Assembly: GCA_020723995.1 (NCBI GenBank)
Contig: DYHT01000005.1
Span: forward strand, 3,211-67,210
Direction of reading: 5' to 3'
Source: Chloroflexus sp.
GTDB lineage: Bacteria; Chloroflexota; Anaerolineae; Anaerolineales; Villigracilaceae
Length of the DNA stretch: 64,000 nucleotides
Shown: positions 1 to 64,000 of the stretch, piece after piece
How the letters are laid out: every line of letters starts with the position of its first letter
Numbering within the stretch: the first letter of the stretch is position 1
The notes under the pieces: generated by a model
Databases searched by the model: none
Told to the model about the DNA's origin: nothing
What the model saw: only the letters and a program-made list of their open reading frames with translations
Made by a program: the position numbers and the translations under genes

Positions 1-82
1 ATCCCACTTCTGGTCCCAGGCTGCTGAGTGGCCCTCATTCATTGCAATTCGAAAACTATCCTCACGTCCGGGCATAGGGTTC

Positions 83-2926
83 TCAATTTACTGGCTGTAG
101 CTCATCCCAATTCAAGCCCCAGCGCGCCTCTGTCGAGAGCGGGATGCTTATTTGATAAGCGTTCTCCATCACCTGCTGCACGAGACGGGCCGTTGCGGTC
201 AATTCGGGACGCGGACATTCGATCACCAGTTCATCGTGCACCTGCAAGATCATCCTGCCGTGCAGCCCGGCCGCTTGCAGCGCGGACGGGATGTTCAGCA
301 TTGCCATTTTCATTATATCAGCAGCCGTGCCCTGGATGGGAGCATTAATGGCCTCGCGTTCTTCGCGATTCTTCAGGTTGCGATTCAATTGGCTCTTCAA
401 AGCTGGAAAATAGCGGCGCCGCCCCAGGAGAGTCTCCACGTAACCGAGGCGTGCGGCTTCGCGGCGGATGCCCTCCAGGTAACGCTTGACGCCAGGAAAG
501 CGCTTGAAGTAGGCAGCCACAAAATCTTCCGATTCGGCCAGCGTTAACTCGGTGGTGCGCGTCAGGCCGAAGGCGCTCATGCCATAGATCAGGCCAAAGT
601 TGATCGCCTTGGCGTGGCGGCGTTGTTCCTTGTTGACCTGATCGAGCGGGATGGCGTAGATGGCGGCCGCGGTAGTGGCATGGATGTCCTGCCCAGCGCG
701 AAAGGCATTGAGCATGGCTTCGTCGCCGGCCATGTGCGCCACAATTCGCAGCTCGATCTGCGAGTAATCCACCGAGAGCAGGACGTTTCCAGAATCGGCC
801 ACAAAGCCGCGCCGCACGCGCCGCCCGATTTCGGTGCGGGTGGGGATATTTTGCAAGTTCGGGTTGGAAGACGAGAGACGACCCGTCACCGCGCCGGTTT
901 GGCTGAAGGAGGTGTGCACGCGGCCGGTGGACGGATTGATCTGGGCTGGCAGCGCGTCCACATAGGTAGACTTGAGCTTCGAGAGTTCGCGGTACTCTAG
1001 CACCCAATCCACGACCGGGTGCTGGCCGCGCATCTCGTCCAAAACATCCGCGGAGGTGGAATAATGGCCTGAGGCGGTGCGGCGGCCGCGGTCGGGCGGT
1101 GACAGGCGCAGGGTCTCGAAAAGGACCCCAGAGAGCTGTTGGGTGGAGTTCAGATTGAAGGACTTGCCAACCGCCTCATAGACTTGTTTCTCGGTCGCCG
1201 CCATGCGTTCGCCAAGCTCTTGCGACATCTCAGCGAAGAAGGTTTTATCCAACGCCACACCGGCCAACTCCATTTCTGCCAGCACACTGACCAAAGGCAT
1301 TTCGATGCCGGTAAACAGTTCCCAGGCTTTGGGGATGCGCTTAAGCTCGGCCTCCAGCAAGGCGTGCAGCCGCAGCGTGACCTCCGCGTCCGCGACCGCG
1401 TAGCCAGCCGCATCCTGGATCGTCACCTCGGCCATACTGCGCTGTTTATTGCCGCTGCCAATCAGCTCTTCGATGTGGGTCATCGTCTCGCCCAGCCGGT
1501 CTGCGGCCAGGTTCTTTAAACTCAGGTTGCGCGAGGCAGGGTCGATCACCCACTCTGCGATCATGGTGTCGAAGGCCAGCGGCCTCACGCACAACCCGCG
1601 GCGGGCAAGCATGATGTAGTCGTATTTGAGATTATGCCCAAGCTTGGGAATCATCGGCGCAGTCAACGGGGCGCGCAGGGCGGCCAGCACCGCCTCGAAC
1701 GGCAACTGCCGTCCGGCGTGATGCCCGACCGGGATGTAATAGCCCTCAGCGGGGCGCACGGCCAGCGAGATGCCGACCAAATCCGCGCTCATCTCGTCGG
1801 TGGAAGTGGTTTCGGTGTCAAAGGCGATGATTTCAGCGTCTTGCAGGACTTCGGCGAGGGAATCGAGCGCTTCAGGCGAATCGACCACCTGTACTTTCAC
1901 GTTTGATTCTGACCCTTCGGGATGAGCCTCAGGGCGAAGCCTGGGGCCGGCTGCGAGCAACGAGGCCGGTTCTTTCCCGAAGAGACTCAACTGCTGCGTA
2001 CCGCCCGCCCAATGTCTATCGGCAAGCTCTGCGCCGGTGTGGGTAAGTTTCTTCAGCCGCTCAAGCAAAGAACGGAATTCCAGCTCATTGAAAAGGGCGG
2101 CCACTTTCGCCGAGTCGAAGGCATCCGGGCGGGCCTGTTCGAGGTCGAGCGTGACCGGCAGATCGGTGCGGATCGTGGCGAGTTTTTGGCTCAGGTAGGC
2201 CATCTCTTTGCTGGCTTCCAGTTTGGCGCGCCAGCGCGGCTCGATCTCATCCAGGTGGGCGTAGATCTCATCCAGGGTGGCATATTTCTGGAACAAGAGC
2301 TGGGCAGTCTTCTCACCCACGCCCGCCACACCGGGGATGTTATCGGATTTGTCGCCGACGATGGCCTTATAGTCAACCACCTGTTCCGGGCGCACGCCAA
2401 AGTAATCCACTACATCTTTGGTGGTAATGTAGTCTTTGGCCTCACTCAGCGATTTGCCCGGCAGGCTGACAATGACGCGCTCGGCAACCAACTGCAAAAG
2501 GTCACGGTCGCCGGTGATGATCTTGACCCCCAGCCCCTGAGCAGCGGCTGCACGCGCCGTGCTGCCCAGCACGTCATCGGCCTCGAAACCTTCCATTTCG
2601 AGACGCGGGATATTAAAGGCATCCACCAACTGGCGAATGCGCTCGATCTGCGGGCGCAGGTCATCCGGCATCTTGGCGCGCGTGGCTTTATACTGCGGAT
2701 AGAGATCATCGCGGAAGGTCTTGCCGGTATCGAAAGCCACCGCTAGGTACTCAGGTTTTTCCTGCTCGAGGATACGGAACATGACACTGGCAAAGCCGTA
2801 AATCCCGGCGGTCGGCTCGCCCGTGGAAGTCTGCCAGCGCTGTCTGGAAGCAGAGTAGCCTGTCAGGGCAAAATAAGTGCGATAGGCCAAAGCATGGCCG
2901 TCAATCAAGTACAAGGTAGGGGGCAT
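83..2926 (-). CDS. polA: DNA polymerase I
   Basis: 947-aa ORF. It has a 5'-nuclease N-terminus (LIDGHALAYRTYFA), a 3'-5' exo motif (FDTETT) and family A polymerase motifs (DYSQIELRI, QVHDELV). Confidence 0.97.
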   Translation of the reverse strand: MPPTLYLIDGHALAYRTYFALTGYSASRQRWQTSTGEPTAGIYGFASVMFRILEQEKPEYLAVAFDTGKTFRDDLYPQYKATRAKMPDDLRPQIERIRQLVDAFNIPRLEMEGFEADDVLGSTARAAAAQGLGVKIITGDRDLLQLVAERVIVSLPGKSLSEAKDYITTKDVVDYFGVRPEQVVDYKAIVGDKSDNIPGVAGVGEKTAQLLFQKYATLDEIYAHLDEIEPRWRAKLEASKEMAYLSQKLATIRTDLPVTLDLEQARPDAFDSAKVAALFNELEFRSLLERLKKLTHTGAELADRHWAGGTQQLSLFGKEPASLLAAGPRLRPEAHPEGSESNVKVQVVDSPEALDSLAEVLQDAEIIAFDTETTSTDEMSADLVGISLAVRPAEGYYIPVGHHAGRQLPFEAVLAALRAPLTAPMIPKLGHNLKYDYIMLARRGLCVRPLAFDTMIAEWVIDPASRNLSLKNLAADRLGETMTHIEELIGSGNKQRSMAEVTIQDAAGYAVADAEVTLRLHALLEAELKRIPKAWELFTGIEMPLVSVLAEMELAGVALDKTFFAEMSQELGERMAATEKQVYEAVGKSFNLNSTQQLSGVLFETLRLSPPDRGRRTASGHYSTSADVLDEMRGQHPVVDWVLEYRELSKLKSTYVDALPAQINPSTGRVHTSFSQTGAVTGRLSSSNPNLQNIPTRTEIGRRVRRGFVADSGNVLLSVDYSQIELRIVAHMAGDEAMLNAFRAGQDIHATTAAAIYAIPLDQVNKEQRRHAKAINFGLIYGMSAFGLTRTTELTLAESEDFVAAYFKRFPGVKRYLEGIRREAARLGYVETLLGRRRYFPALKSQLNRNLKNREEREAINAPIQGTAADIMKMAMLNIPSALQAAGLHGRMILQVHDELVIECPRPELTATARLVQQVMENAYQISIPLSTEARWGLNWDELQPVN

Positions 2927-2974
2927 GGAGTGGCTATTCGCGCTCTGCGCGGTTTGGGCAAGAAACGAGCCGGC

Positions 2975-4456
2975 TTATTTCGATTGGGAGGCTGACGCAA
3001 CGCCCTGCCGCTGGCGCGTCTGCAAGATAAAATCCTTGATCAATTGGGCCGCGGCCGGCTGCGTGCCTCCCATGATCAAGTGACCCGGCGCCCAGTAATC
3101 GCCCGAGGGATTTTCCTTCTTGAAGCGCGGAAACTCGGCAAAGATCTTTTCTGAAGTTTGCTGGCGGATGGTACGCATCATGTAACTCGGTGAGGCGACT
3201 GGTGGCACATTTAATAGCCATTGCAGGTAATCCGGGCGCACCGCGATGTATTCCAACCGCCAGCCGAAAGCAACGCAGATTTGCGGCATCCACTCGGCGA
3301 GGCGGTCAGCCAGGTCTCCGGTCAGGTGGTGCTGGGCAAAGCGCGGGATGAGCAGGCACACATAGGTCAGGTTATAGACCGATGGCGAGACCGGCTCTAA
3401 AAAGATTCTTCTCCCCTCCTCGGCAGGCACATGCGGCCGAGTTTCACCTTGCGCATCGGGAGAGCTTTCCTCCTCTTCGACAATTTTATCCCGCTGGCCG
3501 GCCTGGGTATCGGTCTTTCGCTCCATAATGGTCGCGCCTGCAGCGACCATAACCGTCTCCAAGATCTTCGCCTGGGCTGGTTTGGAATACACCCCGGGCT
3601 GGATGGCAATGGGCATAGAAGCCTCTTGGCTGGTTTCTGGTGAGAGGATGTTCTTATCTCCTGCATCCAGTCCGGTTGGCTGGGAAACCGAGAGCGAACG
3701 GACCAATTGGGTGGCTTGCGTCCGGATGGTGTTGAAAGGCGTCTCGGCATCGAAGGTGAGCGCCAAGACCAGGCCGGCGGCCAGCCGCGTGGCATACACC
3801 ATGTGCTCGGCGTTGGTCGAGCCTAGACGGACAAAGCGTACCAGGTCGCTTTCTTCAGTCTGGTCCCAGTAACGCGCCACTAATTGCGCCAGTTCGTGAG
3901 CTGCGCTCTGCGGCAACTGGCCGGCATAAGCCCACAGCTTGTTGTTGCGATTGATCAAGGCGGCTTGGGCCGAGGATTCAAGCGTCAGACGGGTGAGATG
4001 CTGGGCCGCGCGGTTGACGTTGGCAAGCCAGGACATTTCAGGTTCATCTGTGGCTGCGGCGGCAGGAACGTTTTGGGGTGTGCGCTGTGTGGGGGGTCCG
4101 GCTTGAAGTGTTGCAAACATCTTGTCCATTATATCCATTAAATCGGGTAAATAGAAAGGCTTGGCAAGGTGAGCATCAGGCTCCAATTCATTCAGCGCCG
4201 CATCCGGGCCATCCCCTGAAAGGAAGATAAAGCGCATCCCGGCATTGGCATTCAGCAAGGCGCGGCCGGCCTTGAGCGCCTCTGGAATATCGAGGTCCAG
4301 GAACGTCAGCGGGCATTTCTCCTGGCGGGCGTAAATGACCCCATCATCAACCTGGCTCAGGACGCGGACACTGAAGCGGCCTGTCTCTTCCAGGCTGCGG
4401 GCGATCAGTTCTCCAAAGGCAGCATCGCGGGTAAGCACCAAAAGTGGCAGCGCCAT
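2975..4456 (-). CDS. Receiver-like / roadblock(LC7)-like / degenerate IS200-type (Y1) transposase-like domain protein
   Basis: 493-aa ORF lying 48 bp upstream of polA on the same strand. The N-terminus shows a CheY-like pattern (LLVLT..FLDLD..KPF) and the centre an MglB/roadblock-like pattern. The C-terminal ~120 aa aligns by eye to IS200/IS605 TnpA, with PDYLQWLL in place of the HUH motif PDHVHLL and KDFILQ in place of the catalytic Tyr helix. Confidence 0.6.
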   Translation of the reverse strand: MALPLLVLTRDAAFGELIARSLEETGRFSVRVLSQVDDGVIYARQEKCPLTFLDLDIPEALKAGRALLNANAGMRFIFLSGDGPDAALNELEPDAHLAKPFYLPDLMDIMDKMFATLQAGPPTQRTPQNVPAAAATDEPEMSWLANVNRAAQHLTRLTLESSAQAALINRNNKLWAYAGQLPQSAAHELAQLVARYWDQTEESDLVRFVRLGSTNAEHMVYATRLAAGLVLALTFDAETPFNTIRTQATQLVRSLSVSQPTGLDAGDKNILSPETSQEASMPIAIQPGVYSKPAQAKILETVMVAAGATIMERKTDTQAGQRDKIVEEEESSPDAQGETRPHVPAEEGRRIFLEPVSPSVYNLTYVCLLIPRFAQHHLTGDLADRLAEWMPQICVAFGWRLEYIAVRPDYLQWLLNVPPVASPSYMMRTIRQQTSEKIFAEFPRFKKENPSGDYWAPGHLIMGGTQPAAAQLIKDFILQTRQRQGVASASQSK

Positions 4457-4568
4457 ATAAATAGTTTATCACGGCCTTAGTTGTCAGGCAAGTGACCTAA
4501 ATATCAAAGCTGTAATGTTTCGCTAATTCGCTGCTTGACTTTTGGGTCTCATTTGTGCTAGATTCAGT

Positions 4569-4719
4569 GTAACTATTCAGCCAACGCTGAGTACACCGAT
4601 TTGTCACTCTGAGCGGAGCGAAGAGTCCCCTCCAGCGTGGGGGATGCTTCGTCGCACACCGTCCTGGCGGTCGGTGCCAGGGAAAAACGCTCCTCAGCAT
4701 GACAGGCCTGAATAGTTAC
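4569..4719 (+). mobile_element. 151-bp MITE, copy 1 (intergenic)
   Basis: Terminal inverted repeats are GTAACTATTCAGCC...GGCCTGAATAGTTAC. It is flanked by an exact 8-bp direct repeat GATTCAGT (4561-4568 and 4720-4727). It differs by 1 nt from copy 2. Confidence 0.85.
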
Positions 4720-4738
4720 GATTCAGTTAACTTTACAA

Positions 4739-5611
4739 ATGAGGAATATTATGCTTCGCGAACGTGTTTCTGAGAATGTCTACTGGTTTCAAAGTGAAGT
4801 TTACGCCCAAGTGACCGCCGGTGTCGTGCTAGGCCCGCAATGGGCGGTCGTCATAGATACGCTGGCCCTCCCCGATGAAACTTTGGTCATGCGCGATTTT
4901 ATCGAGCACGAACTGGGAGTGCAGGTGCGTTACGTTATCAATACCCATTATCATGCCGACCATACGTGGGGCAACTGTTTTTTTCCGGGCGCGACGATTA
5001 TCGCCCACTCGCTTTGTCGCCAGCAATTATTGGAACGCGGCATCCCCTCGCTGGAGAATGCCCGCAGGCAGAATCCGGCCTTCCGGCAAGTCAAGATCGT
5101 CCTGCCGCAGATGACCTTCGAGCAGGGTTCGCTCTGCCTGCGGGTGGGCAAGAAAAACCTGACCATGATACCAACCCCAGGTCATAGCCTGGACGGAATC
5201 TCGGTCCTGGTTGATGAAGACCGGGTCCTCTTTGCCGGAGATGCCTTCATGTCTCTTCCCTACATAGTGGACGGCGACGTTGACGACATCACCACCTCCA
5301 TCAAACGCATTGGCCGCATGGGACTGGAGAATATCGTCCAAGGTCACGGCGACATCATCCTGCGGGGCGAGATTGAGGCAGCGGTGAAAGAAAATCTGAA
5401 TTACCTGATCAACATCCGTAAAGTGACTAGAGCCGCTGCGCGGCGTCGTGCGCCACAGGAATACATGGACGAGATGCACATCGAGAGCTGCGGCAAGAGT
5501 CGCGTCCATCTGGCCGGGCTGGCGGAGGAACTCCACCAGCGCAACCTGTTTGCGCTTTACAAGCGCACCTTGAAGGAGCAGGAAAGCGCGAAGCAGGAGC
5601 CTCAAGATTAG
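4739..5611 (+). CDS. MBL-fold metallo-hydrolase
   Basis: 290-aa ORF with the HYHADH metal-binding motif and downstream His/Asp residues typical of the beta-lactamase fold. Confidence 0.85.
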   Translation: MRNIMLRERVSENVYWFQSEVYAQVTAGVVLGPQWAVVIDTLALPDETLVMRDFIEHELGVQVRYVINTHYHADHTWGNCFFPGATIIAHSLCRQQLLERGIPSLENARRQNPAFRQVKIVLPQMTFEQGSLCLRVGKKNLTMIPTPGHSLDGISVLVDEDRVLFAGDAFMSLPYIVDGDVDDITTSIKRIGRMGLENIVQGHGDIILRGEIEAAVKENLNYLINIRKVTRAAARRRAPQEYMDEMHIESCGKSRVHLAGLAEELHQRNLFALYKRTLKEQESAKQEPQD

Positions 5612-6255
5612 TGCCGTTTGGCGCGCCAGCCGTGCAGACGCTCCGTGCCACCCAACAGCCGCTTGATATTCGGGCGCAAAGCCCAGATCAGCAAAAGCTC
5701 TGCCAATACGCCGTACAGGACGTACTGCCAGGGTGAAAGACCCAGCGCGGCGCGCAGCACGAAGATGACAATCACCATGAAGGCTACGCTCATCGTCGTC
5801 ACCGAAGCGTAACCCACACCGAACCAGATCAGCGCACCGACCGGCAAAATGATCAGGATGGACGGCCACCACAAGCCTAAGGCCCCCCCCAGGCTTGCGG
5901 CCCCGCCGGCCCCGCCGCCCAGGCGCCAGCGGCCGTGCTCATCACGCTTGGCCAGAAAAATCGAATAATTGTTTCCCAAGATGGCCGCAACCGGCGCGAG
6001 CGCATGAAACCACTCGTTGGGGGTCAACCACGCCGCCAACCAGACCGTGGCAGCCACTTTTAGAACGTCCAGGATGGCAGTGAGCAACCCGGCAGCCCAG
6101 CCGGCCGCGCGCATGACGTTCGTGCCACCCGTCCGCCCGCTCTCGATGGTACGGACATCTTTGCCCGTGAACATTCTAACGATAATCAGGCCAAACGGTA
6201 TGGCCCCAAACAAGTATGACGCAAGCACAATGCTGGCGTCAATTAATATCTCCAT
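5608..6255 (-). CDS. plsY: Glycerol-3-phosphate acyltransferase PlsY
   Basis: 215-aa polytopic membrane ORF. The N-terminus (FGAIPFG) and the G(R)TGGTNVMRAAG motif resemble the PlsY GSGNxGATN signature. Confidence 0.75.
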   Translation of the reverse strand: MEILIDASIVLASYLFGAIPFGLIIVRMFTGKDVRTIESGRTGGTNVMRAAGWAAGLLTAILDVLKVAATVWLAAWLTPNEWFHALAPVAAILGNNYSIFLAKRDEHGRWRLGGGAGGAASLGGALGLWWPSILIILPVGALIWFGVGYASVTTMSVAFMVIVIFVLRAALGLSPWQYVLYGVLAELLLIWALRPNIKRLLGGTERLHGWRAKRH

Positions 6256-6330
6256 TAACCGACACCTCCATTACTAATATATCGGTTCTCTGGGACTTGC
6301 CGTGACGTACCACCATATCTGGCGTGCGGC

Positions 6331-6357
6331 GTAGGGCAAGATACTATCTTGCCCTAC
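6331..6357. repeat. 27-nt perfect palindrome GTAGGGCAAGATA-C-TATCTTGCCCTAC
   Basis: 13-bp arms read directly from the sequence. It belongs to the GTAGG...CCTAC hairpin family also seen at 6972-7030, 15658-15684 and 25428-25501. Confidence 0.85.
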
Positions 6358-6428
6358 ATTTGTGCAATCATCACGGAGTTCGCAAAGAGCCGATATATCT
6401 TTTGTAACTTCTCAAGAAAGTGGGGGAT

Positions 6429-6467
6429 GGGGGATTACGAATAGGCTTCGCCCGTTCGTAATCCCCC
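6429..6467. repeat. Hairpin GGGGGATTACGAA-13 nt-TTCGTAATCCCCC
   Basis: 13-bp perfect inverted repeat in the plsY / JAMM-gene spacer. Confidence 0.7.
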
Positions 6468-6535
6468 AATTTACCTGAATTGTTGAAAAGATACGATCTT
6501 TTGGCAAGGATGGTAACACAAAAAAGTGCGTTGAG

Positions 6536-6961
6536 TTACTCTAAAGTAATGACTTGTGGGCAGCATACTTCTAAGGGAACCTCAAAGAACCTTCCGCCCT
6601 CGATCCAGAAACCACGCGCCTGCCACTCCTCATTTTTCGGCGACCAGACGACATGCACGACCGGATACATGGCCTCGGCCACGTCCGTCAGCGAGGGCTG
6701 GTCCGGTCCAATTGGATGGGAATGATAGATCCCGACCAGTTCCAGTCCCAGGTCCTCGATCCGACAAAATGCGCGCCACTGCGCCCGCGCCTCCATACGA
6801 TAGCGCAGCGGACTGCGGGCTGCGTTACGCATCCCAAACACGGCCTCCACCCGAACCTCTTTCCCGGCCAACAGGCCGCAAGCCTCCAGCGGAGCGCGCC
6901 GCGCCACGTGACGGCGCATGGCATTCCAGTGAGTACAGGTAAGAATGAGTTTTTCGATCAT
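6536..6961 (-). CDS. JAB/MPN (JAMM) domain metalloprotease
   Basis: Perfect JAMM motif HSHPIGPDQPSLTD (HxHx7SxxD) with an upstream Glu. The start is set at MIEKLIL; the longer ORF to 7054 runs through REP-like hairpins. Confidence 0.8.
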   Translation of the reverse strand: MIEKLILTCTHWNAMRRHVARRAPLEACGLLAGKEVRVEAVFGMRNAARSPLRYRMEARAQWRAFCRIEDLGLELVGIYHSHPIGPDQPSLTDVAEAMYPVVHVVWSPKNEEWQARGFWIEGGRFFEVPLEVCCPQVITLE

Positions 6962-6971
6962 GGGAATTTTT

Positions 6972-7030
6972 GTAGGGCGGGATTCATTCCCGCCGAAACA
7001 TAAGGTGGCGGGATTGGAATCCCGCCCTAG
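6972..7030. repeat. Double REP-like hairpin (GGCGGGA..TCCCGCC twice) enclosed by TAGGGCGGGA...TCCCGCCCTA
   Basis: Inverted repeats read directly, in the spacer between two minus-strand genes. Confidence 0.75.
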
Positions 7031-7845
7031 CGGAACCAGATCGCCAGCCCCCACAGCAAAGACAACATCACCGCCGGTTCCACGAATGCCCGGCGGAATG
7101 GATTCCCCTCAGCCAGGTTGGCAGCCAGCCCTGTCAGCGCGTAGGCCGGGCCGAGCAAAATCAACCCAAAACAGACCGGTGCAAGCGGCCAGTAATGTAA
7201 GGCGGCGGCCAGTTGCGCCCCCACCAGCGCAATACCCAGCGCCCAACCGAACTCCCAACGCTCGTTCAAGCGCAGGTGCAGGGTGCGCAGCGCGGCCAAT
7301 CCACCCACCAGGAAGAGCGCCGGCGCCAGCAGGAACAGGCGCGCCCCCGCCAAACGCAAGGCGATTGCCAGGATAAGATAGATCGCGAATGAAAGCGCGG
7401 TCAACGCCGCCGTCGCAAGGGGATAGCGCGTGTCAGACGGATCTACGACCACGTACTCTGCCAGGAAGACCACTACTAATAAGATTCCCCCCAGCCCAAA
7501 GCCCAACCACCAGATCAGACCGGAGGGCAGAGTATAGAGTGTCACGCCGATGACCAGCGTCGTCAGCATGGGCAACAGCCAGTGTTCCACCGTCTCGCCC
7601 GGTTCGAGCGCAGGGTGGGCGCGCAACAGCCAGACTACGCCGGTCGCGGAAAGCCCGGCCGCCAGGACGGCGATGGCTGTATTGAGATTGATGCCGAAGG
7701 TCAGGGCGATGCCTGCCAGGGGTATGTTTACGAAATAATGGGGGGTGCTGATCACGCGCGTTAGTGCGAAGGACAGCAGCACGGCTGCGGTCAGTACGCT
7801 GACCCGGCTGGCATCGATTTGGTATCGATGGGAAATCATGCCCAT
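7027..7845 (-). CDS. Polytopic membrane protein, unknown function
   Basis: Highly hydrophobic ORF with several predicted TM segments. The start is moved to MGMISH because the upstream 17 codons (MLRSV...) are encoded by a MITE remnant. Confidence 0.55.
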   Translation of the reverse strand: MGMISHRYQIDASRVSVLTAAVLLSFALTRVISTPHYFVNIPLAGIALTFGINLNTAIAVLAAGLSATGVVWLLRAHPALEPGETVEHWLLPMLTTLVIGVTLYTLPSGLIWWLGFGLGGILLVVVFLAEYVVVDPSDTRYPLATAALTALSFAIYLILAIALRLAGARLFLLAPALFLVGGLAALRTLHLRLNERWEFGWALGIALVGAQLAAALHYWPLAPVCFGLILLGPAYALTGLAANLAEGNPFRRAFVEPAVMLSLLWGLAIWFR

Positions 7846-7875
7846 ATTATACCGCAGAAGGTGGCAGTCACTTCC

Positions 7876-7902
7876 AAAAAGAACGCTCCTCAGCATGACA
7901 GG
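7876..7902 (+). mobile_element. Remnant of the right part of the 151-bp MITE
   Basis: AACGCTCCTCAGCATGACAGG (7882-7902) is identical to the MITE interior. The terminal inverted repeat is missing. Confidence 0.5.
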
Positions 7903-7983
7903 TCAAAGGACGAATGTTAAAGCCTTGACCTTGGAAGTCCCCCTCGCTGATTCCCAAAGGCTCCCTGTGGTAGAATCTACCGT

Positions 7984-8937
7984 ATGGAATCCGAAAAAGG
8001 AAAAATACCCCCGCCCCCGGGCTTGATCACCTCTTTTGCAGCGGGCTTTGATGCCATCGCTAATAACGTCACGGTCATCGTCATGCCGGTGATATTCGAC
8101 CTTTTCCTCTGGTTGGGACCTCACCTGCGTCTCAAGCGGCTTTTTGAACCATTGATCGCCCAATTTTCAAGTTTGACCGCGCCGGCCTCCTCGCTTGCTC
8201 TGGAGCCGGCCCTGGTGCAGAAAATATGGACACAATTTTTTGAGCAGTTCAACCTGTTTGCCCTCCTGCGCACCTTTCCGGTCGGTATTACCAGCCTAAT
8301 GAGCGGGCGCATGCCCATCCAAGCGCCGTTCGGCTCGCCGGTCAATATTGAGGCGGGGTCCTTTTTCAACGCGCTGGGCTGGTGGCTGTTTCTCGCCACC
8401 TGCGGTTGGATACTGGGGGGTGTGTATTTCTATTGGGTTTCCGGTGTAGCCTTGAAAATACAGCCGCGCTCACTGTCACAATCTTTGATACAGGCTGTCT
8501 TGCTCTCGGTCACCTGGCTGGCCTTGCTGTTCATCTTTGGCCTGCCGGCTTTTCTCGTTTTCTCAATCCTGGCATTGATCAACCCGCTCATGGCCGAAAT
8601 TGACCTGCTCGTCTTCGCCTTGCTCTCGGTCTGGCTGGTATTGCCGATTTTCTTTTCACCGCATGGCATCTTCACCTATCAGCAGAATGCGTGGCTGGCC
8701 ATCCTGAATAGCCTGCGCATGGTACGCTTCACCCTGCCGACCAGCGGCTTGTTCCTGCTCAGTACAATTATCATCAGTCAGGGCCTGGATTTCCTGTGGC
8801 GCACGCCGCCGGAAAACTCCTGGCTGACCTTTATCGGTATCGCCGGGCATGCGTTCGTTTCGACTGCCATCCTGGCGGCCAGCTTCATTTACTATCGGGA
8901 TGTCAATGCCTGGTTACAAGTTGTGACTGATCGGTGA
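7984..8937 (+). CDS. Polytopic membrane protein, unknown function
   Basis: 317-aa ORF with multiple hydrophobic segments. No motif recognised. Confidence 0.6.
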   Translation: MESEKGKIPPPPGLITSFAAGFDAIANNVTVIVMPVIFDLFLWLGPHLRLKRLFEPLIAQFSSLTAPASSLALEPALVQKIWTQFFEQFNLFALLRTFPVGITSLMSGRMPIQAPFGSPVNIEAGSFFNALGWWLFLATCGWILGGVYFYWVSGVALKIQPRSLSQSLIQAVLLSVTWLALLFIFGLPAFLVFSILALINPLMAEIDLLVFALLSVWLVLPIFFSPHGIFTYQQNAWLAILNSLRMVRFTLPTSGLFLLSTIIISQGLDFLWRTPPENSWLTFIGIAGHAFVSTAILAASFIYYRDVNAWLQVVTDR

Positions 8938-10872
<1,935 letters not shown>

Positions 10873-10877
10873 GAAAT

Positions 10878-11450
10878 ATGAACTTCCAATCCATAATCCT
10901 CAAACTGCAGGAATTCTGGGCCGAGAAAGGTTGCCTCATCTGGCAACCCTATTACACGCAGATCGGCGCAGGGACAATGAATCCCGCCACCTTCCTGCGC
11001 GTGCTCGGACCCGAACCGTGGAACGTCGCCTATGTCGAGCCTTCCGTCCGCCCGGACGATGGGCGCTATGGCGAGAACCCCAACCGTTTCCAGCAGCACA
11101 CCCAATTCCAGGTCATCCTGAAGCCCGACCCGGGCAACCCAGTGGAACTCTATTTGCAGTCGCTGGAGGCCATCGGCATCAATCCCCGCGAACATGACAT
11201 CCGCCTGGTGGAGGACAACTGGCAGCAACCGGCCATCTCGGCCTGGGGCCTGGGCTGGGAAATCTGGCTGGACGGGCAGGAGATCACCCAGTTCACCTAT
11301 TTTCAGCAGGTCGGCGGGCAGAGCCTCGACCCGGTGGCGGTTGAGATCACCTACGGGCTGGAGCGCATCCTGATCGCGCTCAATAACGCCGCCGCCATCT
11401 GGGACGAACCCTGGGGCGCGGGCGTGACCTACGGCGAAGTCCGCCGCCGC
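10878..11450 (+). pseudogene. Truncated 5' copy of glycyl-tRNA synthetase alpha (glyQ), codons 1-191
   Basis: It starts 5 nt after the gyrB stop and is identical to the full glyQS gene over 10932-11450. After 11450 the ORF runs into sequence antisense to another gene fragment. Confidence 0.9.
10932..11450 (+). repeat. 519-bp direct repeat, left copy
   Basis: Base-by-base comparison with 14548-15066 (offset 3616) shows a single mismatch, at 10970/14586. Confidence 0.95.
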
Positions 11451-11601
11451 AGAGCTTGGGGCGCGGGTGATGTGCCTTTTCCAGGATCAGCGTGCGCGCG
11501 GCCATCTCCGGCGCGATCTGCGCCAGGTGCAGCGCGGTGGATATCCCGGCCGGGCCTGCGCCGACGATGATGACAGCGTGCTTTCGCATGTCTGATCGCA
11601 T
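11451..11601 (-). pseudogene. N-terminal fragment of an FAD-dependent oxidoreductase (geranylgeranyl-reductase-like)
   Basis: It encodes [17 protein letters not shown]...KLCGGGL and then ends abruptly at the junction with the glyQ fragment. Confidence 0.7.
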
Positions 11602-11689
11602 GGGCTGAATTTACCACAGATAAACGCAGGTGGACACAAGTATTTTGGGAGTTTGGCCTGTGGAATGATGGCACAGACACAGTATTTCC

Positions 11690-11718
11690 TTGACAAAAGG
11701 TAATTTATGGTGCATACT
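11690..11718 (+). promoter_or_regulatory. Putative sigma-70 promoter, TTGACA-17 nt-CATACT, with the -10 ending 6 nt before the ATG
   Basis: Hexamers and spacing read directly. It has the same architecture as the promoter at 21439-21467. Confidence 0.5.
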
Positions 11719-11724
11719 TTCCTT

Positions 11725-13020
11725 ATGACAAGGAAAGATTTGTTAAAAACCATCATTACTGATAGCCAGAGACGGGCTTTTCCAGAGATATGGGAGCGAA
11801 CGCTAAAGATCCCTGCCGAGAGTGGAAAGATCATTACGTTGACAGGAGTGCGCCGCAGTGGGAAGACGTATCACCTTTTTAGCCTCATGCGCCAACTCAA
11901 GGCCAGTGGGATACCGCCGGAAAGGATCTTGTACATCAATTTCGAGGATGAGCGCTTGCAGATATCGAGCGGCGACCTGGATTTGATCTTGCAGGCCTAC
12001 CAGGAGTTATATCCCCAACTCGAATTGTCGGATTGTTATTTTTTCTTCGACGAGATCCAGGAGGCGGAAGGATGGGAGAAATTCATTGCCCGACTCTATT
12101 CAACCATCAGCCAGCGCATTTTTATAACAGGCTCCAACTCCAGGCTGCTTTCACAAGAGATTGCAACCGCCCTGCGAGGCAGGACGATCCCTTTCGAAGT
12201 GTATCCTTTGTCTTTCTCTGAATACGTGCGGGTTCTTTCTCCCGGGTTGAATCCCTACAGTAGCGCGGACAAAGCCAGACTCGCGCATCTTTTCGAACGC
12301 TTTATGGTAGGGGGCGGCTTCCCCGAACTCGTCACACAAAAAGAAGAGTTGAAGGAAAAAATCCTGCAAGAATATTTCAACGTAATGGTTTTCAGAGATA
12401 TGGTGGAACGTTATCGCATTTCCCAGACGCCGCTCCTCAAATATTCCTGCAAAAGGGTGGTCGGCGCGAGCGCGGGAGAATTTAGCGTGAACAAGATTTA
12501 CAACGAACTGAAATCACAAGGGTATCAGGTGGGGAAGGACACCCTCTACGCCTATCAGGGATATATCGAGGCGATCTACTTGAGCCGATTTGTCCCGAAG
12601 TATTCTTTTTCAGTGGTGAAAACGGAAGGATCGCAAAAGAAAACCTACGTGATAGATACGGGATTGGGGTCTGCGCTGGATTACAAATTCAGCCAGGATC
12701 GGGGGAGACTGCTCGAAACGGTTGTTGCACTGGAGTTGATCAAACAAGGCCGGCAGATTGCTTATCAGCAAAATGGTGGTGAGTGCGATTTTGTGACGAT
12801 CGAAAAGGGCCGCGTGACAGAGGCGATCCAGGTATCTGCGGATTTTGCCGGCGCTCGAACCAAAGAGCGCGAAACTCGTGAGCTGATCCAGGCTTGTAAA
12901 AAAATCGGCTTGCGAACCGGAACCATCCTCAGCCTGGATTACGACGAACAATTCGAGATGGACGGAATACAAGTATCCATTCTTCCTGCATGGAGGTATT
13001 TCTTTCGTTCAGGAGAATGA
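11725..13020 (+). CDS. AAA_14 / DUF4143 family ATPase (paralogue a)
   Basis: It has a Walker A motif (GVRRSGKT) and a C-terminal DUF4143-like block (YVIDTGL..ECDFV..AIQVS). The nuclease-type ExK position reads QVS here. Confidence 0.85.
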   Translation: MTRKDLLKTIITDSQRRAFPEIWERTLKIPAESGKIITLTGVRRSGKTYHLFSLMRQLKASGIPPERILYINFEDERLQISSGDLDLILQAYQELYPQLELSDCYFFFDEIQEAEGWEKFIARLYSTISQRIFITGSNSRLLSQEIATALRGRTIPFEVYPLSFSEYVRVLSPGLNPYSSADKARLAHLFERFMVGGGFPELVTQKEELKEKILQEYFNVMVFRDMVERYRISQTPLLKYSCKRVVGASAGEFSVNKIYNELKSQGYQVGKDTLYAYQGYIEAIYLSRFVPKYSFSVVKTEGSQKKTYVIDTGLGSALDYKFSQDRGRLLETVVALELIKQGRQIAYQQNGGECDFVTIEKGRVTEAIQVSADFAGARTKERETRELIQACKKIGLRTGTILSLDYDEQFEMDGIQVSILPAWRYFFRSGE

Positions 13021-13090
13021 AGAGTAGTAACGGCATGGGAACTGTAAATCCGCAAGGCAGCGCGAAAGTGTATAATTTGACAGGAGATAC

Positions 13091-13310
13091 ATGAGATGGC
13101 ATCGAATATCCCGCCTCGCTGGAGTTGCACAAGATTTACCGCGTGCTACCTGATAAGGACGCGCAAGCCGACGGCGACATGTGAATCATTGACGAGAGCG
13201 GAGAAGATTATCTTTTCCCCGCTGATTATTTCATCCCTATTGAGTTGCCGCACACGATTGTCCGAGCATTGAACAAATCGTTTGTGCGGACACCTGCCGC
13301 TGCCGGATAA
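13091..13310 (+). pseudogene. Small conserved-hypothetical gene, decayed
   Basis: It has its own TATAAT (13069-13074), an AGGAGA SD and an ATG at 13091. The conserved-looking frame (LELHKIYRVLPDKDA..IIDESGEDYLFPADYF) is offset by 1 nt from that ATG and contains an in-frame TGA at 13182-13184. Confidence 0.4.
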
Positions 13311-13367
13311 TCAAAACGGCGCGTCGCAATAGGCGCGTCGTTTTTCATCCTTCACAATTCATCCTTT

Positions 13368-14258
13368 ATGCGCCCCCTCAAAGTCTTCCCTTCGACTTCG
13401 CTCAGGGCAAGCCTCTGCCACGCCCACAGTGACGCGGCCGCTGTGCGGACTCTCTACAGCCGCCTCATAAAAGACGGCGTGGATGCCTGGTTGGATAAAT
13501 CACGCCGCCGTGTTGAGGACATGATTTCAGAAGGAGGTAATTACCATGTGTCATACTTTCCGCCCGCCCTTCCTGGTCGTTGTATTTTCTCTGTTGATGG
13601 CTGGCTTTGTTCTCACAGGGTGTACACCCGCACAACCAACACCCACCCCCACACGGTGACCCTGGATGCCTTCTGGATTGACCAGACTGAAGCGACCAAT
13701 GCCATGTATGCTCTGTGCGTACAGGCTGGGGTTTGTCAGCCTCCCCAAAACAGCAGTTCTTCCACGCGTCCCAGTTATTACGGCAATCCCGAGTTCGACT
13801 ATTACCCACTTGTCTTTGTGGACTGGAACATGGCGAATGCCTACTGCACATGGGCAGGGCGCAGGCTGCCCACCGAAGCCGAGTGGGAAAAAGCGGCACG
13901 GGGCACGGATGGGCGCACTTATCCCTGGGGGGAGGGGATTGACTGCAACCACGCGAATTATCTCGGTTGTGAGGGCGATACAACCGCCGTTGGCAGTTAC
14001 GAGAGCGGTAAGAGTTTTTACAGCGCGTATGATATGGCCGGCAATATTTGGGAATGGGTGAGCAGCTTGTACAAGCCCTACCCTTACAGTGCAATCGACG
14101 GGCGCGAAGATTTGAATGCAACAGGTTCGCGAGTGCTGCGTAGCGGCACGTGGTTCTTTGGCGATTTCTTCGTCCGTTCTGCCATCCGCTACTATGCCGA
14201 TCCTACATTCGCCGACGTCAACCTCGATTTTCGTTGCTCCCGTGGCACATTCCCGTAG
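13368..14258 (+). pseudogene. FGE-sulfatase (SUMF1-type) domain lipoprotein, frame-disrupted, preceded by a TIR-like N-terminal remnant
   Basis: AAGGAGGT plus ATG at 13546 opens a lipoprotein signal peptide ([11 protein letters not shown]) that stops at TGA 13657-13659, just after a C-run. The FGE domain ([36 protein letters not shown]) continues in a different frame. Residues 13368-13500 resemble a TIR start ([31 protein letters not shown]). Confidence 0.7.
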
Positions 14259-14432
14259 GGGGGCTTACTTCTCTAGTCCTGAACGTAACTTTTGCGAAAT
14301 CAGTACGAGAATCGTAGAAAGTGGCAAAAAATGGTTTGGGCGCGGCGGTTTGCCAGAGGCCTGAAAAAAGAGTTGTTTGCCAGCCAACCAGACCTCCGTG
14401 TTCTCGCAGAACTCGGTGGTCTGCTTTAACGG

Positions 14433-14438
14433 TATAAT
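14433..14438 (+). promoter_or_regulatory. Possible -10 box (GGTATAAT) for glyQS
   Basis: TATAAT lies 50 nt upstream of the ATG at 14488. No good -35 is present. Confidence 0.35.
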
Positions 14439-14487
14439 CCCCTCGCTTCACCAAAGACTATTCTCTAATCTCTACTCTCGAATCCCT

Positions 14488-17400
14488 ATGCCCCAAACCT
14501 TCCAAGCCCTCATCCTCAAACTCCAGAACTTCTGGGCCTCCCACGGCTGCCTCATCTGGCAACCCTATTACACGCAGATCGGCGCGGGGACAATGAATCC
14601 CGCCACCTTCCTGCGCGTGCTCGGACCCGAACCGTGGAACGTCGCCTATGTCGAGCCTTCCGTCCGCCCGGACGATGGGCGCTATGGCGAGAACCCCAAC
14701 CGTTTCCAGCAGCACACCCAATTCCAGGTCATCCTGAAGCCCGACCCGGGCAACCCAGTGGAACTCTATTTGCAGTCGCTGGAGGCCATCGGCATCAATC
14801 CCCGCGAACATGACATCCGCCTGGTGGAGGACAACTGGCAGCAACCGGCCATCTCGGCCTGGGGCCTGGGCTGGGAAATCTGGCTGGACGGGCAGGAGAT
14901 CACCCAGTTCACCTATTTTCAGCAGGTCGGCGGGCAGAGCCTCGACCCGGTGGCGGTTGAGATCACCTACGGGCTGGAGCGCATCCTGATCGCGCTCAAT
15001 AACGCCGCCGCCATCTGGGACGAACCCTGGGGCGCGGGCGTGACCTACGGCGAAGTCCGCCGCCGCGATGAGTTCGAGCACAGCAAGTATTACTTCGAGA
15101 CTGCCGACGTGGCGCGCCTGCGCCAGATGTACGATCTGTTCCGAGCAGAGGCAGAAGCCTGCCTGGCGCAGGGGCTGGTCGTCCCGGCGCACGATTACGT
15201 GCTCAAGTGCTCGCACACCTTCAATACCCTCGACACACGCGGCGCCATCGGCGTGACGGAGAGACAGGCGTTTTTTGGGCAGATGCGCGAGCTGGCCAGA
15301 CGGGTGGCGGAAACGTATCTAGAGCAGAGGAAGGCGTTGGAGTATCCTCTTCTAAAAGATGAAAGCGGAAAGATGAAAGATGAAATAAAGCCATCCATCC
15401 TTTCATCTTTCATCTCTCATCCTTCATCCTTTCTCCTTGAGATCGGCACAGAAGAATTGCCTGCAAATGATGTGGGCGCGGCCCACGCGCAGCTCGCAAC
15501 CCGTATCCCGTTACTCCTCGACGAACTTCACCTCACCCACGGCGACATCCGCGTCTTCTCGACCCCGCGCCGGCTGACCGTTTCGATCGACTCTTTGTCT
15601 CCCCGACAGCCCGACCGCGAGGCGCTCGTCAAAGGGCCGCCCGCGGATAAGGCCATCGTAGGTCGGACTGGCAGTCCGACCTACACCCCCGCCGCGCAAG
15701 GATTTGCGAAGAAGAACGGCGTTAGCGTCGAGTCTCTCGAAGTCCGCGAACAGGACGGCGGTAAATACGTCTTTGCTGTGGTCAAGCAGGCGGGACGTCC
15801 CACTCCCGAAGTGCTGGCGGATGTTTTAGCGAGCGTGTTGGTGGGCATCAAATTCGAGAAGTCCATGCGCTGGAACGACTCAGGCGTTGCCTTCTCGCGT
15901 CCGATCCGCTGGCTGGTTGCGCTGCTCGGCAACCAAGTGATTCCATTTGAATACGCGGGCGTCGTCTCAAGCAATGTGACGCGCGGCTTGCGTCCGTATG
16001 ATTCGCCTGAAATCAAAATCCCCTCCGCCGACAAATACTTCGACGTGATTCGCGAAGCAGGAATCGTTTTGGATTACGAAGAGCGCAAAGCCTCCATCGT
16101 GGAACAAGTCAAACAAGCCGCGGCGCTGGTCGGCGGCGAAGCCATCATTGACGAAGGCCTGCTCGCCGAAGTCACCAACCTGGTCGAAATGCCCACCGCC
16201 GTGATGGGAGGATTCGATCCCGCATTCCTGCAACTGTCGCGTGATGTGCTGATTTCGGTGATGAAGAAGCACCAAAGGTATTTCCCTGTCGAACGTCAAA
16301 CAGCCCGCCCTGAGCCTGTCGAAGGGTCAAAGGTCGCGGATTCGACGTCCGACGTTCGACCTTCGACATTGTTGCCGCATTTCATCGCCATCCGCAACGG
16401 CGACTCGGAGAATCTAGACCTCGTCCGGCAAGGCAACGAACACGTCCTGCGCGCCCGCTTTGCGGATGCTGATTTCTTCGTCCGCGCTGACCTGAAACAC
16501 AAGCTGGAGGACTTCCGCCCGCGGCTGGGCACGCTGATTTTCCATAAGAAACTCGGCTCGATGCTGGATAAGTCTGAGCGCATCGAAAAACTGACCGGCG
16601 CGCTGGTCCCGCTACTGGGCCTGGAAGTGGATGAGGCGACTTTTGCCCGGCGTGCCGCCCACCTGGCAAAGGCCGATCTGGTCACCAAGATGGTAGTCGA
16701 GATGACCTCGCTGCAAGGCGTCATCGGCCGCGAGTACGCGCTGCGCGCCGGCGAAAGTCAGGCCGTTGCCGATGCGATTGGCGAGCAATACCAGCCTGTC
16801 CCCAAGACCAAAGCCGGCCTGGCCGTTGCCCTGGCCGACCGCCTTGACTCACTCGTTGGTCTCTTCGCGGCGGGACTGGCTCCCACCGGCGCGAAAGACC
16901 CATTTGGCCTGCGGCGCGCCGCGAACGGCGTGGTTCAACCGTTGATCGAACATAATATTTCTTTCGATTTGCGCGCCGCGGTCGAAAAGGCCGCCAGCTT
17001 GCAACCCATCGAAATCAGCGCGCAGGTGCAGGCGCAGGTGCTGGATTTCATGGCGGGCCGCTTGTCTGTTCTGCTCAAAGACTCGGGTTACAAATACGAT
17101 GTCGTGGACGCGGTCCTCGCCGCACAAGCGGATAACCCGGCCGGTTCGGCGCGCACCGTCAAGCAATTGCAGGCATGGACTGAGCGCAACGACTGGCATG
17201 AGATCTTGCCCGCCTATGCCCGCTGCGTGCGCATCATTCGCTCCGCGCAAGTAAACAGTGATCAGTTACCGGTGATCAGTGAAAAACTACTTGTCGAAGC
17301 GGAAGAAAAGAATTTACACGGCGCGATCCAAAAGAATGTCAAGACTCCTCCCGCATCTGTAGATGAGTGCCTGGAAATTGTAGTCAGACTCATTCCAGCC

Positions 17401-17535
17401 ATCAACGTCTTCTTCGATAAGGTGCTTGTGATGGCTGAAGACGAAATGATCCGGCAAAACCGTTTGGCGCTGGTCGGACAAATTGCCAATTTGTCCAACG
17501 GCATCGCCGATTTGAGCAAACTGGAAGGATTCTAG
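14488..17535 (+). CDS. glyQS: Glycine--tRNA ligase, fused alpha and beta subunits
   Basis: The N-terminus [28 protein letters not shown] is GlyQ-like and [11 protein letters not shown] onward is GlyS-like. The start is placed at the Met that aligns with the truncated copy at 10878. Confidence 0.93.
14548..15066 (+). repeat. 519-bp direct repeat, right copy
   Basis: See 10932-11450. Confidence 0.95.
15358..15434 (+). repeat. Heptamer inverted-block element (GATGAAA)n...(CTTTCAT)n, in frame inside glyQS
   Basis: The heptamers read GATGAAA GCGGAAA GATGAAA GATGAAA, then a loop, then CTTTCAT CTTTCAT CTCTCAT CCTTCAT. They encode [24 protein letters not shown] between the GlyQ and GlyS parts. Confidence 0.85.
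15658..15684 (+). repeat. 27-nt perfect palindrome GTAGGTCGGACT-GGC-AGTCCGACCTAC inside glyS coding sequence
   Basis: 12-bp arms read directly. It encodes VGRTGSPTY. It has the same length and the same GTAGG/CCTAC ends as the intergenic palindrome at 6331-6357. Confidence 0.85.
16286..16378 (+). repeat. Heptamer inverted-block element (..GTCGAA.. / ..TTCGAC..) in frame inside glyS
   Basis: TGTCGAA-type heptamers are followed by CGTCCGA CGTTCGA CCTTCGA. It encodes [25 protein letters not shown] between the conserved HQRYFPV and LLPHFI segments. Confidence 0.75.
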
Positions 17536-17542
17536 GCTTCAG

Positions 17543-17577
17543 CAGGTGACAGTCACTTCGCAAGTGGCTGTCACCTG
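17543..17577 (+). repeat. 35-nt near-perfect palindrome CAGGTGACAG...CTGTCACCTG
   Basis: 10-bp outer arms plus an inner CACTT/AAGTG pair. It lies immediately after the glyQS stop. Confidence 0.7.
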
Positions 17578-17593
17578 CCCTGCGTTTTGCCCG

Positions 17594-17632
17594 CACAAGA
17601 ACCCGTTTTCTCACAGAAAACGGGTTCTTGTG
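17594..17632 (+). terminator. Strong hairpin terminator after glyQS
   Basis: Perfect 18-bp stem CACAAGAACCCGTTTTCT / AGAAAACGGGTTCTTGTG with a 3-nt loop, followed by TTAT. Confidence 0.7.
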
Positions 17633-17641
17633 TTATGCAAC

Positions 17642-17670
17642 TTGCGCCAGCTTCTTTCTGCGTCTATAAT
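17642..17670 (+). promoter_or_regulatory. Putative promoter TTGCGC-17 nt-TATAAT for dnaG
   Basis: Hexamers and spacing read directly, 47 nt upstream of the dnaG ATG. Confidence 0.5.
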
Positions 17671-17716
17671 TCAATTACGCCGACAGCCAAACGCTATCAG
17701 CCAACTGCTAATCGCC

Positions 17717-19675
17717 ATGTCCCAAATAGACGAAATCAAATCCCGCATTGACATCGTTGACCTGATCTCCGAATCGGTCAAATTGCGCCGCGCCGGTAAG
17801 AACTATTCGGGCCTGTGCCCGTTCCACACCGAGAAGACGCCCTCGTTCATCGTCTCTCCCGACCGTCAGACCTGGCATTGCTTCGGACAGTGCAGCGAGG
17901 GCGGCGACATATTCAAATTCGTGATGAAGAAAGAGGGCTGGGATTTCAAAGAAGCCCTCCATCACCTGGCCGACCGCGCCGGCGTCAAGCTGGAACCCTA
18001 CCGGGCGCAGAAGCCGGAAGAAAAAGAAGAACATGAGCGTTTGCGCGGCCTGCTGGAGGAGGCGGTCACTTTCTACCGCCACCAACTGGTCAACACGCCC
18101 GCCGGAAAATTGGCTCTCGACTACCTGCACGAGAAACGCCGCCTGAGCGACGGTGCACTCGAGACCTTTGGCCTGGGCTACGCGCCCGATTCCTGGGATG
18201 CCGCCCTGACCCATTTCACCGCCAAAGGCTATCGCGAACAGGAGTTGATTGATTCCGGTCTTGTTACAGTCCGCGAAGAGGCCGCTGATTCACGCATCAC
18301 GCATCACGCATCACGCACCTACGATAGATTCAGACATCGAATAATGATTCCCATCCGCGACGAGAATGGCAGGATGGCCGGCTTCGGGGCGCGCATCCTC
18401 GATCCCAACGATGTGCCCAAGTTCCTCAACTCGCCGGATACGGTTCTCTTCAGCAAGAGCCGCCTGCTCTACGGCCTGGATCGGGCGCGCAAGCCCATCC
18501 GCGCCGCCAACCAGGCCGTCATCGTCGAAGGCTACATGGACGTGATCGCCCTGCATCAGGCTGGCTTCGAGAACGTAATCTCGCCGATGGGCACCGCGCT
18601 GACCGAAGACCAGTTGCGCCTGCTCAAGAGGTTCAGCCGACGCATCGTGCTGGCCCTCGACCCGGACGCTGCCGGTCAGGCCGCCGTGCTGCGCGGGCTG
18701 GATGCAGCGCGGCAATCCCTCGACCGCGAAGGCGAGATCAGCTTCGACGCGCGCGGCTTGTTACGGCACGAGTCGCGCTTGCAGGCCGACCTGCGCGTCG
18801 CCACCATGCCCGACGAACTCGACCCGGACGAGATCGTCCAGCGCGACCCACAGCAGTGGAAGAGTTTGATCAAAAACGCCCAGCCCGTCGTCATCCACGT
18901 GATGGGGGCGCTGGCTGCCGGGCGCGACCTGGAGGATGCCAAGGTTAAAGCCGACATCTCGGCCCAGGTATTGCCCCTGATCGAAGACCTTCCCAATCCG
19001 GTCGAGCGCGATACCTACCGTCAGCGGCTGGCGCGCTTCTTACGGGTAGACGAACGCGCCTTGATCAGTGCGCAGGCCAGGGGTCCGAGAGCGAGGCGGC
19101 CGATGCCGCGCGCCGAAACCCCAGCCCCGGAACAGGCTGCCGTCACCGCGCCAACGCATTCGTTGTCGCCGCCCCGCTCGCCGTCTCAGCGCATCGAGGC
19201 CCATATAGTGAGCATCCTGCTGCGCCGCCCAGACCTGCTTTACCGACTCGACCGCATCCTGCAGGAGGCCGCCTTGAGCCGTCTCCTGCCGGAAGATTTC
19301 GAGTATACTGACCATCAGATGCTCTTCCGCCTGGTGCGCCAATCGCTCGAGCAGGACGCCCAGGATGCCGACCAATACCTGAATCAGAACCTGCCGCCCG
19401 CGCTGGCTGGCCTGACCGACGAATTGCTGGCGAATTCGTCCTCGCTCGACCCGCTGGACAACCGCCTGTTGGAGGATCTTTTCCGGGGCGTCATTAAAAT
19501 CCGCCGCCTGGGGCTGGACGAGAGTATCAACCAACTGCGCTTTTTGCAGGAGGATGCCCAGCAGCAGGGTGACTTGCGCGCAGATTCTTATCTGGAAATG
19601 GTGTCACATTACCGGCGTTCACGCAATGCCCTGGATCAAGCCAGCCTGAAGCTGACCGAAATGCGTCAAGAGTAA
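17717..19675 (+). CDS. dnaG: DNA primase
   Basis: The protein starts [17 protein letters not shown]. It has the zinc finger [17 protein letters not shown] and the Toprim motif ([12 protein letters not shown]). The longer ORF from 17546 spans the terminator and promoter and is rejected. Confidence 0.93.
18290..18317 (+). repeat. Tandem heptamer (TCACGCA)x4 inside dnaG coding sequence
   Basis: Four perfect units read directly. They encode part of [12 protein letters not shown] just before the conserved [12 protein letters not shown]. Confidence 0.9.
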
Positions 19676-19697
19676 TTTATGCCCCGTTGGGGATATT

Positions 19698-21377
<1,680 letters not shown>

Positions 21378-21438
21378 TTGTTGTACAAGTACAGGGATTT
21401 ACGGGATTGGTAAAATAAGGAATGCAACTCCATAAATT

Positions 21439-21467
21439 TTGACAATTTCATGGAGTTGATGTATAGT
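21439..21467 (+). promoter_or_regulatory. Putative promoter TTGACA-17 nt-TATAGT, with the -10 ending 6 nt before the ATG (leaderless-type)
   Basis: Consensus -35, 17-nt spacer and near-consensus -10. The ATG at 21474 follows 6 nt later. Confidence 0.6.
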
Positions 21468-21473
21468 ATATTC

Positions 21474-22622
21474 ATGTTTACACGCGCTTACGAACCCCTT
21501 GACGCCCATCTCCGGCCCAATAAGGTGCTGGTGATTTATGGTCCCCGCCGGGTGGGCAAAACCACCCTTTTGCAAAATTACTTGAAACAGACTGGCTTGA
21601 AGTACAAGCTGGATTCAGGCGATAATGTGCGCACTCAGCAACTCTTGAGTTCGCAGGATTTCAACCAGATCCTGCCATACATCGAAGGCTATGAACTGCT
21701 TGCGATTGACGAAGCACAGAATATTCCTAATGTTGGCATGGGTTTGAAAATCATTGTAGATCAGGCGCCCGGTATCAATGTCATCGTAACCGGTTCGTCT
21801 TCGTTTGAACTGGCGGGACAAGTCGGCGAGCCATTGACCGGGCGCAAGCGCACGCTGACGCTCTATCCGCTGGCGCAATCTGAATTACTTTCCACCTACA
21901 ATAAGTTCGAGCTACGCGAACGCTTGTCGGAATTTCTTATCTTCGGTACGTACCCCGAAGTGCTGCAAGCCTCCACGCGGCAGGCACGCATCGAAGTGCT
22001 GACCGAAATCGCAAATTCGTATCTGCTCAAGGATATTCTTACTTTTGACCGCGTCAAAAGCTGGCGTACTTTACTCGACCTGCTCAAACTGCTGGCATTT
22101 CAGGTCGGCAGTGAAGTCTCTCTGGCGGAGTTGGCTACCCAGGTCGGTGTTGACGTGAAGACTGTCCAACGTTATTTGGACTTGCTGGAAAAAGCGTTTG
22201 TGATTATCCGCCTAAGTGGATTCAGCCGTAACCTGCGCCAGGAAGTGACCAATAAGTACAAGTATTATTTTCTGGATACCGGCATTCGCAACGCCGTCAT
22301 TGCCCAATTCAATGGATTGGATCAACGCAACGATGTCGGCGCGTTGTGGGAAAATTTCATACTCCTTGAGCGCCTGAAATATCGGGCGTATGCGGCGCTG
22401 TATGCCAACATCTATTTTTGGCGTACTTATAACCAACAGGAGATTGATCTGATCGAAGAGCGTGACGGGAATCTGTTCGGGTACGAGTTCAAGTGGTCTT
22501 TATCCAAAGCCGTGAAACCGCCTAAAGACTGGCTAAGCGCTTATCCGGAGGCAGTATTCCAGCTTGTTCATCCAGAGAACTACCTGGATTTTGTCCTTCC
22601 CGTTCGAGGCCAAGGCCTATGA
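21474..22622 (+). CDS. AAA_14 / DUF4143 family ATPase (paralogue b)
   Basis: It has a Walker A motif (GPRRVGKT) and a C-terminal block YYFLDTGIRN..EIDLI..YEFKW (D...ExK, PD-(D/E)xK-like). The last 6 codons and the stop lie inside the rpoD-tail remnant. The ORF track starts at 21450; the start at 21474 is preferred from the promoter geometry. Confidence 0.85.
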   Translation: MFTRAYEPLDAHLRPNKVLVIYGPRRVGKTTLLQNYLKQTGLKYKLDSGDNVRTQQLLSSQDFNQILPYIEGYELLAIDEAQNIPNVGMGLKIIVDQAPGINVIVTGSSSFELAGQVGEPLTGRKRTLTLYPLAQSELLSTYNKFELRERLSEFLIFGTYPEVLQASTRQARIEVLTEIANSYLLKDILTFDRVKSWRTLLDLLKLLAFQVGSEVSLAELATQVGVDVKTVQRYLDLLEKAFVIIRLSGFSRNLRQEVTNKYKYYFLDTGIRNAVIAQFNGLDQRNDVGALWENFILLERLKYRAYAALYANIYFWRTYNQQEIDLIEERDGNLFGYEFKWSLSKAVKPPKDWLSAYPEAVFQLVHPENYLDFVLPVRGQGL

Positions 22623-22673
22623 AAGCTGCGGCATCCGACGAGGAGCAGGCATTTTAGGGATTATTTGGAATAG
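22604..22673 (+). repeat. Right copy of diverged direct repeat (decayed rpoD 3' end)
   Basis: After a 1-nt indel it translates to [15 protein letters not shown], compared with rpo[16 protein letters not shown]. Several differences are synonymous (ACC/ACG, CGG/AGG twice). Confidence 0.8.
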
Positions 22674-22724
22674 CCTCGCGAGGGTGGAAAATCAGCCCTC
22701 ATCTTTTTCGTAGACGGGGTAAAA

Positions 22725-23606
22725 TTGAATCACATTTCCGAGTGGAATATGAGTCTACCTTTTTTTCGCACACCCAAGCCCATTGAAAGCCAATTCAGCC
22801 CCCAGGCCGAGATTGTTTTGTATCAGGGCGATGTCAAAGATTTCCTCGCCGAGATACCGAATGATATGGTTAGCTTGATTATTACCTCGCCTCCCTATAA
22901 CCTCGGAAAGGATTATGAAAATCGAGTTTCAATAGTAACATATCTCAAAGCGCAAACTGAAATTATCGCTGAACTTTTTCGTGTGCTGAAAACAGAAGGA
23001 AGCATTTGCTGGCAGGTAGGGAATTTTATAGAAAATGGCGAAGTTTATCCGTTGGACATTTTGTACTACGATATTTTCAAAAAACTCGGCTTGCATTTGC
23101 GAAATAGAATAATTTGGCGTTTCGGACACGGTTTACATGCCTCGAAGCGATTTTCAGGACGTTATGAAACAATCCTGTGGTTTACCAAGAGCGACAAATA
23201 CATATTCAATCTCGATGATATTCGTGTGCCTTCCAAGTATCCTGGTAAGCGTCACTTCAAAGGCGCAAAAAAAGGACAGCTTTCTGGAAATCCATTGGGT
23301 AAAAACCCCTCCGACGTTTGGGAAGTTGTTACGCGGGATTGGGAGGAAGAACTTTGGGATATTCCAAACGTCAAAGCCAATCATCCCGAAAAAACCGGCC
23401 ACCCTTGCCAGTTTCCTATTGAACTTGTCGAGCGTTGCGTTCTAGCGCTGACCAACGAAGATGACTGGGTTTTCGATCCGTTTGCGGGGGTTGGATCCGC
23501 CTTGATTGCGGCAGTTATGCACAACAGGCGCGCGATGGGAAGTGATAGTGATAAGGAAGAAGGTAACTATTCAGCCAGCGCTGAGTACACCGATTTGTCA
23601 CTCTGA
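22725..23606 (+). CDS. Site-specific DNA methyltransferase (beta-class N4/N6, SPPY motif), 3' end interrupted by a MITE
   Basis: Motif IV TSPPYN precedes motif I DPFAGVGS. From codon ~280 the ORF reads into the MITE at 23563. The region is AT-richer. No restriction endonuclease gene was recognised next to it. Confidence 0.8.
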
Positions 23607-23713
23607 GCGGAGCGAAGAGTCCCCTCCAGCGTGGGGGATGCTTCGTCGCACACCGTCCTGGCGGTCGGTGCCAGGGAAAAACGCTCCTCAGCATGACAGG
23701 CCTGAATAGTTAC
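23563..23713 (+). mobile_element. 151-bp MITE, copy 2 (inside an ORF)
   Basis: It matches the family consensus. It is flanked by GAAGAA(G) and GAAGAA(T). Confidence 0.85.
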
Positions 23714-23854
23714 GAAGAATGGGTGAAAGAAATTCGTGATCAGTGTTTAAAAGCAAGAGTGCCTTTCTTCTTCAAGCAATGGGGCGGGATACGCAAGAAA
23801 AAAGCAGGCCGAATCCTGGAAGGGCAAACCTGGGATGAGATTCCAATCCAGTGA
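23714..23854 (+). pseudogene. Displaced 3' end of the interrupted ORF, with a tail resembling the phage Gp37/Gp68 (DUF5131) C-terminus
   Basis: It encodes [46 protein letters not shown]. It is in frame with the methyltransferase ORF once the MITE and one flanking repeat are removed. Confidence 0.55.
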
Positions 23855-23984
23855 GATTAAACGGGAGATAGACTTTAATGGTAGCCGGTATTGTGAATTT
23901 TGACACCCTTTCTCTGCTTTCCTGCCCCCTTGTGATAAAATTGCCCGTCAGTGTGCCTGTAAGATTTTTTGCAGAGGAGACTTT

Positions 23985-24341
23985 ATGCTGCTCGAATACG
24001 CCGCGATTGCCGCGTTCATCCTTGTCACCGCACTCGTTGGCTTTATTGCCATCGGCCTGGGCATGCTCTTCGGCCCGAAACGCCCGACCGACAAAAAGGC
24101 GATGCCGTATGAATCCGGCATGAATCCCATCGGGCCTGGCACGCGCCGGCTGCCGGTGCGGTTCTATCTCATCGCCGTCCTTTTTATCCTGTTCGACATC
24201 GAAGTTGTGTTTTTACTGCCCTACGCGATTGTCTTCCGCCAGTTGGGCTTGTTCGGTTTAATCGAGATGCTCATTTTCATTGTCATCTTGCTGGTAGGCT
24301 ATTTCTACGCCTGGAAGAAAGGAGCATTGGAATGGGAGTAG
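23985..24341 (+). CDS. nuoA: NADH-quinone oxidoreductase subunit A
   Basis: 118 aa with three TM segments and the YESGM motif. It is the first gene of the nuo cluster. Confidence 0.9.
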
Positions 24342-24865
24342 AACAAAAACTCGGCAACATGGGCGTGATTACAACCACGCTGGAAGGCGCGGTCAACTGG
24401 AGCCGCACCAATGCCATGTGGCCGATGCTCTTCGGACTGGCCTGCTGCGCCATCGAAATGATGAGCGCGCAGGCTTCGCATAACGATCTGTCCCGTTTCG
24501 GCATGGAATTAATGCGCCCCTCGCCGCGCCAATCGGACCTGATGATTGTGGCCGGGCGCGTTTCGCGCAAGATGGCCCCGGTCCTGCGCCGCCTGTACGA
24601 CCAGATGCCCGAACCCAAGTGGGTCATCGCCATGGGTGACTGCGCTTCGTGCGGCGGCGTTTTCAATAACTACGCCGTCATGCAGGGCGTGGATGAGGTT
24701 GTGCCGGTGGATGTCTACGTGGCCGGCTGCCCGCCGCGCCCCGAGGCGTTGATCCACGGCATTGTCACGTTGTATGAAAAAGTGCGCAGTGAGAAGTTCG
24801 CGCCGGTGAAGAAAGAATCCACGAAGAACACGAAGAAACACGAAGTTTCAAGAACACCAAATTAA
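24332..24865 (+). CDS. nuoB: NADH-quinone oxidoreductase subunit B
   Basis: It has the [17 protein letters not shown] and GCPPRPE cluster-N2 motifs. The C-terminal tail [18 protein letters not shown] is encoded by tandem repeats. Confidence 0.95.
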
Positions 24866-24885
24866 TAAATAATTCGTGAAATTCG
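24819..24885 (+). repeat. 9-10-nt tandem repeat (CACGAAGAA)x3 with a partial inverted block (TTCGTG)
   Basis: Read directly. It overlaps the nuoB 3' end and the nuoB-nuoC spacer. Confidence 0.75.
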
Positions 24886-25431
24886 ATGCTGGTGAGAGAA
24901 TTCATGGATAAGAAACTGCAAACCATCATCCAGAAATTGGAAAAAGAATTGGGTGCAACCGCCTCCGAGCAGCGCGGCGAGGAGAGCCTGATCGTCGCGG
25001 CGGAGAAAATCGTCGCGGCGTGCGAACAGGTTCAGGGTCAAAGCTTCGAACTGCTCTCTGCCATGACCGCCGTGGATTACTGGCCGCAGGCATCGTCCCC
25101 GCAGGGGGAAAATCCCCGTTTCCACGTCATATATCAATTTACGTCAGTCTCCAAAAACCTGAGCCTGACCCTACACGTGCCGGTTCCTGGCATCAACCCG
25201 TCCCTGCCGACCGTTTCGCACATCTACCGCAATGCCAATTGGCGCGAGCGCGAATTGTGGGATATGTTCGGCATCAAGTTCGAGGGGCATCCGGACTTGC
25301 GCCGCATCCTGATGCCCGCCGACTGGGAAGGCCATCCGCTGCGCAAGGATTACCCGCTGGGTTACGAAGAGCCGCAGTTCACCTTCAACTTCGAAGAGAT
25401 TGACCTGCGCAAGCCGTATGCAAAGGGGTAG
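24886..25431 (+). CDS. nuoC: NADH-quinone oxidoreductase subunit C
   Basis: It has the NuoC motifs ([37 protein letters not shown]). The start may instead be the ATG at 24904. Confidence 0.9.
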
Positions 25432-25501
25432 GGCGGCTTTCCATAGCCGCCACCGTGTAGCGGCGGGTATCCCCTTCGGGGATAAGCGAAACCCGCCCTA
25501 C
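25428..25501. repeat. 74-nt compound REP-like hairpin GTAGGGCGG...CCGCCCTAC with two inner hairpins
   Basis: The outer stem is 9 bp. The inner hairpins are GGCGGCT/AGCCGCC and TATCCCC-TTCG-GGGGATA. It lies in the nuoC-nuoD spacer. Confidence 0.7.
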
Positions 25502-25515
25502 CGTAACGAGGCATT

Positions 25516-26745
25516 ATGACCGATCTGCAAGAAGTAACCGTTGAAGACCTGAAGCATCTTGTCTCCGAGCGCGCCATCCAGGGCGAGACCGTGCTGCTGA
25601 ACATGGGCCCGCAGCATCCCTCCACGCACGGCGTGCTGCGCCTGCTGCTCGAACTGGACGGCGAAATCGTCGTCAACTGCATCCCCGACATCGGCTTTCT
25701 GCACACCGGCATCGAGAAGAACATGGAAGCCAGGAACTACCAGCAAGCCGAAGTGATGACCGACCGGCTGGACTATCTGAATACGGTTGGCAACAACCTG
25801 GCCTATTCGCTGGCGGTCGAAAAACTGATTGAACTGGACGTGCCAGCCCGCGCCCAAGCCATCCGCGTCATTTTGACCGAACTCCAGCGCATCGCCTCGC
25901 ACCTTGTCTGGCTGGCCACCGCCGCCCTGGACGTGGCGGCCATGTCCACCTTCTTGTACTGCTTCCGCGAGCGCGAGCAAATTCTGAACATGCTCGAACT
26001 CTGCTCCGGCCAGCGCATGATGACCACTTACATTCGTCCCGGCGGGTTGTGGCGGGACGTGCCGGTCGAATTCGAGACCGCCGTCCGCAATTTCATCAAA
26101 ATTTTCCCCAAACGGATCGACCAGTACGAAGCGCTCCTGACCCGCAACCCGCTCTTCCTCGACCGGACGCTGGGCATCGGAAAAATCTCCGGCGCGGACG
26201 CGCTCAACCTGGGTATGACCGGCCCAAGCCTGCGCGCCTCGGGCGTGTACTGGGACCTGCGCAAGGCGCGACCGTACTCCGGTTACGAGCAGTACCAGTT
26301 CGCGGTGCCGACCCGCTCCGAAGGCGACGTGTACGCCCGGTACTTAGTCCGCATCGAGGAATTGCGCCAATCGCTGAAAATCGTCGAGCAGGCCTTGAAC
26401 AAACTGCCGCTGGGGCCGGTGCGCTCCAATAATCATAAATTCGTCCCGCCGCCGCGCTCGGAAATCGGCGTCAGCATGGAGGCGCTCATCCACCACTTCA
26501 AGCTGTGGACGGAGGGCTTTAATGCACCGAAAGGCGCGGTCTACAGCGCGGTCGAATCGCCGCGCGGGGAGTTGGGCGTCTATCTGGAATCGGACGGGGG
26601 CCCAAAGCCGTACCGCGTCCACTGGCGCACGCCGTCGTTCGATAACTTGCAGGCGATGCCCTTGATGTCCAAAGGCGTGTTGGTCGCTGACCTGGTGGCC
26701 ATTATCGGCTCGGTGGACATTGTGCTGGGAGATGTGGATAGATGA
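25516..26745 (+). CDS. nuoD: NADH-quinone oxidoreductase subunit D
   Basis: 409 aa with NMGPQHPSTHGVLRL and a C-terminal SVDIVLGDVDR motif. Confidence 0.97.
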   Translation: MTDLQEVTVEDLKHLVSERAIQGETVLLNMGPQHPSTHGVLRLLLELDGEIVVNCIPDIGFLHTGIEKNMEARNYQQAEVMTDRLDYLNTVGNNLAYSLAVEKLIELDVPARAQAIRVILTELQRIASHLVWLATAALDVAAMSTFLYCFREREQILNMLELCSGQRMMTTYIRPGGLWRDVPVEFETAVRNFIKIFPKRIDQYEALLTRNPLFLDRTLGIGKISGADALNLGMTGPSLRASGVYWDLRKARPYSGYEQYQFAVPTRSEGDVYARYLVRIEELRQSLKIVEQALNKLPLGPVRSNNHKFVPPPRSEIGVSMEALIHHFKLWTEGFNAPKGAVYSAVESPRGELGVYLESDGGPKPYRVHWRTPSFDNLQAMPLMSKGVLVADLVAIIGSVDIVLGDVDR

Positions 26746-26787
26746 GTGTCACGTGCAAAGTGTCACGTGTCAGGTGTCAAGTGTGAG
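26746..26787 (+). repeat. Tandem heptamers GTGTCAC GTGCAAA GTGTCAC GTGTCAG GTGTCAA GTGTGAG
   Basis: Six consecutive 7-nt units read directly in the nuoD-nuoE spacer. Confidence 0.8.
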
Positions 26788-26792
26788 GTTTT

Positions 26793-27287
26793 ATGCTGGC
26801 TGAAAAATATCCGCAAGAAGTGAAGAAGATTCTGGCAAAGTATCCGCCGGAGCAGAAGCGCTCGGCCGTCATGCCGCTATTATATCTGGCGCAACGTGAG
26901 AGCGGTTACGTGACGAAAGAGGCGTTGAAAGATATTGCTGCCATGCTCGAAATAACGTCGACTGAAGTGGTCTCGATCATTGGCTTTTACACGCTTTTCC
27001 ACGATGAGAAGGCTGGCAAATACCGCATGCAAGTCTGCACCGACCTGCCCTGCGCCCTGCGCGGCGCGGACAAGTTCCTCGAGGAACTGTGCGGCAATCT
27101 CGGCGTCAAAGTCGGCGGGACGACTGCCGACGGGATGGTGACGGTCGAGGCGGTGATGTGCCTGGCAGCCTGCGACAAGGCGCCAATGTTCCAGTTGCAA
27201 AGTGCGGATGGCATTGAATATCATGAGAATATGACGGTTGACAGGACGATGGAACTAGTCGAGGCGCTGCGAAAGAGTAAAGCGTAA
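26793..27287 (+). CDS. nuoE: NADH-quinone oxidoreductase subunit E
   Basis: 164 aa with a 2Fe-2S pattern (C..DLPC....CLAACDKAP). The stop codon directly abuts MITE copy 3. Confidence 0.93.
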   Translation: MLAEKYPQEVKKILAKYPPEQKRSAVMPLLYLAQRESGYVTKEALKDIAAMLEITSTEVVSIIGFYTLFHDEKAGKYRMQVCTDLPCALRGADKFLEELCGNLGVKVGGTTADGMVTVEAVMCLAACDKAPMFQLQSADGIEYHENMTVDRTMELVEALRKSKA

Positions 27288-27438
27288 GTAACTATTCAGC
27301 CAGCGCTGAGTACACCGATTTGTCACTCTGAGCAGAGCGAAGAGTCCCCTCCAGCGTGGGGGATGCTTCGTCGCACACCGTCCTGGCGGTCGGTGCCAGG
27401 GAAAAACGCTCCTCAGCATGACAGGCCTGAATAGTTAC
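27288..27438 (+). mobile_element. 151-bp MITE, copy 3
   Basis: It has one substitution relative to copy 2. There is no flanking direct repeat. It abuts the nuoE stop on the left and a truncated HEPN ORF on the right. Confidence 0.85.
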
Positions 27439-27439
27439 C

Positions 27440-27595
27440 ACTGTTCAACAACAAAACTTATTGGCCGATATGAACTCTTTCAACATTCGCGGGCGCTATC
27501 CTGAAATGATGGGCAAACCACCCTCAGCAAAACAAACTCAGGCCATCCTCAAACAGGCAAAGGAGGTGCTTGAATGGTTGATAGCGCAGTTGTGA
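27440..27595 (+). pseudogene. C-terminal remnant (~51 codons) of a HEPN-domain toxin gene
   Basis: It encodes ..NSFNIRGRYPEMMGKPPSAKQTQAILKQAKEVLEWLIAQL*, with the (YY)IxxRYPD-type HEPN C-terminus. The N-terminal two-thirds is absent. It overlaps the start of the nucleotidyltransferase gene. Confidence 0.6.
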
Positions 27596-27903
27596 AATCG
27601 GTTCAAAATTATTTGCGTGCGGTGACGCAAAAGGGCGTCCCTGTCCGCTATGGCGTTTTGTATGGTTCATATGCAACAGGGAAAGCGCATAAGTGGAGCG
27701 ATATTGACTTGCTGGTAATTTCACCTCGCTTCGACAAGAAATTCAAGCGTGCTGATATTGATGTGCTTTGGCATGTTGCGGCTGATGTGGATAGCCGCAT
27801 CGAACCAATTGCGGTTGGTGAACGGCAGTACAAGGAAGATAACAGTAGTTTCATTATCGAGATCGCCCGGCGTGAAGGGCAGATCATACCGCTTGCAGAG
27901 TAA
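27574..27903 (+). CDS. Nucleotidyltransferase-domain protein (MNT-type antitoxin partner of HEPN)
   Basis: 109 aa with the motif GSYATGKAHKWSDIDLLV (GSxxxGxxxxxSDxD). Confidence 0.8.
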   Translation: MVDSAVVKSVQNYLRAVTQKGVPVRYGVLYGSYATGKAHKWSDIDLLVISPRFDKKFKRADIDVLWHVAADVDSRIEPIAVGERQYKEDNSSFIIEIARREGQIIPLAE

Positions 27904-27907
27904 ACCC

Positions 27908-29146
27908 ATGAGCCAATATTTCCTTCTGCGTCATCGTGACATTCCCGGAATTGGCAAGATAGATGTCTACAAAAAGAACGGCGGCTTCGAGGCCTTCAAG
28001 AAGGCCGTCACCAGCATGAAACCCGCCGAAGTGACCGACGCGGTCAAGGCCTCCGGTCTGCGCGGGCGCGGCGGCGCGGGCTTCCCGGCCGGCGTCAAAT
28101 GGTCATTCATTCCGAATAATATCTGGCCGCATTACGTGGTTGCCAACGCCGATGAGTCCGAGCCTGGCACCTTCAAAGACCGCGAAATCATGGAAAGCAA
28201 TCCATACCAGTTTTTGGAAGGCGTGGCCATCGCGGCCTACGCGGTCGGGGCGAATGCGGCCTACGTCTATCTGCGCGGCGAATTCTGGCCGGTAGCGCAC
28301 TTCCTCGACGAGAAAATCGCCGAGATGGAAAAGGCCGGTTTCCTGGGCGATAAACTCTTCGGCACGGATTACAGCCTGCGCATCCACACCCACCTCGGCG
28401 CGGGCGCCTACATCTGCGGCGAAGAGACCGCTCTGCTCGAATCGATGGAAGGCAAGCGCGGCCAGCCGCGCATCCGCCCGCCCTTCCCGGCGGTCTACGG
28501 TCTGTACGGCAAGCCGACCGTAGTCAACAACGTCGAGACGCTGACCAACGTGCCGCTGATTATCGAAAAAGGCGCGGACTGGTACAAGTCGCTGGGAACG
28601 CCCGATAGCGCGGGCGTGAAAATCTTCAGCTTGTCTGGCCGCGTCAAGAAGCCCGGCAACTACGAACTGCCCTTCGGCACCACCTTCCGCGAACTGATTT
28701 ACAAGTACGGCGGCGGGATCATTGACGACCGGCCAGTCAAGGCGATTATGGCAGCGGGTGCGTCGTCCACCATGATTGTAGCGGATGACAAGGCGCTCGA
28801 CACGCCGATGGACTATGCCTCTGTCCGCGCGCTGGGCGCGGATCTCGGTTCGGCCTCGGTCATCGTGATTGACGACACCGTCTCGATTGATTGGGTCATC
28901 GGCAAGACCATTCACTTTTTCGAGCACGAATCGTGCGGCAAATGCACGCCCTGCCGCGAAGGCTGCTACTGGATGCTGCACCTCATCGAGCGCATCGAGC
29001 ATGGCGAAAAGACGAAGGAAAACGTGGAACTGCTGCACAGCGTGGCCAAGCAAATGCAGAACAAGTGCCTGTGCCCGCTGGGCGAGTTTTCCACGATGGC
29101 GGTGACGACCGCGATTGAACGCTTCCCGGCGGATTTTAAAGATTAA
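27908..29146 (+). CDS. nuoF: NADH-quinone oxidoreductase subunit F
   Basis: It has GLRGRGGAGFP, the FMN/NADH-binding motifs, and ESCGKCTPCREG for cluster N3. The start is set at MSQYFLL; the longer ORF from 27749 overlaps the MNT gene. Confidence 0.95.
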   Translation: MSQYFLLRHRDIPGIGKIDVYKKNGGFEAFKKAVTSMKPAEVTDAVKASGLRGRGGAGFPAGVKWSFIPNNIWPHYVVANADESEPGTFKDREIMESNPYQFLEGVAIAAYAVGANAAYVYLRGEFWPVAHFLDEKIAEMEKAGFLGDKLFGTDYSLRIHTHLGAGAYICGEETALLESMEGKRGQPRIRPPFPAVYGLYGKPTVVNNVETLTNVPLIIEKGADWYKSLGTPDSAGVKIFSLSGRVKKPGNYELPFGTTFRELIYKYGGGIIDDRPVKAIMAAGASSTMIVADDKALDTPMDYASVRALGADLGSASVIVIDDTVSIDWVIGKTIHFFEHESCGKCTPCREGCYWMLHLIERIEHGEKTKENVELLHSVAKQMQNKCLCPLGEFSTMAVTTAIERFPADFKD

Positions 29147-29230
29147 CCACGAAGGACACGAAGAGCACGAAGTAAGAAGAATAACAAAAAATCCGTGTTA
29201 ATCCGTGTTGATCCGTGAAATCCGTGTCCG
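29147..29230 (+). repeat. Tandem 9-mers (CACGAAGGA)x3-4 followed by tandem 9-10-mers (ATCCGTGTT)x4
   Basis: Read directly in the nuoF-nuoG spacer. Confidence 0.8.
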
Positions 29231-29271
29231 AATTTTTACAGTGTCCGCACTCCTCTTTACGGAGCGAATGA

Positions 29272-31704
29272 ATGACCAAATTGGTAACTCTAATTATTGA
29301 CGGCCAACAAACCACCGTCCCCGAAGGGACGCTGATTGTCAACGCCGCCAAGAAAATCGGCATAGACATCCCGCTCTTCTGCTACCACCCCAAGATGGAG
29401 CCGGTCGGCATGTGCCGCCAGTGCCTGGTAGAAGTCGGGCGTCCGGTCGTGGACCGCGCCAGCGGGCAGCCCGTGCTGGACGGCGACAAGCCCAAGATTC
29501 AATTTGGCCCGAAACTCGAAACTGCCTGCACCACACCGGTGTCCGAGGGTATGGTGGTGCTGAGTCAGTCCGAAAAAGCCAAAGCCTCGCAGAAGGAAAT
29601 CCTCGAGTTCCTGCTGACCTCGCATCCGCTGGATTGCCCGGTCTGCGATAAGGGCGGCGAGTGCCCGCTCCAGAACCTGACCTTGACGCACGGCTCGCCG
29701 CAGAGCCGCTTTATCTATGACGAGAAGAGCCGCGCCGAGAAACATGTCCCGCTGGGCGAACTCATCTGGCTGGACCGCGAGCGCTGCATCCAATGCGCCC
29801 GCTGCATCCGCTTCCAGGACGAGATCGCCGGTGAGCCGGTGCTGGCTTTCTATAATCGCGGGCGCGCTACCGACATCATCACCAATTCCGAACCCGGCTT
29901 CGACTCGGTCTTCTCCGGCAACACGACCGATATCTGCCCGGTCGGCGCGCTGACCACCGCGGATTTCCGCTTCGGGGCGCGCCCGTGGGAGATGAAGGCG
30001 GCCACGTCCATCTGCGCCCAGTGCGCGGTGGGCTGCAACATCACCTTCAACACCCGCCGCGAGGCCAAGTCCGGCGGCAAGGTCGCCATCAAGCGCGTCA
30101 TGCCGCGCCAGAACGAAGCCGTCAACGAAATTTGGATTTGCGACAAAGGCCGCTTTGCCTATCACTTTGCCGAGAACAATGAACGGTTGGAAAAGCCGCT
30201 GGTTCGCAGGGATGGAGAACTGGTGAAGGCTTCCTGGGAAGAGACGCTCAAAGTAGCGGCCAGCAAGCTGGCCGAATCCAGGGAGAAGATGTTCGTCCTC
30301 GCCAGTGGACGGCTCTCCAATGAGGATTTATTCAACCTGAAACAACTCGCTTATAATCTTGGCGGCGAGGCGCTGCTCTATACTCACATGGGCGGGGGCG
30401 AACTGACCGCCTCGCTCGGTGTGGCAAGCGGCACGAACTTTGGTGAGATGGGGGCTGGGACGACAATTTTGGTTGTGGCTTCGGACTTGTATAACGAGGC
30501 CCCGCTCTGGTACCTGCGCCTCAAGCAGGCCGCCGAGCGCGATGCGACGCTGATTGTGGTCAATGCGCGTGAGACGAAACTGGAACGATATTCGAGATTC
30601 GTGATTCGATATTCGTATGGCGATGAGGTCGAGACTGTCAGTGAATTGACGAAGAAAGCCAATATCGGCGAAGCGATTAGCGGTGCTGAAAATCTGGTTA
30701 TCTTGTATGGCTCAGATGGCTTGGGGCTGGATGGTTCGTCCGCGCTGGCGGCGGCTTGTGCGAAACTCGTCAAGTCACGCGCTGGCAAGGCGAACAATGG
30801 TTTGATCGGTGTCTGGCCGAGGGCCAACGACCAGGGCGCATGGGAACTTGGTTTCAAGGCTGAAGCCAATCTCGCCAAAGCCCTGAAAGGCAAGACTGTT
30901 TATATCGCCGTGGCTGACCCGGCCGGCGATGACCCGGCGCTGGCAACTGCACTGAAAGAAGCCAAATTTGTTATCGTGCAGGAACTCTTCCTGACCGAAA
31001 CCGCAAAACTGGCGGATGTCGTCCTCCCGGCGCAGGCGTACACCGAGCGCGAAGGGACTTTTACGTCGGGTGAACGCCGCGTCCAGCGCTTCTATCCGGC
31101 GGCGCTGCCGCGAGGCGAAACAAAGGCCGATTTTGCCATTACCGCCGAGATTGCCAAAGAACTCGGCCTCGAACTCGAAGGCCGCTCGGCGGCGCGGGTG
31201 ATGGATAAGATGGCCGCAGCCGTGAATTCCTTTGCGGGCATCACTTACGGCAAGCTGGCCGAAGTGAGTGAGCAGTGGCCCATTGTCGGGCGCGGCGATT
31301 TGTATTATGGCGGCGCGGCTTATGAGAATAAGCAGGGGCTGGGTGTGCAGTTGGACCTCACCCCCGGCGACCTCACCCCCGCCCCCTCTTCTATAAGGAG
31401 AGGGGAGTCGCTCCGCCCGGACGAAGACCGCTGGCTGGCCGTGCCAATCACGCGGCTGTACGATTTGGACGTTACGGTCAGAACATCCGAATTGCTCCGT
31501 CAGCGTATCGGCGCGGCGGCGGTGCTTTTGCATCCCGACGCGGCGAAAACGCTCGGCGTGGCGGCGGGCGGACGGGTCGAAATCAACGGTAGCAGGCTCG
31601 AGGTCCGGCTGGATGCGGGCGTGCCAGTCCGGGTGGCATTGGTGCCGCGCAGTATGGGCGTCTCCATCCACGCGCCGGTCATCGCAAAGTTGAAGAAAGC
31701 GTAA
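29272..31704 (+). CDS. nuoG: NADH-quinone oxidoreductase subunit G
   Basis: 810 aa with an N-terminal 2Fe-2S pattern (CYHPKMEPVGMCRQC), HPLDCPVCDKGGEC and CIQCARC motifs, and a molybdopterin-like C-terminal domain. Confidence 0.93.
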   Translation: MTKLVTLIIDGQQTTVPEGTLIVNAAKKIGIDIPLFCYHPKMEPVGMCRQCLVEVGRPVVDRASGQPVLDGDKPKIQFGPKLETACTTPVSEGMVVLSQSEKAKASQKEILEFLLTSHPLDCPVCDKGGECPLQNLTLTHGSPQSRFIYDEKSRAEKHVPLGELIWLDRERCIQCARCIRFQDEIAGEPVLAFYNRGRATDIITNSEPGFDSVFSGNTTDICPVGALTTADFRFGARPWEMKAATSICAQCAVGCNITFNTRREAKSGGKVAIKRVMPRQNEAVNEIWICDKGRFAYHFAENNERLEKPLVRRDGELVKASWEETLKVAASKLAESREKMFVLASGRLSNEDLFNLKQLAYNLGGEALLYTHMGGGELTASLGVASGTNFGEMGAGTTILVVASDLYNEAPLWYLRLKQAAERDATLIVVNARETKLERYSRFVIRYSYGDEVETVSELTKKANIGEAISGAENLVILYGSDGLGLDGSSALAAACAKLVKSRAGKANNGLIGVWPRANDQGAWELGFKAEANLAKALKGKTVYIAVADPAGDDPALATALKEAKFVIVQELFLTETAKLADVVLPAQAYTEREGTFTSGERRVQRFYPAALPRGETKADFAITAEIAKELGLELEGRSAARVMDKMAAAVNSFAGITYGKLAEVSEQWPIVGRGDLYYGGAAYENKQGLGVQLDLTPGDLTPAPSSIRRGESLRPDEDRWLAVPITRLYDLDVTVRTSELLRQRIGAAAVLLHPDAAKTLGVAAGGRVEINGSRLEVRLDAGVPVRVALVPRSMGVSIHAPVIAKLKKA
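31356..31405 (+). repeat. CCTCACCCCC x2 plus hairpin CCCCTCT..AGAGGGG, in frame inside nuoG
   Basis: It is the same sequence family as the intergenic elements at 38812-38857 and 59968-59991. It encodes LTPGDLTPAPSSIRRGES. Confidence 0.65.
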
Positions 31705-31716
31705 GGAAGGTTGTCC

Positions 31717-32829
31717 ATGACGTTTGCTCTGATCATCGAGTGGCTGATCAAAGGTTTTGTGCTGGTGCTGGTGCTGTTGGGCGGATTCGCCTACCTGACG
31801 CTCTACGAGCGCAAGGCGCTGGCGCGCATCCAGTCGCGCATCGGCCCCAACCGCGCCGGCCCATGGGGGATTTTGCAGCCCATCGCGGATGCCATCAAGT
31901 TGATTTTCAAAGAGGAACTGATACCGGCGCGAGCGGATAAACTGCTGTTCATCCTGGCGCCGGTCGTGACGCTCGTCCCGGCGCTGGTGATTACGGCGGT
32001 GGTGCCGTGGGGCACGGAGGTAATGATGTTCGGGCGCAAAGTCACGCTCTATATCGCCGACATCAACGTGGGCGTGCTGTACATCATGTCGGTGGCCTCG
32101 ATTGCGGTTTACGGCGTGGTGCTGGCCGGCTGGTCGTCGAACAACAAATACGCCATGATGGGCGGCCTGCGCTCCTCGGCGCAGATGATCAGTTACGAGA
32201 TTGCGCTCGGCTTGTCGTTCATCGCCGCGATTATGCTGGCCGGTTCGATGCGCATGTTGGACATCGTGGAGGCACAGAGAAATCTCTGGTTTGTGCTGCT
32301 CCAGCCGGTCGGGACGGCCATCTTTTTGATTGCCACGCTGGCAGAAGTCAATCGTCCGCCGTTCGACATGCCCGAGGCCGAACAGGAACTGACCGCCGGT
32401 TATCACACCGAATACTCCGGCATGAAGTTCGCCCTGCTGTTCATGGCCGAATACGACAAGATGATTGCCATCTCTGCCATCGGGGCGACGCTGTTCTTCG
32501 GCGGTTTCCGCGGCCCTTTCGTGGATATGTATCCGTGGCTCGGACCGGTTTACATGCTCCTGAAACTGGTCATTTTGCTCTTCGGGATGATCTGGGTGCG
32601 GGCCACCTGGCCGCGCATCCGTTATGACCGGCTGATGGCCTTCGGCTGGAAGGTGATGCTCCCGCTGGCGCTGGCAATCGTGTTCGTTACCGCCGCCGGC
32701 ATCATCCTGGCCGAGCAGGTCAATCCGCTGTTTTTGTGGAGTATTCCGATCGTCTCTTTACTGGCAGGTTTTACGGCAATTATGATGCTGTACCGCACGT
32801 TGAGGAGAAAAGAATATGCGCGTGCTTGA
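31717..32829 (+). CDS. nuoH: NADH-quinone oxidoreductase subunit H
   Basis: Polytopic, with LYERKALARIQSRIGPNR and VNRPPFDMPEAEQEL motifs. The ATG lies 7 nt after AAGGAAGG. The ORF track starts at TTG 31711. Confidence 0.95.
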   Translation: MTFALIIEWLIKGFVLVLVLLGGFAYLTLYERKALARIQSRIGPNRAGPWGILQPIADAIKLIFKEELIPARADKLLFILAPVVTLVPALVITAVVPWGTEVMMFGRKVTLYIADINVGVLYIMSVASIAVYGVVLAGWSSNNKYAMMGGLRSSAQMISYEIALGLSFIAAIMLAGSMRMLDIVEAQRNLWFVLLQPVGTAIFLIATLAEVNRPPFDMPEAEQELTAGYHTEYSGMKFALLFMAEYDKMIAISAIGATLFFGGFRGPFVDMYPWLGPVYMLLKLVILLFGMIWVRATWPRIRYDRLMAFGWKVMLPLALAIVFVTAAGIILAEQVNPLFLWSIPIVSLLAGFTAIMMLYRTLRRKEYARA

Positions 32830-33334
32830 ACCTCTCATCGAACTGGGGCGCGGCCTGTGGACGACGCTGCGTTCGATGTTCGAAAAGCCGGTCACGACTC
32901 AGTATCCGGAGCAGAAACGTCCGGTCAAGCCGCGCTTCCGCGGACGGCACGTACTGAAGCGTTACGAGAACGGCCTGGAGAAGTGCATCGGCTGCGCGCT
33001 GTGCGCGGCGGCCTGCCCGGCGGATGCCATTTTCGTGGAGGCGGCGGAGAACACCGACGCAATCCGCTACTCGCCCGGCGAACGTTACGCCAGCACGTAT
33101 GAAATCAACCTGCTGCGCTGCATCTATTGTGGCTTCTGCGAGGACGCCTGCCCGACCGAAGCGATTGTGCTCGGCGACCAGTACGAACTCTCGTTCACCG
33201 ACCGGCGGCAGGCGATTTACCCGAAAGAGATGCTGATTGAACCGGTGGCCGCAGGCGCAAGCCCCACGCCGCAGAAGACAAAGCCCGGTGAGTTTACCCG
33301 CTCGGTGCCGGAGATGCAGGATCCGAAAGATTAG
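32816..33334 (+). CDS. nuoI: NADH-quinone oxidoreductase subunit I
   Basis: It has two 4Fe-4S ferredoxin motifs (CIGCALCAAACP and CIYCGFCEDACP). Confidence 0.95.
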   Translation: MRVLEPLIELGRGLWTTLRSMFEKPVTTQYPEQKRPVKPRFRGRHVLKRYENGLEKCIGCALCAAACPADAIFVEAAENTDAIRYSPGERYASTYEINLLRCIYCGFCEDACPTEAIVLGDQYELSFTDRRQAIYPKEMLIEPVAAGASPTPQKTKPGEFTRSVPEMQDPKD

Positions 33335-33406
33335 GTAAAAAGGTAAACAAGTAGACAAGGAAACACGACCAACTGTCTACCTGTGTACTTGTTTACTTGT
33401 ATACTT
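33335..33406 (+). repeat. Inverted blocks of tandem 8-mers (GGTAAACA-type x4 / TGTTTACT-type x4)
   Basis: Read directly. It fills the nuoI-nuoJ spacer. Confidence 0.8.
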
Positions 33407-33419
33407 CCCAAAGGTGCTC

Positions 33420-33941
33420 ATGGACTTTACACTCATACTTTTCATCGTTCTGGCTGCCGTCGCCGTGCTGACTGCAATCGGGATGCTGGTCAGCCGCAAC
33501 GCGGTCTACGCGGCGCTGTTCCTGGTGCTGAACTTCGCTACGGTGGCTATTTTCTATCTCATGCTGGGCGCGCCGTTCATCGCCATGGCGCAGGTCACGG
33601 TCTACGCCGGAGCCATCATGGTGCTGTTCCTGTTCGTCATCATGCTGCTCGGCGCGGAGAAACTGCCGAAAGGCGGGGTGCTACCCTGGCAAAGGCCGCT
33701 GGCGATTGGGCTGGCGGCTGTCCTGCTGGCCGAGGCAGGTTATCTGCTCTTCCAGCGGATTCAAATGACGACCGAGCTCGCCGGCCCAGGCCTGGAAGTC
33801 AACTCGGTCGAGGCGGTGCGCACCCTGGGCCTGGCGCTGTTCAACCAGTATCTCCTGCCGTTCGAGGTGACCTCGGTGCTGCTGCTGGTGGCGATGATTG
33901 GCGCAATCGTGCTGACCAAAAAAGAGAAAGGGGAGGCGTGA
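33420..33941 (+). CDS. nuoJ: NADH-quinone oxidoreductase subunit J
   Basis: Hydrophobic ~173 aa protein in the conserved operon position. The ORF track starts at GTG 33414; the ATG at 33420 is equally possible. Confidence 0.85.
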   Translation: MDFTLILFIVLAAVAVLTAIGMLVSRNAVYAALFLVLNFATVAIFYLMLGAPFIAMAQVTVYAGAIMVLFLFVIMLLGAEKLPKGGVLPWQRPLAIGLAAVLLAEAGYLLFQRIQMTTELAGPGLEVNSVEAVRTLGLALFNQYLLPFEVTSVLLLVAMIGAIVLTKKEKGEA

Positions 33942-33991
33942 TGAGTGATGCGTGAAGCGTAATTCGCAACCCGCAACTCGTAACCCGCGCC
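33936..33991 (+). repeat. Tandem heptamers GCGTGAT GAGTGAT GCGTGAA GCGTAAT TCGCAAC CCGCAAC TCGTAAC
   Basis: Read directly in the nuoJ-nuoK spacer. Confidence 0.75.
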
Positions 33992-34012
33992 CCATACAAT
34001 ACGGAGATTTTC

Positions 34013-34315
34013 ATGCTCCCTCTTACATACTATCTCGTTATTTCAGCCATTTTATTTGTGCTTGGCGCGCTGGGCGTGCTGATAAGGCGCAACCCGCTGA
34101 TTATCTTCATGTCGGTCGAGCTAATGCTGAACGCGGCCAACCTGGCATTCGTGGCTTTTGCCCGCTCCTTCGACGTGCTGACCGGCCAGATTTTCGTTTT
34201 CTTCGTCATCGCGGTGGCGGCGGCGGAAGTGGCGGTCGGCCTGGCGCTGATTGTGGTCATCTTCCGCACCAAGCATTCGATTGACGTTGACCTGATGAGC
34301 AGTCTAAAAGGATAG
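34013..34315 (+). CDS. nuoK: NADH-quinone oxidoreductase subunit K
   Basis: 100 aa with three TM segments and the motif [14 protein letters not shown]. Confidence 0.93.
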
Positions 34316-34320
34316 AGAAC

Positions 34321-34450
34321 AGAGAATAGAGAACAGAGAACAGAGAATAGAGAATAGAGAATAGAGAATAGAGAATAGAGATAGAGAATAGTGAATAGTG
34401 AGTCAGTTCGGACTAATCTCTAATCTCCAATCTCTACTCTCTAACACGGA
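34321..34450 (+). repeat. About 13 tandem heptamers (A[T/C]AGAGA), a loop, then about 4 inverted heptamers (TAATCTC)
   Basis: Read directly. It fills the nuoK-nuoL spacer. Confidence 0.9.
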
Positions 34451-34457
34451 GTAACTT

Positions 34458-36659
<2,202 letters not shown>

Positions 36660-36662
36660 CAG

Positions 36663-36702
36663 GTTGGCAGGTTTGAAAGTTAGAACGTTCTAACCTGCCA
36701 AC
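36663..36702 (+). repeat. Compound hairpin GTTGGCAGG...CCTGCCAAC enclosing palindrome GTTAGAACGTTCTAAC
   Basis: Read directly, immediately after the nuoL stop. Confidence 0.75.
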
Positions 36703-36708
36703 GTGGAA

Positions 36709-37020
36709 ATGCCTTTTATGGACATACGCCCTATTCGGAAAGCCATTCGTCAAGGACAGGTCTTCTTCACCGACCATGCGGTGCGGCAGATGGCAAAACG
36801 TCGCATGGATGATGTTGAAGTCTGCGAAGCCATACTGCTCGGTGAAATTATCGAAGAGTATCCCGAAGACAAATATAGCCCGTCATGCCTGGTCTATGGG
36901 CAAACATCGAAAGGTCGTCATTTGCATGTCGTGTGTTCATCGCCGCCACGCGTTAGAATCATTACCGTTTACGAACCTGAGCCGCGCGAGTGGATTGATT
37001 ATCGAAGGAGAAAATCATGA
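36709..37020 (+). CDS. DUF4258-domain protein (predicted toxin)
   Basis: The ~100-aa ORF has FTDHAVRQMAKRRMDDVEV..GRHLHVVC..IITVYEP, typical of DUF4258. It shows a 4-nt ATGA overlap with the next ORF. Confidence 0.75.
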   Translation: MPFMDIRPIRKAIRQGQVFFTDHAVRQMAKRRMDDVEVCEAILLGEIIEEYPEDKYSPSCLVYGQTSKGRHLHVVCSSPPRVRIITVYEPEPREWIDYRRRKS

Positions 37021-37250
37021 AACACTGTCATTTTTGTGGTGGTGAATTGGCCGAGCAGTTGACGACCTTCCTGCACGAGGATGAAGGGCAGGTGTGGGTT
37101 GTCCGCAACGTCCCGGCCTTCGTGTGTACTCAATGCGGCGAGAAAGAATACTCGCAGGCGACGACGCACCAGATTTTGTCGTTCCTGCGTCAGCCGCCCC
37201 GCCCGGCAGAGATTCTGCACGTCCCTGCCTATGACTTAGCGGCTGCATGA
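37017..37250 (+). CDS. YgiT-type zinc-finger protein (MqsA-family antitoxin-like)
   Basis: It has CHFCGG...VRNVPAFVCTQCGEKEYS, the YgiT-type zinc-finger pattern. Confidence 0.75.
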   Translation: MKHCHFCGGELAEQLTTFLHEDEGQVWVVRNVPAFVCTQCGEKEYSQATTHQILSFLRQPPRPAEILHVPAYDLAAA

Positions 37251-37287
37251 TGAAAAATTTACTGAATATGATTGCCGAGGAAATGCT

Positions 37288-38805
37288 ATGGAATTCTTAA
37301 CCAATCCCTTGAACCTGGTCACCCTCTTCCCCCTCGTCGGCGTGCTGATTTTGCTCTTCATGCCCTCCGAGAAGAAGAACCTGCTGCGCTGGACGGCTCT
37401 CGCCGCCTCGCTGGTGACCTTTGGCCTGTCCATCTGGATGCTGACACTGTTCCGGCAGGCGGAAGCCGCCGACGCTGGCGCGCTCCACCTGACGATTAGC
37501 CTGCCGTGGATCCAGGTCGCGGGCTGGAAAATCAACTACGCCATGGGCGTGGACGGCCTGTCCATTCTGCTCGTCCTGCTGACGGCATTCCTCACACCGA
37601 TTTCCATCCTGTCCACCTGGACGGCGGTCGAGGAGCGCGTCAAAGATTTCATGCTCTTCTTCCTGCTGCTCGAAGTGGGCATGACGGGCGTGTTCCTCGC
37701 GCAGGATTTGTTCCTGTTCTACATCTTCTGGGAATTCACCCTCGTTCCGATGTACTTTCTGATCGGCATCTGGGGCGGGCCGCGCCGCATCTACGCCGCC
37801 ATCAAGTTCTTCCTGTACACCATGGCCGGTTCGATCCTGATGCTGCTTGCCATCCTGTGGCTGGGGATTTATCAGGATACGTTCAGCGTGCTGGAACTGA
37901 TAACGAAGACTGGCATTCCGGCCGATATCCAACTCTGGCTGTTCCTAGCCTTCGCGGCCGCGTTTGCCATCAAAGTGCCGATGTGGCCGCTGCACTCCTG
38001 GCTGCCGGATGCGCATGTCGAGGCCCCCACGGCCGGTTCGGTCATCCTGGCGGGCGTCCTGCTAAAAATGGGTACCTACGGCTTCCTGCGCTTCAACCTG
38101 CCGATGTTCCCGCAGGCGGCGATCCAGGCCGCCCCGTGGATGGCGTTACTGGCGGTCATCGGCATCATCTACGGCGCGGCGGTCTCCTACGCCCAGAAGG
38201 ATGTCAAGAAACTGGTTGCCTATTCCTCGGTCAGCCACTTGGGTTTCGTCATGCTCGGCCTGTTCGCTCTCAATCCACTGGGCATCCAGGGCGGCATTTT
38301 ACAGATGATCAACCATGGCCTGAGCACCGGCGCGTTGTTCCTGCTCGTCGGCATGATTTACGAGCAGACGCACACGCGCGAGATTGCCGTCTATGGCGGG
38401 CTGTGGAAAATCACCCCGATTTTTGGCACGATCATGCTGATTGTGGCCCTATCCTCGATGGGCCTGCCCGGCCTGAACGGCTTCGTCGGCGAATTCGTCA
38501 TCCTGCTCGGCGCGTTCGGCTCGCAGGCCATCGCCTCGCCCTGGTACGCCGGTATCGCTGCGGCCGGCGTCATCATGGCCGCCATCTATATCCTGAACAT
38601 GTTCCAGAAAATGTTCCTCGGTCCCGAAGGCTCGATTGTCGCGGAAGTCAAGAAGCACGGACACGCCCTGCGCGACCTGAACTGGCGCGAAATCGCCACC
38701 CTCGTCCCGATTCTGGTCTTCATCTTCTGGATTGGCCTCTACCCCAAGCCGTTCTTCGATTTGATAGCTCCGGCGGTGGAGAAGTTGATGATGGTGTTGC
38801 ACTAA
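37288..38805 (+). CDS. nuoM: NADH-quinone oxidoreductase subunit M
   Basis: 505-aa antiporter-like subunit (WLPDAHVEAPTAGSVILAGVLLKMG). Confidence 0.95.
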   Translation: MEFLTNPLNLVTLFPLVGVLILLFMPSEKKNLLRWTALAASLVTFGLSIWMLTLFRQAEAADAGALHLTISLPWIQVAGWKINYAMGVDGLSILLVLLTAFLTPISILSTWTAVEERVKDFMLFFLLLEVGMTGVFLAQDLFLFYIFWEFTLVPMYFLIGIWGGPRRIYAAIKFFLYTMAGSILMLLAILWLGIYQDTFSVLELITKTGIPADIQLWLFLAFAAAFAIKVPMWPLHSWLPDAHVEAPTAGSVILAGVLLKMGTYGFLRFNLPMFPQAAIQAAPWMALLAVIGIIYGAAVSYAQKDVKKLVAYSSVSHLGFVMLGLFALNPLGIQGGILQMINHGLSTGALFLLVGMIYEQTHTREIAVYGGLWKITPIFGTIMLIVALSSMGLPGLNGFVGEFVILLGAFGSQAIASPWYAGIAAAGVIMAAIYILNMFQKMFLGPEGSIVAEVKKHGHALRDLNWREIATLVPILVFIFWIGLYPKPFFDLIAPAVEKLMMVLH

Positions 38806-38811
38806 AATCCC

Positions 38812-38857
38812 CCCTCACCCCAACCCCTCCCCCGCCGGGAGAGGGGCAGGGTGAGGG
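38812..38857 (+). repeat. Nested hairpin CCCTCACCC..CCCCTC..GGAGAGGGG..GGGTGAGGG
   Basis: Read directly in the nuoM-nuoN spacer. Confidence 0.75.
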
Positions 38858-38869
38858 AACGGAGTTTTT

Positions 38870-40315
38870 ATGACGCAATCCGACCTCTATACAATCCTTC
38901 CAAACATCACGCTCGTCGTCTGGGCCTGCGCGCTTCTTCTGGTTGATTTATTCATCCCGAAGACGCGCAAAGGCTGGACGGCGCTGCTGGCCGCCTTCGG
39001 GCTGGCCCTCTCGCTGGGACTGACCCTCGCCCAGGCCGGCCGCGAAATGTCCGCCTTCAACGGCATGGTCACGCTGGACGGTTTCTCGACCTTCCTGAAC
39101 GTCCTCTTTCTGGGGACCAGTCTGCTCGGCATCGCCATCGCCTACGGCTACCTCAAGCGCATGGGCCTCGAGCGCGGCGAGTATTACACGCTGATGCTCT
39201 TCAGCATCTCCGGCATGATGCTGATGGCGCAGGCCGCCGATTTGATTGTCATCTTCCTCGCCCTCGAATTGCTCTCCATCCCGCTCTACGTGCTGGCAGC
39301 CTTCGCCCGTCCGCGCGCCGACTCGGAAGAGGCGGGCCTCAAGTATTTCCTGCTCGGCGCCTTCGCCACCGGCTTTGTCGTCTACGGCATTGCCCTGGTC
39401 TTCGGCGCGACCGGCGCCACCGCCCTGAGCGGGATTGCCGCTGCGGTGGCGGCCGGCACCTTCACGAAATACCTGCTGCTCATCGGCGCGGCGCTGATTT
39501 TGGTCGGTTTCAGTTTCAAGGTCGCGGCCGTCCCCTTCCACATGTGGACGCCGGATGTCTACCAGGGTGCGCCCACGCCGGTGACCGGCTTCATGGCGGT
39601 CGGCGCGAAAGCGGCCGGATTTGCCGCGCTGCTGCGTGTCTTCGTCACCGCCTTCCCGTCCCTGTACGTGGACCTGGTGCCTGTTCTCTGGGCGCTGGCC
39701 GCGCTGACCATGCTCATCGGCAACCTGGTCGCCATCTCGCAGACGAATATCAAGCGCATGTTGGCCTATTCCAGCATCGCTCACGCCGGATACATCCTGA
39801 TGGCCTTCGTCCCGTACGGCCAGCCGCAGGTCGTGCCGGATGCGGTCGCTTCGGCGCTATTCTACCTGGTGACCTACGCCATCACCTCTTTCGGCGCCTG
39901 GTCGATGGTCATCGCGTTGGAAAAATCTGATGCGAAGGGATTGGAAATCAGCGATTACGCCGGTCTCGGACGGCGCAAACCAGCCCTGGCGGCCGCCATG
40001 ACGATTTTCATGCTCTCGCTGACCGGCATGCCGCCCACGCTCGGTCTGGTCGGCAAGTTCTACCTGTTCCGCACGGTCATCGCAGGCGGTTTCATCGGAC
40101 TGGCAATCGTCGGCGTGCTGACCTCGCTCATCTCCGCATACTACTACCTGCGGGTGGTGGTGGTCATGTACATGCGCGAGGGTGAACCGCAGACCGAATC
40201 CGAACCCTGGCTCGACCTGACCACGGCCACGGCGGCGGTGGCAACCGTGGTGCTCAGCTTCCTACCGGCGGCGCTGTTCGCACTGGCCAGCGGGGCGGTG
40301 GTGAAGTTATTCTAA
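38870..40315 (+). CDS. nuoN: NADH-quinone oxidoreductase subunit N
   Basis: 481-aa antiporter-like subunit (FHMWTPDVYQGAPTPVT). It is the last gene of the cluster. Confidence 0.93.
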   Translation: MTQSDLYTILPNITLVVWACALLLVDLFIPKTRKGWTALLAAFGLALSLGLTLAQAGREMSAFNGMVTLDGFSTFLNVLFLGTSLLGIAIAYGYLKRMGLERGEYYTLMLFSISGMMLMAQAADLIVIFLALELLSIPLYVLAAFARPRADSEEAGLKYFLLGAFATGFVVYGIALVFGATGATALSGIAAAVAAGTFTKYLLLIGAALILVGFSFKVAAVPFHMWTPDVYQGAPTPVTGFMAVGAKAAGFAALLRVFVTAFPSLYVDLVPVLWALAALTMLIGNLVAISQTNIKRMLAYSSIAHAGYILMAFVPYGQPQVVPDAVASALFYLVTYAITSFGAWSMVIALEKSDAKGLEISDYAGLGRRKPALAAAMTIFMLSLTGMPPTLGLVGKFYLFRTVIAGGFIGLAIVGVLTSLISAYYYLRVVVVMYMREGEPQTESEPWLDLTTATAAVATVVLSFLPAALFALASGAVVKLF

Positions 40316-40333
40316 CCCGCGTGTCATTGCGAG

Positions 40334-40544
40334 CAGACCCTAAAGGTCTCTTTGCCTGACTCGCGCCCTGTTTGCAGGCCTCTCTTGCCCGTTGTGGCGA
40401 TGATTCACGCACAAGACCTTTAGGGTCTCGTGCAAAGTCAGACCCTAAAGGTCTCTTTGCCTGACTCGCGCCCTGTTTGCAGGCCTCTCTTGCCCGTTGT
40501 GGCGATGATTCACGCACAAGACCTTTAGGGTCTCGTGCAAAGTC
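40334..40544 (+). repeat. Two tandem copies of a 105-bp unit, each bounded by inverted repeats AGACCCTAAAGGTCT / AGACCTTTAGGGTCT
   Basis: Unit 2 starts at 40439 and reads identical to unit 1. A partial copy (AGACCCTAAAGGTTTCCTTTGC) lies near 48937. Confidence 0.9.
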
Positions 40545-40862
40545 CGCGCTGAGAGTAATCAAAGCGCAGTGGACTGTTTGGAGCGCTGCCGCGTCTCGTC
40601 TTTATTCGCGTCTGAAATCCAAGCGATGTAATTCCTTCTGTGTGAGGGCGGAAGTCTGTTGAAGTTCTCCCACGCCTGCGGGAAGATTGTGTAAGACGCA
40701 AAAGTCGGCTAAGCCTTCACAATATCTCCAGCGTCAGTCGCTATGTCATGGCGATGGCAGTCAGCACATCGTTTTGGCAGATACGCGGCAGCCAAGAACG
40801 TGACCGGGCAGATGGCAAAGTTTATCAGTCGCCGGAGCCGGGCGAAAGAACAAATAATCACA

Positions 40863-40895
40863 CGGCGGCTGACCACAATAACAGGTCAACCGCCG
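40863..40895 (-). terminator. Hairpin downstream of tRNA-Pro
   Basis: CGGCGGCTGACC-9 nt-GGTCAACCGCCG (12 bp, one mismatch), 8 nt from the tRNA 3' end on the minus strand. Confidence 0.55.
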
Positions 40896-40902
40896 GAAAG
40901 AG

Positions 40903-40977
40903 TCGGGGCGCCGGGAATTGAACCCGGGACCTCTTGCACCCCATGCAAGCGCGCTAGCCGGACTGCGCCACGCCCCG
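40903..40977 (-). tRNA. tRNA-Pro (anticodon GGG)
   Basis: I folded the cloverleaf by hand. The acceptor is CGGGGCG/CGCCCCG, the anticodon arm CTTGC-ATGGGGT-GCAAG and the T arm CCGGG-TTCAATT-CCCGG. The discriminator is A and no CCA is encoded. Confidence 0.9.
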
Positions 40978-40990
40978 TCAGCAGGACGGT

Positions 40991-41019
40991 ATTATAGCCG
41001 TATTTGGAAAATCTGGCAA
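40991..41019 (-). promoter_or_regulatory. Promoter TTGCCA-17 nt-TATAAT for tRNA-Pro
   Basis: Read on the minus strand. The -10 ends 13 nt before the mature tRNA 5' end. Confidence 0.6.
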
Positions 41020-41183
41020 TGTCAGCCTGACGATTGACATTCAACGCCTCATCGCGATGGGTGGATACGACAAGTGAGGATCAAACATCGTTACAATTGT
41101 CTAGATCAGGCCTTGACCTGAACAAAGCAATTGCGATATGATAGACGCTTGTGTAAATTCCCCTTTGTGTTATAAATACGTTT

Positions 41184-41705
41184 ATGACTTCCACCTGGTA
41201 TGTCTTAAACACCAAACCTTGCAAAGAAGAGTTCCTGTGGGAGCAGTGCCTTGCACGCGGGTATGAGACATTTCTCCCACGCATCCGTGCACAGACGGTA
41301 AACCCGCGTGCGAGGAAAGTAAGGCCTTACTTTCCAGGCTATATTTTTGTTAATGTGGATATTGAGCGGATCGGTATATCTACGCTGCAGTGGATGCCTG
41401 GCGCTCAACGGTTGATTTCATTCGACGGCGTGCCTGCCAGCGTGCCAGACAGTTTGATCCGAGCCATCCAAAAACGGTTGGAAGAAATCAACGCGGCTGG
41501 CGGCGAATTGTTTGATGGTTTAAAGCCAGGCGATGTGGTCTATATACAGGACGGCCTGTTTGCCGGCTATGAAGCGATCTTCGACACCAGCCTGCCCGGC
41601 AGTAAACGGGTGCGCGTGCTGCTGAAACTGTTGCAGGCTCACCGGCAAATACCGGTGGATTTACCGGCCGGACAGATCAAGCGCAAAGACCCACACAGGC
41701 TATAA
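41184..41705 (+). CDS. NusG-family paralogue (RfaH/LoaP-like antiterminator)
   Basis: It has an NGN-like N-terminus (WYVLNTKPCKEE..PYFPGYIFV) and a KOW-like segment (GDVVYIQDGLFAGYEAIF). It lies directly upstream of gmd. Confidence 0.7.
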   Translation: MTSTWYVLNTKPCKEEFLWEQCLARGYETFLPRIRAQTVNPRARKVRPYFPGYIFVNVDIERIGISTLQWMPGAQRLISFDGVPASVPDSLIRAIQKRLEEINAAGGELFDGLKPGDVVYIQDGLFAGYEAIFDTSLPGSKRVRVLLKLLQAHRQIPVDLPAGQIKRKDPHRL

Positions 41706-41756
41706 ACCATAGCGGAGCGTGGGAAGAAATTCGAGAAAGGGAATCGTAAATCCGAA

Positions 41757-42839
41757 ATGAAAAAAGCTCTCATCACCGGCATTACCGGTCAAGATGGTTC
41801 TTATCTGGCCGAGCTGTTGCTTTCGAAGGATTATGAAGTCCACGGGCTGATCCGGCGCGCCAGCACGTTCAACACCTCGCGGATCGAGCATATCTATAAA
41901 GATCCGCATAATGGTTGCGAACTGCGCAACCATAACGGGGCGCGGCTGTTCCTGCATTATGGGGATGTGACCGACACGGGCAGGCTGGTGGACCTGATCT
42001 ACGGCCTGCGCCCGGAGGAGGTCTATCACTTGGCGGCTCAGTCGCACGTGCGCGTCAGCTTCGACCTGCCTGAACACACTGGCGATGTGACCGCCTTGGG
42101 TACCATGCGTATCCTGGAGGCGATTCGTAAGAGCGGCATCCAGACGCGTTTGTACCAGGCCTCCTCCAGCGAGATGTTCGGGGCTGCCAGGCCGCCCCAA
42201 AACGAAAGCACGCCCTTCGAACCGCAAAGCCCCTATGCCACGGCCAAGGTGTATGCTTACTGGATGACGCGCAACTACCGCCAGGGTTACAAGATGTTTG
42301 CCGCCAATGGCATCTTATTCAACCATGAATCTCCCCGGCGCGGCGAGACTTTCGTTACCCGCAAGATCACACGCGCGCTGGCGGCCATAGTCGCTGGCAA
42401 GCAGAAAGACTTGTACCTGGGCAACCTGGAAGCCAGGCGGGATTGGGGCTATGCCCCGGACTACGTCGCGGCTATGTGGAAGATGCTGCAAGCCGGCGGG
42501 GCCGACGATTTCGTCATCGGCACCGGCGAAGCGCACTCAGTGCAGGAGTTCCTGGATGCCGCCTTCGGCTATGTCAACCTGGATTGGCAGGATTACGTCA
42601 AGATTGACCCGCGCTACTTCCGCCCGACGGAGGTGGACTTCCTGCAGGCGGATCCCAGTAAGGCGCGCCGGGAGCTGGGCTGGGAGCCGCGTGTGTTTTT
42701 CGGCGATCTGGTCAAGGTGATGGTTGATGCAGATATGGAGTTGTTAGGACTGGAATCGCCCGGCGATGGCAAAAAGATTCTGGAGAAATATCATGGCCAC
42801 TGGCACAGGTGGGATACGCAAGTCGTTAGTATGTCTTGA
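41757..42839 (+). CDS. gmd: GDP-mannose 4,6-dehydratase
   Basis: It starts [22 protein letters not shown] and has the YAxxK catalytic motif ([12 protein letters not shown]) and FNHESPRRG. Confidence 0.95.
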
Positions 42840-43195
42840 AAATGAAAAAGACTATTGGTTGGACTCTTGCAATCGCCATCGGGTTGATCCTTCTATTCAT
42901 CCTTCCCAGCTTGTTCATGTTCGGGCATGGCTGGACGGGCTATGGCATGATGAGCGGTTATAGTATGATGGGATCAAGATTAGGCTTCATGCCTTTCGGA
43001 TGGATTGTTATGCTGCTAGGCTGGCTGATCCCTCTGGGGTTGCTCGTTTTGGCTGTCTATGGGATTGTCTCCCTGTTCAATGGAAATAAAGGGACAACCC
43101 CACCCGCTGAACCTGCCCTCACCTGCGCCTAGTGCGGCAAAGCGGTTCAAGCGGACTGGAAAACCTGCCCCTATTGCGGTAACTCGCTGGTATAA
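42836..43195 (+). pseudogene. Small membrane protein with a C-terminal zinc ribbon, interrupted by an in-frame TAG
   Basis: The ORF ends ..TCA-TAG (43130-43132). The same frame continues CGKAVQADWKTCPYCGNSLV*, so the stop sits inside the first CxxC knuckle. Confidence 0.5.
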
Positions 43196-43206
43196 GGAGC
43201 CGCGAC

Positions 43207-43467
43207 GTGTGCTGTGGCGGACACCCTAATCATCTTCTAACCCCGCTGACGGTCGTCCACACTCATACCCTCGACCGGACAGAGCAACATCTGGCAGCCA
43301 GACAAGCCCTCTGCCCTGACTGCCAGATGCCGGTCTCTTCAGATTTCACCTGGTGTCCGCGCTGCGGGACGTCACTCAAGGCGCGCCCTTGCACCTACTG
43401 CGGGCAATTGCTCCAGCCGATGGATTGAGCTTGCGCCCACTGTGGTGCGGCGACAGGAACAAAGTGA
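43207..43467 (+). pseudogene. Double zinc-ribbon protein interrupted by an in-frame TGA
   Basis: The knuckles CPDC..CPRC..CTYC are followed by TGA (43426-43428). The same frame then continues ACAHCGAATGTK*, which holds the fourth CxxC. Confidence 0.45.
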
Positions 43468-43493
43468 CAATCCTCAATAGGCGGAAAATCCAC

Positions 43494-43522
43494 CAACTGA
43501 TGGCGGTATTTCAAGGTATAAT
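43494..43522 (+). promoter_or_regulatory. Putative promoter with consensus -10 TATAAT ending 6 nt before the ATG
   Basis: TATAAT is at 43517-43522 and the ATG at 43529. The -35 is poor. Confidence 0.4.
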
Positions 43523-43528
43523 GTCCCT

Positions 43529-44683
43529 ATGATCCCCCGCACAGCCCTTCTCCAAACCGTCCAGCGCGCCCTTGAACGCAGCCGGGTGGTCGCCCTGATT
43601 GGTGCGCGCCAGTGCGGCAAGACCACCCTGGCACGCCAACTGGTTTCCCCCAATTCAGTCAATTACTTCGACCTGGAAGACCCCTTCAGCTTGGCACGAC
43701 TCGACCAGCCCATGACCACGCTGCAAGAAATGCGCGGGTTGGTAGTCATTGATGAAATCCAGCGCCGTCCCGACCTGTTTCCTGTGCTGCGTGTCCTGTG
43801 CGACCGGGACCCCCTGCCCGCTCGCTTTCTTATTTTGGGGAGCGCTTCACCCGCGCTCCTGCGCCAATCATCCGAATCACTCGCCGGGCGCGTGACGACC
43901 ATCCCCATGAGCGGTTTCAGCCTGGGTGAGGTGGGCATTACCGCGCAGGCACAACATTGGCGGCGGGGTGGTTTTCCGCTCTCTTTTCTAGCGGCATCCG
44001 AAGAAGAGAGCCTCGACTGGCGCAAGGATTTTGTCCTCACTTTCCTGGAGCGCGATGTGCCGCAGTTTGGATTCAATATCCCAGCGACCAGCCTGTTTCG
44101 TTTTTGGAATGTACTGGCGCATTATCACGGGCAGGTTTGGAACACTGCCGAAGCCGCCCGCACCCTGAACATCGGCGCAACCACCGCGCGCCGCTACCTG
44201 GATTTGTTGCAGGACTTATTCATGGTACGCCAACTTCAACCCTGGCACGCCAACCTGGGCAAGCGACAAGTCAAATCACCCAAAATATATATTCGGGACA
44301 CAGGCCTGCTGCATTATCTGCTGGGCATCCGCTCCGAACAGGAACTTGCCCTGCACCCGCGCAGCGGGGCTTCTTGGGAAGGCTATGTAATTGAAGAAAC
44401 GATAAAAGCGGTCGCGCCGGAAGAAGCCTGCTTTTGGGCTACTCATTCAGGTGCTGAACTGGATTTGCTGCTGATCAAGAATGGTCAGCGCATTGGGGTG
44501 GAGTGCAAACGCATGGACGCGCCGCGCCTGACGCCATCCATGAGTATTGCCCTGCAAGACTTGCAATTGGACCGGCTGGTGGTGCTGTATCCGGGGCCGC
44601 ACCCCTACCAATTGGATGAGAAAATCAAGGTACTGCCATTGACAACTCTTGCAGAGAAAACATCTGACCTGATGGTTTCTTGA
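43529..44683 (+). CDS. AAA_14 / DUF4143 family ATPase (paralogue c)
   Basis: It has a Walker A motif (GARQCGKT) and a C-terminal block IYIRDTGLLH..ELDLL..VECK (D...ExK). Confidence 0.85.
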   Translation: MIPRTALLQTVQRALERSRVVALIGARQCGKTTLARQLVSPNSVNYFDLEDPFSLARLDQPMTTLQEMRGLVVIDEIQRRPDLFPVLRVLCDRDPLPARFLILGSASPALLRQSSESLAGRVTTIPMSGFSLGEVGITAQAQHWRRGGFPLSFLAASEEESLDWRKDFVLTFLERDVPQFGFNIPATSLFRFWNVLAHYHGQVWNTAEAARTLNIGATTARRYLDLLQDLFMVRQLQPWHANLGKRQVKSPKIYIRDTGLLHYLLGIRSEQELALHPRSGASWEGYVIEETIKAVAPEEACFWATHSGAELDLLLIKNGQRIGVECKRMDAPRLTPSMSIALQDLQLDRLVVLYPGPHPYQLDEKIKVLPLTTLAEKTSDLMVS

Positions 44684-44781
44684 CCCCCTCCCATCCGTGC
44701 TTGCCTCCGCGCACCCCGTCACAATACATCCCCTGAAACAGTACTTTTCCCGCTATCAGGGACGATAGCTCTGCCAGCCAT

Positions 44782-44807
44782 AAAAAAAGCCTCCGAAAAG
44801 GGGCTTT
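44782..44807 (-). terminator. Intrinsic terminator after tRNA-Lys
   Basis: On the minus strand it reads AAAGCCCC-TTTTCG-GAGGCTTT followed by T7. Confidence 0.75.
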
Positions 44808-44809
44808 AG

Positions 44810-44882
44810 TGACCGACCAGGGACTCGAACCCTGAACCGATTGATTAAGAGTCAATTGCTCTGCCAGTTGAGCTAGTCGGCC
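44810..44882 (-). tRNA. tRNA-Lys (anticodon CTT)
   Basis: I folded the cloverleaf by hand. The acceptor is GGCCGAC/GTCGGTC, the anticodon arm ATTGA-CTCTTAA-TCAAT and the T arm CAGGG-TTCGAGT-CCCTG. No CCA is encoded. Confidence 0.9.
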
Positions 44883-44893
44883 ATGCGGTCGGT

Positions 44894-44921
44894 ATTATAC
44901 CGCAAAGGGAAGAGGTGTCAA
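44894..44921 (-). promoter_or_regulatory. Promoter TTGACA-16 nt-TATAAT for tRNA-Lys
   Basis: Read on the minus strand. The -10 ends 11 nt before the tRNA 5' end. Confidence 0.6.
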
Positions 44922-44935
44922 TGATGAGGCATCTC

Positions 44936-47305
44936 CTAAAATAACTTCATCTGCTCCGGTGGCTCGATCGGATCTGCGCTCAGCTCTTTAGCCCATCTTT
45001 CACGTGTCAGATTTGGCGTCTCGGCCAGGCGCCGCAGGTGACGGAATTTGAGCACGCGCCATCCGCCTCGCCAAATTTCTCCCAGAGAGGGATCGCGGCG
45101 CAGTTTGCATGCCAGCAGCCCGGCGCGGCCGCCAGGGATCACCAGCAGGCTGCGCTCGGGTGGATAGGGGTTCTCGCGTAGGATCTGGCCGGCAGCCGCT
45201 GAAGCCAGCAGGTAGAAGGCATAAGCCGGTTTTCCTTTTTCCTGCCACAGCAGCAGCCGGCGGGTACCTTCAGGCCGGAGAGTCGTGTATTTCAAGCGAG
45301 TGGCGAGGGCCTCCAACGCGTGGCTGGCAGTCTTCAAGTCAGCGTGGCGGACGGAGGCGGAATCCTCGGCGCGCAGATGCCACTCTCCATTTGATTCAGT
45401 CGCATAAGATGTCAATACTTCCTTGATAATGCTGAGCGATGGCGTAAACAGGCCAGGCAGGTGGGTGTAGAGGTTTATTTCGAGTTCGCGCTGGGTGCAT
45501 TCGGGATGCTCCTGCAAAAACTGAACGACGGCCATTTCCGCCCGGTCAGGCAACGGTTCGTTCTCCTGGGAATATTCATGCAAGCCCCATAATCCGACCT
45601 CCAGGCTGTGCTGGCTGCCATCGTGACGGAGGTGGGCCTGCGCAGTGAGCGCCTGCTGGATCGGCGTGTGGATTTGGGATAGAGCGTCCTCACGCCAGGT
45701 CAGAGCATGGTTTTCAGCCTGGGCAGAAAGGCCGGCCGCGTGCAGGTGCAGGTAAGTGACCGGTTCGCCGCGTTCCTTCAGATAGGTGTGCATGGCACAG
45801 CCGGCTGAAGATGGGTCAAACTCTTCAGTAGCTCGGAGCGTGAAGGCCCGCCGCTGCCAGAGAAGCTGGATCGGGTCGTGGCGGGTGCGGATGGCGATGC
45901 CGTGCAAATCAAAACCGGCCGAGGCGGTTGCCAGCATCACCGCGGATAGGAAGGAAGGTTCCGGCTCGGCAACCAGCGCGAAGAACGGCGCGTTGAGCGG
46001 AATGTGCGGGGCGAGGTTTTTAAACGCCGCGTACAGCGCCGCGGCGTGCCAGTTCCAGTCAAAGCGACGACGACGCAGGACACGCTTGAACGGGGCGGCG
46101 GCCTCACGTCCCCACAACCAGCCGGCCCACAAGGCTGATAGAGTCCAGAAGGCCTGGTTGGGGCGCGGCAGTGCGGTTAAGATGACTTGGATAGGTGTTT
46201 CTTTCAGGCGCGGCGCCAGTTCACGCAACGGGCCTTCGAACAGGCAAATGCCGCCGCTTTTGGGCGGGGAGGCAGGCCAGACCGTCAGCGGAACAGGCGG
46301 CGACTCGCCGGCCCAGCTCTCTACACCCCTTTCAAGCGCCAGCCAGATATTGTTCTCGCGAAAGCGCGGCGGAATGGTCAACTGTTTCGGGCGCGGACGT
46401 TCAGCCGGGTGCGGCCAGAGAGTGTTGCCTTCGTCGCAGGCGGTCAGGATCAAGGCCAGCAGGCAGCGGCGGCGTTCGGCCGATAGCGAAAGGCCATCCA
46501 GTTTGTTAATGATGGTGACTAGGGCATAGACGGCGCGCGGCAGGTAACATTCCAGCGCTTCCTCGGCATGAACGCGATCCGGGTCTTCTCGATGGGCGAC
46601 GCGCTCCAGAGCGCGCGCACGGTGCAGGGTCGCAGTAGCGGCCAATTGCGCGGCATGTCGCCAATCGGCGGGAGTAGACTGGCGCTCGCCGCTTTCCCCG
46701 CATTGTGGGCAATGCAGGATGCGCGCCAGAGGAGCTTCGCCGCCGCGTTCCCAAATAAAAGCCTCGGCCGGGAGGCTGCGCTGGCATTTACTGCACTCGG
46801 TAAGGTAAAGGGATTGCAGATGGGTTTCCAACCGCTCTTCGCCTTTGCGGGAAACGGCCAGATCGGCCAACGCGGCCTGCAGGTCAGATTTGGAAGGCGG
46901 CGCGGCAGCTAGATCCAGTTGGAAACGTATCACCGGGTTGTTGACGGCCACCAGTACGCGATAACCGGCACGCGCCATTTCGACCGCCAAGCGGGGCGAG
47001 GCTCCGAACGGGTCCAGCACCCAGGCTCCGAGCGTCGCCCCGAGCTGTAGCACTGAGCGTTCGCCTGAGCGCTCATGCCGGAGACTTGCCGTCTCGTACC
47101 TGAGGGCCGCCGTTGCGCGCCTGTCCTGGCGGTCAGGCCAGGGCGGCTCGAACGGAGTCGAATTGCTATCGAGGATGCCCGCGTGCTGCGCTAAAAACGT
47201 CGCAGCGATGCCCTCCGGAACGGGCGGCAGGTAGCGCGCCAGCGGCTCTGGGCGAGCCGGTTCATCTCCCGGAATAAATGGCAATGCGGAGAAAATGTCC
47301 ATCAA
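44936..47305 (-). CDS. Large conserved-hypothetical protein with a methyltransferase-like motif and a zinc ribbon
   Basis: 789-aa ORF. VLDPFGASPRLAVEMARAGYRVL resembles the DPFxGSG AdoMet motif but is degenerate. A zinc-ribbon pattern CSKC...CPQC is present. No other family was recognised. Confidence 0.5.
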   Translation of the reverse strand: MMDIFSALPFIPGDEPARPEPLARYLPPVPEGIAATFLAQHAGILDSNSTPFEPPWPDRQDRRATAALRYETASLRHERSGERSVLQLGATLGAWVLDPFGASPRLAVEMARAGYRVLVAVNNPVIRFQLDLAAAPPSKSDLQAALADLAVSRKGEERLETHLQSLYLTECSKCQRSLPAEAFIWERGGEAPLARILHCPQCGESGERQSTPADWRHAAQLAATATLHRARALERVAHREDPDRVHAEEALECYLPRAVYALVTIINKLDGLSLSAERRRCLLALILTACDEGNTLWPHPAERPRPKQLTIPPRFRENNIWLALERGVESWAGESPPVPLTVWPASPPKSGGICLFEGPLRELAPRLKETPIQVILTALPRPNQAFWTLSALWAGWLWGREAAAPFKRVLRRRRFDWNWHAAALYAAFKNLAPHIPLNAPFFALVAEPEPSFLSAVMLATASAGFDLHGIAIRTRHDPIQLLWQRRAFTLRATEEFDPSSAGCAMHTYLKERGEPVTYLHLHAAGLSAQAENHALTWREDALSQIHTPIQQALTAQAHLRHDGSQHSLEVGLWGLHEYSQENEPLPDRAEMAVVQFLQEHPECTQRELEINLYTHLPGLFTPSLSIIKEVLTSYATESNGEWHLRAEDSASVRHADLKTASHALEALATRLKYTTLRPEGTRRLLLWQEKGKPAYAFYLLASAAAGQILRENPYPPERSLLVIPGGRAGLLACKLRRDPSLGEIWRGGWRVLKFRHLRRLAETPNLTRERWAKELSADPIEPPEQMKLF

Positions 47306-47439
47306 ATGTTAGTATAATGATTTGGTAGGAAAAAGCAATCCTTTTCCTCGTTGGTTGTATCAATTTTTTAATTGCGTGCTATCATATGCGAGATGGACCC
47401 ATTGGACAAATGACTGTCACTTTGCACAATTGGTAGATT

Positions 47440-48903
47440 ATGCCTAAATCTGACCTCGTTTTGCTGGCGCTAGATAATCCTGATATCCTGCCTTTATTCG
47501 AACGGGCACTGGCTGCCGCATCTTATCAGGTGGCAATTGCTCATGATCGGGCTGCGCTCGACAAAATATTGCAGGAGACATCGCCTGCTTTGTTGATCAT
47601 CGGCGATATTTTCAAAGAAGGCAGCGGGATAGAAATTTCTGCCGCACTGCTCGAACGCTTGCCGACCTTACCCATCCTTCTGTTTGTCACTCAGGACTTG
47701 CCGGCAACAACCAGAGCTGCGCTGCGTGTTGGAATCAGCGATACCCTTACCCCACCGCTGCGGATTGACGATATCATACGCACCGTAGAAAACAGCCTGA
47801 AGCGCGCGCAACGCATCGGAGATTGGACCCGGCGCGAGGTCAAGCGTACAACCGCATCACTGGAGAAACGAGTCAACGAGTTACAAAAACTTGAAACCAT
47901 CTTCAATCACATCGAAGATGGTGTCATCATCCTGGACAAGGGGCACCGGATTCTCTTGCTGAATCCGGCTGCGCGAAGAACATTTGCTCTCGGACAGACG
48001 AAATTACCCGGCAAGAATATCCTGGATGTAATCGAGCATCCGGCCTTGCATTCGCTATTGAATACTGCTGTGGATTATCCGCAGCAGTATTATGAGATTG
48101 GTTTCGAAGATGGCCGCGTCTTCAACGCGCAGTATACGCCCATCCCTGACATCGGCGTGGCCATTACGATGCAGGAAATAACTTACTTGAAACGAATTGA
48201 CCAGATGAAGAGTGATTTCGTTCACGCAGTTTCACATGATTTGCGCTCGCCGCTCACGGCTATTCTTGGCTACGTTGAACTGCTCGACCGCGTCGGGCCG
48301 CTCAACGACCAGCAGCGCGAATTCGTCCGGCGTGTGCGGGTTAGCGTGCATAATATAACCACCCTGGTCAATGACCTGTTGGACTTGGGGCGTATCGAAA
48401 GCGGGTTTGAAGGCCAGAAAGAGATCGTCACGCTGGATGGGATCCTGAACTATACCCTGGATAGCCTGAACAACCAGATCCTCGAAAAAAAACAGCATGT
48501 TCACGTTGAGCTGCCTCCGCAGATCCCCTCGCTGCGCGGCGACCCGACCCACCTGCGACAGATGCTGGATAACTTGATCGGGAATTCCATTAAGTATACG
48601 CCCGATGGAGGCATTATCCGGGTGAGAGTCGAGGTGAATGAAGGACAGATCATCCTGCGGGTTTCGGACACCGGCCCGGGCATTCCGCCGGCCGACCAAT
48701 CCCATATCTTCGAGAAGTTCTACCGTGCCAGCAACGTGGTAGACAATGTGCAAGGCTCTGGCCTCGGGTTGGCCATTGTCAAATCCATTGTGGATACTCA
48801 TAAAGGCCGCATCTGGGTAGAATCAGTTCTTGGGCAGGGCGCGACGTTCACTGTTGTCCTGCCTGCTTATCGCCCGGAAGATGTAAAAAAGCCTTCTGCT
48901 TAA
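47440..48903 (+). CDS. Sensor histidine kinase with an N-terminal receiver-like domain and a PAS-like segment
   Basis: It has the H-box FVHAVSHDLRSPL, the N-box NLIGNSIKYT, G1 DTGPGI and G2 GSGLGLAIV. Confidence 0.9.
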   Translation: MPKSDLVLLALDNPDILPLFERALAAASYQVAIAHDRAALDKILQETSPALLIIGDIFKEGSGIEISAALLERLPTLPILLFVTQDLPATTRAALRVGISDTLTPPLRIDDIIRTVENSLKRAQRIGDWTRREVKRTTASLEKRVNELQKLETIFNHIEDGVIILDKGHRILLLNPAARRTFALGQTKLPGKNILDVIEHPALHSLLNTAVDYPQQYYEIGFEDGRVFNAQYTPIPDIGVAITMQEITYLKRIDQMKSDFVHAVSHDLRSPLTAILGYVELLDRVGPLNDQQREFVRRVRVSVHNITTLVNDLLDLGRIESGFEGQKEIVTLDGILNYTLDSLNNQILEKKQHVHVELPPQIPSLRGDPTHLRQMLDNLIGNSIKYTPDGGIIRVRVEVNEGQIILRVSDTGPGIPPADQSHIFEKFYRASNVVDNVQGSGLGLAIVKSIVDTHKGRIWVESVLGQGATFTVVLPAYRPEDVKKPSA

Positions 48904-49092
48904 TAATCGTACCTGCTCAAGCATCCCTAAAAAAGACCCTAAAGGTTTCCTTTGCTGGAAAAGACGCTCGGCAAGTATGTGCGCCAGGCCGAAATTTGTC
49001 TCGGTGGATGGGGAGGGGGTTACTCTAGAACGGTCAAGCATATACTGATAGACTATGAGCAGATGACGGCGACCATGATTGGACATAGCGGA

Positions 49093-49785
49093 TTAGTTCT
49101 CGTCCTGAGGGTTCAATATCGAGGTGATCGGTTGACCCTCGGGGATGGTCTCTGAGCCGGACAGTTGCTGGCTGAGACGTGAGAGTGAGCGCTCGAGGTG
49201 TTCCCCGCGCTGGCTGAAGGTCAGGTCGCCGCGTGTGCGCTCGATGATGCTACGGGCTACATCTGTTTGGCGGCGCAGGCCACTGGTGATGGCGTCGGGA
49301 TAATCCATCGTGACCAGCACCGAATAGATGTCGTCCATGTGATTGAGCAGGCCTTCGGCTTCCTCGGAGTAGCCGTGCCGCAGGATGTCGAGGCAACGGC
49401 GGCGTAGTTCACCAACCACCTCCGCCAGGCCGTTCATGTAGGTAGGATGGATCACCCCCAAGTCATCCGGGGTGGGTAACGGTTGATGTTGGATCAAGGC
49501 GCATGCGATATTGGCCTCGACGTACTCTTTGAGGGCATCCTGCGTGTAACCTGCGTAGTAAAGGTCAGGATACTGAGCCAGGTCGCAGCGCAGGGTCCCG
49601 GCCAATGTGCGAGCTTCGTTGAGATGTTCTTGCATTACATCCGTCTCGTCGCGGTGGACGGCGCGGATGGCCAGCGCGCAGTGACGCGTCAGGGCGCGGG
49701 CTTGCGCCAGCGCCTTGTCACGCGCCGCAGTTTTGACGTCAAAACTTTGCCGAATTTGGTCGGCGATTTCTTCTAGTTTTTGCAT
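49093..49785 (-). CDS. Translin-family protein
   Basis: A 230-aa helical protein. TYMNGLAEVVGELRRRCLDILR and GLRRQTDVARSIIERTRGDL match the conserved translin segments by eye. Confidence 0.65.
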   Translation of the reverse strand: MQKLEEIADQIRQSFDVKTAARDKALAQARALTRHCALAIRAVHRDETDVMQEHLNEARTLAGTLRCDLAQYPDLYYAGYTQDALKEYVEANIACALIQHQPLPTPDDLGVIHPTYMNGLAEVVGELRRRCLDILRHGYSEEAEGLLNHMDDIYSVLVTMDYPDAITSGLRRQTDVARSIIERTRGDLTFSQRGEHLERSLSRLSQQLSGSETIPEGQPITSILNPQDEN

Positions 49786-49794
49786 GGAAGCTAT

Positions 49795-50127
49795 TTATTT
49801 CTCTTCTTTTGGCGGTTCGGGTGGCTGGAAGGGTCGAAAAAGATGTTCAGCCAGCGACGAATTGCCAGGGACGGCAATCACGCCGAAGGCAGCCTCGTAG
49901 CGCGCCAGGTTCTCACCCAGCGCCCGGTGCAGCAGCTTGGCGCTCAGGGGCGACATCAGGATACGAGCGCCGACGTTCGCCTTGGTCTCGCCGGGCAGGA
50001 GGTGGGCAAAGTCAAACACCAGATCGGCCGGGGAGTGGGCAATGCGCACCAGATTGGCGTAGACGATTTTTAATTCTGCGGACACTTCCAGGATAGGCGC
50101 GGCAGGCCGAGGAGGGGGGAGAGTCAT
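49795..50127 (-). CDS. DUF3467-domain protein
   Basis: It has YANLVRIAHSPADLVFDF..ARILMSPLSAKLLHRAL..YEAAFG, typical of DUF3467. Confidence 0.75.
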   Translation of the reverse strand: MTLPPPRPAAPILEVSAELKIVYANLVRIAHSPADLVFDFAHLLPGETKANVGARILMSPLSAKLLHRALGENLARYEAAFGVIAVPGNSSLAEHLFRPFQPPEPPKEEK

Positions 50128-50177
50128 GTCAATCTCCAGATAAGTTTAGAAGCAATACTCTTTAGATAGGGTTGCCA

Positions 50178-50208
50178 GGATCCCGTTTTCTCCGAGAAAA
50201 CAGGTTCC
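50178..50208 (-). terminator. Hairpin between ssb and the DUF3467 gene
   Basis: GGATCCCGTTTTCT-CCG-AGAAAACAGGTTCC with two mismatches. No clear T-run follows. Confidence 0.4.
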
Positions 50209-50228
50209 TTTCTTAATCAACCTCGATT

Positions 50229-50651
50229 TTAAAAGGGGATGTCCGGCTCTTCTGTGGAGACAAAACCAGGACCCTCGTCGGTTGCTGGGGCTTCACCCTC
50301 ACCCCGCGAGGATAGGAAGCGTACGGTGCTGGCGCTGACCTCGAAGGAGGCGCGTGCGCTGCCATCCTGCCCGGTCCAGATGCGCGGCCCTCCGGTGGCC
50401 GCGTCAGCCGTCAGGCGGCCTTCGACCAGCACTTTGCTGCCTTTTTTGAGATATTGATTACAATTTTCGGCTTGTTTTCCCCAGGCAGAGACGCGCACCC
50501 AGATGGTTCTTTTTACGCGTTCGCCGTTATTGTTGGTGTAATCGTCATTGACAGCGATGGAAAAATTGGTGACGGCTTGGCCCGCGGGCGTATAACGCAT
50601 TTCTGGGTCGCGTCCGAGATTGCCGGCGAGAATTACGGTGTGGTAAGTCAT
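50229..50651 (-). CDS. ssb: Single-stranded DNA-binding protein
   Basis: It has an OB-fold N-terminus (ILAGNLGRDPEMRYTPAG), a Gly/acidic tail and a C-terminal DIPF. Confidence 0.93.
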   Translation of the reverse strand: MTYHTVILAGNLGRDPEMRYTPAGQAVTNFSIAVNDDYTNNNGERVKRTIWVRVSAWGKQAENCNQYLKKGSKVLVEGRLTADAATGGPRIWTGQDGSARASFEVSASTVRFLSSRGEGEAPATDEGPGFVSTEEPDIPF

Positions 50652-50801
50652 GTTTCCTCCAATCTGTTTGCTTGTATTGTTTTATCTCAATCGTGTTCAG
50701 AATCCGCCGCGTTGCGACGGGGATAATGTGACAGGTCAATTTTACACCATTCAAGGTGATATAGTGTGATACTTTCGCGACTACTACGTATAATACATTA
50801 G

Positions 50802-51344
50802 ATGGATGCACAGACTGGCGTTTTGAAGGGAGTTCATACACTCGTGCAAGAAGTGGACTGGGATGCCATTTACGCTGAGCAACTGCCGCGCGTTTACAAC
50901 TTCTTTCGCTACCGCCTCGGTGATTGGCCACTGGCCGAAGACTTGACCGCTGCCACCTTCGAAAAAGCCTGGCGCGGACGGCTGCGCTACCGCCGCGATA
51001 TAAGCAAATTCTCCACCTGGCTCTTTACCATCGCCCGCAACACGGCAACCGACCATTTCCGCCAGAATCACAACGAACTCTCGCTGGATGATGTGCGCTA
51101 TCAGCCTGCCCCGGCTCAGGTCGAAGAAACCGTCCAGCGTAGCCACGACTTAGCCCATCTTTCGACGCTTCTGGCACAATTATCCGCACGCGAGTGTGAA
51201 TTGCTTGCCTTCAAGTACGGTGCAGAACTGACCAACCGCGAGATTGCCCGCCTGACTCGCCTGAGCGAATCCAACGTGGGCACGATTTTGAACCGCAGCG
51301 TGGCAAAACTTCGCGCTGCGTGGGAGGTGGAAGATGAAGGATGA
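50802..51344 (+). CDS. ECF-type sigma-70 family factor
   Basis: It has region 2 (FFRYRL..AEDLTAATFEKAW..WLFTIARN) and region 4 (TNREIARLTRLSESNVGTILNR). Confidence 0.88.
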   Translation: MDAQTGVLKGVHTLVQEVDWDAIYAEQLPRVYNFFRYRLGDWPLAEDLTAATFEKAWRGRLRYRRDISKFSTWLFTIARNTATDHFRQNHNELSLDDVRYQPAPAQVEETVQRSHDLAHLSTLLAQLSARECELLAFKYGAELTNREIARLTRLSESNVGTILNRSVAKLRAAWEVEDEG

Positions 51345-52086
51345 TTTTCTGGCTCAATTCCGTGAGCAGCCGCGCCGCGATTTTGCCAATACATTGTACG
51401 GCCGTATCTCGCAACCGAAGCCTTCGCGGCTGGCCGGTAAATTGACTTTCCGCAACGCGGTGCTCGCCCTGATTGTACTGGTGCTCATCGTAGCCTGCGT
51501 GCGCGCGGTCACCGCGCCGCGCTGGGTGAAAATCGGGGATATCTGGGTAGATGTGCAACGTCATTACGAAAACGAATTTTTCGTTATTGGAAATGTAGGT
51601 TATTTACCATACTCTCACCAGGTTGAACAGCAGGCATATACTCTTTCCGATGTCGAAGAAACGGTGGACGCCAAGGTACCTGCATGGGCGCCTGACGATT
51701 TTAAATTTGATCGTGTTGTTTGGCTGGACGACCGGTCAGCTTCTCTAATTTGGAAAAATCAAAAGGATGATAGTATTCGATTGGTGATTGGCTCGCGGAA
51801 GTGGTTGGAGGTGGGTCTTTACGAGAGAATTGCCTCAGGAGCTACCTGGCCGGTAGCGCCGGGAAACTTCAAGGAAATTCAGGTCAATGGACGCCCGGCC
51901 GTGCTGGTGCGTGGTGATTGGGCACGGCCTGCCTCTGGCTTGGTCGAAGCCGATGAGCGCCTCGAATGGGATAAAAAAGCAGCCATCCAACTATACTGGG
52001 TGGAAGGCGAGTGGCTTTATCACTTGTTTGCTTCCCCCTCTATTGCCGCCGAAGACCTGACCCGCATGGCCGAGTCGGCAAAGTAA
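51334..52086 (+). CDS. Putative anti-sigma factor (single TM segment, DUF4367-like extracytoplasmic domain)
   Basis: It overlaps the sigma-factor gene by 11 nt. It has a TM segment (AVLALIVLVLIVACV). The C-terminal domain assignment is tentative. Confidence 0.55.
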   Translation: MKDDFLAQFREQPRRDFANTLYGRISQPKPSRLAGKLTFRNAVLALIVLVLIVACVRAVTAPRWVKIGDIWVDVQRHYENEFFVIGNVGYLPYSHQVEQQAYTLSDVEETVDAKVPAWAPDDFKFDRVVWLDDRSASLIWKNQKDDSIRLVIGSRKWLEVGLYERIASGATWPVAPGNFKEIQVNGRPAVLVRGDWARPASGLVEADERLEWDKKAAIQLYWVEGEWLYHLFASPSIAAEDLTRMAESAK

Positions 52087-52193
52087 ACCCGCAGCCTCCT
52101 CCCAAGTCATCTCATAGTGAAAACGCCCTCTCCTCCCGGAAAGGGCGTTCATCTTTCGCCTTAAACCTTTGAGCCCCTTTGTGTCCTTTGTGT

Positions 52194-53492
52194 TTAGTTC
52201 TTTTCCATCATCTCCCTCGCCGCCCGCCTGCCAATCTCCGCCGCGAAGTTCGTCCCCCGGTCCCACGGGTAGACCTGGCTCATCGAAGCAAAATACACCC
52301 CTTCCACGGGCGTCTGGATCGGCGGGATATTCTGCGAGTGCTGGCGCAGCGGCACCGGCTGGGCGTAAGCCGTGCGAAACAGCCAGGTCTTGCGCACCCA
52401 GTCCCGCTCGAATTTTGGGTTGAATTTTTTCAGCGCCGGCAGGAAACGCTCCAGCAGTTGCTCCTGGCTCAAGCGGAAGAACTCGTGCTCCGGCTCCAGG
52501 TAATCACCCACATACACAATGTGATTGCCGCCGAAGTGCTGCGGTGAGACGTAGTTGGTATGCTCCACCAGCGCCAGGAACGGGTAGCCGGCCGATTTCG
52601 GCAGGTTGTACCAGTAATAGCCATCCTCCGAGAGTTGGTGTTTGAGCGCCAGGGTCATCACCACCGCGCCCATGGACTTGAGATTGCGCAACCCGCGCAG
52701 GTATTCACCCGGCAAAGAGGGGACGAGGCGAGTCATCGCTTCGGGTGCGAGCGTGATCAGGACTTTGTCATACCGCTCAATGCGCTCACACTCGACACTC
52801 ACCGGACCCGTATCCTGCTCCCGCCAAATGCGCGTTACCGGTGTCTGAAGCCTGATCTCTACTCTCTGTTCTCTAAGTATCTCCGCGAAGCGGTCCGCAA
52901 AATTCTGGAATCCGCCCTCGAACGTCCCCAGGCGGGTGGTGCGCGCCTTGAGCCGCGCCCACATCCAGGCCATGTTGACCTGCTTGTAATACCGCTCGCC
53001 GAACTTGCCGATGACCAGCGGCTGCCACATCATCTCGTAGACTTTGTCCCCGGCCCACTTGCGCAGCCATTCGTCCACCGTATATTTTTCGAGAGCTTTC
53101 CAGTTATTCGTCAGGCGCAGGTACATGCCCACAAGTCCGAAACGGATTTTATGGATACCAAACCCCAGCCCGGGAAAGAGCAAGGCTTTCAAGATGGAAT
53201 CAAACGGGTAGAACTTCCCCGCGTGGTACATGACTGTGTACGGGCGCGGGAACAAGACTTTGTCTTCCCAGCCCAATTCTTTGATCAGAGCGAGCATGTG
53301 CTTATCGCTGGCGAACCAGTGGTGGTAGAACTTCTCCACCGACCAGTCCCAATTTGGCTCTTTGAAGCCCGAGGCCAGCCCGCCGACATAATCGGCGGAT
53401 TCATAGATTGTCACTTCGTGGCCGGCTTTACGCAGGTCATACGCGGCGGCCATGCCGCTGAAGCCTGCTCCGATAATTGCTATTTTTTTCAT
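52194..53492 (-). CDS. NAD(P)/FAD-dependent oxidoreductase (amine oxidase / phytoene desaturase family)
   Basis: It has the dinucleotide-binding N-terminus [29 protein letters not shown]. Confidence 0.8.
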
Positions 53493-53666
53493 ATTGACTT
53501 CCGTTGTAAACCGGTGTATTATAGTATCAGTGATCGGGTGGCCCAGGGACCTGCCAGCACACCACTGGTGGCTGAACTGGGATGTACCCCCCGCGGGGAG
53601 CTACGAACCAGGTTCGTACAGAACGCGTCAGCGTTCCAACCCAACGGGGTCCCCGATCTCTTTGTT

Positions 53667-54113
53667 TTAAAACTCTCGGACGATTTCGCGAAAGCTTATC
53701 GTTTTATCCGGTCTTGTTGCACCGGTAAAGACCGATAAAGCCTTATCGTGAGCTTTCGACTTCTTTCCGATGTATTGAAAGCCAAAATTTGCTTCCGAAG
53801 CTGTGATACCTGCTCTTCTCAGCAGGTTCAAGAGGTGCTCTTTGATTTTGGCTTCGTGCCCTGGATATTCCACATCAATCGTGACATACGTGATATCGCG
53901 GGTATGCTCTTTGAGCAGCAAATAAAGTCCGATGATGAAGAGCTTCAGGTATAGCGTCGTACCCGCCTCACCCGTCTGACGGAGTTTGTGTAAGCATTTA
54001 CGCTTCACCGTTGCAGGGATCATGATAGCATAACTCTCTCCATCGGAAAAAGCCAGAACAGTAGGGACTCTGGTGTCACCGATCTTTCCGCTCTGATCCA
54101 CTTCAACTCGCAT
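53667..54113 (-). CDS. Hypothetical protein
   Basis: 148-aa ORF that overlaps the upstream gene by 11 nt. The region is AT-richer. No motif recognised. Confidence 0.5.
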   Translation of the reverse strand: MRVEVDQSGKIGDTRVPTVLAFSDGESYAIMIPATVKRKCLHKLRQTGEAGTTLYLKLFIIGLYLLLKEHTRDITYVTIDVEYPGHEAKIKEHLLNLLRRAGITASEANFGFQYIGKKSKAHDKALSVFTGATRPDKTISFREIVREF

Positions 54114-55152
54114 CTTCTTCCCCCAGCTCCTTCTTCAGCGAATCACTCCACTTGATGCCCTCGCGTGCCATGTAATACGCGCCCAGGGCTGTAATCGGCA
54201 GCCAGAGAGCGATATGCAGCACGAGCGTATATCCGGTGGCGATGGCCGTTTCCACGCCATAGGCCTCCAGCACGGCAATGCCCGGCTTGTCGAACGTGCC
54301 CACGTAGCCCGGCGCGGAGGGAAGGGTTGTCGCCAGGTTGACGATTCCGTTCATCAGCATCAGGGCAAAGAAACTGATCTCGAAATGGAAGGCATGCATG
54401 ATGAACCAGTATTTGCCGGTTTCCAGCAGCCAGATGATCGCTGAAGTGAAAAAAACCATCAAGGCATTCCACGGCGAGCGCAACGAAGCCAGGCCATCCA
54501 GGAATTTATTCATGATGCCGATGATGCGGGTATGCCACCGCTGCGGCGTCAGCCGCGCAACCAGCCAGAATCCGATGCGCGCCGCGCCGTGCGGGAACAT
54601 GGCCGCCAGCAGGAAAATCAGCAGCGCGCCGAAAAAAGCCGCCGCGCCCCAGATGGTCAGCGTCTGGATGTCGCCAACGAAGCCGGATGCGGCGTTGACT
54701 TTTGCCAGTTCCGGTAGATTAAGAAAAACAAAGGCCAGCATGACCACCCCGTCGAAGATGCGCTCGACGATTATGGTCGCCAGCGAGGCCGAGACCGGCA
54801 CGCCCTGGCGACGTTTGAGCACCACCGCCCGCAGCACTTCTCCGGCGCGCGCCGGGTAGATGTTATTGCCCATGTAGCCGATGCAGGTGATGGGAAACAT
54901 GGTGCGCGTCGGGATGGATTTGATCGGCTTGAGCAGGTAGTGCCAGCGCCAGGCGCGCACCCACACGCCGACGAAATACACGCCCACGCCGGGCAGGATC
55001 CACCAGTAGTTGGCGGTTTTGACTGCCATCCAGAATGGACCCCATTCCAGTTTGGATACAACCAGATACATAAAAAACAGGCTGATTGCCAGCCCGAGCC
55101 AGAATTGCCAGCGTTTCATGGGGGTGATTGTACCAGACCCTAACCCGGACAA
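54103..55152 (-). CDS. UPF0104 / lysylphosphatidylglycerol-synthase-TM-region-like (flippase-like) membrane protein
   Basis: Polytopic, with YMGNNIYPARAGEVLRAVVLKRR typical of the family. The start may instead be at 55119 (MKRWQFW). Confidence 0.7.
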   Translation of the reverse strand: MSGLGSGTITPMKRWQFWLGLAISLFFMYLVVSKLEWGPFWMAVKTANYWWILPGVGVYFVGVWVRAWRWHYLLKPIKSIPTRTMFPITCIGYMGNNIYPARAGEVLRAVVLKRRQGVPVSASLATIIVERIFDGVVMLAFVFLNLPELAKVNAASGFVGDIQTLTIWGAAAFFGALLIFLLAAMFPHGAARIGFWLVARLTPQRWHTRIIGIMNKFLDGLASLRSPWNALMVFFTSAIIWLLETGKYWFIMHAFHFEISFFALMLMNGIVNLATTLPSAPGYVGTFDKPGIAVLEAYGVETAIATGYTLVLHIALWLPITALGAYYMAREGIKWSDSLKKELGEEDAS

Positions 55153-55172
55153 GCCGGAACCAAAAAGGATTC

Positions 55173-55283
55173 AACCACAAAGTCCACGAAGTTGCACAAA
55201 GGAAGACCTAGAAAACCTTCGTGTTCCCTTCGGCTTCGATCAGGGCAAGCCTTCGTGCCCTTTGTGGTAAAAATTCTTGCACA
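55173..55283 (+). repeat. Inverted blocks of 8-10-nt repeats (CCACAAAG / CCACGAAG ... CCTTCGTG / CCTTTGTGG)
   Basis: Read directly. It is the same CACGAAG family as the elements at 24819 and 29147. Confidence 0.7.
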
Positions 55284-55289
55284 AAAAAC

Positions 55290-55440
55290 GTAACTATTCA
55301 GCCAGCGCTGAGTACACCGGTTTGTCACTCTGAGCGGAGCGAAGAGTCCCCTCCAGCGTGGGGGATGCTTCGTCGCACACCGTCCTGGCGGTCGGTGCCA
55401 GGGAAAAACGCTCCTCAGCATGACAGGCCTGAATAGTTAC
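55290..55440 (+). mobile_element. 151-bp MITE, copy 4
   Basis: It has one substitution relative to copy 2. There is no flanking direct repeat. A truncated gene abuts its right end. Confidence 0.85.
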
Positions 55441-55763
55441 AATTTCTGGTCAGCGGAATGTCCCTGGGCTGAACGCGTCGACCGAGAACTGCTTGGCCAT
55501 CTGAAGGATTGGGGTGAGGGCGGGTGGCCGCAGCCTCCCGGACCCGCGGCCTGCCCCTCGTTTTGCGCGGCCGGCCCGAGGTTCTGGACGCGGACGGCGT
55601 CCTGCGCTATCGCGGCGCGTTCGATGATGTCACCTTCCGCCAGCGCACACCGACGCGTTTCTATGTCAAAGAAGCTGTTGAGGCCCTATTGGCAGGCCAT
55701 TTGCCTGATCCGGCGGAGGCCCCGCCTTACGGCTGCACCGTTGTGGGATTTGTGCTAGAATAA
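55441..55763 (+). pseudogene. Decayed thioredoxin-fold (redoxin-like) gene
   Basis: NFWSAECPWAERVDRELL in one frame and DADGVLRYRGAFDD...PPYGCTV in another resemble the two ends of a thiol-disulfide oxidoreductase. The N-terminus is missing and the frame is broken. Confidence 0.45.
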
Positions 55764-55768
55764 CGTTT

Positions 55769-57460
55769 GTGACCCCGCTACCTGACCAGCGCCTCGCCTT
55801 TCTAAAGAAAATCCACCTCTTCCGCGGCCTGTCTGATGATGATATTACCGAAGTGGCCGGCCTGCTGGAGGAGGAGAGTTTTCCGCCGGAGAAAGTCATT
55901 CTGGAGGAGGGAAAAGCCGCGGATAAGTTTTACCTGATCTACAGCGGCAAGGTGGGCGTTGCCCGGAAGGGGGCAAGAGGCCAAGAGCCGTTGGCGATTT
56001 TTGTTGAGGGGGATTACTTCGGAGAGATGGGGGCGGCGCTGCGTGGGCCACGAACCGCAACAGTCACATCCCAGGCAGACACTCTCTTGCTGGTTCTTAA
56101 CCGCCAGGATTTCGAAAAGCTGATCAAGAAATCCCCTCGTTTTAAAGCCAATATAGAAATAGCCATAAGCAGTCGCCGGTTGAATCGCAGACTGCGTTTC
56201 AAGTGGTTTCGTCCCGATGAAGTTGTGTATTTCGTGGCGCGCAAACACACGGTTTTTCTGTTGGGCGCGTTGATGCTGCCGGCCTTGCTCGCGTGGCTGG
56301 CCCTGTTTGTGGCCCTGATCCCTTTGCCAGCAGAAACGAGGAGTTACGCGTTCCTGGGCAGTGGCAGTCTCTTGGTTTGGGCGGCGGCCTGGGGAATCTG
56401 GAATTGGCTGGACTGGAGCAACGATTATTACATTGTGACCAATCAGCGTATCGTCTGGCTGGAGAAGGTGTTCGCCATTTACGACAGCCGCATCGAGTCG
56501 CCCCTGAGCGCGATCCGCTATGAGCGCGTCGAAACAGACCAATTGGGCCGTATTATGAATTATGGCAATGTGATTGTCTATACATATATTGGACGGATCA
56601 TCTTCCAGCGTGTGAAACACCCGAACGAGGCCGCGGCTCTGGTATCAGAACAGCGCGAACGGGCGCGGACAGCCGCTCTACAGGCCGAAAAAGCTGCCAT
56701 ACGTGAGACCATTAACCAACACCTGTTCCGCAAAGATGAATCCCTTGCCGAGCCTGGAAAGCCGAAAACATCCGACGCTCCCGCGCCGCAGGAACCCAAA
56801 CGGTCATTGGGCGAGAGAATATTTGGCAATCTCTTTAAACTGCGTTTTGAGGCAAAAGACACTATCACCTACCGTAAACACTGGTTTGTGTTGGCGAAGC
56901 AAACCTGGAAGGCTTTCCTGTTCTTGCTGGCCTTGATTATTGCGTCAGCTGTCGGGCGCAAGTATTTGCCTGGTTTGATCTCCCCAAGTCAGAACTTCAT
57001 CAATCTTATCTGGATCTCAATGTTGGTCGGCGCGCTGGGGTGGTGGGTCTACCAGTTCCTTGACTGGCGTAATGACATCTTCCAGATCACGTCAGACCAA
57101 ATCCTAGATATTGACAAGACACCTCTGGGTCGGGAGACGCGTAAATCTTCACCATTGGAGAACATCCTGAGCATTGAATACCGGCGCATTGGCATCCTGG
57201 AGTTGCTTTTTAACTACGGCACCGTTTACATTTCGGTCGGGCCGGAAGTTAAGATAGATTTTGAGGATGTCCTCGACCCGGCCAGCGTTCAACAGGATAT
57301 TGACCGCCGCAGGTTGGCGAGCATTGCCAGGAAAGAAGAAGCCAAGGCTAAGGAGGAACGCGAACGCCTAGCTGGCTGGTTTGCAGCCTATCACGAAAGC
57401 ATAGCGGAAAGACAGCACCGTATGGGGGAAGGGTTCGCCGATTCGGACCAAAACGAGTAA
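55769..57460 (+). CDS. Cyclic-nucleotide-binding domain protein with membrane-embedded bacterial PH (YdbT-like) repeats
   Basis: The N-terminus is cNMP-binding (FRGLSDDDI..GDYFGEMGAALRGPRTATV). TM pairs follow, each with a PH-like segment. Confidence 0.75.
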   Translation: MTPLPDQRLAFLKKIHLFRGLSDDDITEVAGLLEEESFPPEKVILEEGKAADKFYLIYSGKVGVARKGARGQEPLAIFVEGDYFGEMGAALRGPRTATVTSQADTLLLVLNRQDFEKLIKKSPRFKANIEIAISSRRLNRRLRFKWFRPDEVVYFVARKHTVFLLGALMLPALLAWLALFVALIPLPAETRSYAFLGSGSLLVWAAAWGIWNWLDWSNDYYIVTNQRIVWLEKVFAIYDSRIESPLSAIRYERVETDQLGRIMNYGNVIVYTYIGRIIFQRVKHPNEAAALVSEQRERARTAALQAEKAAIRETINQHLFRKDESLAEPGKPKTSDAPAPQEPKRSLGERIFGNLFKLRFEAKDTITYRKHWFVLAKQTWKAFLFLLALIIASAVGRKYLPGLISPSQNFINLIWISMLVGALGWWVYQFLDWRNDIFQITSDQILDIDKTPLGRETRKSSPLENILSIEYRRIGILELLFNYGTVYISVGPEVKIDFEDVLDPASVQQDIDRRRLASIARKEEAKAKEERERLAGWFAAYHESIAERQHRMGEGFADSDQNE

Positions 57461-57470
57461 AATAGCCCCC

Positions 57471-57980
57471 ATGCCTGTACGCACTATTGTTACTTTACCC
57501 GACCCGGTCCTGCGGCGCAAAGCCAGGCCGGTCACCAGCTTCGACGGCAACCTGCAAACCCTGATTGACGATATGATCGAGACCATGCGCGCCGCTCCCG
57601 GCGTGGGCCTGGCCGCGTCGCAAGTGGGCGTCTCCGAGCGCGTCATCGTGGTCGAATATGGCGATGAAGAGGATGAAGAAGCCCCCAAGAAACTCTACGT
57701 GGTCATCAATCCTGAACTCAAGGTTACTTCCGATGAGACTGAGATCGGCGTGGAGGGCTGTCTCTCCGTGCCTGGGCTGCTGGGTGAGGTCGAACGCGCC
57801 TTGGCAGTGAAGGTCAAGGGCCAGAACCGGCACGGCCAACCGGTCAAGATCAAAGCCCAGGGCTGGTTGGCGCGCATCTTCCAGCACGAGATTGACCACC
57901 TGAACGGCGTCGTCTTTACCGACCGCGCCACGAAAGTCTGGAAGCCGGAGCCGGAAGAGCCACTGGTGGATAACGTTTAA
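57471..57980 (+). CDS. def: Peptide deformylase
   Basis: It has the motifs GVGLAASQVG, EGCLSVPG and QHEIDHLNG. Confidence 0.95.
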   Translation: MPVRTIVTLPDPVLRRKARPVTSFDGNLQTLIDDMIETMRAAPGVGLAASQVGVSERVIVVEYGDEEDEEAPKKLYVVINPELKVTSDETEIGVEGCLSVPGLLGEVERALAVKVKGQNRHGQPVKIKAQGWLARIFQHEIDHLNGVVFTDRATKVWKPEPEEPLVDNV

Positions 57981-58045
57981 CGTTCCAACGTTTGGATAAT
58001 GTTTAAGATGATTGTCCGGTAGTTCAACTGCCGGACAACAGAAAT

Positions 58046-59245
58046 ATGTATCTAACGCACCTCTCCCTGACCAACTTCCGTAATTTCACCCGCCTGGATA
58101 TGGACATCCCCCGGCGGGTTGTTTTGCTGGTCGGGAGCAACGCCACGGGCAAGACCAGCCTGCTCGAAGCGGTCTATTTCCTGGCGGCGTTTACCTCCTT
58201 CCAAACCCATGTAGACCGGCAACTGGTCAACTTCATCGAAGCCAAAAAGCCGTTGGCGGTTGGTCGGCTGGTAGCCGAGTACCGGCGCGGGCCAAGCGCG
58301 CACCGGCTCGAAGTACGTTTGATCCTCGAACCAACTGGCGTAAACGGTCAAAGGCTGCGCAAGGAAATCATTTTGGATGGAAATAAGCGTCCACTCTCAG
58401 ATGTCATCGGCCATTTCAACGCAGTCGTTTTCGTCCCGCAGATGACGCAAATTGTCGAGTCTGGACCGGAGGAGCGCCGCCGTTACCTGAACCTGGCCCT
58501 GGCTCAGACGATCCCCTCTTATGCGCAGACTCTGAACGAGTATACCCAGGCGCTGACCCAACGCAATGCCCTACTCAAGCTGCTCAACGAGCGCGGCGGC
58601 GACCAGTCGCAACTGGCTTTCTGGGATGAAACCATTACCCGCAGTGGAGCGTCCATTATCCTGGCGCGCATTAGCGCAGTGCAGGAGATCGAGAAACTGG
58701 CCGCGCGCGTACATCAAACATTGACCCGCCGGCAGGAGGTCTTGCGGCTGAACTACCTGCCGGCCTATGATCCCCTGCCGCGCCCGCCAAGGCAGATTGC
58801 CATGCCGCTCAACACAGCGGTTGACAGGAGCATGTTGACCCTGGAAGAGATCCGGCAGGGTTTTCTCCGGCGGCTGGGACAGGTGCGCAGCGAAGAGATC
58901 GCCCGCGGCGTGACCACACTCGGCCCGCACCGCGATGAGTTGCGCTTCCTGGCCAACGGCATTGACCTGAGCGATTACGGCTCGCGCGGCCAGGTGCGCA
59001 CGACCCTGCTGGCGCTCAAACTGGCTGAGATCGAGTGGATGAAAGCCAGGACCGGCCAGTGGCCGGTGCTGCTGCTGGATGAAGTGCTGGCTGAATTGGA
59101 TACCCAGCGCCGCGCCGATTTGCTGGCCTATCTGGAGAATATCGAGCAGGCGCTGTTCACCACGACGGATTTGAAGTTGTTCACGCCGGAATTCGTTGAA
59201 CGAGCGACAAAGTGGGAAGTGCACGCAGGCGAGGTTCGCCACTAA
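58046..59245 (+). CDS. recF: DNA replication and repair protein RecF
   Basis: It starts MYLTHLSLTNFRNF and has a Walker A motif (GSNATGKTSLLEA), an SMC-like signature and a Walker B motif (LLLDEVLAELD). Confidence 0.93.
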   Translation: MYLTHLSLTNFRNFTRLDMDIPRRVVLLVGSNATGKTSLLEAVYFLAAFTSFQTHVDRQLVNFIEAKKPLAVGRLVAEYRRGPSAHRLEVRLILEPTGVNGQRLRKEIILDGNKRPLSDVIGHFNAVVFVPQMTQIVESGPEERRRYLNLALAQTIPSYAQTLNEYTQALTQRNALLKLLNERGGDQSQLAFWDETITRSGASIILARISAVQEIEKLAARVHQTLTRRQEVLRLNYLPAYDPLPRPPRQIAMPLNTAVDRSMLTLEEIRQGFLRRLGQVRSEEIARGVTTLGPHRDELRFLANGIDLSDYGSRGQVRTTLLALKLAEIEWMKARTGQWPVLLLDEVLAELDTQRRADLLAYLENIEQALFTTTDLKLFTPEFVERATKWEVHAGEVRH

Positions 59246-59952
59246 AGAGGCTTCTTCGCTGGTATCCCCGACTTGCGCGGATACTGCTCCGGCGTGGCGG
59301 CGACTTTATCAATCACCACCAGATAACGTTCCTCCGCCACACCTGGCAGCGTGAGGGGGATCAATTGCCGCATCTGCCCGCCAAGCATCTTCAGCGCTGT
59401 TTCCGATTTATGTACTTCCGCCGGGCCGCTGACCCCTTTCTGCGCCAGCATGTGACCGTTGACCTGTAACAGAGGGAGGAGATATTCTGCCAGCACTGGC
59501 AAATCAGCTACCGCGCGGGCCACGGCCCAATCGTACTGCTCGCGGTGCGCGGCTATTTGCCCGACCTCCTCGGCGCGCGCCGTGAGCACTTCCACGTTCT
59601 CCATTTTCATCTCATCCGCGATATGGCGGCAGAACTTGGCCTTCTTGCCGACCGATTCGACCAGCGTCAGGCGCATGGCGGGATACAGGATTTTCAACGG
59701 CAGGCCGGGGAATCCCGCGCCAGTGCCGACATCTATCAGGCGCACCGGGGGATTTCCTTTCCAGGCCAGCACACAGGAGAAAGAGTCCAGGAAGTGCTTG
59801 GTGCGGATGCCTTCCGCATCCCGGATCGCAGTCAGGTTGAATTTCTGGTTCCAGTCCAATAGCTCGCGCTCATAATTAATTAAAGCCACCACCTGCCCTC
59901 CAGTCAGTTGGATGCCAAAAAGAGTTAGCGCGTCGTAGATCAGTTTTTCCAT
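59242..59952 (-). CDS. rsmG: 16S rRNA (guanine527-N7)-methyltransferase
   Basis: It has the GidB-family pattern (NLTAIRD...HFLDS...DVGTGAGFPGLPLKI). Confidence 0.9.
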   Translation of the reverse strand: MEKLIYDALTLFGIQLTGGQVVALINYERELLDWNQKFNLTAIRDAEGIRTKHFLDSFSCVLAWKGNPPVRLIDVGTGAGFPGLPLKILYPAMRLTLVESVGKKAKFCRHIADEMKMENVEVLTARAEEVGQIAAHREQYDWAVARAVADLPVLAEYLLPLLQVNGHMLAQKGVSGPAEVHKSETALKMLGGQMRQLIPLTLPGVAEERYLVVIDKVAATPEQYPRKSGIPAKKPL

Positions 59953-59967
59953 ACGGACAAAATTATA

Positions 59968-59991
59968 CCCCTCTCCTGTGGGGGAGAGGGG
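59968..59991. repeat. Hairpin CCCCTCTCC-6 nt-GGAGAGGGG followed by heptamers (TTACTGA CTACTGG TCACTGA)
   Basis: Read directly. It is the same family as the elements at 38812-38857 and 31383-31405. Confidence 0.7.
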
Positions 59992-60026
59992 TCAAGACGT
60001 GAGGGTTACTGACTACTGGTCACTGA

Positions 60027-60968
60027 TCACTCTTTATTACCCTTGGCTGCTTTCCTAGCCTTATTCTTGCGCACTACAGCGCGGATGCCCAGGAAGATCA
60101 GGAAGAACGGCAGCAGGACAAGAACCAGCATGGGCAGGATGAAGAGAACCAACCAGATCAGGAAGCTCGCAAATCCTTGGAAGAAGCGGATCAACGCCTG
60201 GATGGCATCCCGCGCCACGCCCTTAGGTTTCCAGCCGCCGATCTCGATTGGCTTGATCGTCTCTTCGGCGATAATGGTCACGCTGATGGCCGAGAGCGTC
60301 GAGGCCTGCTCAAAGTATTGAATCTGGCCCTTTGTCATCTCGATCTGCTGGCGGTAATATTCCAATTGATCGAAGACAGCCAGAACATCCTCGGTCTTTT
60401 CGGCCTTTTGCATGATTTCAAATAACTGCCTCTCGGCCGCCTCCAGGCTCTTCAGGCGGGATTTCAGGTCCACGTACTCCTGGGTCACATCCTGACCGCT
60501 GCGGTTCTCGTTGCGGACTTCGACGGCGTCGGCTTTGATCTGGTTCAAGGCTGTATCCAGTTTCACGGCCGGAACGCGGATCGTGATGCTGCCTTCGGGG
60601 ACTGTACCCCCGCCCTGGAGGTAGGTTTGGTACAGGTTCGAGGAGACCACGAATCCGCCCATGCCCTTGGCCATCTCGGCGATGGCAGCCATCTTGGTTT
60701 GTGGATCGGCAACCACGATGCTCAGGTCGGCGTTCTGGATTACCAGCCGTTCCTGGAGCACTGCGCTGCTGGTGTCTGCCTTATAGACGTCGTTTGCGCT
60801 GACGCCGGGGGCGGGCGGCATTTCACGGGGCGCTCCGACCTCCGGCGCGACGCCGGCCGGCTGTAAATACATTAATTCTGATGCAGGCGTAGGCGTGGAA
60901 GCCTTCACGCCGCAGGCAGACAGCAAAGCAGCTATGATTACGAGTAAAAAAACGATTCGTTTGGACAT
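60027..60968 (-). CDS. DUF4349-domain lipoprotein
   Basis: It has a lipobox (ALLSACG), a coiled-coil middle region and a C-terminal TM segment, typical of DUF4349. Confidence 0.7.
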   Translation of the reverse strand: MSKRIVFLLVIIAALLSACGVKASTPTPASELMYLQPAGVAPEVGAPREMPPAPGVSANDVYKADTSSAVLQERLVIQNADLSIVVADPQTKMAAIAEMAKGMGGFVVSSNLYQTYLQGGGTVPEGSITIRVPAVKLDTALNQIKADAVEVRNENRSGQDVTQEYVDLKSRLKSLEAAERQLFEIMQKAEKTEDVLAVFDQLEYYRQQIEMTKGQIQYFEQASTLSAISVTIIAEETIKPIEIGGWKPKGVARDAIQALIRFFQGFASFLIWLVLFILPMLVLVLLPFFLIFLGIRAVVRKNKARKAAKGNKE

Positions 60969-61108
60969 GGCTTCTCCTCCTGAGAGAAAGTTGTGGATGG
61001 TGTCAGCTTTACAGACGTCCCATGATTGGAAAAAGTTCCTTTGTCAATCAAAATCCGTCGGCCATTCGTGGTGGCGGTAATGCTCGAACATGCGGGCGAT
61101 AGCGAAAT

Positions 61109-61840
61109 TTACCATCCACCCGCCAGCCGCTCGGCGTGCCGGGCTGGCAAGCGGGCTTCCAGGATGCGCTTCTGCACTGCCCGGATATCGTATTCCACCC
61201 GGCGCGGCTCCCAGACCTGCATCTCTGGGTGGAACAACGCATAAGCCGCCCGAGGGTCGCGATCGCGCGGCTGCCCGACCGAGCCTGGGTTCAGGATGGC
61301 GCGAGCGGTCAGTTTGTAGCGATCGCCCACCGATGGCATTATGACTTCCATGTTGTCTTGCTCCGCGCGGTGCTGGAAAATGACCTGCATGTGTGAATGT
61401 CCCACGAAGCACCAGGGCGTCGAGAAGAAGCCCAGGTTGATGCGGGCGGTCGAGGCGTTCATCACGTACTCCCAGATTGGGTCGCGTGGGCTGCCATGCG
61501 CGAGAGAGACATCGCCGCGCCTCACCACCTCGCTCGGCAAACCAGTCAGGAAGGCCAAATTTTCCTGGCTCAGAGTCTCTTTGTGCCAGAGCAGCGACCT
61601 GTGGGCGTCGTCGTTAAAGGCCGCCAGCGCCAGATTGCCGTTGGCGGCCGTGTCATGGTTGCCGATCAGGCAGATCAGATTGGGCAGGCTGCGGATGCGC
61701 TGGATACATTCGTTTGGGTCTGGGCCATAACCGACCAGGTCGCCCAGGCACCAGGCCTCGTCCACCTCTCCGGCATCGGCCAGCACAGCCTCCAACGCCG
61801 TCAGGTTGGCGTGGACATCCGATAGGACCAGTATTCGCAT
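61109..61840 (-). CDS. Metallophosphoesterase family protein
   Basis: It has the motifs LSDVHAN, GDLVGYGPDP, GNHD and GH. Confidence 0.88.
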   Translation of the reverse strand: MRILVLSDVHANLTALEAVLADAGEVDEAWCLGDLVGYGPDPNECIQRIRSLPNLICLIGNHDTAANGNLALAAFNDDAHRSLLWHKETLSQENLAFLTGLPSEVVRRGDVSLAHGSPRDPIWEYVMNASTARINLGFFSTPWCFVGHSHMQVIFQHRAEQDNMEVIMPSVGDRYKLTARAILNPGSVGQPRDRDPRAAYALFHPEMQVWEPRRVEYDIRAVQKRILEARLPARHAERLAGGW

Positions 61841-61858
61841 CGTTGTTTCGTCTCCCGA

Positions 61859-63100
61859 TCAGGCTTTTGGCAGCATTCCTGCAACGCGTTCGAGGATCAC
61901 TTCGGCTACTTCGGCCTTGCTCATCAGCGGCAGGGATTCTACCTTTGCGTCTTTGAATAAAAGGGTAACGCGGTTGGTATTCACCGCGAAACCTGAATCG
62001 GGCGCGGTGATGTCGTTTGCGACGATCATATCGAGTTTTTTGGATGAAAGTTTTGCAGACGCATTTTTCACAAGATCGCGACTCTCGGCGGCGAATCCTA
62101 CCACCAGGCATGGCCGATTCTTTCTGGACTTTTGGCCGGCTACCGTTTCGAGGATATCCGGCGCGGCTTCGAGTTCGATCTGCAGAATGCCGTCCTGTTT
62201 TTTGAGTTTATTTTCGGCGGCTTTTTTCGGACGGAAATCGGCTACTGCGGCTGCCATGAGCAGCGCGTCCACTCCGGCGGATTCGGCCAGCACAGCCTCC
62301 AGCATCTCCGCGGCTGTACGCACCTCGATCAGGCGCGCCCCAACCGGCGCGCTCAAGGCGGTGGGAGCAGTAATCAACGTTACCTGCGCGCCCGCATCGA
62401 GAGCAGCCTGGGCCAGGGCGTAGCCCTGTTTGCCGGATGAACGATTGGTGATCACGCGCACCGGGTCAATCGGCTCTTGCGTCCCGCCGGCGGTGACGAC
62501 CACCTTCCTGCCAGCCAGTTTCCCATTCTTGCCTAAAATTAACCGCATGTGGCCGAGCAGTTCGGCTGGTTCGAGCATACGTCCCTTGCCGGTCAGGCCG
62601 GAGGCCATGCGCCCCTCGCCGGGTCCGGCAAAGTGCAGGCCGCGTTCGTTAAGGAGGCGGATATTTTCCTGGGTGGCCGGGTGCGTGTACATGCCCACGT
62701 CCATGGCCGGGGCAATGATGATCGGGCAACGGGCAGCCAACGCCGTGATGGTCAACAAGTCATCAGCGATCCCGTGCGCCAGCCTGGCGATGGTATTGGC
62801 CGTACAGGGCGCGATGACCAGCAGGTCGGCGCTGTGACCCAATCCCACATGCAGGACGTGCGCCTCGCCGCCCCACAATTCAGCTTCGGTGAAAGCCTTG
62901 CGCCCGGTCACGGATTGGAAGGTGAGCGGCGCGACGAATCTTTCCGCAGCGGGAGTGAGGATCACATCTACTTGTGCGCCTTCCTGCGTAAGCCTGGAGG
63001 CCAGCTCCGCGGCCTTGTAGGCCGCGATGGAGCCGGTGATGCCGAGGAGGATATGTTTGGAGGTGAAGATGGATGACATATTATCTCCATGTATATCCAC
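61859..63100 (-). CDS. coaBC: Bifunctional phosphopantothenoylcysteine decarboxylase / phosphopantothenate--cysteine ligase
   Basis: It has the flavoprotein N-terminus (ILLGITGSIAAYKA) and a CoaB domain (ITNRSSGKQG). The start may instead be at 63079. Confidence 0.93.
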   Translation of the reverse strand: MDIHGDNMSSIFTSKHILLGITGSIAAYKAAELASRLTQEGAQVDVILTPAAERFVAPLTFQSVTGRKAFTEAELWGGEAHVLHVGLGHSADLLVIAPCTANTIARLAHGIADDLLTITALAARCPIIIAPAMDVGMYTHPATQENIRLLNERGLHFAGPGEGRMASGLTGKGRMLEPAELLGHMRLILGKNGKLAGRKVVVTAGGTQEPIDPVRVITNRSSGKQGYALAQAALDAGAQVTLITAPTALSAPVGARLIEVRTAAEMLEAVLAESAGVDALLMAAAVADFRPKKAAENKLKKQDGILQIELEAAPDILETVAGQKSRKNRPCLVVGFAAESRDLVKNASAKLSSKKLDMIVANDITAPDSGFAVNTNRVTLLFKDAKVESLPLMSKAEVAEVILERVAGMLPKA

Positions 63101-63944
63101 AGGCAGTACAAATGAATTTCTTTTTTAGTTTACGATTTAAAATTCCGGTGCGGAGAAGATAAATCGTCCAAAGCCCAAATGAAATCAAAAGCAGAAAGAC
63201 ATTCAATATGCTTGATTTCCAATTGATTGGATACCTCTCCACTACATGATAACGCAGACAATTGGGACAGCGTAACTGGCGAGCTGATTTACTCAATCCG
63301 ATGAGGATGGGTTTCGATTTGCAAGTGGGCGTTTGGGTTGAGGGGGTTAAGATTTGAAAATATTGTGTGCAATGAAGAAAATTGACAAGACCAAGCTCAG
63401 GGTCTGGCGTGGAGGCAGGCAGTTCAGTCTTGAAGATATCATCGGATTGGGCATGTGGTAGGAAATATTCAGAAGGTGTACTTTTCTTGGAAGTTTCGAA
63501 AGTCGTGCGGAGGAAATTACAATAGGCGTGAACACGTTGATTTTTTGGGTTTAATGTCAGGTATTTATACAAGGTTTGGATACGCTCTTGGGGTGTCGGG
63601 AAGGTGTTGGCGTACCAAATCCAAGCCAATTCATTTTGCGGGTCTTTCCTTGTGATCGCTTCGAGAAGCTCTTTGGCACCTTCTTTATCGCCGGATATGT
63701 AAAAATCCAAAGCTAACCCGAGATGGTGCTTGGATGATCCGTTGTTCTCAGTATTCTGGAGATTGGTCTCTGATTGCGAAAGTTCGGTAGCCGGTTGATC
63801 AAGAAACGATAACTGAAGCGGATAAGCATCTGGGGATGGGATTGGCAAGGCCGCGAGTGATTCAGTTGGAGTTGACAGGTCTGGAGGTGGGGGAGGGTGT
63901 ACTTCAGTTTCTTTGGTGATGCTTTCAGATAAAGATGCACACAA
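63081..63944 (-). CDS. Hypothetical protein (TPR-like segment, C-terminal zinc ribbon and TM segment)
   Basis: The region is AT-richer. It has CPNC...CTACGY knuckles and a TM segment (VFLLLISFGLWTIYLL). The 5' end may extend toward the window edge. Confidence 0.45.
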   Translation of the reverse strand: MCASLSESITKETEVHPPPPPDLSTPTESLAALPIPSPDAYPLQLSFLDQPATELSQSETNLQNTENNGSSKHHLGLALDFYISGDKEGAKELLEAITRKDPQNELAWIWYANTFPTPQERIQTLYKYLTLNPKNQRVHAYCNFLRTTFETSKKSTPSEYFLPHAQSDDIFKTELPASTPDPELGLVNFLHCTQYFQILTPSTQTPTCKSKPILIGLSKSARQLRCPNCLRYHVVERYPINWKSSILNVFLLLISFGLWTIYLLRTGILNRKLKKKFICTACGYTWR

Positions 63945-64000
63945 GTATTCTATCCGCTGATTTTCAGGATTTTGCTTGCGGAACTCCTCCAGGGTCTGAA

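Follow-up and report, generated by a model that had tools for sequence, protein, structure and literature searches.

Results

Genes and features of the gyrB–glyQS interval

The window analyzed here (the whole stretch of DNA, 64,000 nucleotides) derives from an uncultured Anaerolineales bacterium and carries, between gyrB and dnaG, a truncated glyQ open reading frame (ORF), a 3.1-kb block of genes that are all decayed except for one ATPase gene, and a full-length glyQS gene that shares a long direct repeat with the truncated copy. Positions are those of the window, and handles beginning with L denote related loci used for comparison.

8959–10872, plus strand: gyrB, ORF of 637 aa with stop codon TAG at 10870–10872; conserved left border of the variable region
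10873–10877, plus strand: left joint or spacer (GAAAT), 5 nt between the gyrB TAG and the ATG at 10878
10878–11570, plus strand: truncated glyQ ORF, 230 aa, comprising 191 glyQ codons (10878–11450) and a 39-codon tail
10878–10931, plus strand: A-type 5' end, from a glyQ lineage other than that of the full gene's 5' end
10932–11450, plus strand: repeat copy 1, codons 19–191 of the truncated copy
11437–11601, minus strand: remnant of an FAD-dependent oxidoreductase of a geranylgeranyl-reductase-like family, first 55 of about 386–424 codons
11438–11450, no strand: right-joint microhomology AGTCCGCCGCCGC, from alignment of oxidoreductase N-termini (L044, L002, L035, L005) with the window
11707–13020, plus strand: intact AAA_14/DUF4143 ATPase gene (Pfam E 3e-35 and 9e-15)
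about 13095–13310, plus strand: pseudogene of a small conserved gene, with in-frame TGA at 13182–13184 and disrupted N-terminus
13368–14258, plus strand: decayed TIR/FGE-sulfatase gene (PF03781, E 2.5e-39 over aa 87–290)
14259–14487, plus strand: leader and probable promoter region of full-length glyQS, from sequence inspection
14488–17535, plus strand: full-length fused alpha-beta glycyl-tRNA synthetase gene glyQS, 1015 aa
14488–14547, plus strand: B-type 5' end, matching L002 at 46/51 nt and L009 and L044 at 45/51 nt each
14548–15066, plus strand: repeat copy 2, codons 21–193 of full glyQS
17546–19675, plus strand: dnaG (primase) ORF, conserved right-hand neighbor

The left border of the interval is sharp. 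gyrB is 96% identical in amino acids and about 90% in nucleotides to its counterparts in L044 and L084, with identity undiminished towards the 3' end, and homology to both loci breaks off directly past the stop codon; the 22 nt that L044 and L084 have in common after gyrB (TACTTCCCAAGAAGGAGGGG) are absent from the window. The stop codon and spacer instead form AGGAAAT-ATG, which resembles a Shine-Dalgarno site, and an AGGA placed 6 nt before an ATG that lies 5 nt after gyrB fits a once-functional start. The truncated glyQ matches positions 1–187 of 278 of PF02091 (E 3e-96), and its glyQ homology stops sharply at 11450/11451, beyond which the 39-codon tail runs out of frame and antisense through the oxidoreductase remnant. 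A reading made previously from the sequence only (hereafter the sequence-only reading) had reported this start 5 nt after gyrB, the 191 codons and the abrupt junction, all of which were borne out. Because its alpha domain lacks the final third, the truncated copy is probably non-functional and is expected to be an inactive by-product; no second copy of the chimeric 230-aa protein was found in a collection of 15 billion proteins.

By contrast with the truncated copy, the full-length gene covers PF02091 (1–278 of 278), PF02092 (1–536 of 536) and DALR_1, shows 81% and 79% amino acid identity to L001 and L002, respectively, and is presumably the functional copy; its start, previously given as 14485, is corrected to the ATG at 14488. 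A perfect TATAAT lies at 14433–14438, 50 nt upstream of this ATG, but a consensus promoter scan left it uncalled, with no match to a -35 element. In about 10 relatives, the last approximately 65 nt of the leader are 70–78% conserved ahead of glyQS, and no Rfam family was found in the leader. Synteny of glyQS and dnaG is kept in most loci.

A nearly identical repeat with 5' ends from two lineages

The direct repeat (10932–11450 and 14548–15066) is 519 nt long with a spacing of 3616 nt, and the two copies agree at 518 of 519 positions, the sole mismatch (10970 A vs. 14586 G) being synonymous; a repeat of this length with one mismatch cannot have arisen by chance. The 54–60 nt that precede the two copies are only about 75% alike, with 38 of 51 nt matching between 10881–10931 and 14497–14547 and a 6-nt length difference. 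The sequence-only reading was thus accurate both on the single-base difference and on the first 18–20 or so codons being homologous yet diverged. Compared with glyQ of relatives, the two 5' ends belong to different lineages: the A-type end has its best match in L060 (44/51 nt and 17/17 aa, vs. 36–38/51 nt for L044 and L002), and the B-type end matches L002, L009 and L044. The A-type end has the N-terminal motif of another glyQ lineage, conserved and intact, and hence is not a decayed duplicate; its N-terminus (MNFQ) is shorter by two residues than those of all 80 relatives compared. The combination AEKG+CLIWQ occurs naturally (L058). ASHG+CLIWQ, by contrast, is absent from all eight distinct sequences of ASHG-type relatives, in which T or A stands at this position instead, and this points to the boundary between the B-type end and the repeat as the recombinant one.

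Within the repeat, relatives are all 83–88% identical to the window, values too even for a phylogenetic assignment of the repeat to either lineage, and over its last 60 nt the best other relative matches at no more than 54 positions. In copy 2, the affinity to relatives is continuous with that of the alpha-domain sequence past 15066. As identity between the copies extends exactly up to the joint at 11450, where other alleles match at no more than 54 of 60 positions, copying and joint are tied to one event.

The right joint and the block between the repeats

The right joint is, by alignment with intact oxidoreductases, an illegitimate join at a microhomology of 10–13 nt that severed the oxidoreductase gene at codon 55. 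The sequence AGTCCGCCGCCGC is common to glyQ codons 189–191 (sense) and oxidoreductase codons 51–55 (antisense); 10 nt of it (11441–11450) are certain, and 13 nt would be shared if the ancestral oxidoreductase read GGACTG, as it does in L002 and L005. The remnant is 81% identical in amino acids and 87.6% in nucleotides to the intact oxidoreductase of L044, and shows weak Pfam FAD/NAD-binding matches over its Rossmann N-terminus, which fall below curated cut-offs except for NAD_binding_8. The 3' part of the gene was not found elsewhere in the window.

Between the repeats lie, as had been claimed, the oxidoreductase fragment, an intact DUF4143 gene, a decayed small gene, a TIR remnant and a broken FGE gene. 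The DUF4143 ATPase matches the PADLOC candidate defense family PDC-S01 (PDLC04787, E 2e-105), and a homologue with 81% amino acid identity is equally placed between oxidoreductase and glyQS in L096. The small gene is intact in L007, L016 and L006, based on comparison of frame translations, with DNA matches of 74–83%. In the TIR/FGE gene, a TIR-like N-terminal segment of 45 aa carries a short dispersed repeat inserted at 13384–13414, a lipoprotein signal (13547–13630) lies in another frame and the FGE domain occupies 13626–14258; in relatives, the TIR and FGE parts are found 1–1.5 kb apart, directly upstream of glyQS. No integrase, recombinase or replication gene was found in the block. The order oxidoreductase (minus strand)-island-glyQS-dnaG is conserved in at least 16 related loci (e.g., gyrB-oxidoreductase-island-glyQS in L044 and oxidoreductase-DUF4143-...-glyQS in L096), and the block is the ordinary chromosomal neighborhood of glyQS in Anaerolineales, neither plasmid-like nor foreign.

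Close relatives also show that the region following gyrB is a hot spot for the exchange of glyQS alleles and of defense or toxin-antitoxin islands. L044 and L084, which both have 3.8–3.9 kb between gyrB and glyQS, are 97.1% identical in gyrB and only 73.8% identical in glyQS and carry different islands; strains with identical GyrB protein carry differing defense islands after gyrB, and L088 retains a gyrB relic beyond its island. In none of about 95 loci does gyrB directly abut glyQS.

Read support

Read evidence came from the only public run containing this genome (run X1), represented by Logan k=31 contigs built independently of the deposited assembly. Every junction is carried by such contigs: from gyrB through the A-type end into the repeat (6606 nt, depth 11.1), from the repeat into the oxidoreductase remnant (2271 nt, depth 11.0), from the block into the B-type end (909 nt, depth 8.6) and from the repeat into the rest of glyQS (2292 nt, depth 9.6). 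A unitig confined to the repeat (11281–11450) has a depth of 17.2 vs. 8.6–11.1 for the flanks, i.e., approximately double, with the flanks at single-copy depth. No competing branch into the oxidoreductase remnant exists in the k=31 graph of X1, nor does any sequence of this run reach 80% similarity to the lost 3' part of the oxidoreductase. Depth spikes at 11264–11310 correspond to conserved glyQ 31-mers common to other organisms.

Placement of the two repeats on a single chromosome, and in a single molecule, is suggested by the deposited assembly and the equal depths, as 31-mers cannot phase 519 nt. The circle-based alternative is that the chromosome reads gyrB-A-type end-repeat-rest of glyQS, with the 3,616-bp unit (repeat, oxidoreductase remnant, block and B-type end) present as a free circle, as a tandem array or in a mixed population, and that the assembler passed through the graph loop a single time. 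The repeat indeed forms a node with one 3.1-kb self-loop in the k=31 graph, such that the linear and the chromosome-plus-circle solutions share edges, and 519 nt may surpass the reach of short-read pairs. Against this, the four unique edges are equal in depth within noise, which would be a coincidence in the case of a circle but is expected of one molecule; moreover, the unit carries neither an integrase nor a replication gene, and its two ends are ordinary chromosomal neighbors of glyQS in relatives. We regard an unintegrated loop as unlikely. A chimeric assembly that merged two strains or species without any real rearrangement, which the sequence-only reading had raised against itself, gains some plausibility from the presence of several Anaerolineales in the source metagenome and from conserved glyQ 31-mers shared with other organisms, but is very improbable and finds no support in the k-mer graph and depths. 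The sequences joined at 11450/11451 share only 10–13 nt, far below k=31, so that spanning k-mers must be present in the reads; these sit in the 2271-nt contig at normal depth with no alternative branch, confirming that the junction is real. In addition, gyrB and the rest of glyQS are at single, not double, depth, and an intact oxidoreductase is absent from the sample.

Discussion

The gyrB–glyQS interval of this bacterium is a genuine and recent recombination scar at a hot spot, and the scar is of an already known kind of event. In general terms, we consider it probable that one real event combined a homologous exchange with a microhomology joint. This event would have merged two versions of the region, one with an A-type glyQ 5' end directly behind gyrB and one with the usual oxidoreductase-island-glyQS neighborhood and a B-type 5' end, through (a) a homologous exchange inside glyQ at approximately codons 18–22 and (b) an illegitimate join of glyQ codon 191 to oxidoreductase codon 55 at the 10–13 nt that include (CCG)3.

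Among specific variants, we tentatively prefer insertion-duplication, with repair copying onto an older glyQ relic as a close competitor. The donor would have been a chromosomal fragment of a conspecific or close relative that carried the oxidoreductase remnant, the DUF4143 gene, the decayed genes and a B-type glyQ 5' end; this fragment would have been closed or captured at the microhomology and would then have recombined into the resident gyrB–glyQS gene. In the outcome, the resident 5' copy would be truncated and in translational coupling with gyrB, and after it would come the 3.1-kb block and a hybrid full-length glyQS whose leader and first 20 codons stem from the incoming DNA. General homologous (RecA-type) recombination between the 519-nt repeats would remove the block again, and the earlier prediction that gyrB–glyQS and a 3,616-bp circle would result is topologically correct. 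The sequence-only reading had proposed a single crossover with a circular DNA carrying a related glyQ segment; the topology it described equals Campbell-type insertion-duplication, but the block, with its order conserved in relatives, is not foreign or plasmid-like. Moreover, a plain crossover with a circle bearing a diverged glyQ predicts differing repeats, while the copies are identical up to the joint, which implies either that the donor repeat was already identical (i.e., conspecific) or that both copies come from one gene in the same event. Experimental precedent for insertion-duplication is provided by Escherichia coli, in which degraded, recircularized DNA and a single crossover gave rise to duplications of 109–950 bp, more commonly than homology-facilitated illegitimate recombination (HFIR) proper (PMC3240628). 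Several observations count against insertion-duplication: gyrB directly abuts glyQS in no genome examined, the A-type N-terminus is shorter than those of all relatives such that the left joint itself may be illegitimate, the order seen in L044 suggests that the window may have inherited rather than regained the block, and no donor haplotype was seen in X1. Similarly, the earlier claim that the functional gene lost its linkage to gyrB and depends on imported sequence is weakened both by the absence of such linkage among the loci compared and by an alternative that involves no import.

This alternative, which we consider possible but somewhat doubtful, holds that the block and the full-length glyQS are native and in place and that the recent event involved no import. 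Behind gyrB would have lain the relic of an older A-type glyQS allele that had been displaced; a break in this relic would have invaded the resident glyQS 3 kb downstream, copied codons 21–193 and been closed by annealing at (CCG)3 in the oxidoreductase gene, with deletion of the remainder of the relic and of oxidoreductase codons 56 to the end. No donor is necessary, consistent with none being seen in X1, and the synteny in L044 (which extends to dnaG) and L096 is accounted for, as is identity exactly up to the joint, which fits copying ended by a template switch. The oxidoreductase remnant (87.6%) and the B-type end (90%) are about as similar to L044 as gyrB is (approximately 90%), as vertical descent predicts, vs. 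71% for the A-type end; furthermore, core-gene relics occur at the hot spot (L088) and glyQS alleles are swapped between near-conspecifics. On the other hand, this scenario requires an earlier, unobserved displacement event and makes ASHG+CLIWQ a native combination, which no ASHG-type relative shows; to our knowledge, long templated copying closed by microhomology is also poorly documented in bacteria, which counts against it. Gene conversion between sequences of about 85% identity is inefficient, and this likewise counts against a classical HFIR event with a later, separate conversion, in which an old glyQS allele linked to gyrB was mostly displaced by an incoming oxidoreductase-island-glyQS segment and the approximately 85%-similar 0.57-kb repeats were homogenized afterwards. 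A conversion tract requires homology on both sides, yet identity extends to the last homologous base (11450); independent alleles differ at six or more of the last 60 nt, and the full gene shows no discontinuity in affinity at 15066/15067. Despite 5' ends from two different lineages and the HFIR signature of a microhomology joint with coupled insertion and deletion (PMC3240628), we consider this sequence of events improbable. Least likely of all is a site-specific integrative island that targets the glyQS 5' end and carries a replacement, although the outcome would be similar (i.e., a new 5' end and leader for an essential gene, with the old 5' piece left behind). This candidate was rejected as the block has no integrase or recombinase and the repeat measures 519 nt, not tens of bp; in addition, a microhomology joint within another gene forms one of the ends, and the block is syntenic chromosomal DNA.

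Comparison with known systems

SXT/R391 elements in prfC and dusA-specific islands integrate at a gene's 5' end and provide a replacement for it, using a tyrosine integrase and short att sites. Here, too, the gene would keep working with a new leader and N-terminal codons, but tyrosine integrase and short att sites are absent. Aminoacyl-tRNA synthetase "homeoalleles" are replaced by recombination in conserved flanks (PMC3191353), a pattern resembled by L044 and L084, with gyrB 97% and glyQS 74% identical, and by the window, which holds pieces of two glyQ lineages; however, homeoalleles are deeply divergent enzyme types, whereas the alleles here are of the same type and about 75–85% identical, and the window would represent an incomplete or abortive exchange instead of a clean swap. 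In Vibrio cholerae T6SS effector-immunity arrays and in Rhs loci, sequential displacement leaves orphan fragments at variable loci (PMC5361080). The window is similar in that a conserved gene serves as anchor, incoming modules displace older ones, truncated relics adjoin and differing modules occupy the same site among related strains; it differs in that the gene has a housekeeping role, encoding an aminoacyl-tRNA synthetase instead of a toxin, and that there is a single relic.

HFIR, described in naturally transformable bacteria and typically involving microhomologies of 3–10 bp (PMC3240628), likewise combines one homologous anchor with one illegitimate microhomology joint (10–13 nt here) and loss of neighboring recipient sequence (here, the 3' part of the oxidoreductase gene), but replaces recipient DNA without duplicating the anchor, part of which is duplicated here. 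Compared with insertion-duplication in E. coli (PMC3240628), the insert here would be a piece of a relative's chromosome, not a plasmid, and the host is an uncultured organism in nature; the targeted gene is essential and remains intact, and the repeats are identical despite 25% divergence of the 5' ends next to them, a pattern not predicted by a simple crossover with a diverged donor. As in E. coli, direct repeats flank the insert (109–950 bp there, 519–573 nt here), one truncated and one complete gene copy result, and the closure joint would be formed through end degradation and illegitimate joining, with the whole arrangement reversible by recombination between the repeats.

Results

The two glyQ copies and the block between them

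The stretch downstream of gyrB contains a direct repeat of 519 nt (10932-11450 and 14548-15066, 3616 nt apart), and the near-identity reported from a sequence-only reading was borne out, with 518 of 519 positions matching and a synonymous A (10970) versus G (14586) as the sole mismatch. Also borne out, by the sequence and by a match to positions 1-187 of 278 of the GlyQ alpha-subunit profile PF02091, was the glyQ frame that opens 5 nt after gyrB, runs for 191 codons and ends abruptly at 11450/11451, where glyQ homology ceases and the frame continues for 39 unrelated codons. The second repeat copy represents codons 21-193 of glyQS, the fused alpha-beta glycyl-tRNA synthetase gene. The features are as follows.

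10870-10872, plus strand: gyrB stop codon, followed by 5 nt to the glyQ ATG at 10878
10878-11450, plus strand: truncated glyQ (ATG at 10878), 191 of approximately 290 alpha-domain codons
11601 to 11437, minus strand: remnant (55 codons) of a FAD-dependent oxidoreductase gene, from profile and sequence comparison
11707-13020, plus strand: intact AAA_14/DUF4143 gene, from Pfam
approximately 13095-13310, plus strand: pseudogene of a small gene with an in-frame TGA, from comparison with relatives
14488-17535, plus strand: full-length glyQS in a single frame (PF02091 1-278 of 278, E-value 5e-129; PF02092 1-536 of 536, E-value 7e-188)

A segment of the target gene thus flanks the 3.1-kb block as direct repeats and the gene is present in one truncated and one complete copy, which is the topology of a Campbell-type event. 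The copies differ by one SNP only, and a donor/recipient chimera pattern is not visible; this near-identity indicates either that a donor was identical in this segment or that both copies were copied from one gene. A simple tandem segmental duplication was rejected, as only the glyQ part is doubled and the oxidoreductase remnant, the DUF4143 gene and the rest of the block occur once in the 64 kb.

The gene inventory of the block as first read was reproduced by ORF, Pfam and frame comparison. The DUF4143 gene is the only intact gene, and its product matches the PADLOC PDC-S01 profile PDLC04787 (E-value 2e-105, profile positions 22-405 of 412), which makes this ATPase a candidate defence protein. 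Further downstream, a TIR-like N-terminal stub is joined to an FGE-sulfatase domain, with the lipoprotein signal in another frame. Within the stub, a short dispersed repeat, CTTCCCTTCGACTTCGCTCAGGGCAAGCCTC (13384-13414; KVF[PSTSLRAS]LCHA), was also observed; similar copies occur at 55221-55252 of the window and in the related loci L001 and L084, and in the sequencing runs X1 and X22, many unrelated contigs have matches limited to this piece. No integrase or recombinase was found in the block, where Pfam hits were limited to the FAD-binding remnant, AAA_14/DUF4143 and FGE-sulfatase.

Joints of the truncated copy

At the right joint, the sense strand of glyQ runs GAAGTCCGCCGCCGC up to the joint and GATGAG beyond it, and the oxidoreductase gene on the same strand reads ...(AGT)CCGCCGCCGC followed by AGAGCTTGGG, corresponding to codons CGGG(L) in relatives. 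The partners share a microhomology of 10-13 nt at 11438-11450 (AGTCCGCCGCCGC), with 10 nt certainly in common and 13 nt if the ancestral oxidoreductase gene had GGACTG, as in the related loci L002 and L005. By its sequence, the right joint lies on a (CCG)3 run and is typical of illegitimate joining mediated by microhomology; an illegitimate joint with short microhomology is one feature of homology-facilitated illegitimate recombination (HFIR). Compared with the related locus L044, the window lacks the post-gyrB spacer and oxidoreductase codons 56 to the end, and has a 573-nt glyQ piece instead.

At the left joint, homology to L044 and to a second close relative, L084, stops at the gyrB stop codon, and the next 22 nt common to these two loci are absent from the window. 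The N-terminus encoded by the 5' end of the truncated copy (A-type, 10878-10931; M-N-FQ) falls two residues short of that in each of the 80 relatives compared; together with the absent 22 nt, this suggests that the left end may be an old illegitimate joint too. AGGA occurs 6 nt before the A-type ATG, a placement that would be expected of a once-working start. The gyrB 3' end, examined for a foreign tract as homologous anchor, showed flat identity (87-96%) to L044 and L084. The sequence ACTTCCCAAGAA in the post-gyrB spacer of L044 and L084, which resembles glyQ codons 2-5 over 8-10 nt and had been weighed as a relic or as left-joint microhomology, was rejected as too short to be told from chance.

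Affinities of the two 5' ends and of the repeat

The two 5' ends were confirmed, by comparison with glyQ of relatives, to be only homologous and diverged, and they are closest to different lineages. The stretches preceding the repeat (10881-10931 and 14497-14547) share 38 of 51 nt, with a length difference of two codons. The B-type end of the full-length gene (14488-14547) is identical to the related loci L002, L009 and L044 at 45-46 of 51 nt, as compared with 35-38 of 51 nt for the A-type end, which matches L060, a member of a distant lineage, at 44 of 51 nt and 17 of 17 amino acids. On this comparison, the A-type end retains a functional motif in perfectly conserved form and so did not arise by decay of a duplicated B-type end; DNA of two glyQ lineages is present.

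Among 131 distinct N-termini, all eight of the ASHG type continue C-L-I-T/A-Q, and 23 of 28 of the AE(K/R)G type continue C-(L/V)-(I/L)-W-Q. Since the repeat starts CLIWQ (the 9-mer AEKGCLIWQ is identical in the related locus L058), this is moderate evidence that the A-type end and the repeat are naturally continuous and that the boundary between the B-type end and the repeat is recombinant, an argument weakened by W being the commonest state at this position overall. Sliding-window and segment identities against 11-90 relatives did not resolve whether the repeat belongs to the A-type or the B-type lineage, because all relatives are 83-88% identical to it; the affinity pattern runs unchanged past 15066 into the alpha-domain sequence. 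Tandem arrays of approximately 132-nt repeats were observed directly upstream of glyQS in three relatives (L018:9051-9818, L049:8989-9771, and L058:8969-9750), all of which have A-like (..A[EG]KG) N-termini.

Read support for the arrangement

The window sequence is contained in one public run, X1, from a subsurface metagenome; the Logan contigs of this run, which were built independently with k=31, recover every unique edge of the repeat structure.

Logan contigs of run X1 at the repeat structure
6606 nt, depth 11.1: gyrB, A-type 5' end, repeat
2271 nt, depth 11.0: begins 30 nt before 11451, oxidoreductase remnant, DUF4143 gene
909 nt, depth 8.6: FGE gene and B-type 5' end
2292 nt, depth 9.6: begins 30 nt before 15067, glyQS
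Repeat-only unitig, 11281-11450, depth 17.2

The partners at 11450/11451 have at most 13 nt in common, less than k=31; the joint was hence not invented by a de Bruijn assembler, as 31-mers spanning it must be present in the reads. No second branch into the oxidoreductase remnant exists in the X1 graph of k=31 contigs, a search of X1 for the missing 1.1 kb of the closest relative's oxidoreductase gene found nothing with at least 80% similarity, and gyrB and the glyQS body are at single rather than summed depth. At position 14586, X1 contigs represent only the A variant and the contig that bears the B-type 5' end breaks off at 14570; the deposited G is probably missing because it was removed as a minor bubble branch.

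Contigs built with k=31 cannot span a 519-nt repeat, and the graph consists of a repeat node with one 3.1-kb self-loop, which fits both one chromosome as assembled and a chromosome plus a 3,616-bp circle. Equal edge depths are compatible with repeats and block on one molecule.

Runs X2-X5 (wetland and sediment; 6-14% of 31-mers) yielded no second instance of the joints, their matches being short conserved gyrB and glyQ pieces from other organisms. Exact-protein and cluster look-ups with the 230-aa chimeric ORF and the DUF4143 protein found the structure nowhere else, and a metagenome scan with the membrane protein encoded upstream of gyrB returned only three short loci, ending within or before gyrB.

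Relatives and variation downstream of gyrB

The window belongs to an Anaerolineales bacterium, and its best matches are L001 (81% aa) and L002 (79% aa) for glyQS, and L044 and L084 (96% aa, approximately 90% nt) for gyrB. A close homologue of GyrB (P0148, 1072 aa) was found to carry an intein domain (PF14890). In at least 16 related loci, glyQS is preceded by an oppositely oriented FAD-oxidoreductase gene and followed by dnaG; the distance between the oxidoreductase gene and glyQS is sometimes only approximately 200 nt, and sometimes the two are separated by an island. The small gene and the TIR...FGE gene are frequent neighbours upstream of glyQS.

Gene orders in three related loci
L044: upstream membrane protein gene, gyrB, 90 nt, oxidoreductase gene (386 aa, minus strand), toxin-antitoxin island, glyQS, dnaG
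L096: recO, oxidoreductase gene, ..., DUF4143 (81% aa to that of the window), AbiEii, glyQS, dnaG
L084: gyrB, toxin-antitoxin island, glyQS, without the oxidoreductase gene

This synteny indicates that the 3.1-kb block is, on comparative grounds, an ordinary chromosomal glyQS neighbourhood and not a plasmid-like insert; the insert is not foreign, as the same neighbourhood lies upstream of glyQS in relatives, and no integrase is present. The recO/cdd/glmU genes that precede the oxidoreductase gene in L002 and L096 are absent from the window. Among the best-sampled DUF4143 homologues, none travel with glyQ fragments, with L096 syntenic and L097 in an unrelated context. An empty site, with glyQS directly after gyrB, was found in none of approximately 95 related loci; the gap in L044 and L084 is 3.8-3.9 kb.

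L044 (4328-13075) and L084 (3021-11913), from near-conspecific MAGs, are 97.1% identical (nt) in gyrB and 94% in the upstream membrane protein gene, as compared with 73.8% in glyQS (70% in the beta part) and 85.6% in dnaG, and their islands between gyrB and glyQS are unrelated; these identities indicate that an allele of an essential aminoacyl-tRNA synthetase (aaRS) has been swapped inside a species-level group. In the neighbouring gyrB-94% group, one identical GyrB protein is followed by genes that differ by sample (a methylase/Csa1/BrxCD island, other genes, or a methylase/HATPase/GIY-YIG island). L088, L089, and L090 encode the same GyrB protein (P0136), and across these contigs and L091-L094, which come from different samples, what directly follows gyrB varies between a restriction-modification-like or BREX-like island, a GreA-like gene with Phd/PIN, and other genes. 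Judging from these loci, the 3' flank of gyrB is a strain-variable island site. L088 has a 4.5-kb defence-like island after gyrB (N6/N4 methylase, Csa1, BrxC/BrxD-like), beyond which a 34-codon gyrB relic (16461-16574; codons 561-598, 82% aa and 83% nt identity) is fused to another ORF; this relic mirrors that of glyQ in the window.

Other repeats in the window

An imperfect hairpin with 32-nt arms that are 84% complementary (AAAGATGAAAG.../...CTTTCATCTTTCATC; 15354-15432) lies in frame within the glyQS alpha-beta domain linker, and a similar motif is present at 13338-13367, upstream of the TIR stub. Contig depth for the hairpin sequence is very high (245-1184) in other metagenomes, so that this is apparently a dispersed repeat of the REP-like kind inside an essential gene. 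An approximately 153-nt repeat occurs in four copies with at least 98% identity (4569-4721, 23563-23715, 27288-27438, and 55290-55440), one of which adjoins a 493-aa ORF (2975-4456) whose syntenic counterpart in the related loci L085/L087 has a Y1 transposase domain (PF01797); this repeat may be a small non-autonomous element of a Y1 transposase. A 106-nt perfect tandem duplication is present at 40334-40544.

Discussion

Origin of the arrangement

Over the final 60 nt of the repeat, other alleles reach at most 54/60 identity, yet the two window copies stay identical through the last base that is homologous. Ordinary gene conversion requires homology on both sides of its tract, which would have ended short of the joint. 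With identity extending up to the joint, copying of the repeat and formation of the joint at 11450/11451 most probably were one recent event, which left one difference in 519 nt. The reading that we tentatively prefer, at somewhat less than an even chance, is insertion-duplication, because the boundary between ASHG and CLIWQ looks recombinant. Here, a conspecific or close relative would have supplied a fragment with the oxidoreductase remnant, the block and the B-type 5' end, which was closed or captured at the microhomology and recombined with a resident gyrB-linked glyQS having an A-type 5' end. The products would be a truncated resident 5' end behind gyrB and a hybrid full-length gene. The very same outcome was obtained experimentally in E. 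coli, where degraded and recircularised DNA combined with a single crossover gave duplications of 109-950 bp and was commoner than true HFIR (PMC3240628). Of the single-crossover insertion first proposed, the topology stands and the mechanism is only partly supported. A possible, if somewhat doubtful, competitor is that the block and the complete gene were native all along, as is the case in L044 and L096, and that a break in a relic of an older A-type allele behind gyrB was repaired by copying the resident gene and closed at the oxidoreductase microhomology; inherited synteny, the similar identity of gyrB, oxidoreductase remnant and B-type end to L044 (approximately 88-90%), and the lack of a donor haplotype in X1 speak for it. 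The working-looking A-type start fits both scenarios, since each needs a once-functional A-type gene behind gyrB, and both need an earlier state that was not observed, with an A-type glyQS directly after gyrB.

The other explanations are less probable. HFIR followed by a separate conversion would account for the illegitimate joint with microhomology and for the missing 3' part of the oxidoreductase gene, but HFIR is expected to give an insertion coupled to a deletion of adjacent recipient DNA, without duplication of the anchor, and the anchor segment is duplicated here; we consider it quite improbable. A block kept as a non-integrated 3,616-bp circle beside the chromosome, as the X1 graph would permit, is unlikely; given equal depths and no replication gene, the linear chromosome is much more likely, short of proof. 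Assembly chimerism, for which the sequence-only reading had proposed a read check, is very improbable: the joints lie inside independent Logan contigs, and supported joints, the lack of the oxidoreductase 3' part in X1 and single-depth flanks together mean that the pattern is not accounted for by two mixed strains. A site-specific integrative island of the SXT/prfC-like or dusA-like kind has a next to negligible probability, as the block has no integrase or recombinase and as att sites of those elements span tens of bp, compared with a 519-nt repeat that has one end inside another gene. Readings beyond those considered here are equally as improbable as chimerism.

Function and significance

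The final third of the alpha catalytic domain is missing from the truncated ORF, which is expected to be inactive. The glyQS leader has a conserved stretch of approximately 65 nt and a perfect TATAAT 50 nt upstream of the ATG, where a consensus promoter scan called no promoter; between 10500 and 15500, no tRNA gene, credible Rfam family or T-box leader was found, with weak hits far below gathering scores. Direct repeats of 519 nt render the arrangement unstable in principle, and repeat-mediated deletion would leave gyrB followed by an A-type glyQS, with the DUF4143 gene removed. In annotation, the 230-aa ORF after gyrB that is called "glycine--tRNA ligase subunit alpha" should be read as a fragment, and the adjacent oxidoreductase, small-gene and TIR/FGE calls as pseudogenes.

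If confirmed on single molecules, the locus would be a clean natural case of inter-strain recombination that remodelled the start of an essential gene in a surviving cell, combining homologous exchange, a microhomology joint, a dead gyrB-coupled by-product copy and a reversible 3.6-kb loop. More broadly, the post-gyrB stretch is a hot spot where islands and aaRS alleles turn over, in an uncultured phylum that has been little studied. A further idea, which we regard as improbable, is that the gyrB-glyQS gap of these Anaerolineales works as an integrase-free exchange site, where defence and toxin-antitoxin islands would move between strains as chromosomal fragments with several hundred bases from the glyQS 5' end or, as in L088, of the gyrB 3' end, enter by host homologous recombination with microhomology closure, and exit as circles via long direct repeats; the window would then show an element in its integrated state, re-wiring the synthetase promoter and N-terminus with each move. 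Replacement of alleles and modules via conserved flanks, with occasional illegitimate events that leave orphans, has been published (PMC3191353; PMC5361080), and the variation after gyrB matches this picture. The structure in the window is a new example of a known recombination product and not a new kind of system.

Follow-up and report, generated by a model that had tools for sequence, protein, structure and literature searches.

Three genes of the AAA_14 + DUF4143 family, here called a, b and c, were analyzed in the window (the whole 64,000-nt stretch of DNA). Family membership, proposed in the initial annotation, was confirmed by profile search, with all three ORFs above the Pfam gathering scores for both domains. 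Each also strongly matched a different PDC-S01 model of PADLOC (2e-105, 2e-147 and 3e-88 for a, b and c). The starts (11725, 21474 and 43529) were backed by homologue N-termini and independent gene calls. PDC-S01 proteins combine an AAA+ ATPase, a winged helix and a PD-(D/E)xK-type domain, and an AlphaFold model (pLDDT 80.8) contained AAA+, winged helix and a C-terminal alpha-beta-beta-beta-alpha-beta unit. A Walker A motif was found in all copies (GVRRSGKT in a, GPRRVGKT in b, GARQCGKT in c), but the D...ExK block assigned to all three was present only in b (EIDL...EFK) and c (ELDL...ECK). At the ExK position gene a reads QVS, as had been noted; QVS or QVA is kept there throughout the a-subfamily, and private decay of copy a was rejected on that ground. 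The family (COG1373; PMC12988326, PMC3424549) is very common, with many transfers between Bacteria and Archaea (PMC12988326). It is not wholly unassigned in function, as had been stated, since PADLOC lists PDC-S01 as a candidate single-gene anti-phage system (PMC12988326), and a defence role may apply here. The neighbours here are housekeeping genes, not defence islands, and the ATPase and PD-(D/E)xK-type domains are those of other PDC-S01 members.

Each gene has its own -10 hexamer ending 6 nt before the ATG (CATACT, TATAGT, TATAAT), as first described. TTGACA lies at a 17-nt spacing before b (TTGACA-17-TATAGT, 11/12 consensus) and a (TTGACA-17-CATACT, 10/12), and these were the two top-scoring matches within 14 kb. 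The layout, a palindrome and a sigma-70-type promoter with its -10 6-7 nt before the ATG, is kept in all three subfamilies and recurs in dozens of homologues from many backgrounds; the b control region is likewise maintained at dozens of loci of its subfamily. From this spacing the mRNAs are probably leaderless, and the palindrome overlapping the promoter is a putative operator that may serve autoregulation. All three are minimal expression cassettes, self-contained and with almost nothing 3' of the ORF. No description of this leaderless promoter-operator layout in PDC-S01, or of flanking duplications around it, was found in the searched literature.

Duplicated ends of rpoD and glyQS

Compared sequences are given as L numbers. 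The features at rpoD (site b) were:

21307..21377 (+), functional rpoD 3' end (last ~23 codons), first repeat copy
21378..21473 (+), control region of cassette b, with palindrome ..GGAATGCAACTCCAT.. and half-site ATGGAGTTG in the spacer
21439-21444 (TTGACA) and 21462-21467 (TATAGT) (+), b promoter elements, then 6 nt and the ATG
21474..22622 (+), gene b, AAA_14+DUF4143, PDC-S01; own stop lost, 6 extra codons from the rpoD remnant
22605..22673 (+), frameshifted rpoD 3' remnant, second repeat copy
22674..22708 (+), terminator-like hairpin and T-run directly 3' of the remnant, from sequence inspection; kept in L088
22725..23556 (+), N6_N4 DNA methyltransferase gene, 3' end cut by the MITE-like repeat (329 aa, intact in L088)
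23557..23713 (no strand), MITE-like repeat, 157 nt, with 12-nt terminal inverted repeats GTAACTATTCAG; 4 copies in the window
23714..23844 (+), Gp37/Gp68 (DUF5131) C-terminal remnant

The repeat copies (21307-21372 and 22604-22668, ~70 bp) were 86% identical. Repeat scores were 84 for the rpoD tail and 1071 for glyQ, against a best chance score of about 27-36 in shuffles. The functional tail has CGG/AGC-CGG synonymous codon variants common to the three cassette-bearing genomes (window, L082, L088), and the remnant has AGG codons as in the rpoD tail of cassette-free L002. The functional tail was read as having probably arrived together with cassette b, the remnant as the likely native tail and the hairpin, which was absent from the consensus terminator scan output, as the presumed native rpoD terminator; the donor and native calls rest on few synonymous sites. 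The DUF5131 gene follows rpoD, with a tcmP-like gene, in L002 and L005.

The site was found empty in relatives, as anticipated: more than 20 have rpoD, about 500 bp and then nuo, and in L002 and L005 rpoD is followed by tcmP. The order rpoD, b, remnant and methyltransferase was found at 100% identity in Logan contigs (SRR13164374, which may share the window's sample). Gene b is syntenic in three lineages (window, L082, L088) with a divergence similar to that of rpoD. Identities of L088 and L082 were 97-99% over parts of the cassette vs. 62-79% over variable rpoD parts, so that the relatedness of cassette and flanks disagrees.

The features at gyrB-glyQS (site a) were:

10878..11451 (+), glyQ', truncated first copy of the glyQS 5' end, beginning 5 nt past the gyrB stop
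11441..11450 (no strand), microhomology CCGCCGCCGC, 10 nt, at the illegitimate junction of glyQ' and the FAD-oxidoreductase remnant
11452..11589 (-), FAD-dependent oxidoreductase N-terminal remnant, ~46 codons; gene intact in L002
11683..13020 (+), cassette a, with palindrome TTCCTTGACAAAAGG over the -35, -10 CATACT at 11713-11718, ATG at 11725 and AAA_14+DUF4143
13368..14258 (+), TIR-like N-terminus fused to an FGE-sulfatase ORF
14489..17535 (+), intact glyQS, with positions 14499-15066 as second repeat copy

The glyQ copies (10883-11450 and 14499-15066) were 97.7% identical over 568 nt; the first ~70 nt are diverged and the remainder is identical save one mismatch. Copy glyQ' was read as the recipient's native 5' end, and the first ~70 nt of intact glyQS with its upstream region as apparently donor-type. 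The junction at CCGCCGCCGC was defined by aligning three sequences: the junction itself, the second glyQS copy and the FAD gene that is intact in L002. The other junction has the appearance of a homologous crossover near nt 70, in keeping with diverged first ~70 nt followed by near-identity up to the microhomology. The FAD remnant is 87% identical to L002:4066-4208, in the same orientation and relative position, and L003, L009, L012 and L025 have an FGE gene 5' of glyQS; the TIR/FGE ORF was read as a likely ancestral glyQS neighbour, outside any gene-a insertion. The repeat brackets 3.05 kb (FAD remnant, gene a and TIR/FGE gene), and this block is partly ancestral DNA. The glyQ repeat as a flank of gene a alone was rejected, since the FAD remnant and the TIR/FGE gene, both syntenic with relatives, lie inside it. 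DNA homology of cassette a to L193 starts at 11683, its left edge. The glyQ'/FAD' junction was reproduced at 100% identity in Logan contigs (SRR13164374, which may share the window's sample).

The features at tRNA-Lys (site c) were:

43484..44716 (+), cassette c, with degenerate palindrome GAAAATCCACCA..TGGCGGTATTTC, TATAAT at 43517-43522, ATG at 43529, and ORF to 44683 plus 33 nt
44809..44882 (-), tRNA-Lys(CTT), 3' end facing cassette c, 92 nt apart

Cassette c had 92.5% DNA identity to L181-L183 over exactly 43484..44716, with no homology in the flanks, and its edges in this unrelated context are sharp, at -45 and +33. No duplication scar was found, and no second copy of the tRNA-Lys 3' part is present within the window; elsewhere the same cassette is not adjacent to tRNA-Lys. 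Duplicated gene ends were claimed for all sites or an integration target in their place; the glyQ and rpoD repeats stood, but c has no duplicated tRNA and the glyQ repeat encloses more than gene a. The description of each copy as the only intact gene of an AT-richer insertion held for GC in a (48.6%) and b (48.5%) against the window (57.0%), but not in c (57.4%), which is not AT-rich, and the block at site a is multigene.

Homologous loci and other cargo

Homologues of b 77-89% identical were found in Anaerolineales, Longilinea and a spirochaete. The b clade at 87-89% identity always lies at the rpoD tail, and homologues at 80-82% sit at unrelated sites. Homologues of a were mostly from candidate-phyla-radiation bacteria, and homologues from other phyla were ~80% identical. 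Cassettes a, b and c appear, on these comparisons, to have been acquired from other bacteria and to have spread horizontally across phyla. Their description as discrete single-gene insertion cassettes with own promoters was supported by the sharp edges and empty sites.

Flank duplications around other paralogues, as had been predicted, were found at 13 of 54 independent b-subfamily loci vs. 3 of 408 control genes (Fisher p = 8e-11); the controls were mostly core genes, so the enrichment may reflect merely recent insertion. The repeats vary by locus, from 35 to >500 nt, and several are ends of neighbouring genes; no common motif was found among those at b-subfamily loci. At L145, L158, L164 and L181/L182 the flanking repeats were REP-like or low-complexity, not gene ends. 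Right-hand cassette edges lay 3-41 nt from the stop codon in many independent loci. No integrase or transposase occurs within about 5 kb of a, b or c, in agreement with the initial annotation, and no recombinase family was enriched among 150 flanking ORFs.

The same scar surrounds other cargo. An MNT/HEPN pair in L025 lies between two copies of the rpoD tail (~115 nt), and in L002 a TIR-gene 5' end is present three times, with a VapBC-like pair and a RelE/ParE pair enclosed by the copies. These cargoes look unable to cut DNA, and the scar around them is independent of cargo, which argues against self-mobilisation.

Origin of the duplicated gene ends

The reading we consider probable is homology-anchored illegitimate recombination by the host (homology-facilitated illegitimate recombination, HFIR, as defined in PMC3240628), not self-insertion. 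Cassettes would enter chromosomes on DNA from related organisms via host recombination, with a homologous crossover inside the conserved neighbour gene (rpoD or glyQS) at one end and illegitimate joining at microhomology at the other. An illegitimate joint inside the anchor gene would duplicate a stretch of the gene end, and the outcome would be an 'insertion with long target duplication'; this step would require two copies of the recipient region, e.g. sister chromosomes. HFIR would leave only conserved-gene ends as cassette flanks, and a diverged-to-identical switch inside glyQS copy 2. Native-type codons and a terminator on the remnant side, with a functional tail shared by three genomes, were counted in its favour at site b. 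Cassette c without a scar, the mostly core-gene controls and REP-like repeats at several loci were counted against it. The tight right-hand edges were ascribed to repeated trimming under selection, and an end-recognising mechanism would fit them too.

Campbell-type integration of a circle (cassette and captured gene end, excised between repeats) by a single homologous crossover in the same gene of a new host is unlikely. It predicts gene-end direct repeats that are diverged at birth, variable length and re-use of sites, and fits site b, which three lineages share, as well as the series of toxin-antitoxin cassettes in L002; however, a foreign circle would hardly yield about 500 nt of identity beside 70 strongly diverged nt at site a, neither the initial capture at every new target nor the microhomology joint is explained, and no circular form was observed. 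Somewhat less credence was given to the self-mobilising or homing-type genes initially suggested, in which the ATPase-nuclease would cut conserved-gene ends in cassette-free genomes and repair would copy the cassette with a replacement end. Free-standing endonuclease ORFs in fungal mitochondrial genes would be a parallel, as would the proposed 'life cycle' of restriction genes. The PD-(D/E)xK-type domain with a DNA-binding winged helix, the constant rpoD position of the 87-89% clade, the enriched duplications in the b-subfamily, the tight edges and the absence of recombinase linkage (150 flanking ORFs) favour homing, as does the suggestion that long target duplication is driven by the double-strand breaks which restriction enzymes make (Furuta et al., PMC2853133). 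Homing was nevertheless disfavoured by toxin-antitoxin cassettes with the same scar, the 3-kb block moved through a microhomology joint at site a, b homologues (80-82%) at unrelated sites, the repeats without a common motif, and an equally widespread a-subfamily lacking the ExK residues.

Minimal cassettes mobilised in trans, the other initial suggestion, was the favoured of the two; no recombinase was consistently linked, and a dedicated one elsewhere (integron-like, tyrosine/serine recombinase, or the transposase of the 157-nt MITE) is very unlikely. The four MITE-like copies attest to a transposase once active in the genome, and one b homologue (L089) adjoins tRNA-Met, with a phage-type integrase 1.8 kb away. 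The cassettes, however, lack a conserved terminal sequence, inverted repeats and attC-like sites, the repeats differ per locus and in length (35 to >500 nt), no recombinase was enriched among the 150 neighbouring ORFs, and MITE copies do not flank the cassettes. Least probable are old residents with nothing mobile, the repeats arising by local duplication, gene conversion or assembly artefact. Synteny of b in three lineages with rpoD-like divergence would suit this, and strain variants that were collapsed or joined into a chimera during assembly could account for the near-identical 500-nt glyQ repeat; against this reading stand the empty sites, cassette c in an unrelated context, ~80% identical homologues in other phyla, the GC deviation of a and b, the same junctions in the Logan contigs (possibly from the same sample), and cassette relatedness at odds with flanking genes. 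The original observation was partly confirmed, and its interpretation partly supported.

Insertion of restriction-modification genes with long target duplication was reportedly described by Nobusato et al. in 2000. Furuta, Abe & Kobayashi (2010; PMC2853133) documented long target duplications at restriction-type genes that lack any mobility gene, including one single-gene insertion, mcrA. As here, small nuclease-type 'selfish' or defence genes are inserted without a mobility gene, direct repeats are >30 bp, vary in length and often overlap neighbour-gene ends, and the target that they represent occurs once in genomes whose site is empty. The present loci differ in cargo (PDC-S01 without a methyltransferase partner, and toxin-antitoxin pairs in relatives), in the diverged rpoD copies, which suggest that one is donor-derived, in a defined microhomology at one joint, and in the host, an uncultured member of the Chloroflexota. 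HFIR was reportedly worked out in Acinetobacter, Streptococcus and Pseudomonas, and classically results in replacement or deletion of recipient DNA. Its one-sided homologous anchor in a conserved gene and illegitimate short-microhomology joint are shared here, but the anchor would be duplicated. In the minimal mobile elements of Neisseria and in T6SS effector-immunity displacement of Vibrio cholerae (PMC5361080), host recombination reportedly swaps cassettes that lack mobility genes within conserved flanks, and pieces of the displaced gene end can stay behind, both as here; those systems use mostly two-sided homology in naturally competent hosts, whereas at the present loci one joint is illegitimate and leads to a duplication.

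Under HFIR, the duplicated housekeeping-gene ends would be scars left by recombination of the host, not by movement of the gene itself. After insertion, the conserved flank would permit cassette exchange between lineages at the same locus, and repeated events would trim the cassette to promoter and ORF.

Family assignment, promoter layout and cassette edges

The source of the window is an uncultured bacterium of the Anaerolineales (Chloroflexota). Three ORFs of the window were assigned to the AAA_14/DUF4143 family, in agreement with the initial annotation.

11725-13020, gene a, at glyQS (site a)
21474-22622, gene b, at rpoD (site b)
43529-44683, gene c, at tRNA-Lys (site c)

Pfam HMM bit scores for a, b and c were 121.6, 94.1 and 89.9 for AAA_14 (cut-off 27) and 55.2, 135.2 and 149.5 for DUF4143 (cut-off 28.1), all well above the gathering scores that serve as thresholds for Pfam matches. 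Three different PADLOC PDC-S01 models were matched (PDLC04787 by a, 2e-105; PDLC04789 by b, 2e-147; PDLC04790 by c, 3e-88). PDC-S01, a fusion of an ATPase with a PD-(D/E)xK-superfamily domain, is a single-gene defence candidate without experimental validation, the fourth most common PADLOC 'defence' match in prokaryotes, and has passed between the two prokaryotic domains on repeated occasions (PMC12988326). DUF4143 is listed among the PD-(D/E)XK families, with function unknown (PMC3424549).

Walker A (GxxxxGKT) and Walker B (hhhDE) motifs were intact in all three genes, and the G, K and T of the former and the D-E of the latter were invariant or nearly so in a 103-sequence alignment. Putative PD-(D/E)xK-type catalytic residues were D...EFK in b and D...ECK in c. 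QVS or QVA replaced ExK throughout the a-subfamily, including gene a (QVS); this indicates an old variant and not a dead copy, so the earlier suspicion that gene a is nuclease-dead was dropped. AlphaFold models of b had a pLDDT of 37.8 with an alignment of 11 close homologues and 80.8 with 103 sequences from three subfamilies. In the latter model, an AAA+ module is followed by a winged helix and, at the C-terminus, by an alpha-beta-beta-beta-alpha-beta unit, which has the secondary-structure order expected of a PD-(D/E)xK core. Foldseek with the whole b model as query returned AAA+ proteins only (RuvB, RFC, ORC, MuB) and was therefore not specific for the nuclease domain, and a sequence search of gene b against the PDB gave no matches.

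The -10 elements of a, b and c each ended 6 nt before the ATG, and the proposal that each gene has its own promoter of this kind holds, as the layout was conserved in homologues. For b, a palindrome (..ATGGAGT..ACTCCAT..) was followed by TTGACA, a half-site (ATGGAGTTG) in the spacer, TATAnT, 6-7 nt and the ATG, and this order was seen again in dozens of homologues on contigs of very different base composition. The c-type layout was AAATTCCACCAT-N3-ATGGTGGAATTT and then TATAAT, and in the a-type layout TTCCTTGACAAAAGGAA overlapped the -35. When 14 kb of the window were scanned for sigma-70-like matches, the promoters of b and a ranked as the top two. The cassette mRNAs are probably leaderless, which would make the cassettes independent of host ribosome-binding signals, and the palindromes, as putative operators, may serve autoregulation.

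The cassette nature of these genes was borne out by sharp edges of homology. Cassette c (43484-44716) had 92.5% DNA identity to contigs L181-L183, which have another gene context, from 45 nt before the ATG to 33 nt past the stop and not beyond; homology of a to locus L193 began at -42. Cassettes a and b were ~48.5% GC, and c, described as AT-rich, was 57.4% GC vs. 57% for the window. Relatives of b, 77-89% identical, came from Anaerolineales, Longilinea and one spirochaete, and those of a mostly from candidate-phyla-radiation bacteria, a distribution that suggests extensive horizontal transfer. Homologues were found in 162 plasmid records, and phage records gave 11 weak matches only, a near-absence that makes a phage vehicle unlikely.

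Broken small ORFs adjoined cassettes a and c (13075-13310 and 43130-43470), one for a small, seemingly conserved protein and interrupted by an in-frame stop (..YLFPADYFIPIELP..) and several others zinc-ribbon (CxxC) fragments, which suggests earlier cassette turnover there. The last kilobase of the window (63001-64000) had a GC content of only 45% and a marked GC skew, and may be another foreign segment.

The three insertion sites

The initial annotation placed each gene where the end of a conserved gene is duplicated or beside an integration target. The duplications at glyQS and rpoD stood, as did the position of c on the 3' side of tRNA-Lys, which lay 92 nt from the tRNA 3' end, and a tRNA repeat at c was lacking.

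At site a, a 568-nt repeat of the glyQ 5' end lay around 3.05 kb. A single gene had been described between the copies; besides gene a, the 3.05 kb held, at its start, 46 N-terminal codons of an FAD-oxidoreductase gene, which is intact in L002 (the closest species representative, DnaG identity 79%) at the same place and orientation, and, at its end, a TIR/FGE-sulfatase gene that lies upstream of glyQS in several relatives too. The first ~70 nt of the repeat copies were strongly diverged and the remainder identical but for one base, with an abrupt change from diverged to identical at about nt 70 of copy 2. The joint between the truncated glyQ copy and the FAD remnant fell in a 10-nt microhomology (CCGCCGCCGC) present in both parent sequences, and was found at 100% identity in a Logan contig from SRR13164374, which may be from the window's own sample. 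Relatives had one glyQS 5' end, and gyrB directly adjoining glyQS was not found in any relative examined. A single event could account for site a: DNA of an L002-like relative would have crossed over homologously ~70 nt into glyQS, and its other end would have been linked illegitimately, through the microhomology, to a point 573 nt into a second copy of the recipient glyQS. Gene a would then have been carried along within the variable donor region, which in L002 holds toxin-antitoxin pairs.

A 32-nt REP-like sequence (GT.TTCCCTTCG.CTTCG.TCAGGGCAAGCCT) was present at 13383-13414, inside the TIR/FGE ORF, and at 55221-55252, beside a MITE-like copy. A 32-nt imperfect inverted repeat (AAAGATGAAAG-rich) at 15354-15432, within the fused glyQS ORF near the point where GlyQ and GlyS meet, may represent a palindromic sequence inserted in frame into the linker.

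At site b, a ~70-nt direct repeat flanked 1.23 kb. The order was rpoD, a 96-nt control region, gene b, a frameshifted ~70-nt copy of the rpoD end and a terminator-like hairpin, and downstream of it a truncated methyltransferase gene, a MITE-like repeat, a DUF5131 remnant and nuo. Gene b had lost its original stop codon and terminated within the rpoD remnant. The empty sites sought in relatives were found, as a single rpoD tail without cassette occurred in L002, L005 and >20 others: rpoD was followed by ~500 bp and the nuo operon in ~25 of 80 relatives (>20), and by a tcmP-like/Gp37 pair ahead of nuo in L002 and L005. None of the 80 relatives had an AAA_14 gene at the rpoD site. The closest b homologues (87-88% identical) occupied the same place, with the same junction and rpoD remnant, in two other lineages (L088 and L082-L087). 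In L082, a tcmP-like gene followed the cassette, which makes L002 its empty-site counterpart.

The window remnant shared synonymous codons with the native rpoD tail of L002, the functional tails of the three cassette-bearing genomes shared another synonymous set (few sites), and the terminator was positioned after the remnant; codon pattern and terminator position suggest that the functional tail probably arrived with the cassette. L088 and L082 were 97-99% identical within the cassette and only 62-79% in variable parts of rpoD, and this disagreement indicates exchange of the cassette between lineages at the rpoD locus.

A restriction-modification-like pairing of b with the adjacent methyltransferase was rejected as the default, as the rpoD remnant and terminator intervene and L082 carries the cassette without a methyltransferase. 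AAA_14/DUF4143 genes of two subfamilies did lie beside N6_N4 DNA methyltransferase genes at three loci (L193 5001-7146, window 21474-23556, L088 6867-9168), by chance or perhaps as an occasional pairing of this kind, and the a-type gene in L193 keeps the pairing as a minor lead.

At site c, the 3' 25-mer of tRNA-Lys had one match in all in the window (<=3 mismatches) and thus no second copy, no flanking direct repeat was found around c (score 23, chance level), and no integrase was found near it. Close c homologues sat elsewhere, not beside tRNA-Lys. A tRNA-targeted genomic island was not supported, given the missing integrase and tRNA repeat and the position of the homologues. An exact look-up of the GDP-mannose dehydratase adjoining c, seeking strains without c, gave no match. 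Repeats flanking c-type cassettes in L181 and L182 were REP-like and intergenic, and were excluded as target duplications.

A 157-nt MITE-like repeat occurred in the window in four copies, 96-100% identical, with 12-nt terminal inverted repeats (GTAACTATTCAG/CTGAATAGTTAC).

4563-4719, MITE-like repeat
23557-23713, MITE-like repeat, joining the truncated methyltransferase gene to the DUF5131 remnant
27282-27438, MITE-like repeat
55284-55440, MITE-like repeat

The window yielded no transposase gene. Among other repeats, a 105-nt unit was perfectly duplicated in tandem at 40334-40543; it closely follows the last nuo gene (38870-40315) and lies upstream of tRNA-Pro (40902-40977). An intergenic array of 7-nt repeats (AGAGAAT/AGAGAAC; 34295-34392) lay ahead of an ORF starting at 34458.

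Flanking repeats across the family and around other cargo

For 54 independent metagenome loci, 3 kb upstream were compared with 3 kb downstream of b-subfamily genes, with a repeat threshold of score >=60 (chance maximum ~36). Direct repeats over this threshold were found in 13 of 54 loci vs. 3 of 408 ordinary ORFs from relatives' loci (Fisher p = 8e-11; p = 2e-5 in a conservative count of gene-end cases only), and since the control ORFs were mostly core genes, the enrichment may reflect just recent insertion. The expectation that flank duplications extend across the family was thereby supported. Among the control repeats, one was likely a diversity-generating retroelement with template and variable repeats around a reverse transcriptase, and the other two were likely paralogous sequence in repeat-domain proteins (CARDB, fn3). 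Pairs at L145, L158 and L164 were REP-like or low-complexity and are not to be counted as gene ends.

Duplicated gene ends and repeats at b-subfamily loci
L148, 73 nt of the downstream gene's 5' end
L123, 184 nt of a 5' end
L143, 62 nt of the upstream ORF's 3' end
L168, 140 nt of the upstream ORF's 3' end
L089, 58 nt (not among the 54 surveyed loci)

Repeat sequences varied by locus, and therefore derive from the target and not from the cassette. Cassettes began ~85-190 nt upstream of the ATG (left edge) and ended 3-41 nt past the stop (right edge), and no shared terminal motif was seen at the edges. The 150 ORFs flanking b-subfamily genes were varied housekeeping genes, with no enrichment of integrases or transposases. 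Apparent diversity-generating retroelements were also observed near dnaG in relatives, with a reverse transcriptase beside an Avd-like gene (L088 1273-2692) and between 128-nt repeats (L015 2779-4587).

The same scar, a duplicated gene end flanking the insert as direct repeats, was found around other cargo. In the groundwater Chloroflexi genome L025, two copies of the terminal ~115 nt of rpoD (13442-13561 and 14511-14630, ~91% identical) bracketed an MNT nucleotidyltransferase/HEPN toxin-antitoxin pair; a second pair, PIN-type, lay ahead of nuoA. Between its FAD-oxidoreductase gene and glyQS, L002 had three copies of a TIR/FGE gene 5' end (4430-4573, 5549-5686 and 6427-6494), which share their N-terminus with the window ORF at 13368 and bracketed two pairs, one VapBC-like and one RelE/ParE. 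These look like serial insertions with one target duplication each. The MNT/HEPN, VapBC-like and RelE/ParE cargo does not look able to cut DNA.

Route of insertion

The insertion mechanism fits homology-facilitated illegitimate recombination (HFIR; PMC3240628), of which one feature, an illegitimate joint at a short microhomology, was present at site a (10 nt) and points towards host recombination. A homologous crossover on the anchor side (the switch at site a; few synonymous sites at b) fits the model and is not proof of it. Repeated events of this type, each trimming the non-anchored side, would shrink cassettes to promoter and ORF. The outcome, as read from sequence, matches insertion with long target duplication. 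This mode has been reported for every type of restriction-modification gene, a lone mcrA gene among them, with no mobility genes involved and predominantly in species that are competent (PMC2853133). By the features of Furuta et al. (2010), repeats >30 bp around an insert <20 kb were present at sites a and b and absent at c; the repeat corresponded to one target copy in empty-site genomes at b, and at a relatives had a single glyQS 5' end; no mobility gene lay in or beside the insert, in the window or in the 150 b-flanking ORFs.

Integron cassettes or site-specific att recombination were not supported, as no shared attC or att core motif was seen and boundaries and repeats differed at every locus. 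A self-mobilising or homing-type element, one of the two explanations first offered for these genes, is the less likely reading of PDC-S01. Homing predicts a scar specific to nuclease-encoding elements, whereas the scar also surrounded the MNT/HEPN, VapBC-like and RelE/ParE cassettes, and the microhomology joint at site a also counts against self-mobilisation. An active role of the nuclease keeps a slim chance, given how tight the right-hand edges are and how strong the enrichment is. We regard as improbable the corresponding single-gene selfish element, in which the ATPase-nuclease would provoke breaks at or near conserved gene ends or its own palindromic operator, and repair would install promoter plus ORF with a long, variable target duplication; if true, it would have a restriction-gene-like 'life cycle' without transposase or integrase, and its leaderless design would permit expression in almost any host.

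The same scar on restriction-modification genes, PDC-S01 and toxin-antitoxin pairs suggests that it marks a general host-mediated route and not cargo activity. Insertion with long target duplication would thereby come to cover a further nuclease family as well as toxin-antitoxin pairs, and a very common, uncharacterised defence candidate would be linked to a known, little-studied insertion mode. The resulting picture is testable: a minimal promoter-operator-ORF cassette would be delivered on relatives' DNA and fixed by homology-anchored illegitimate recombination that duplicates the anchor-gene end, which bears on how single-gene defence candidates may spread without mobile-element genes.
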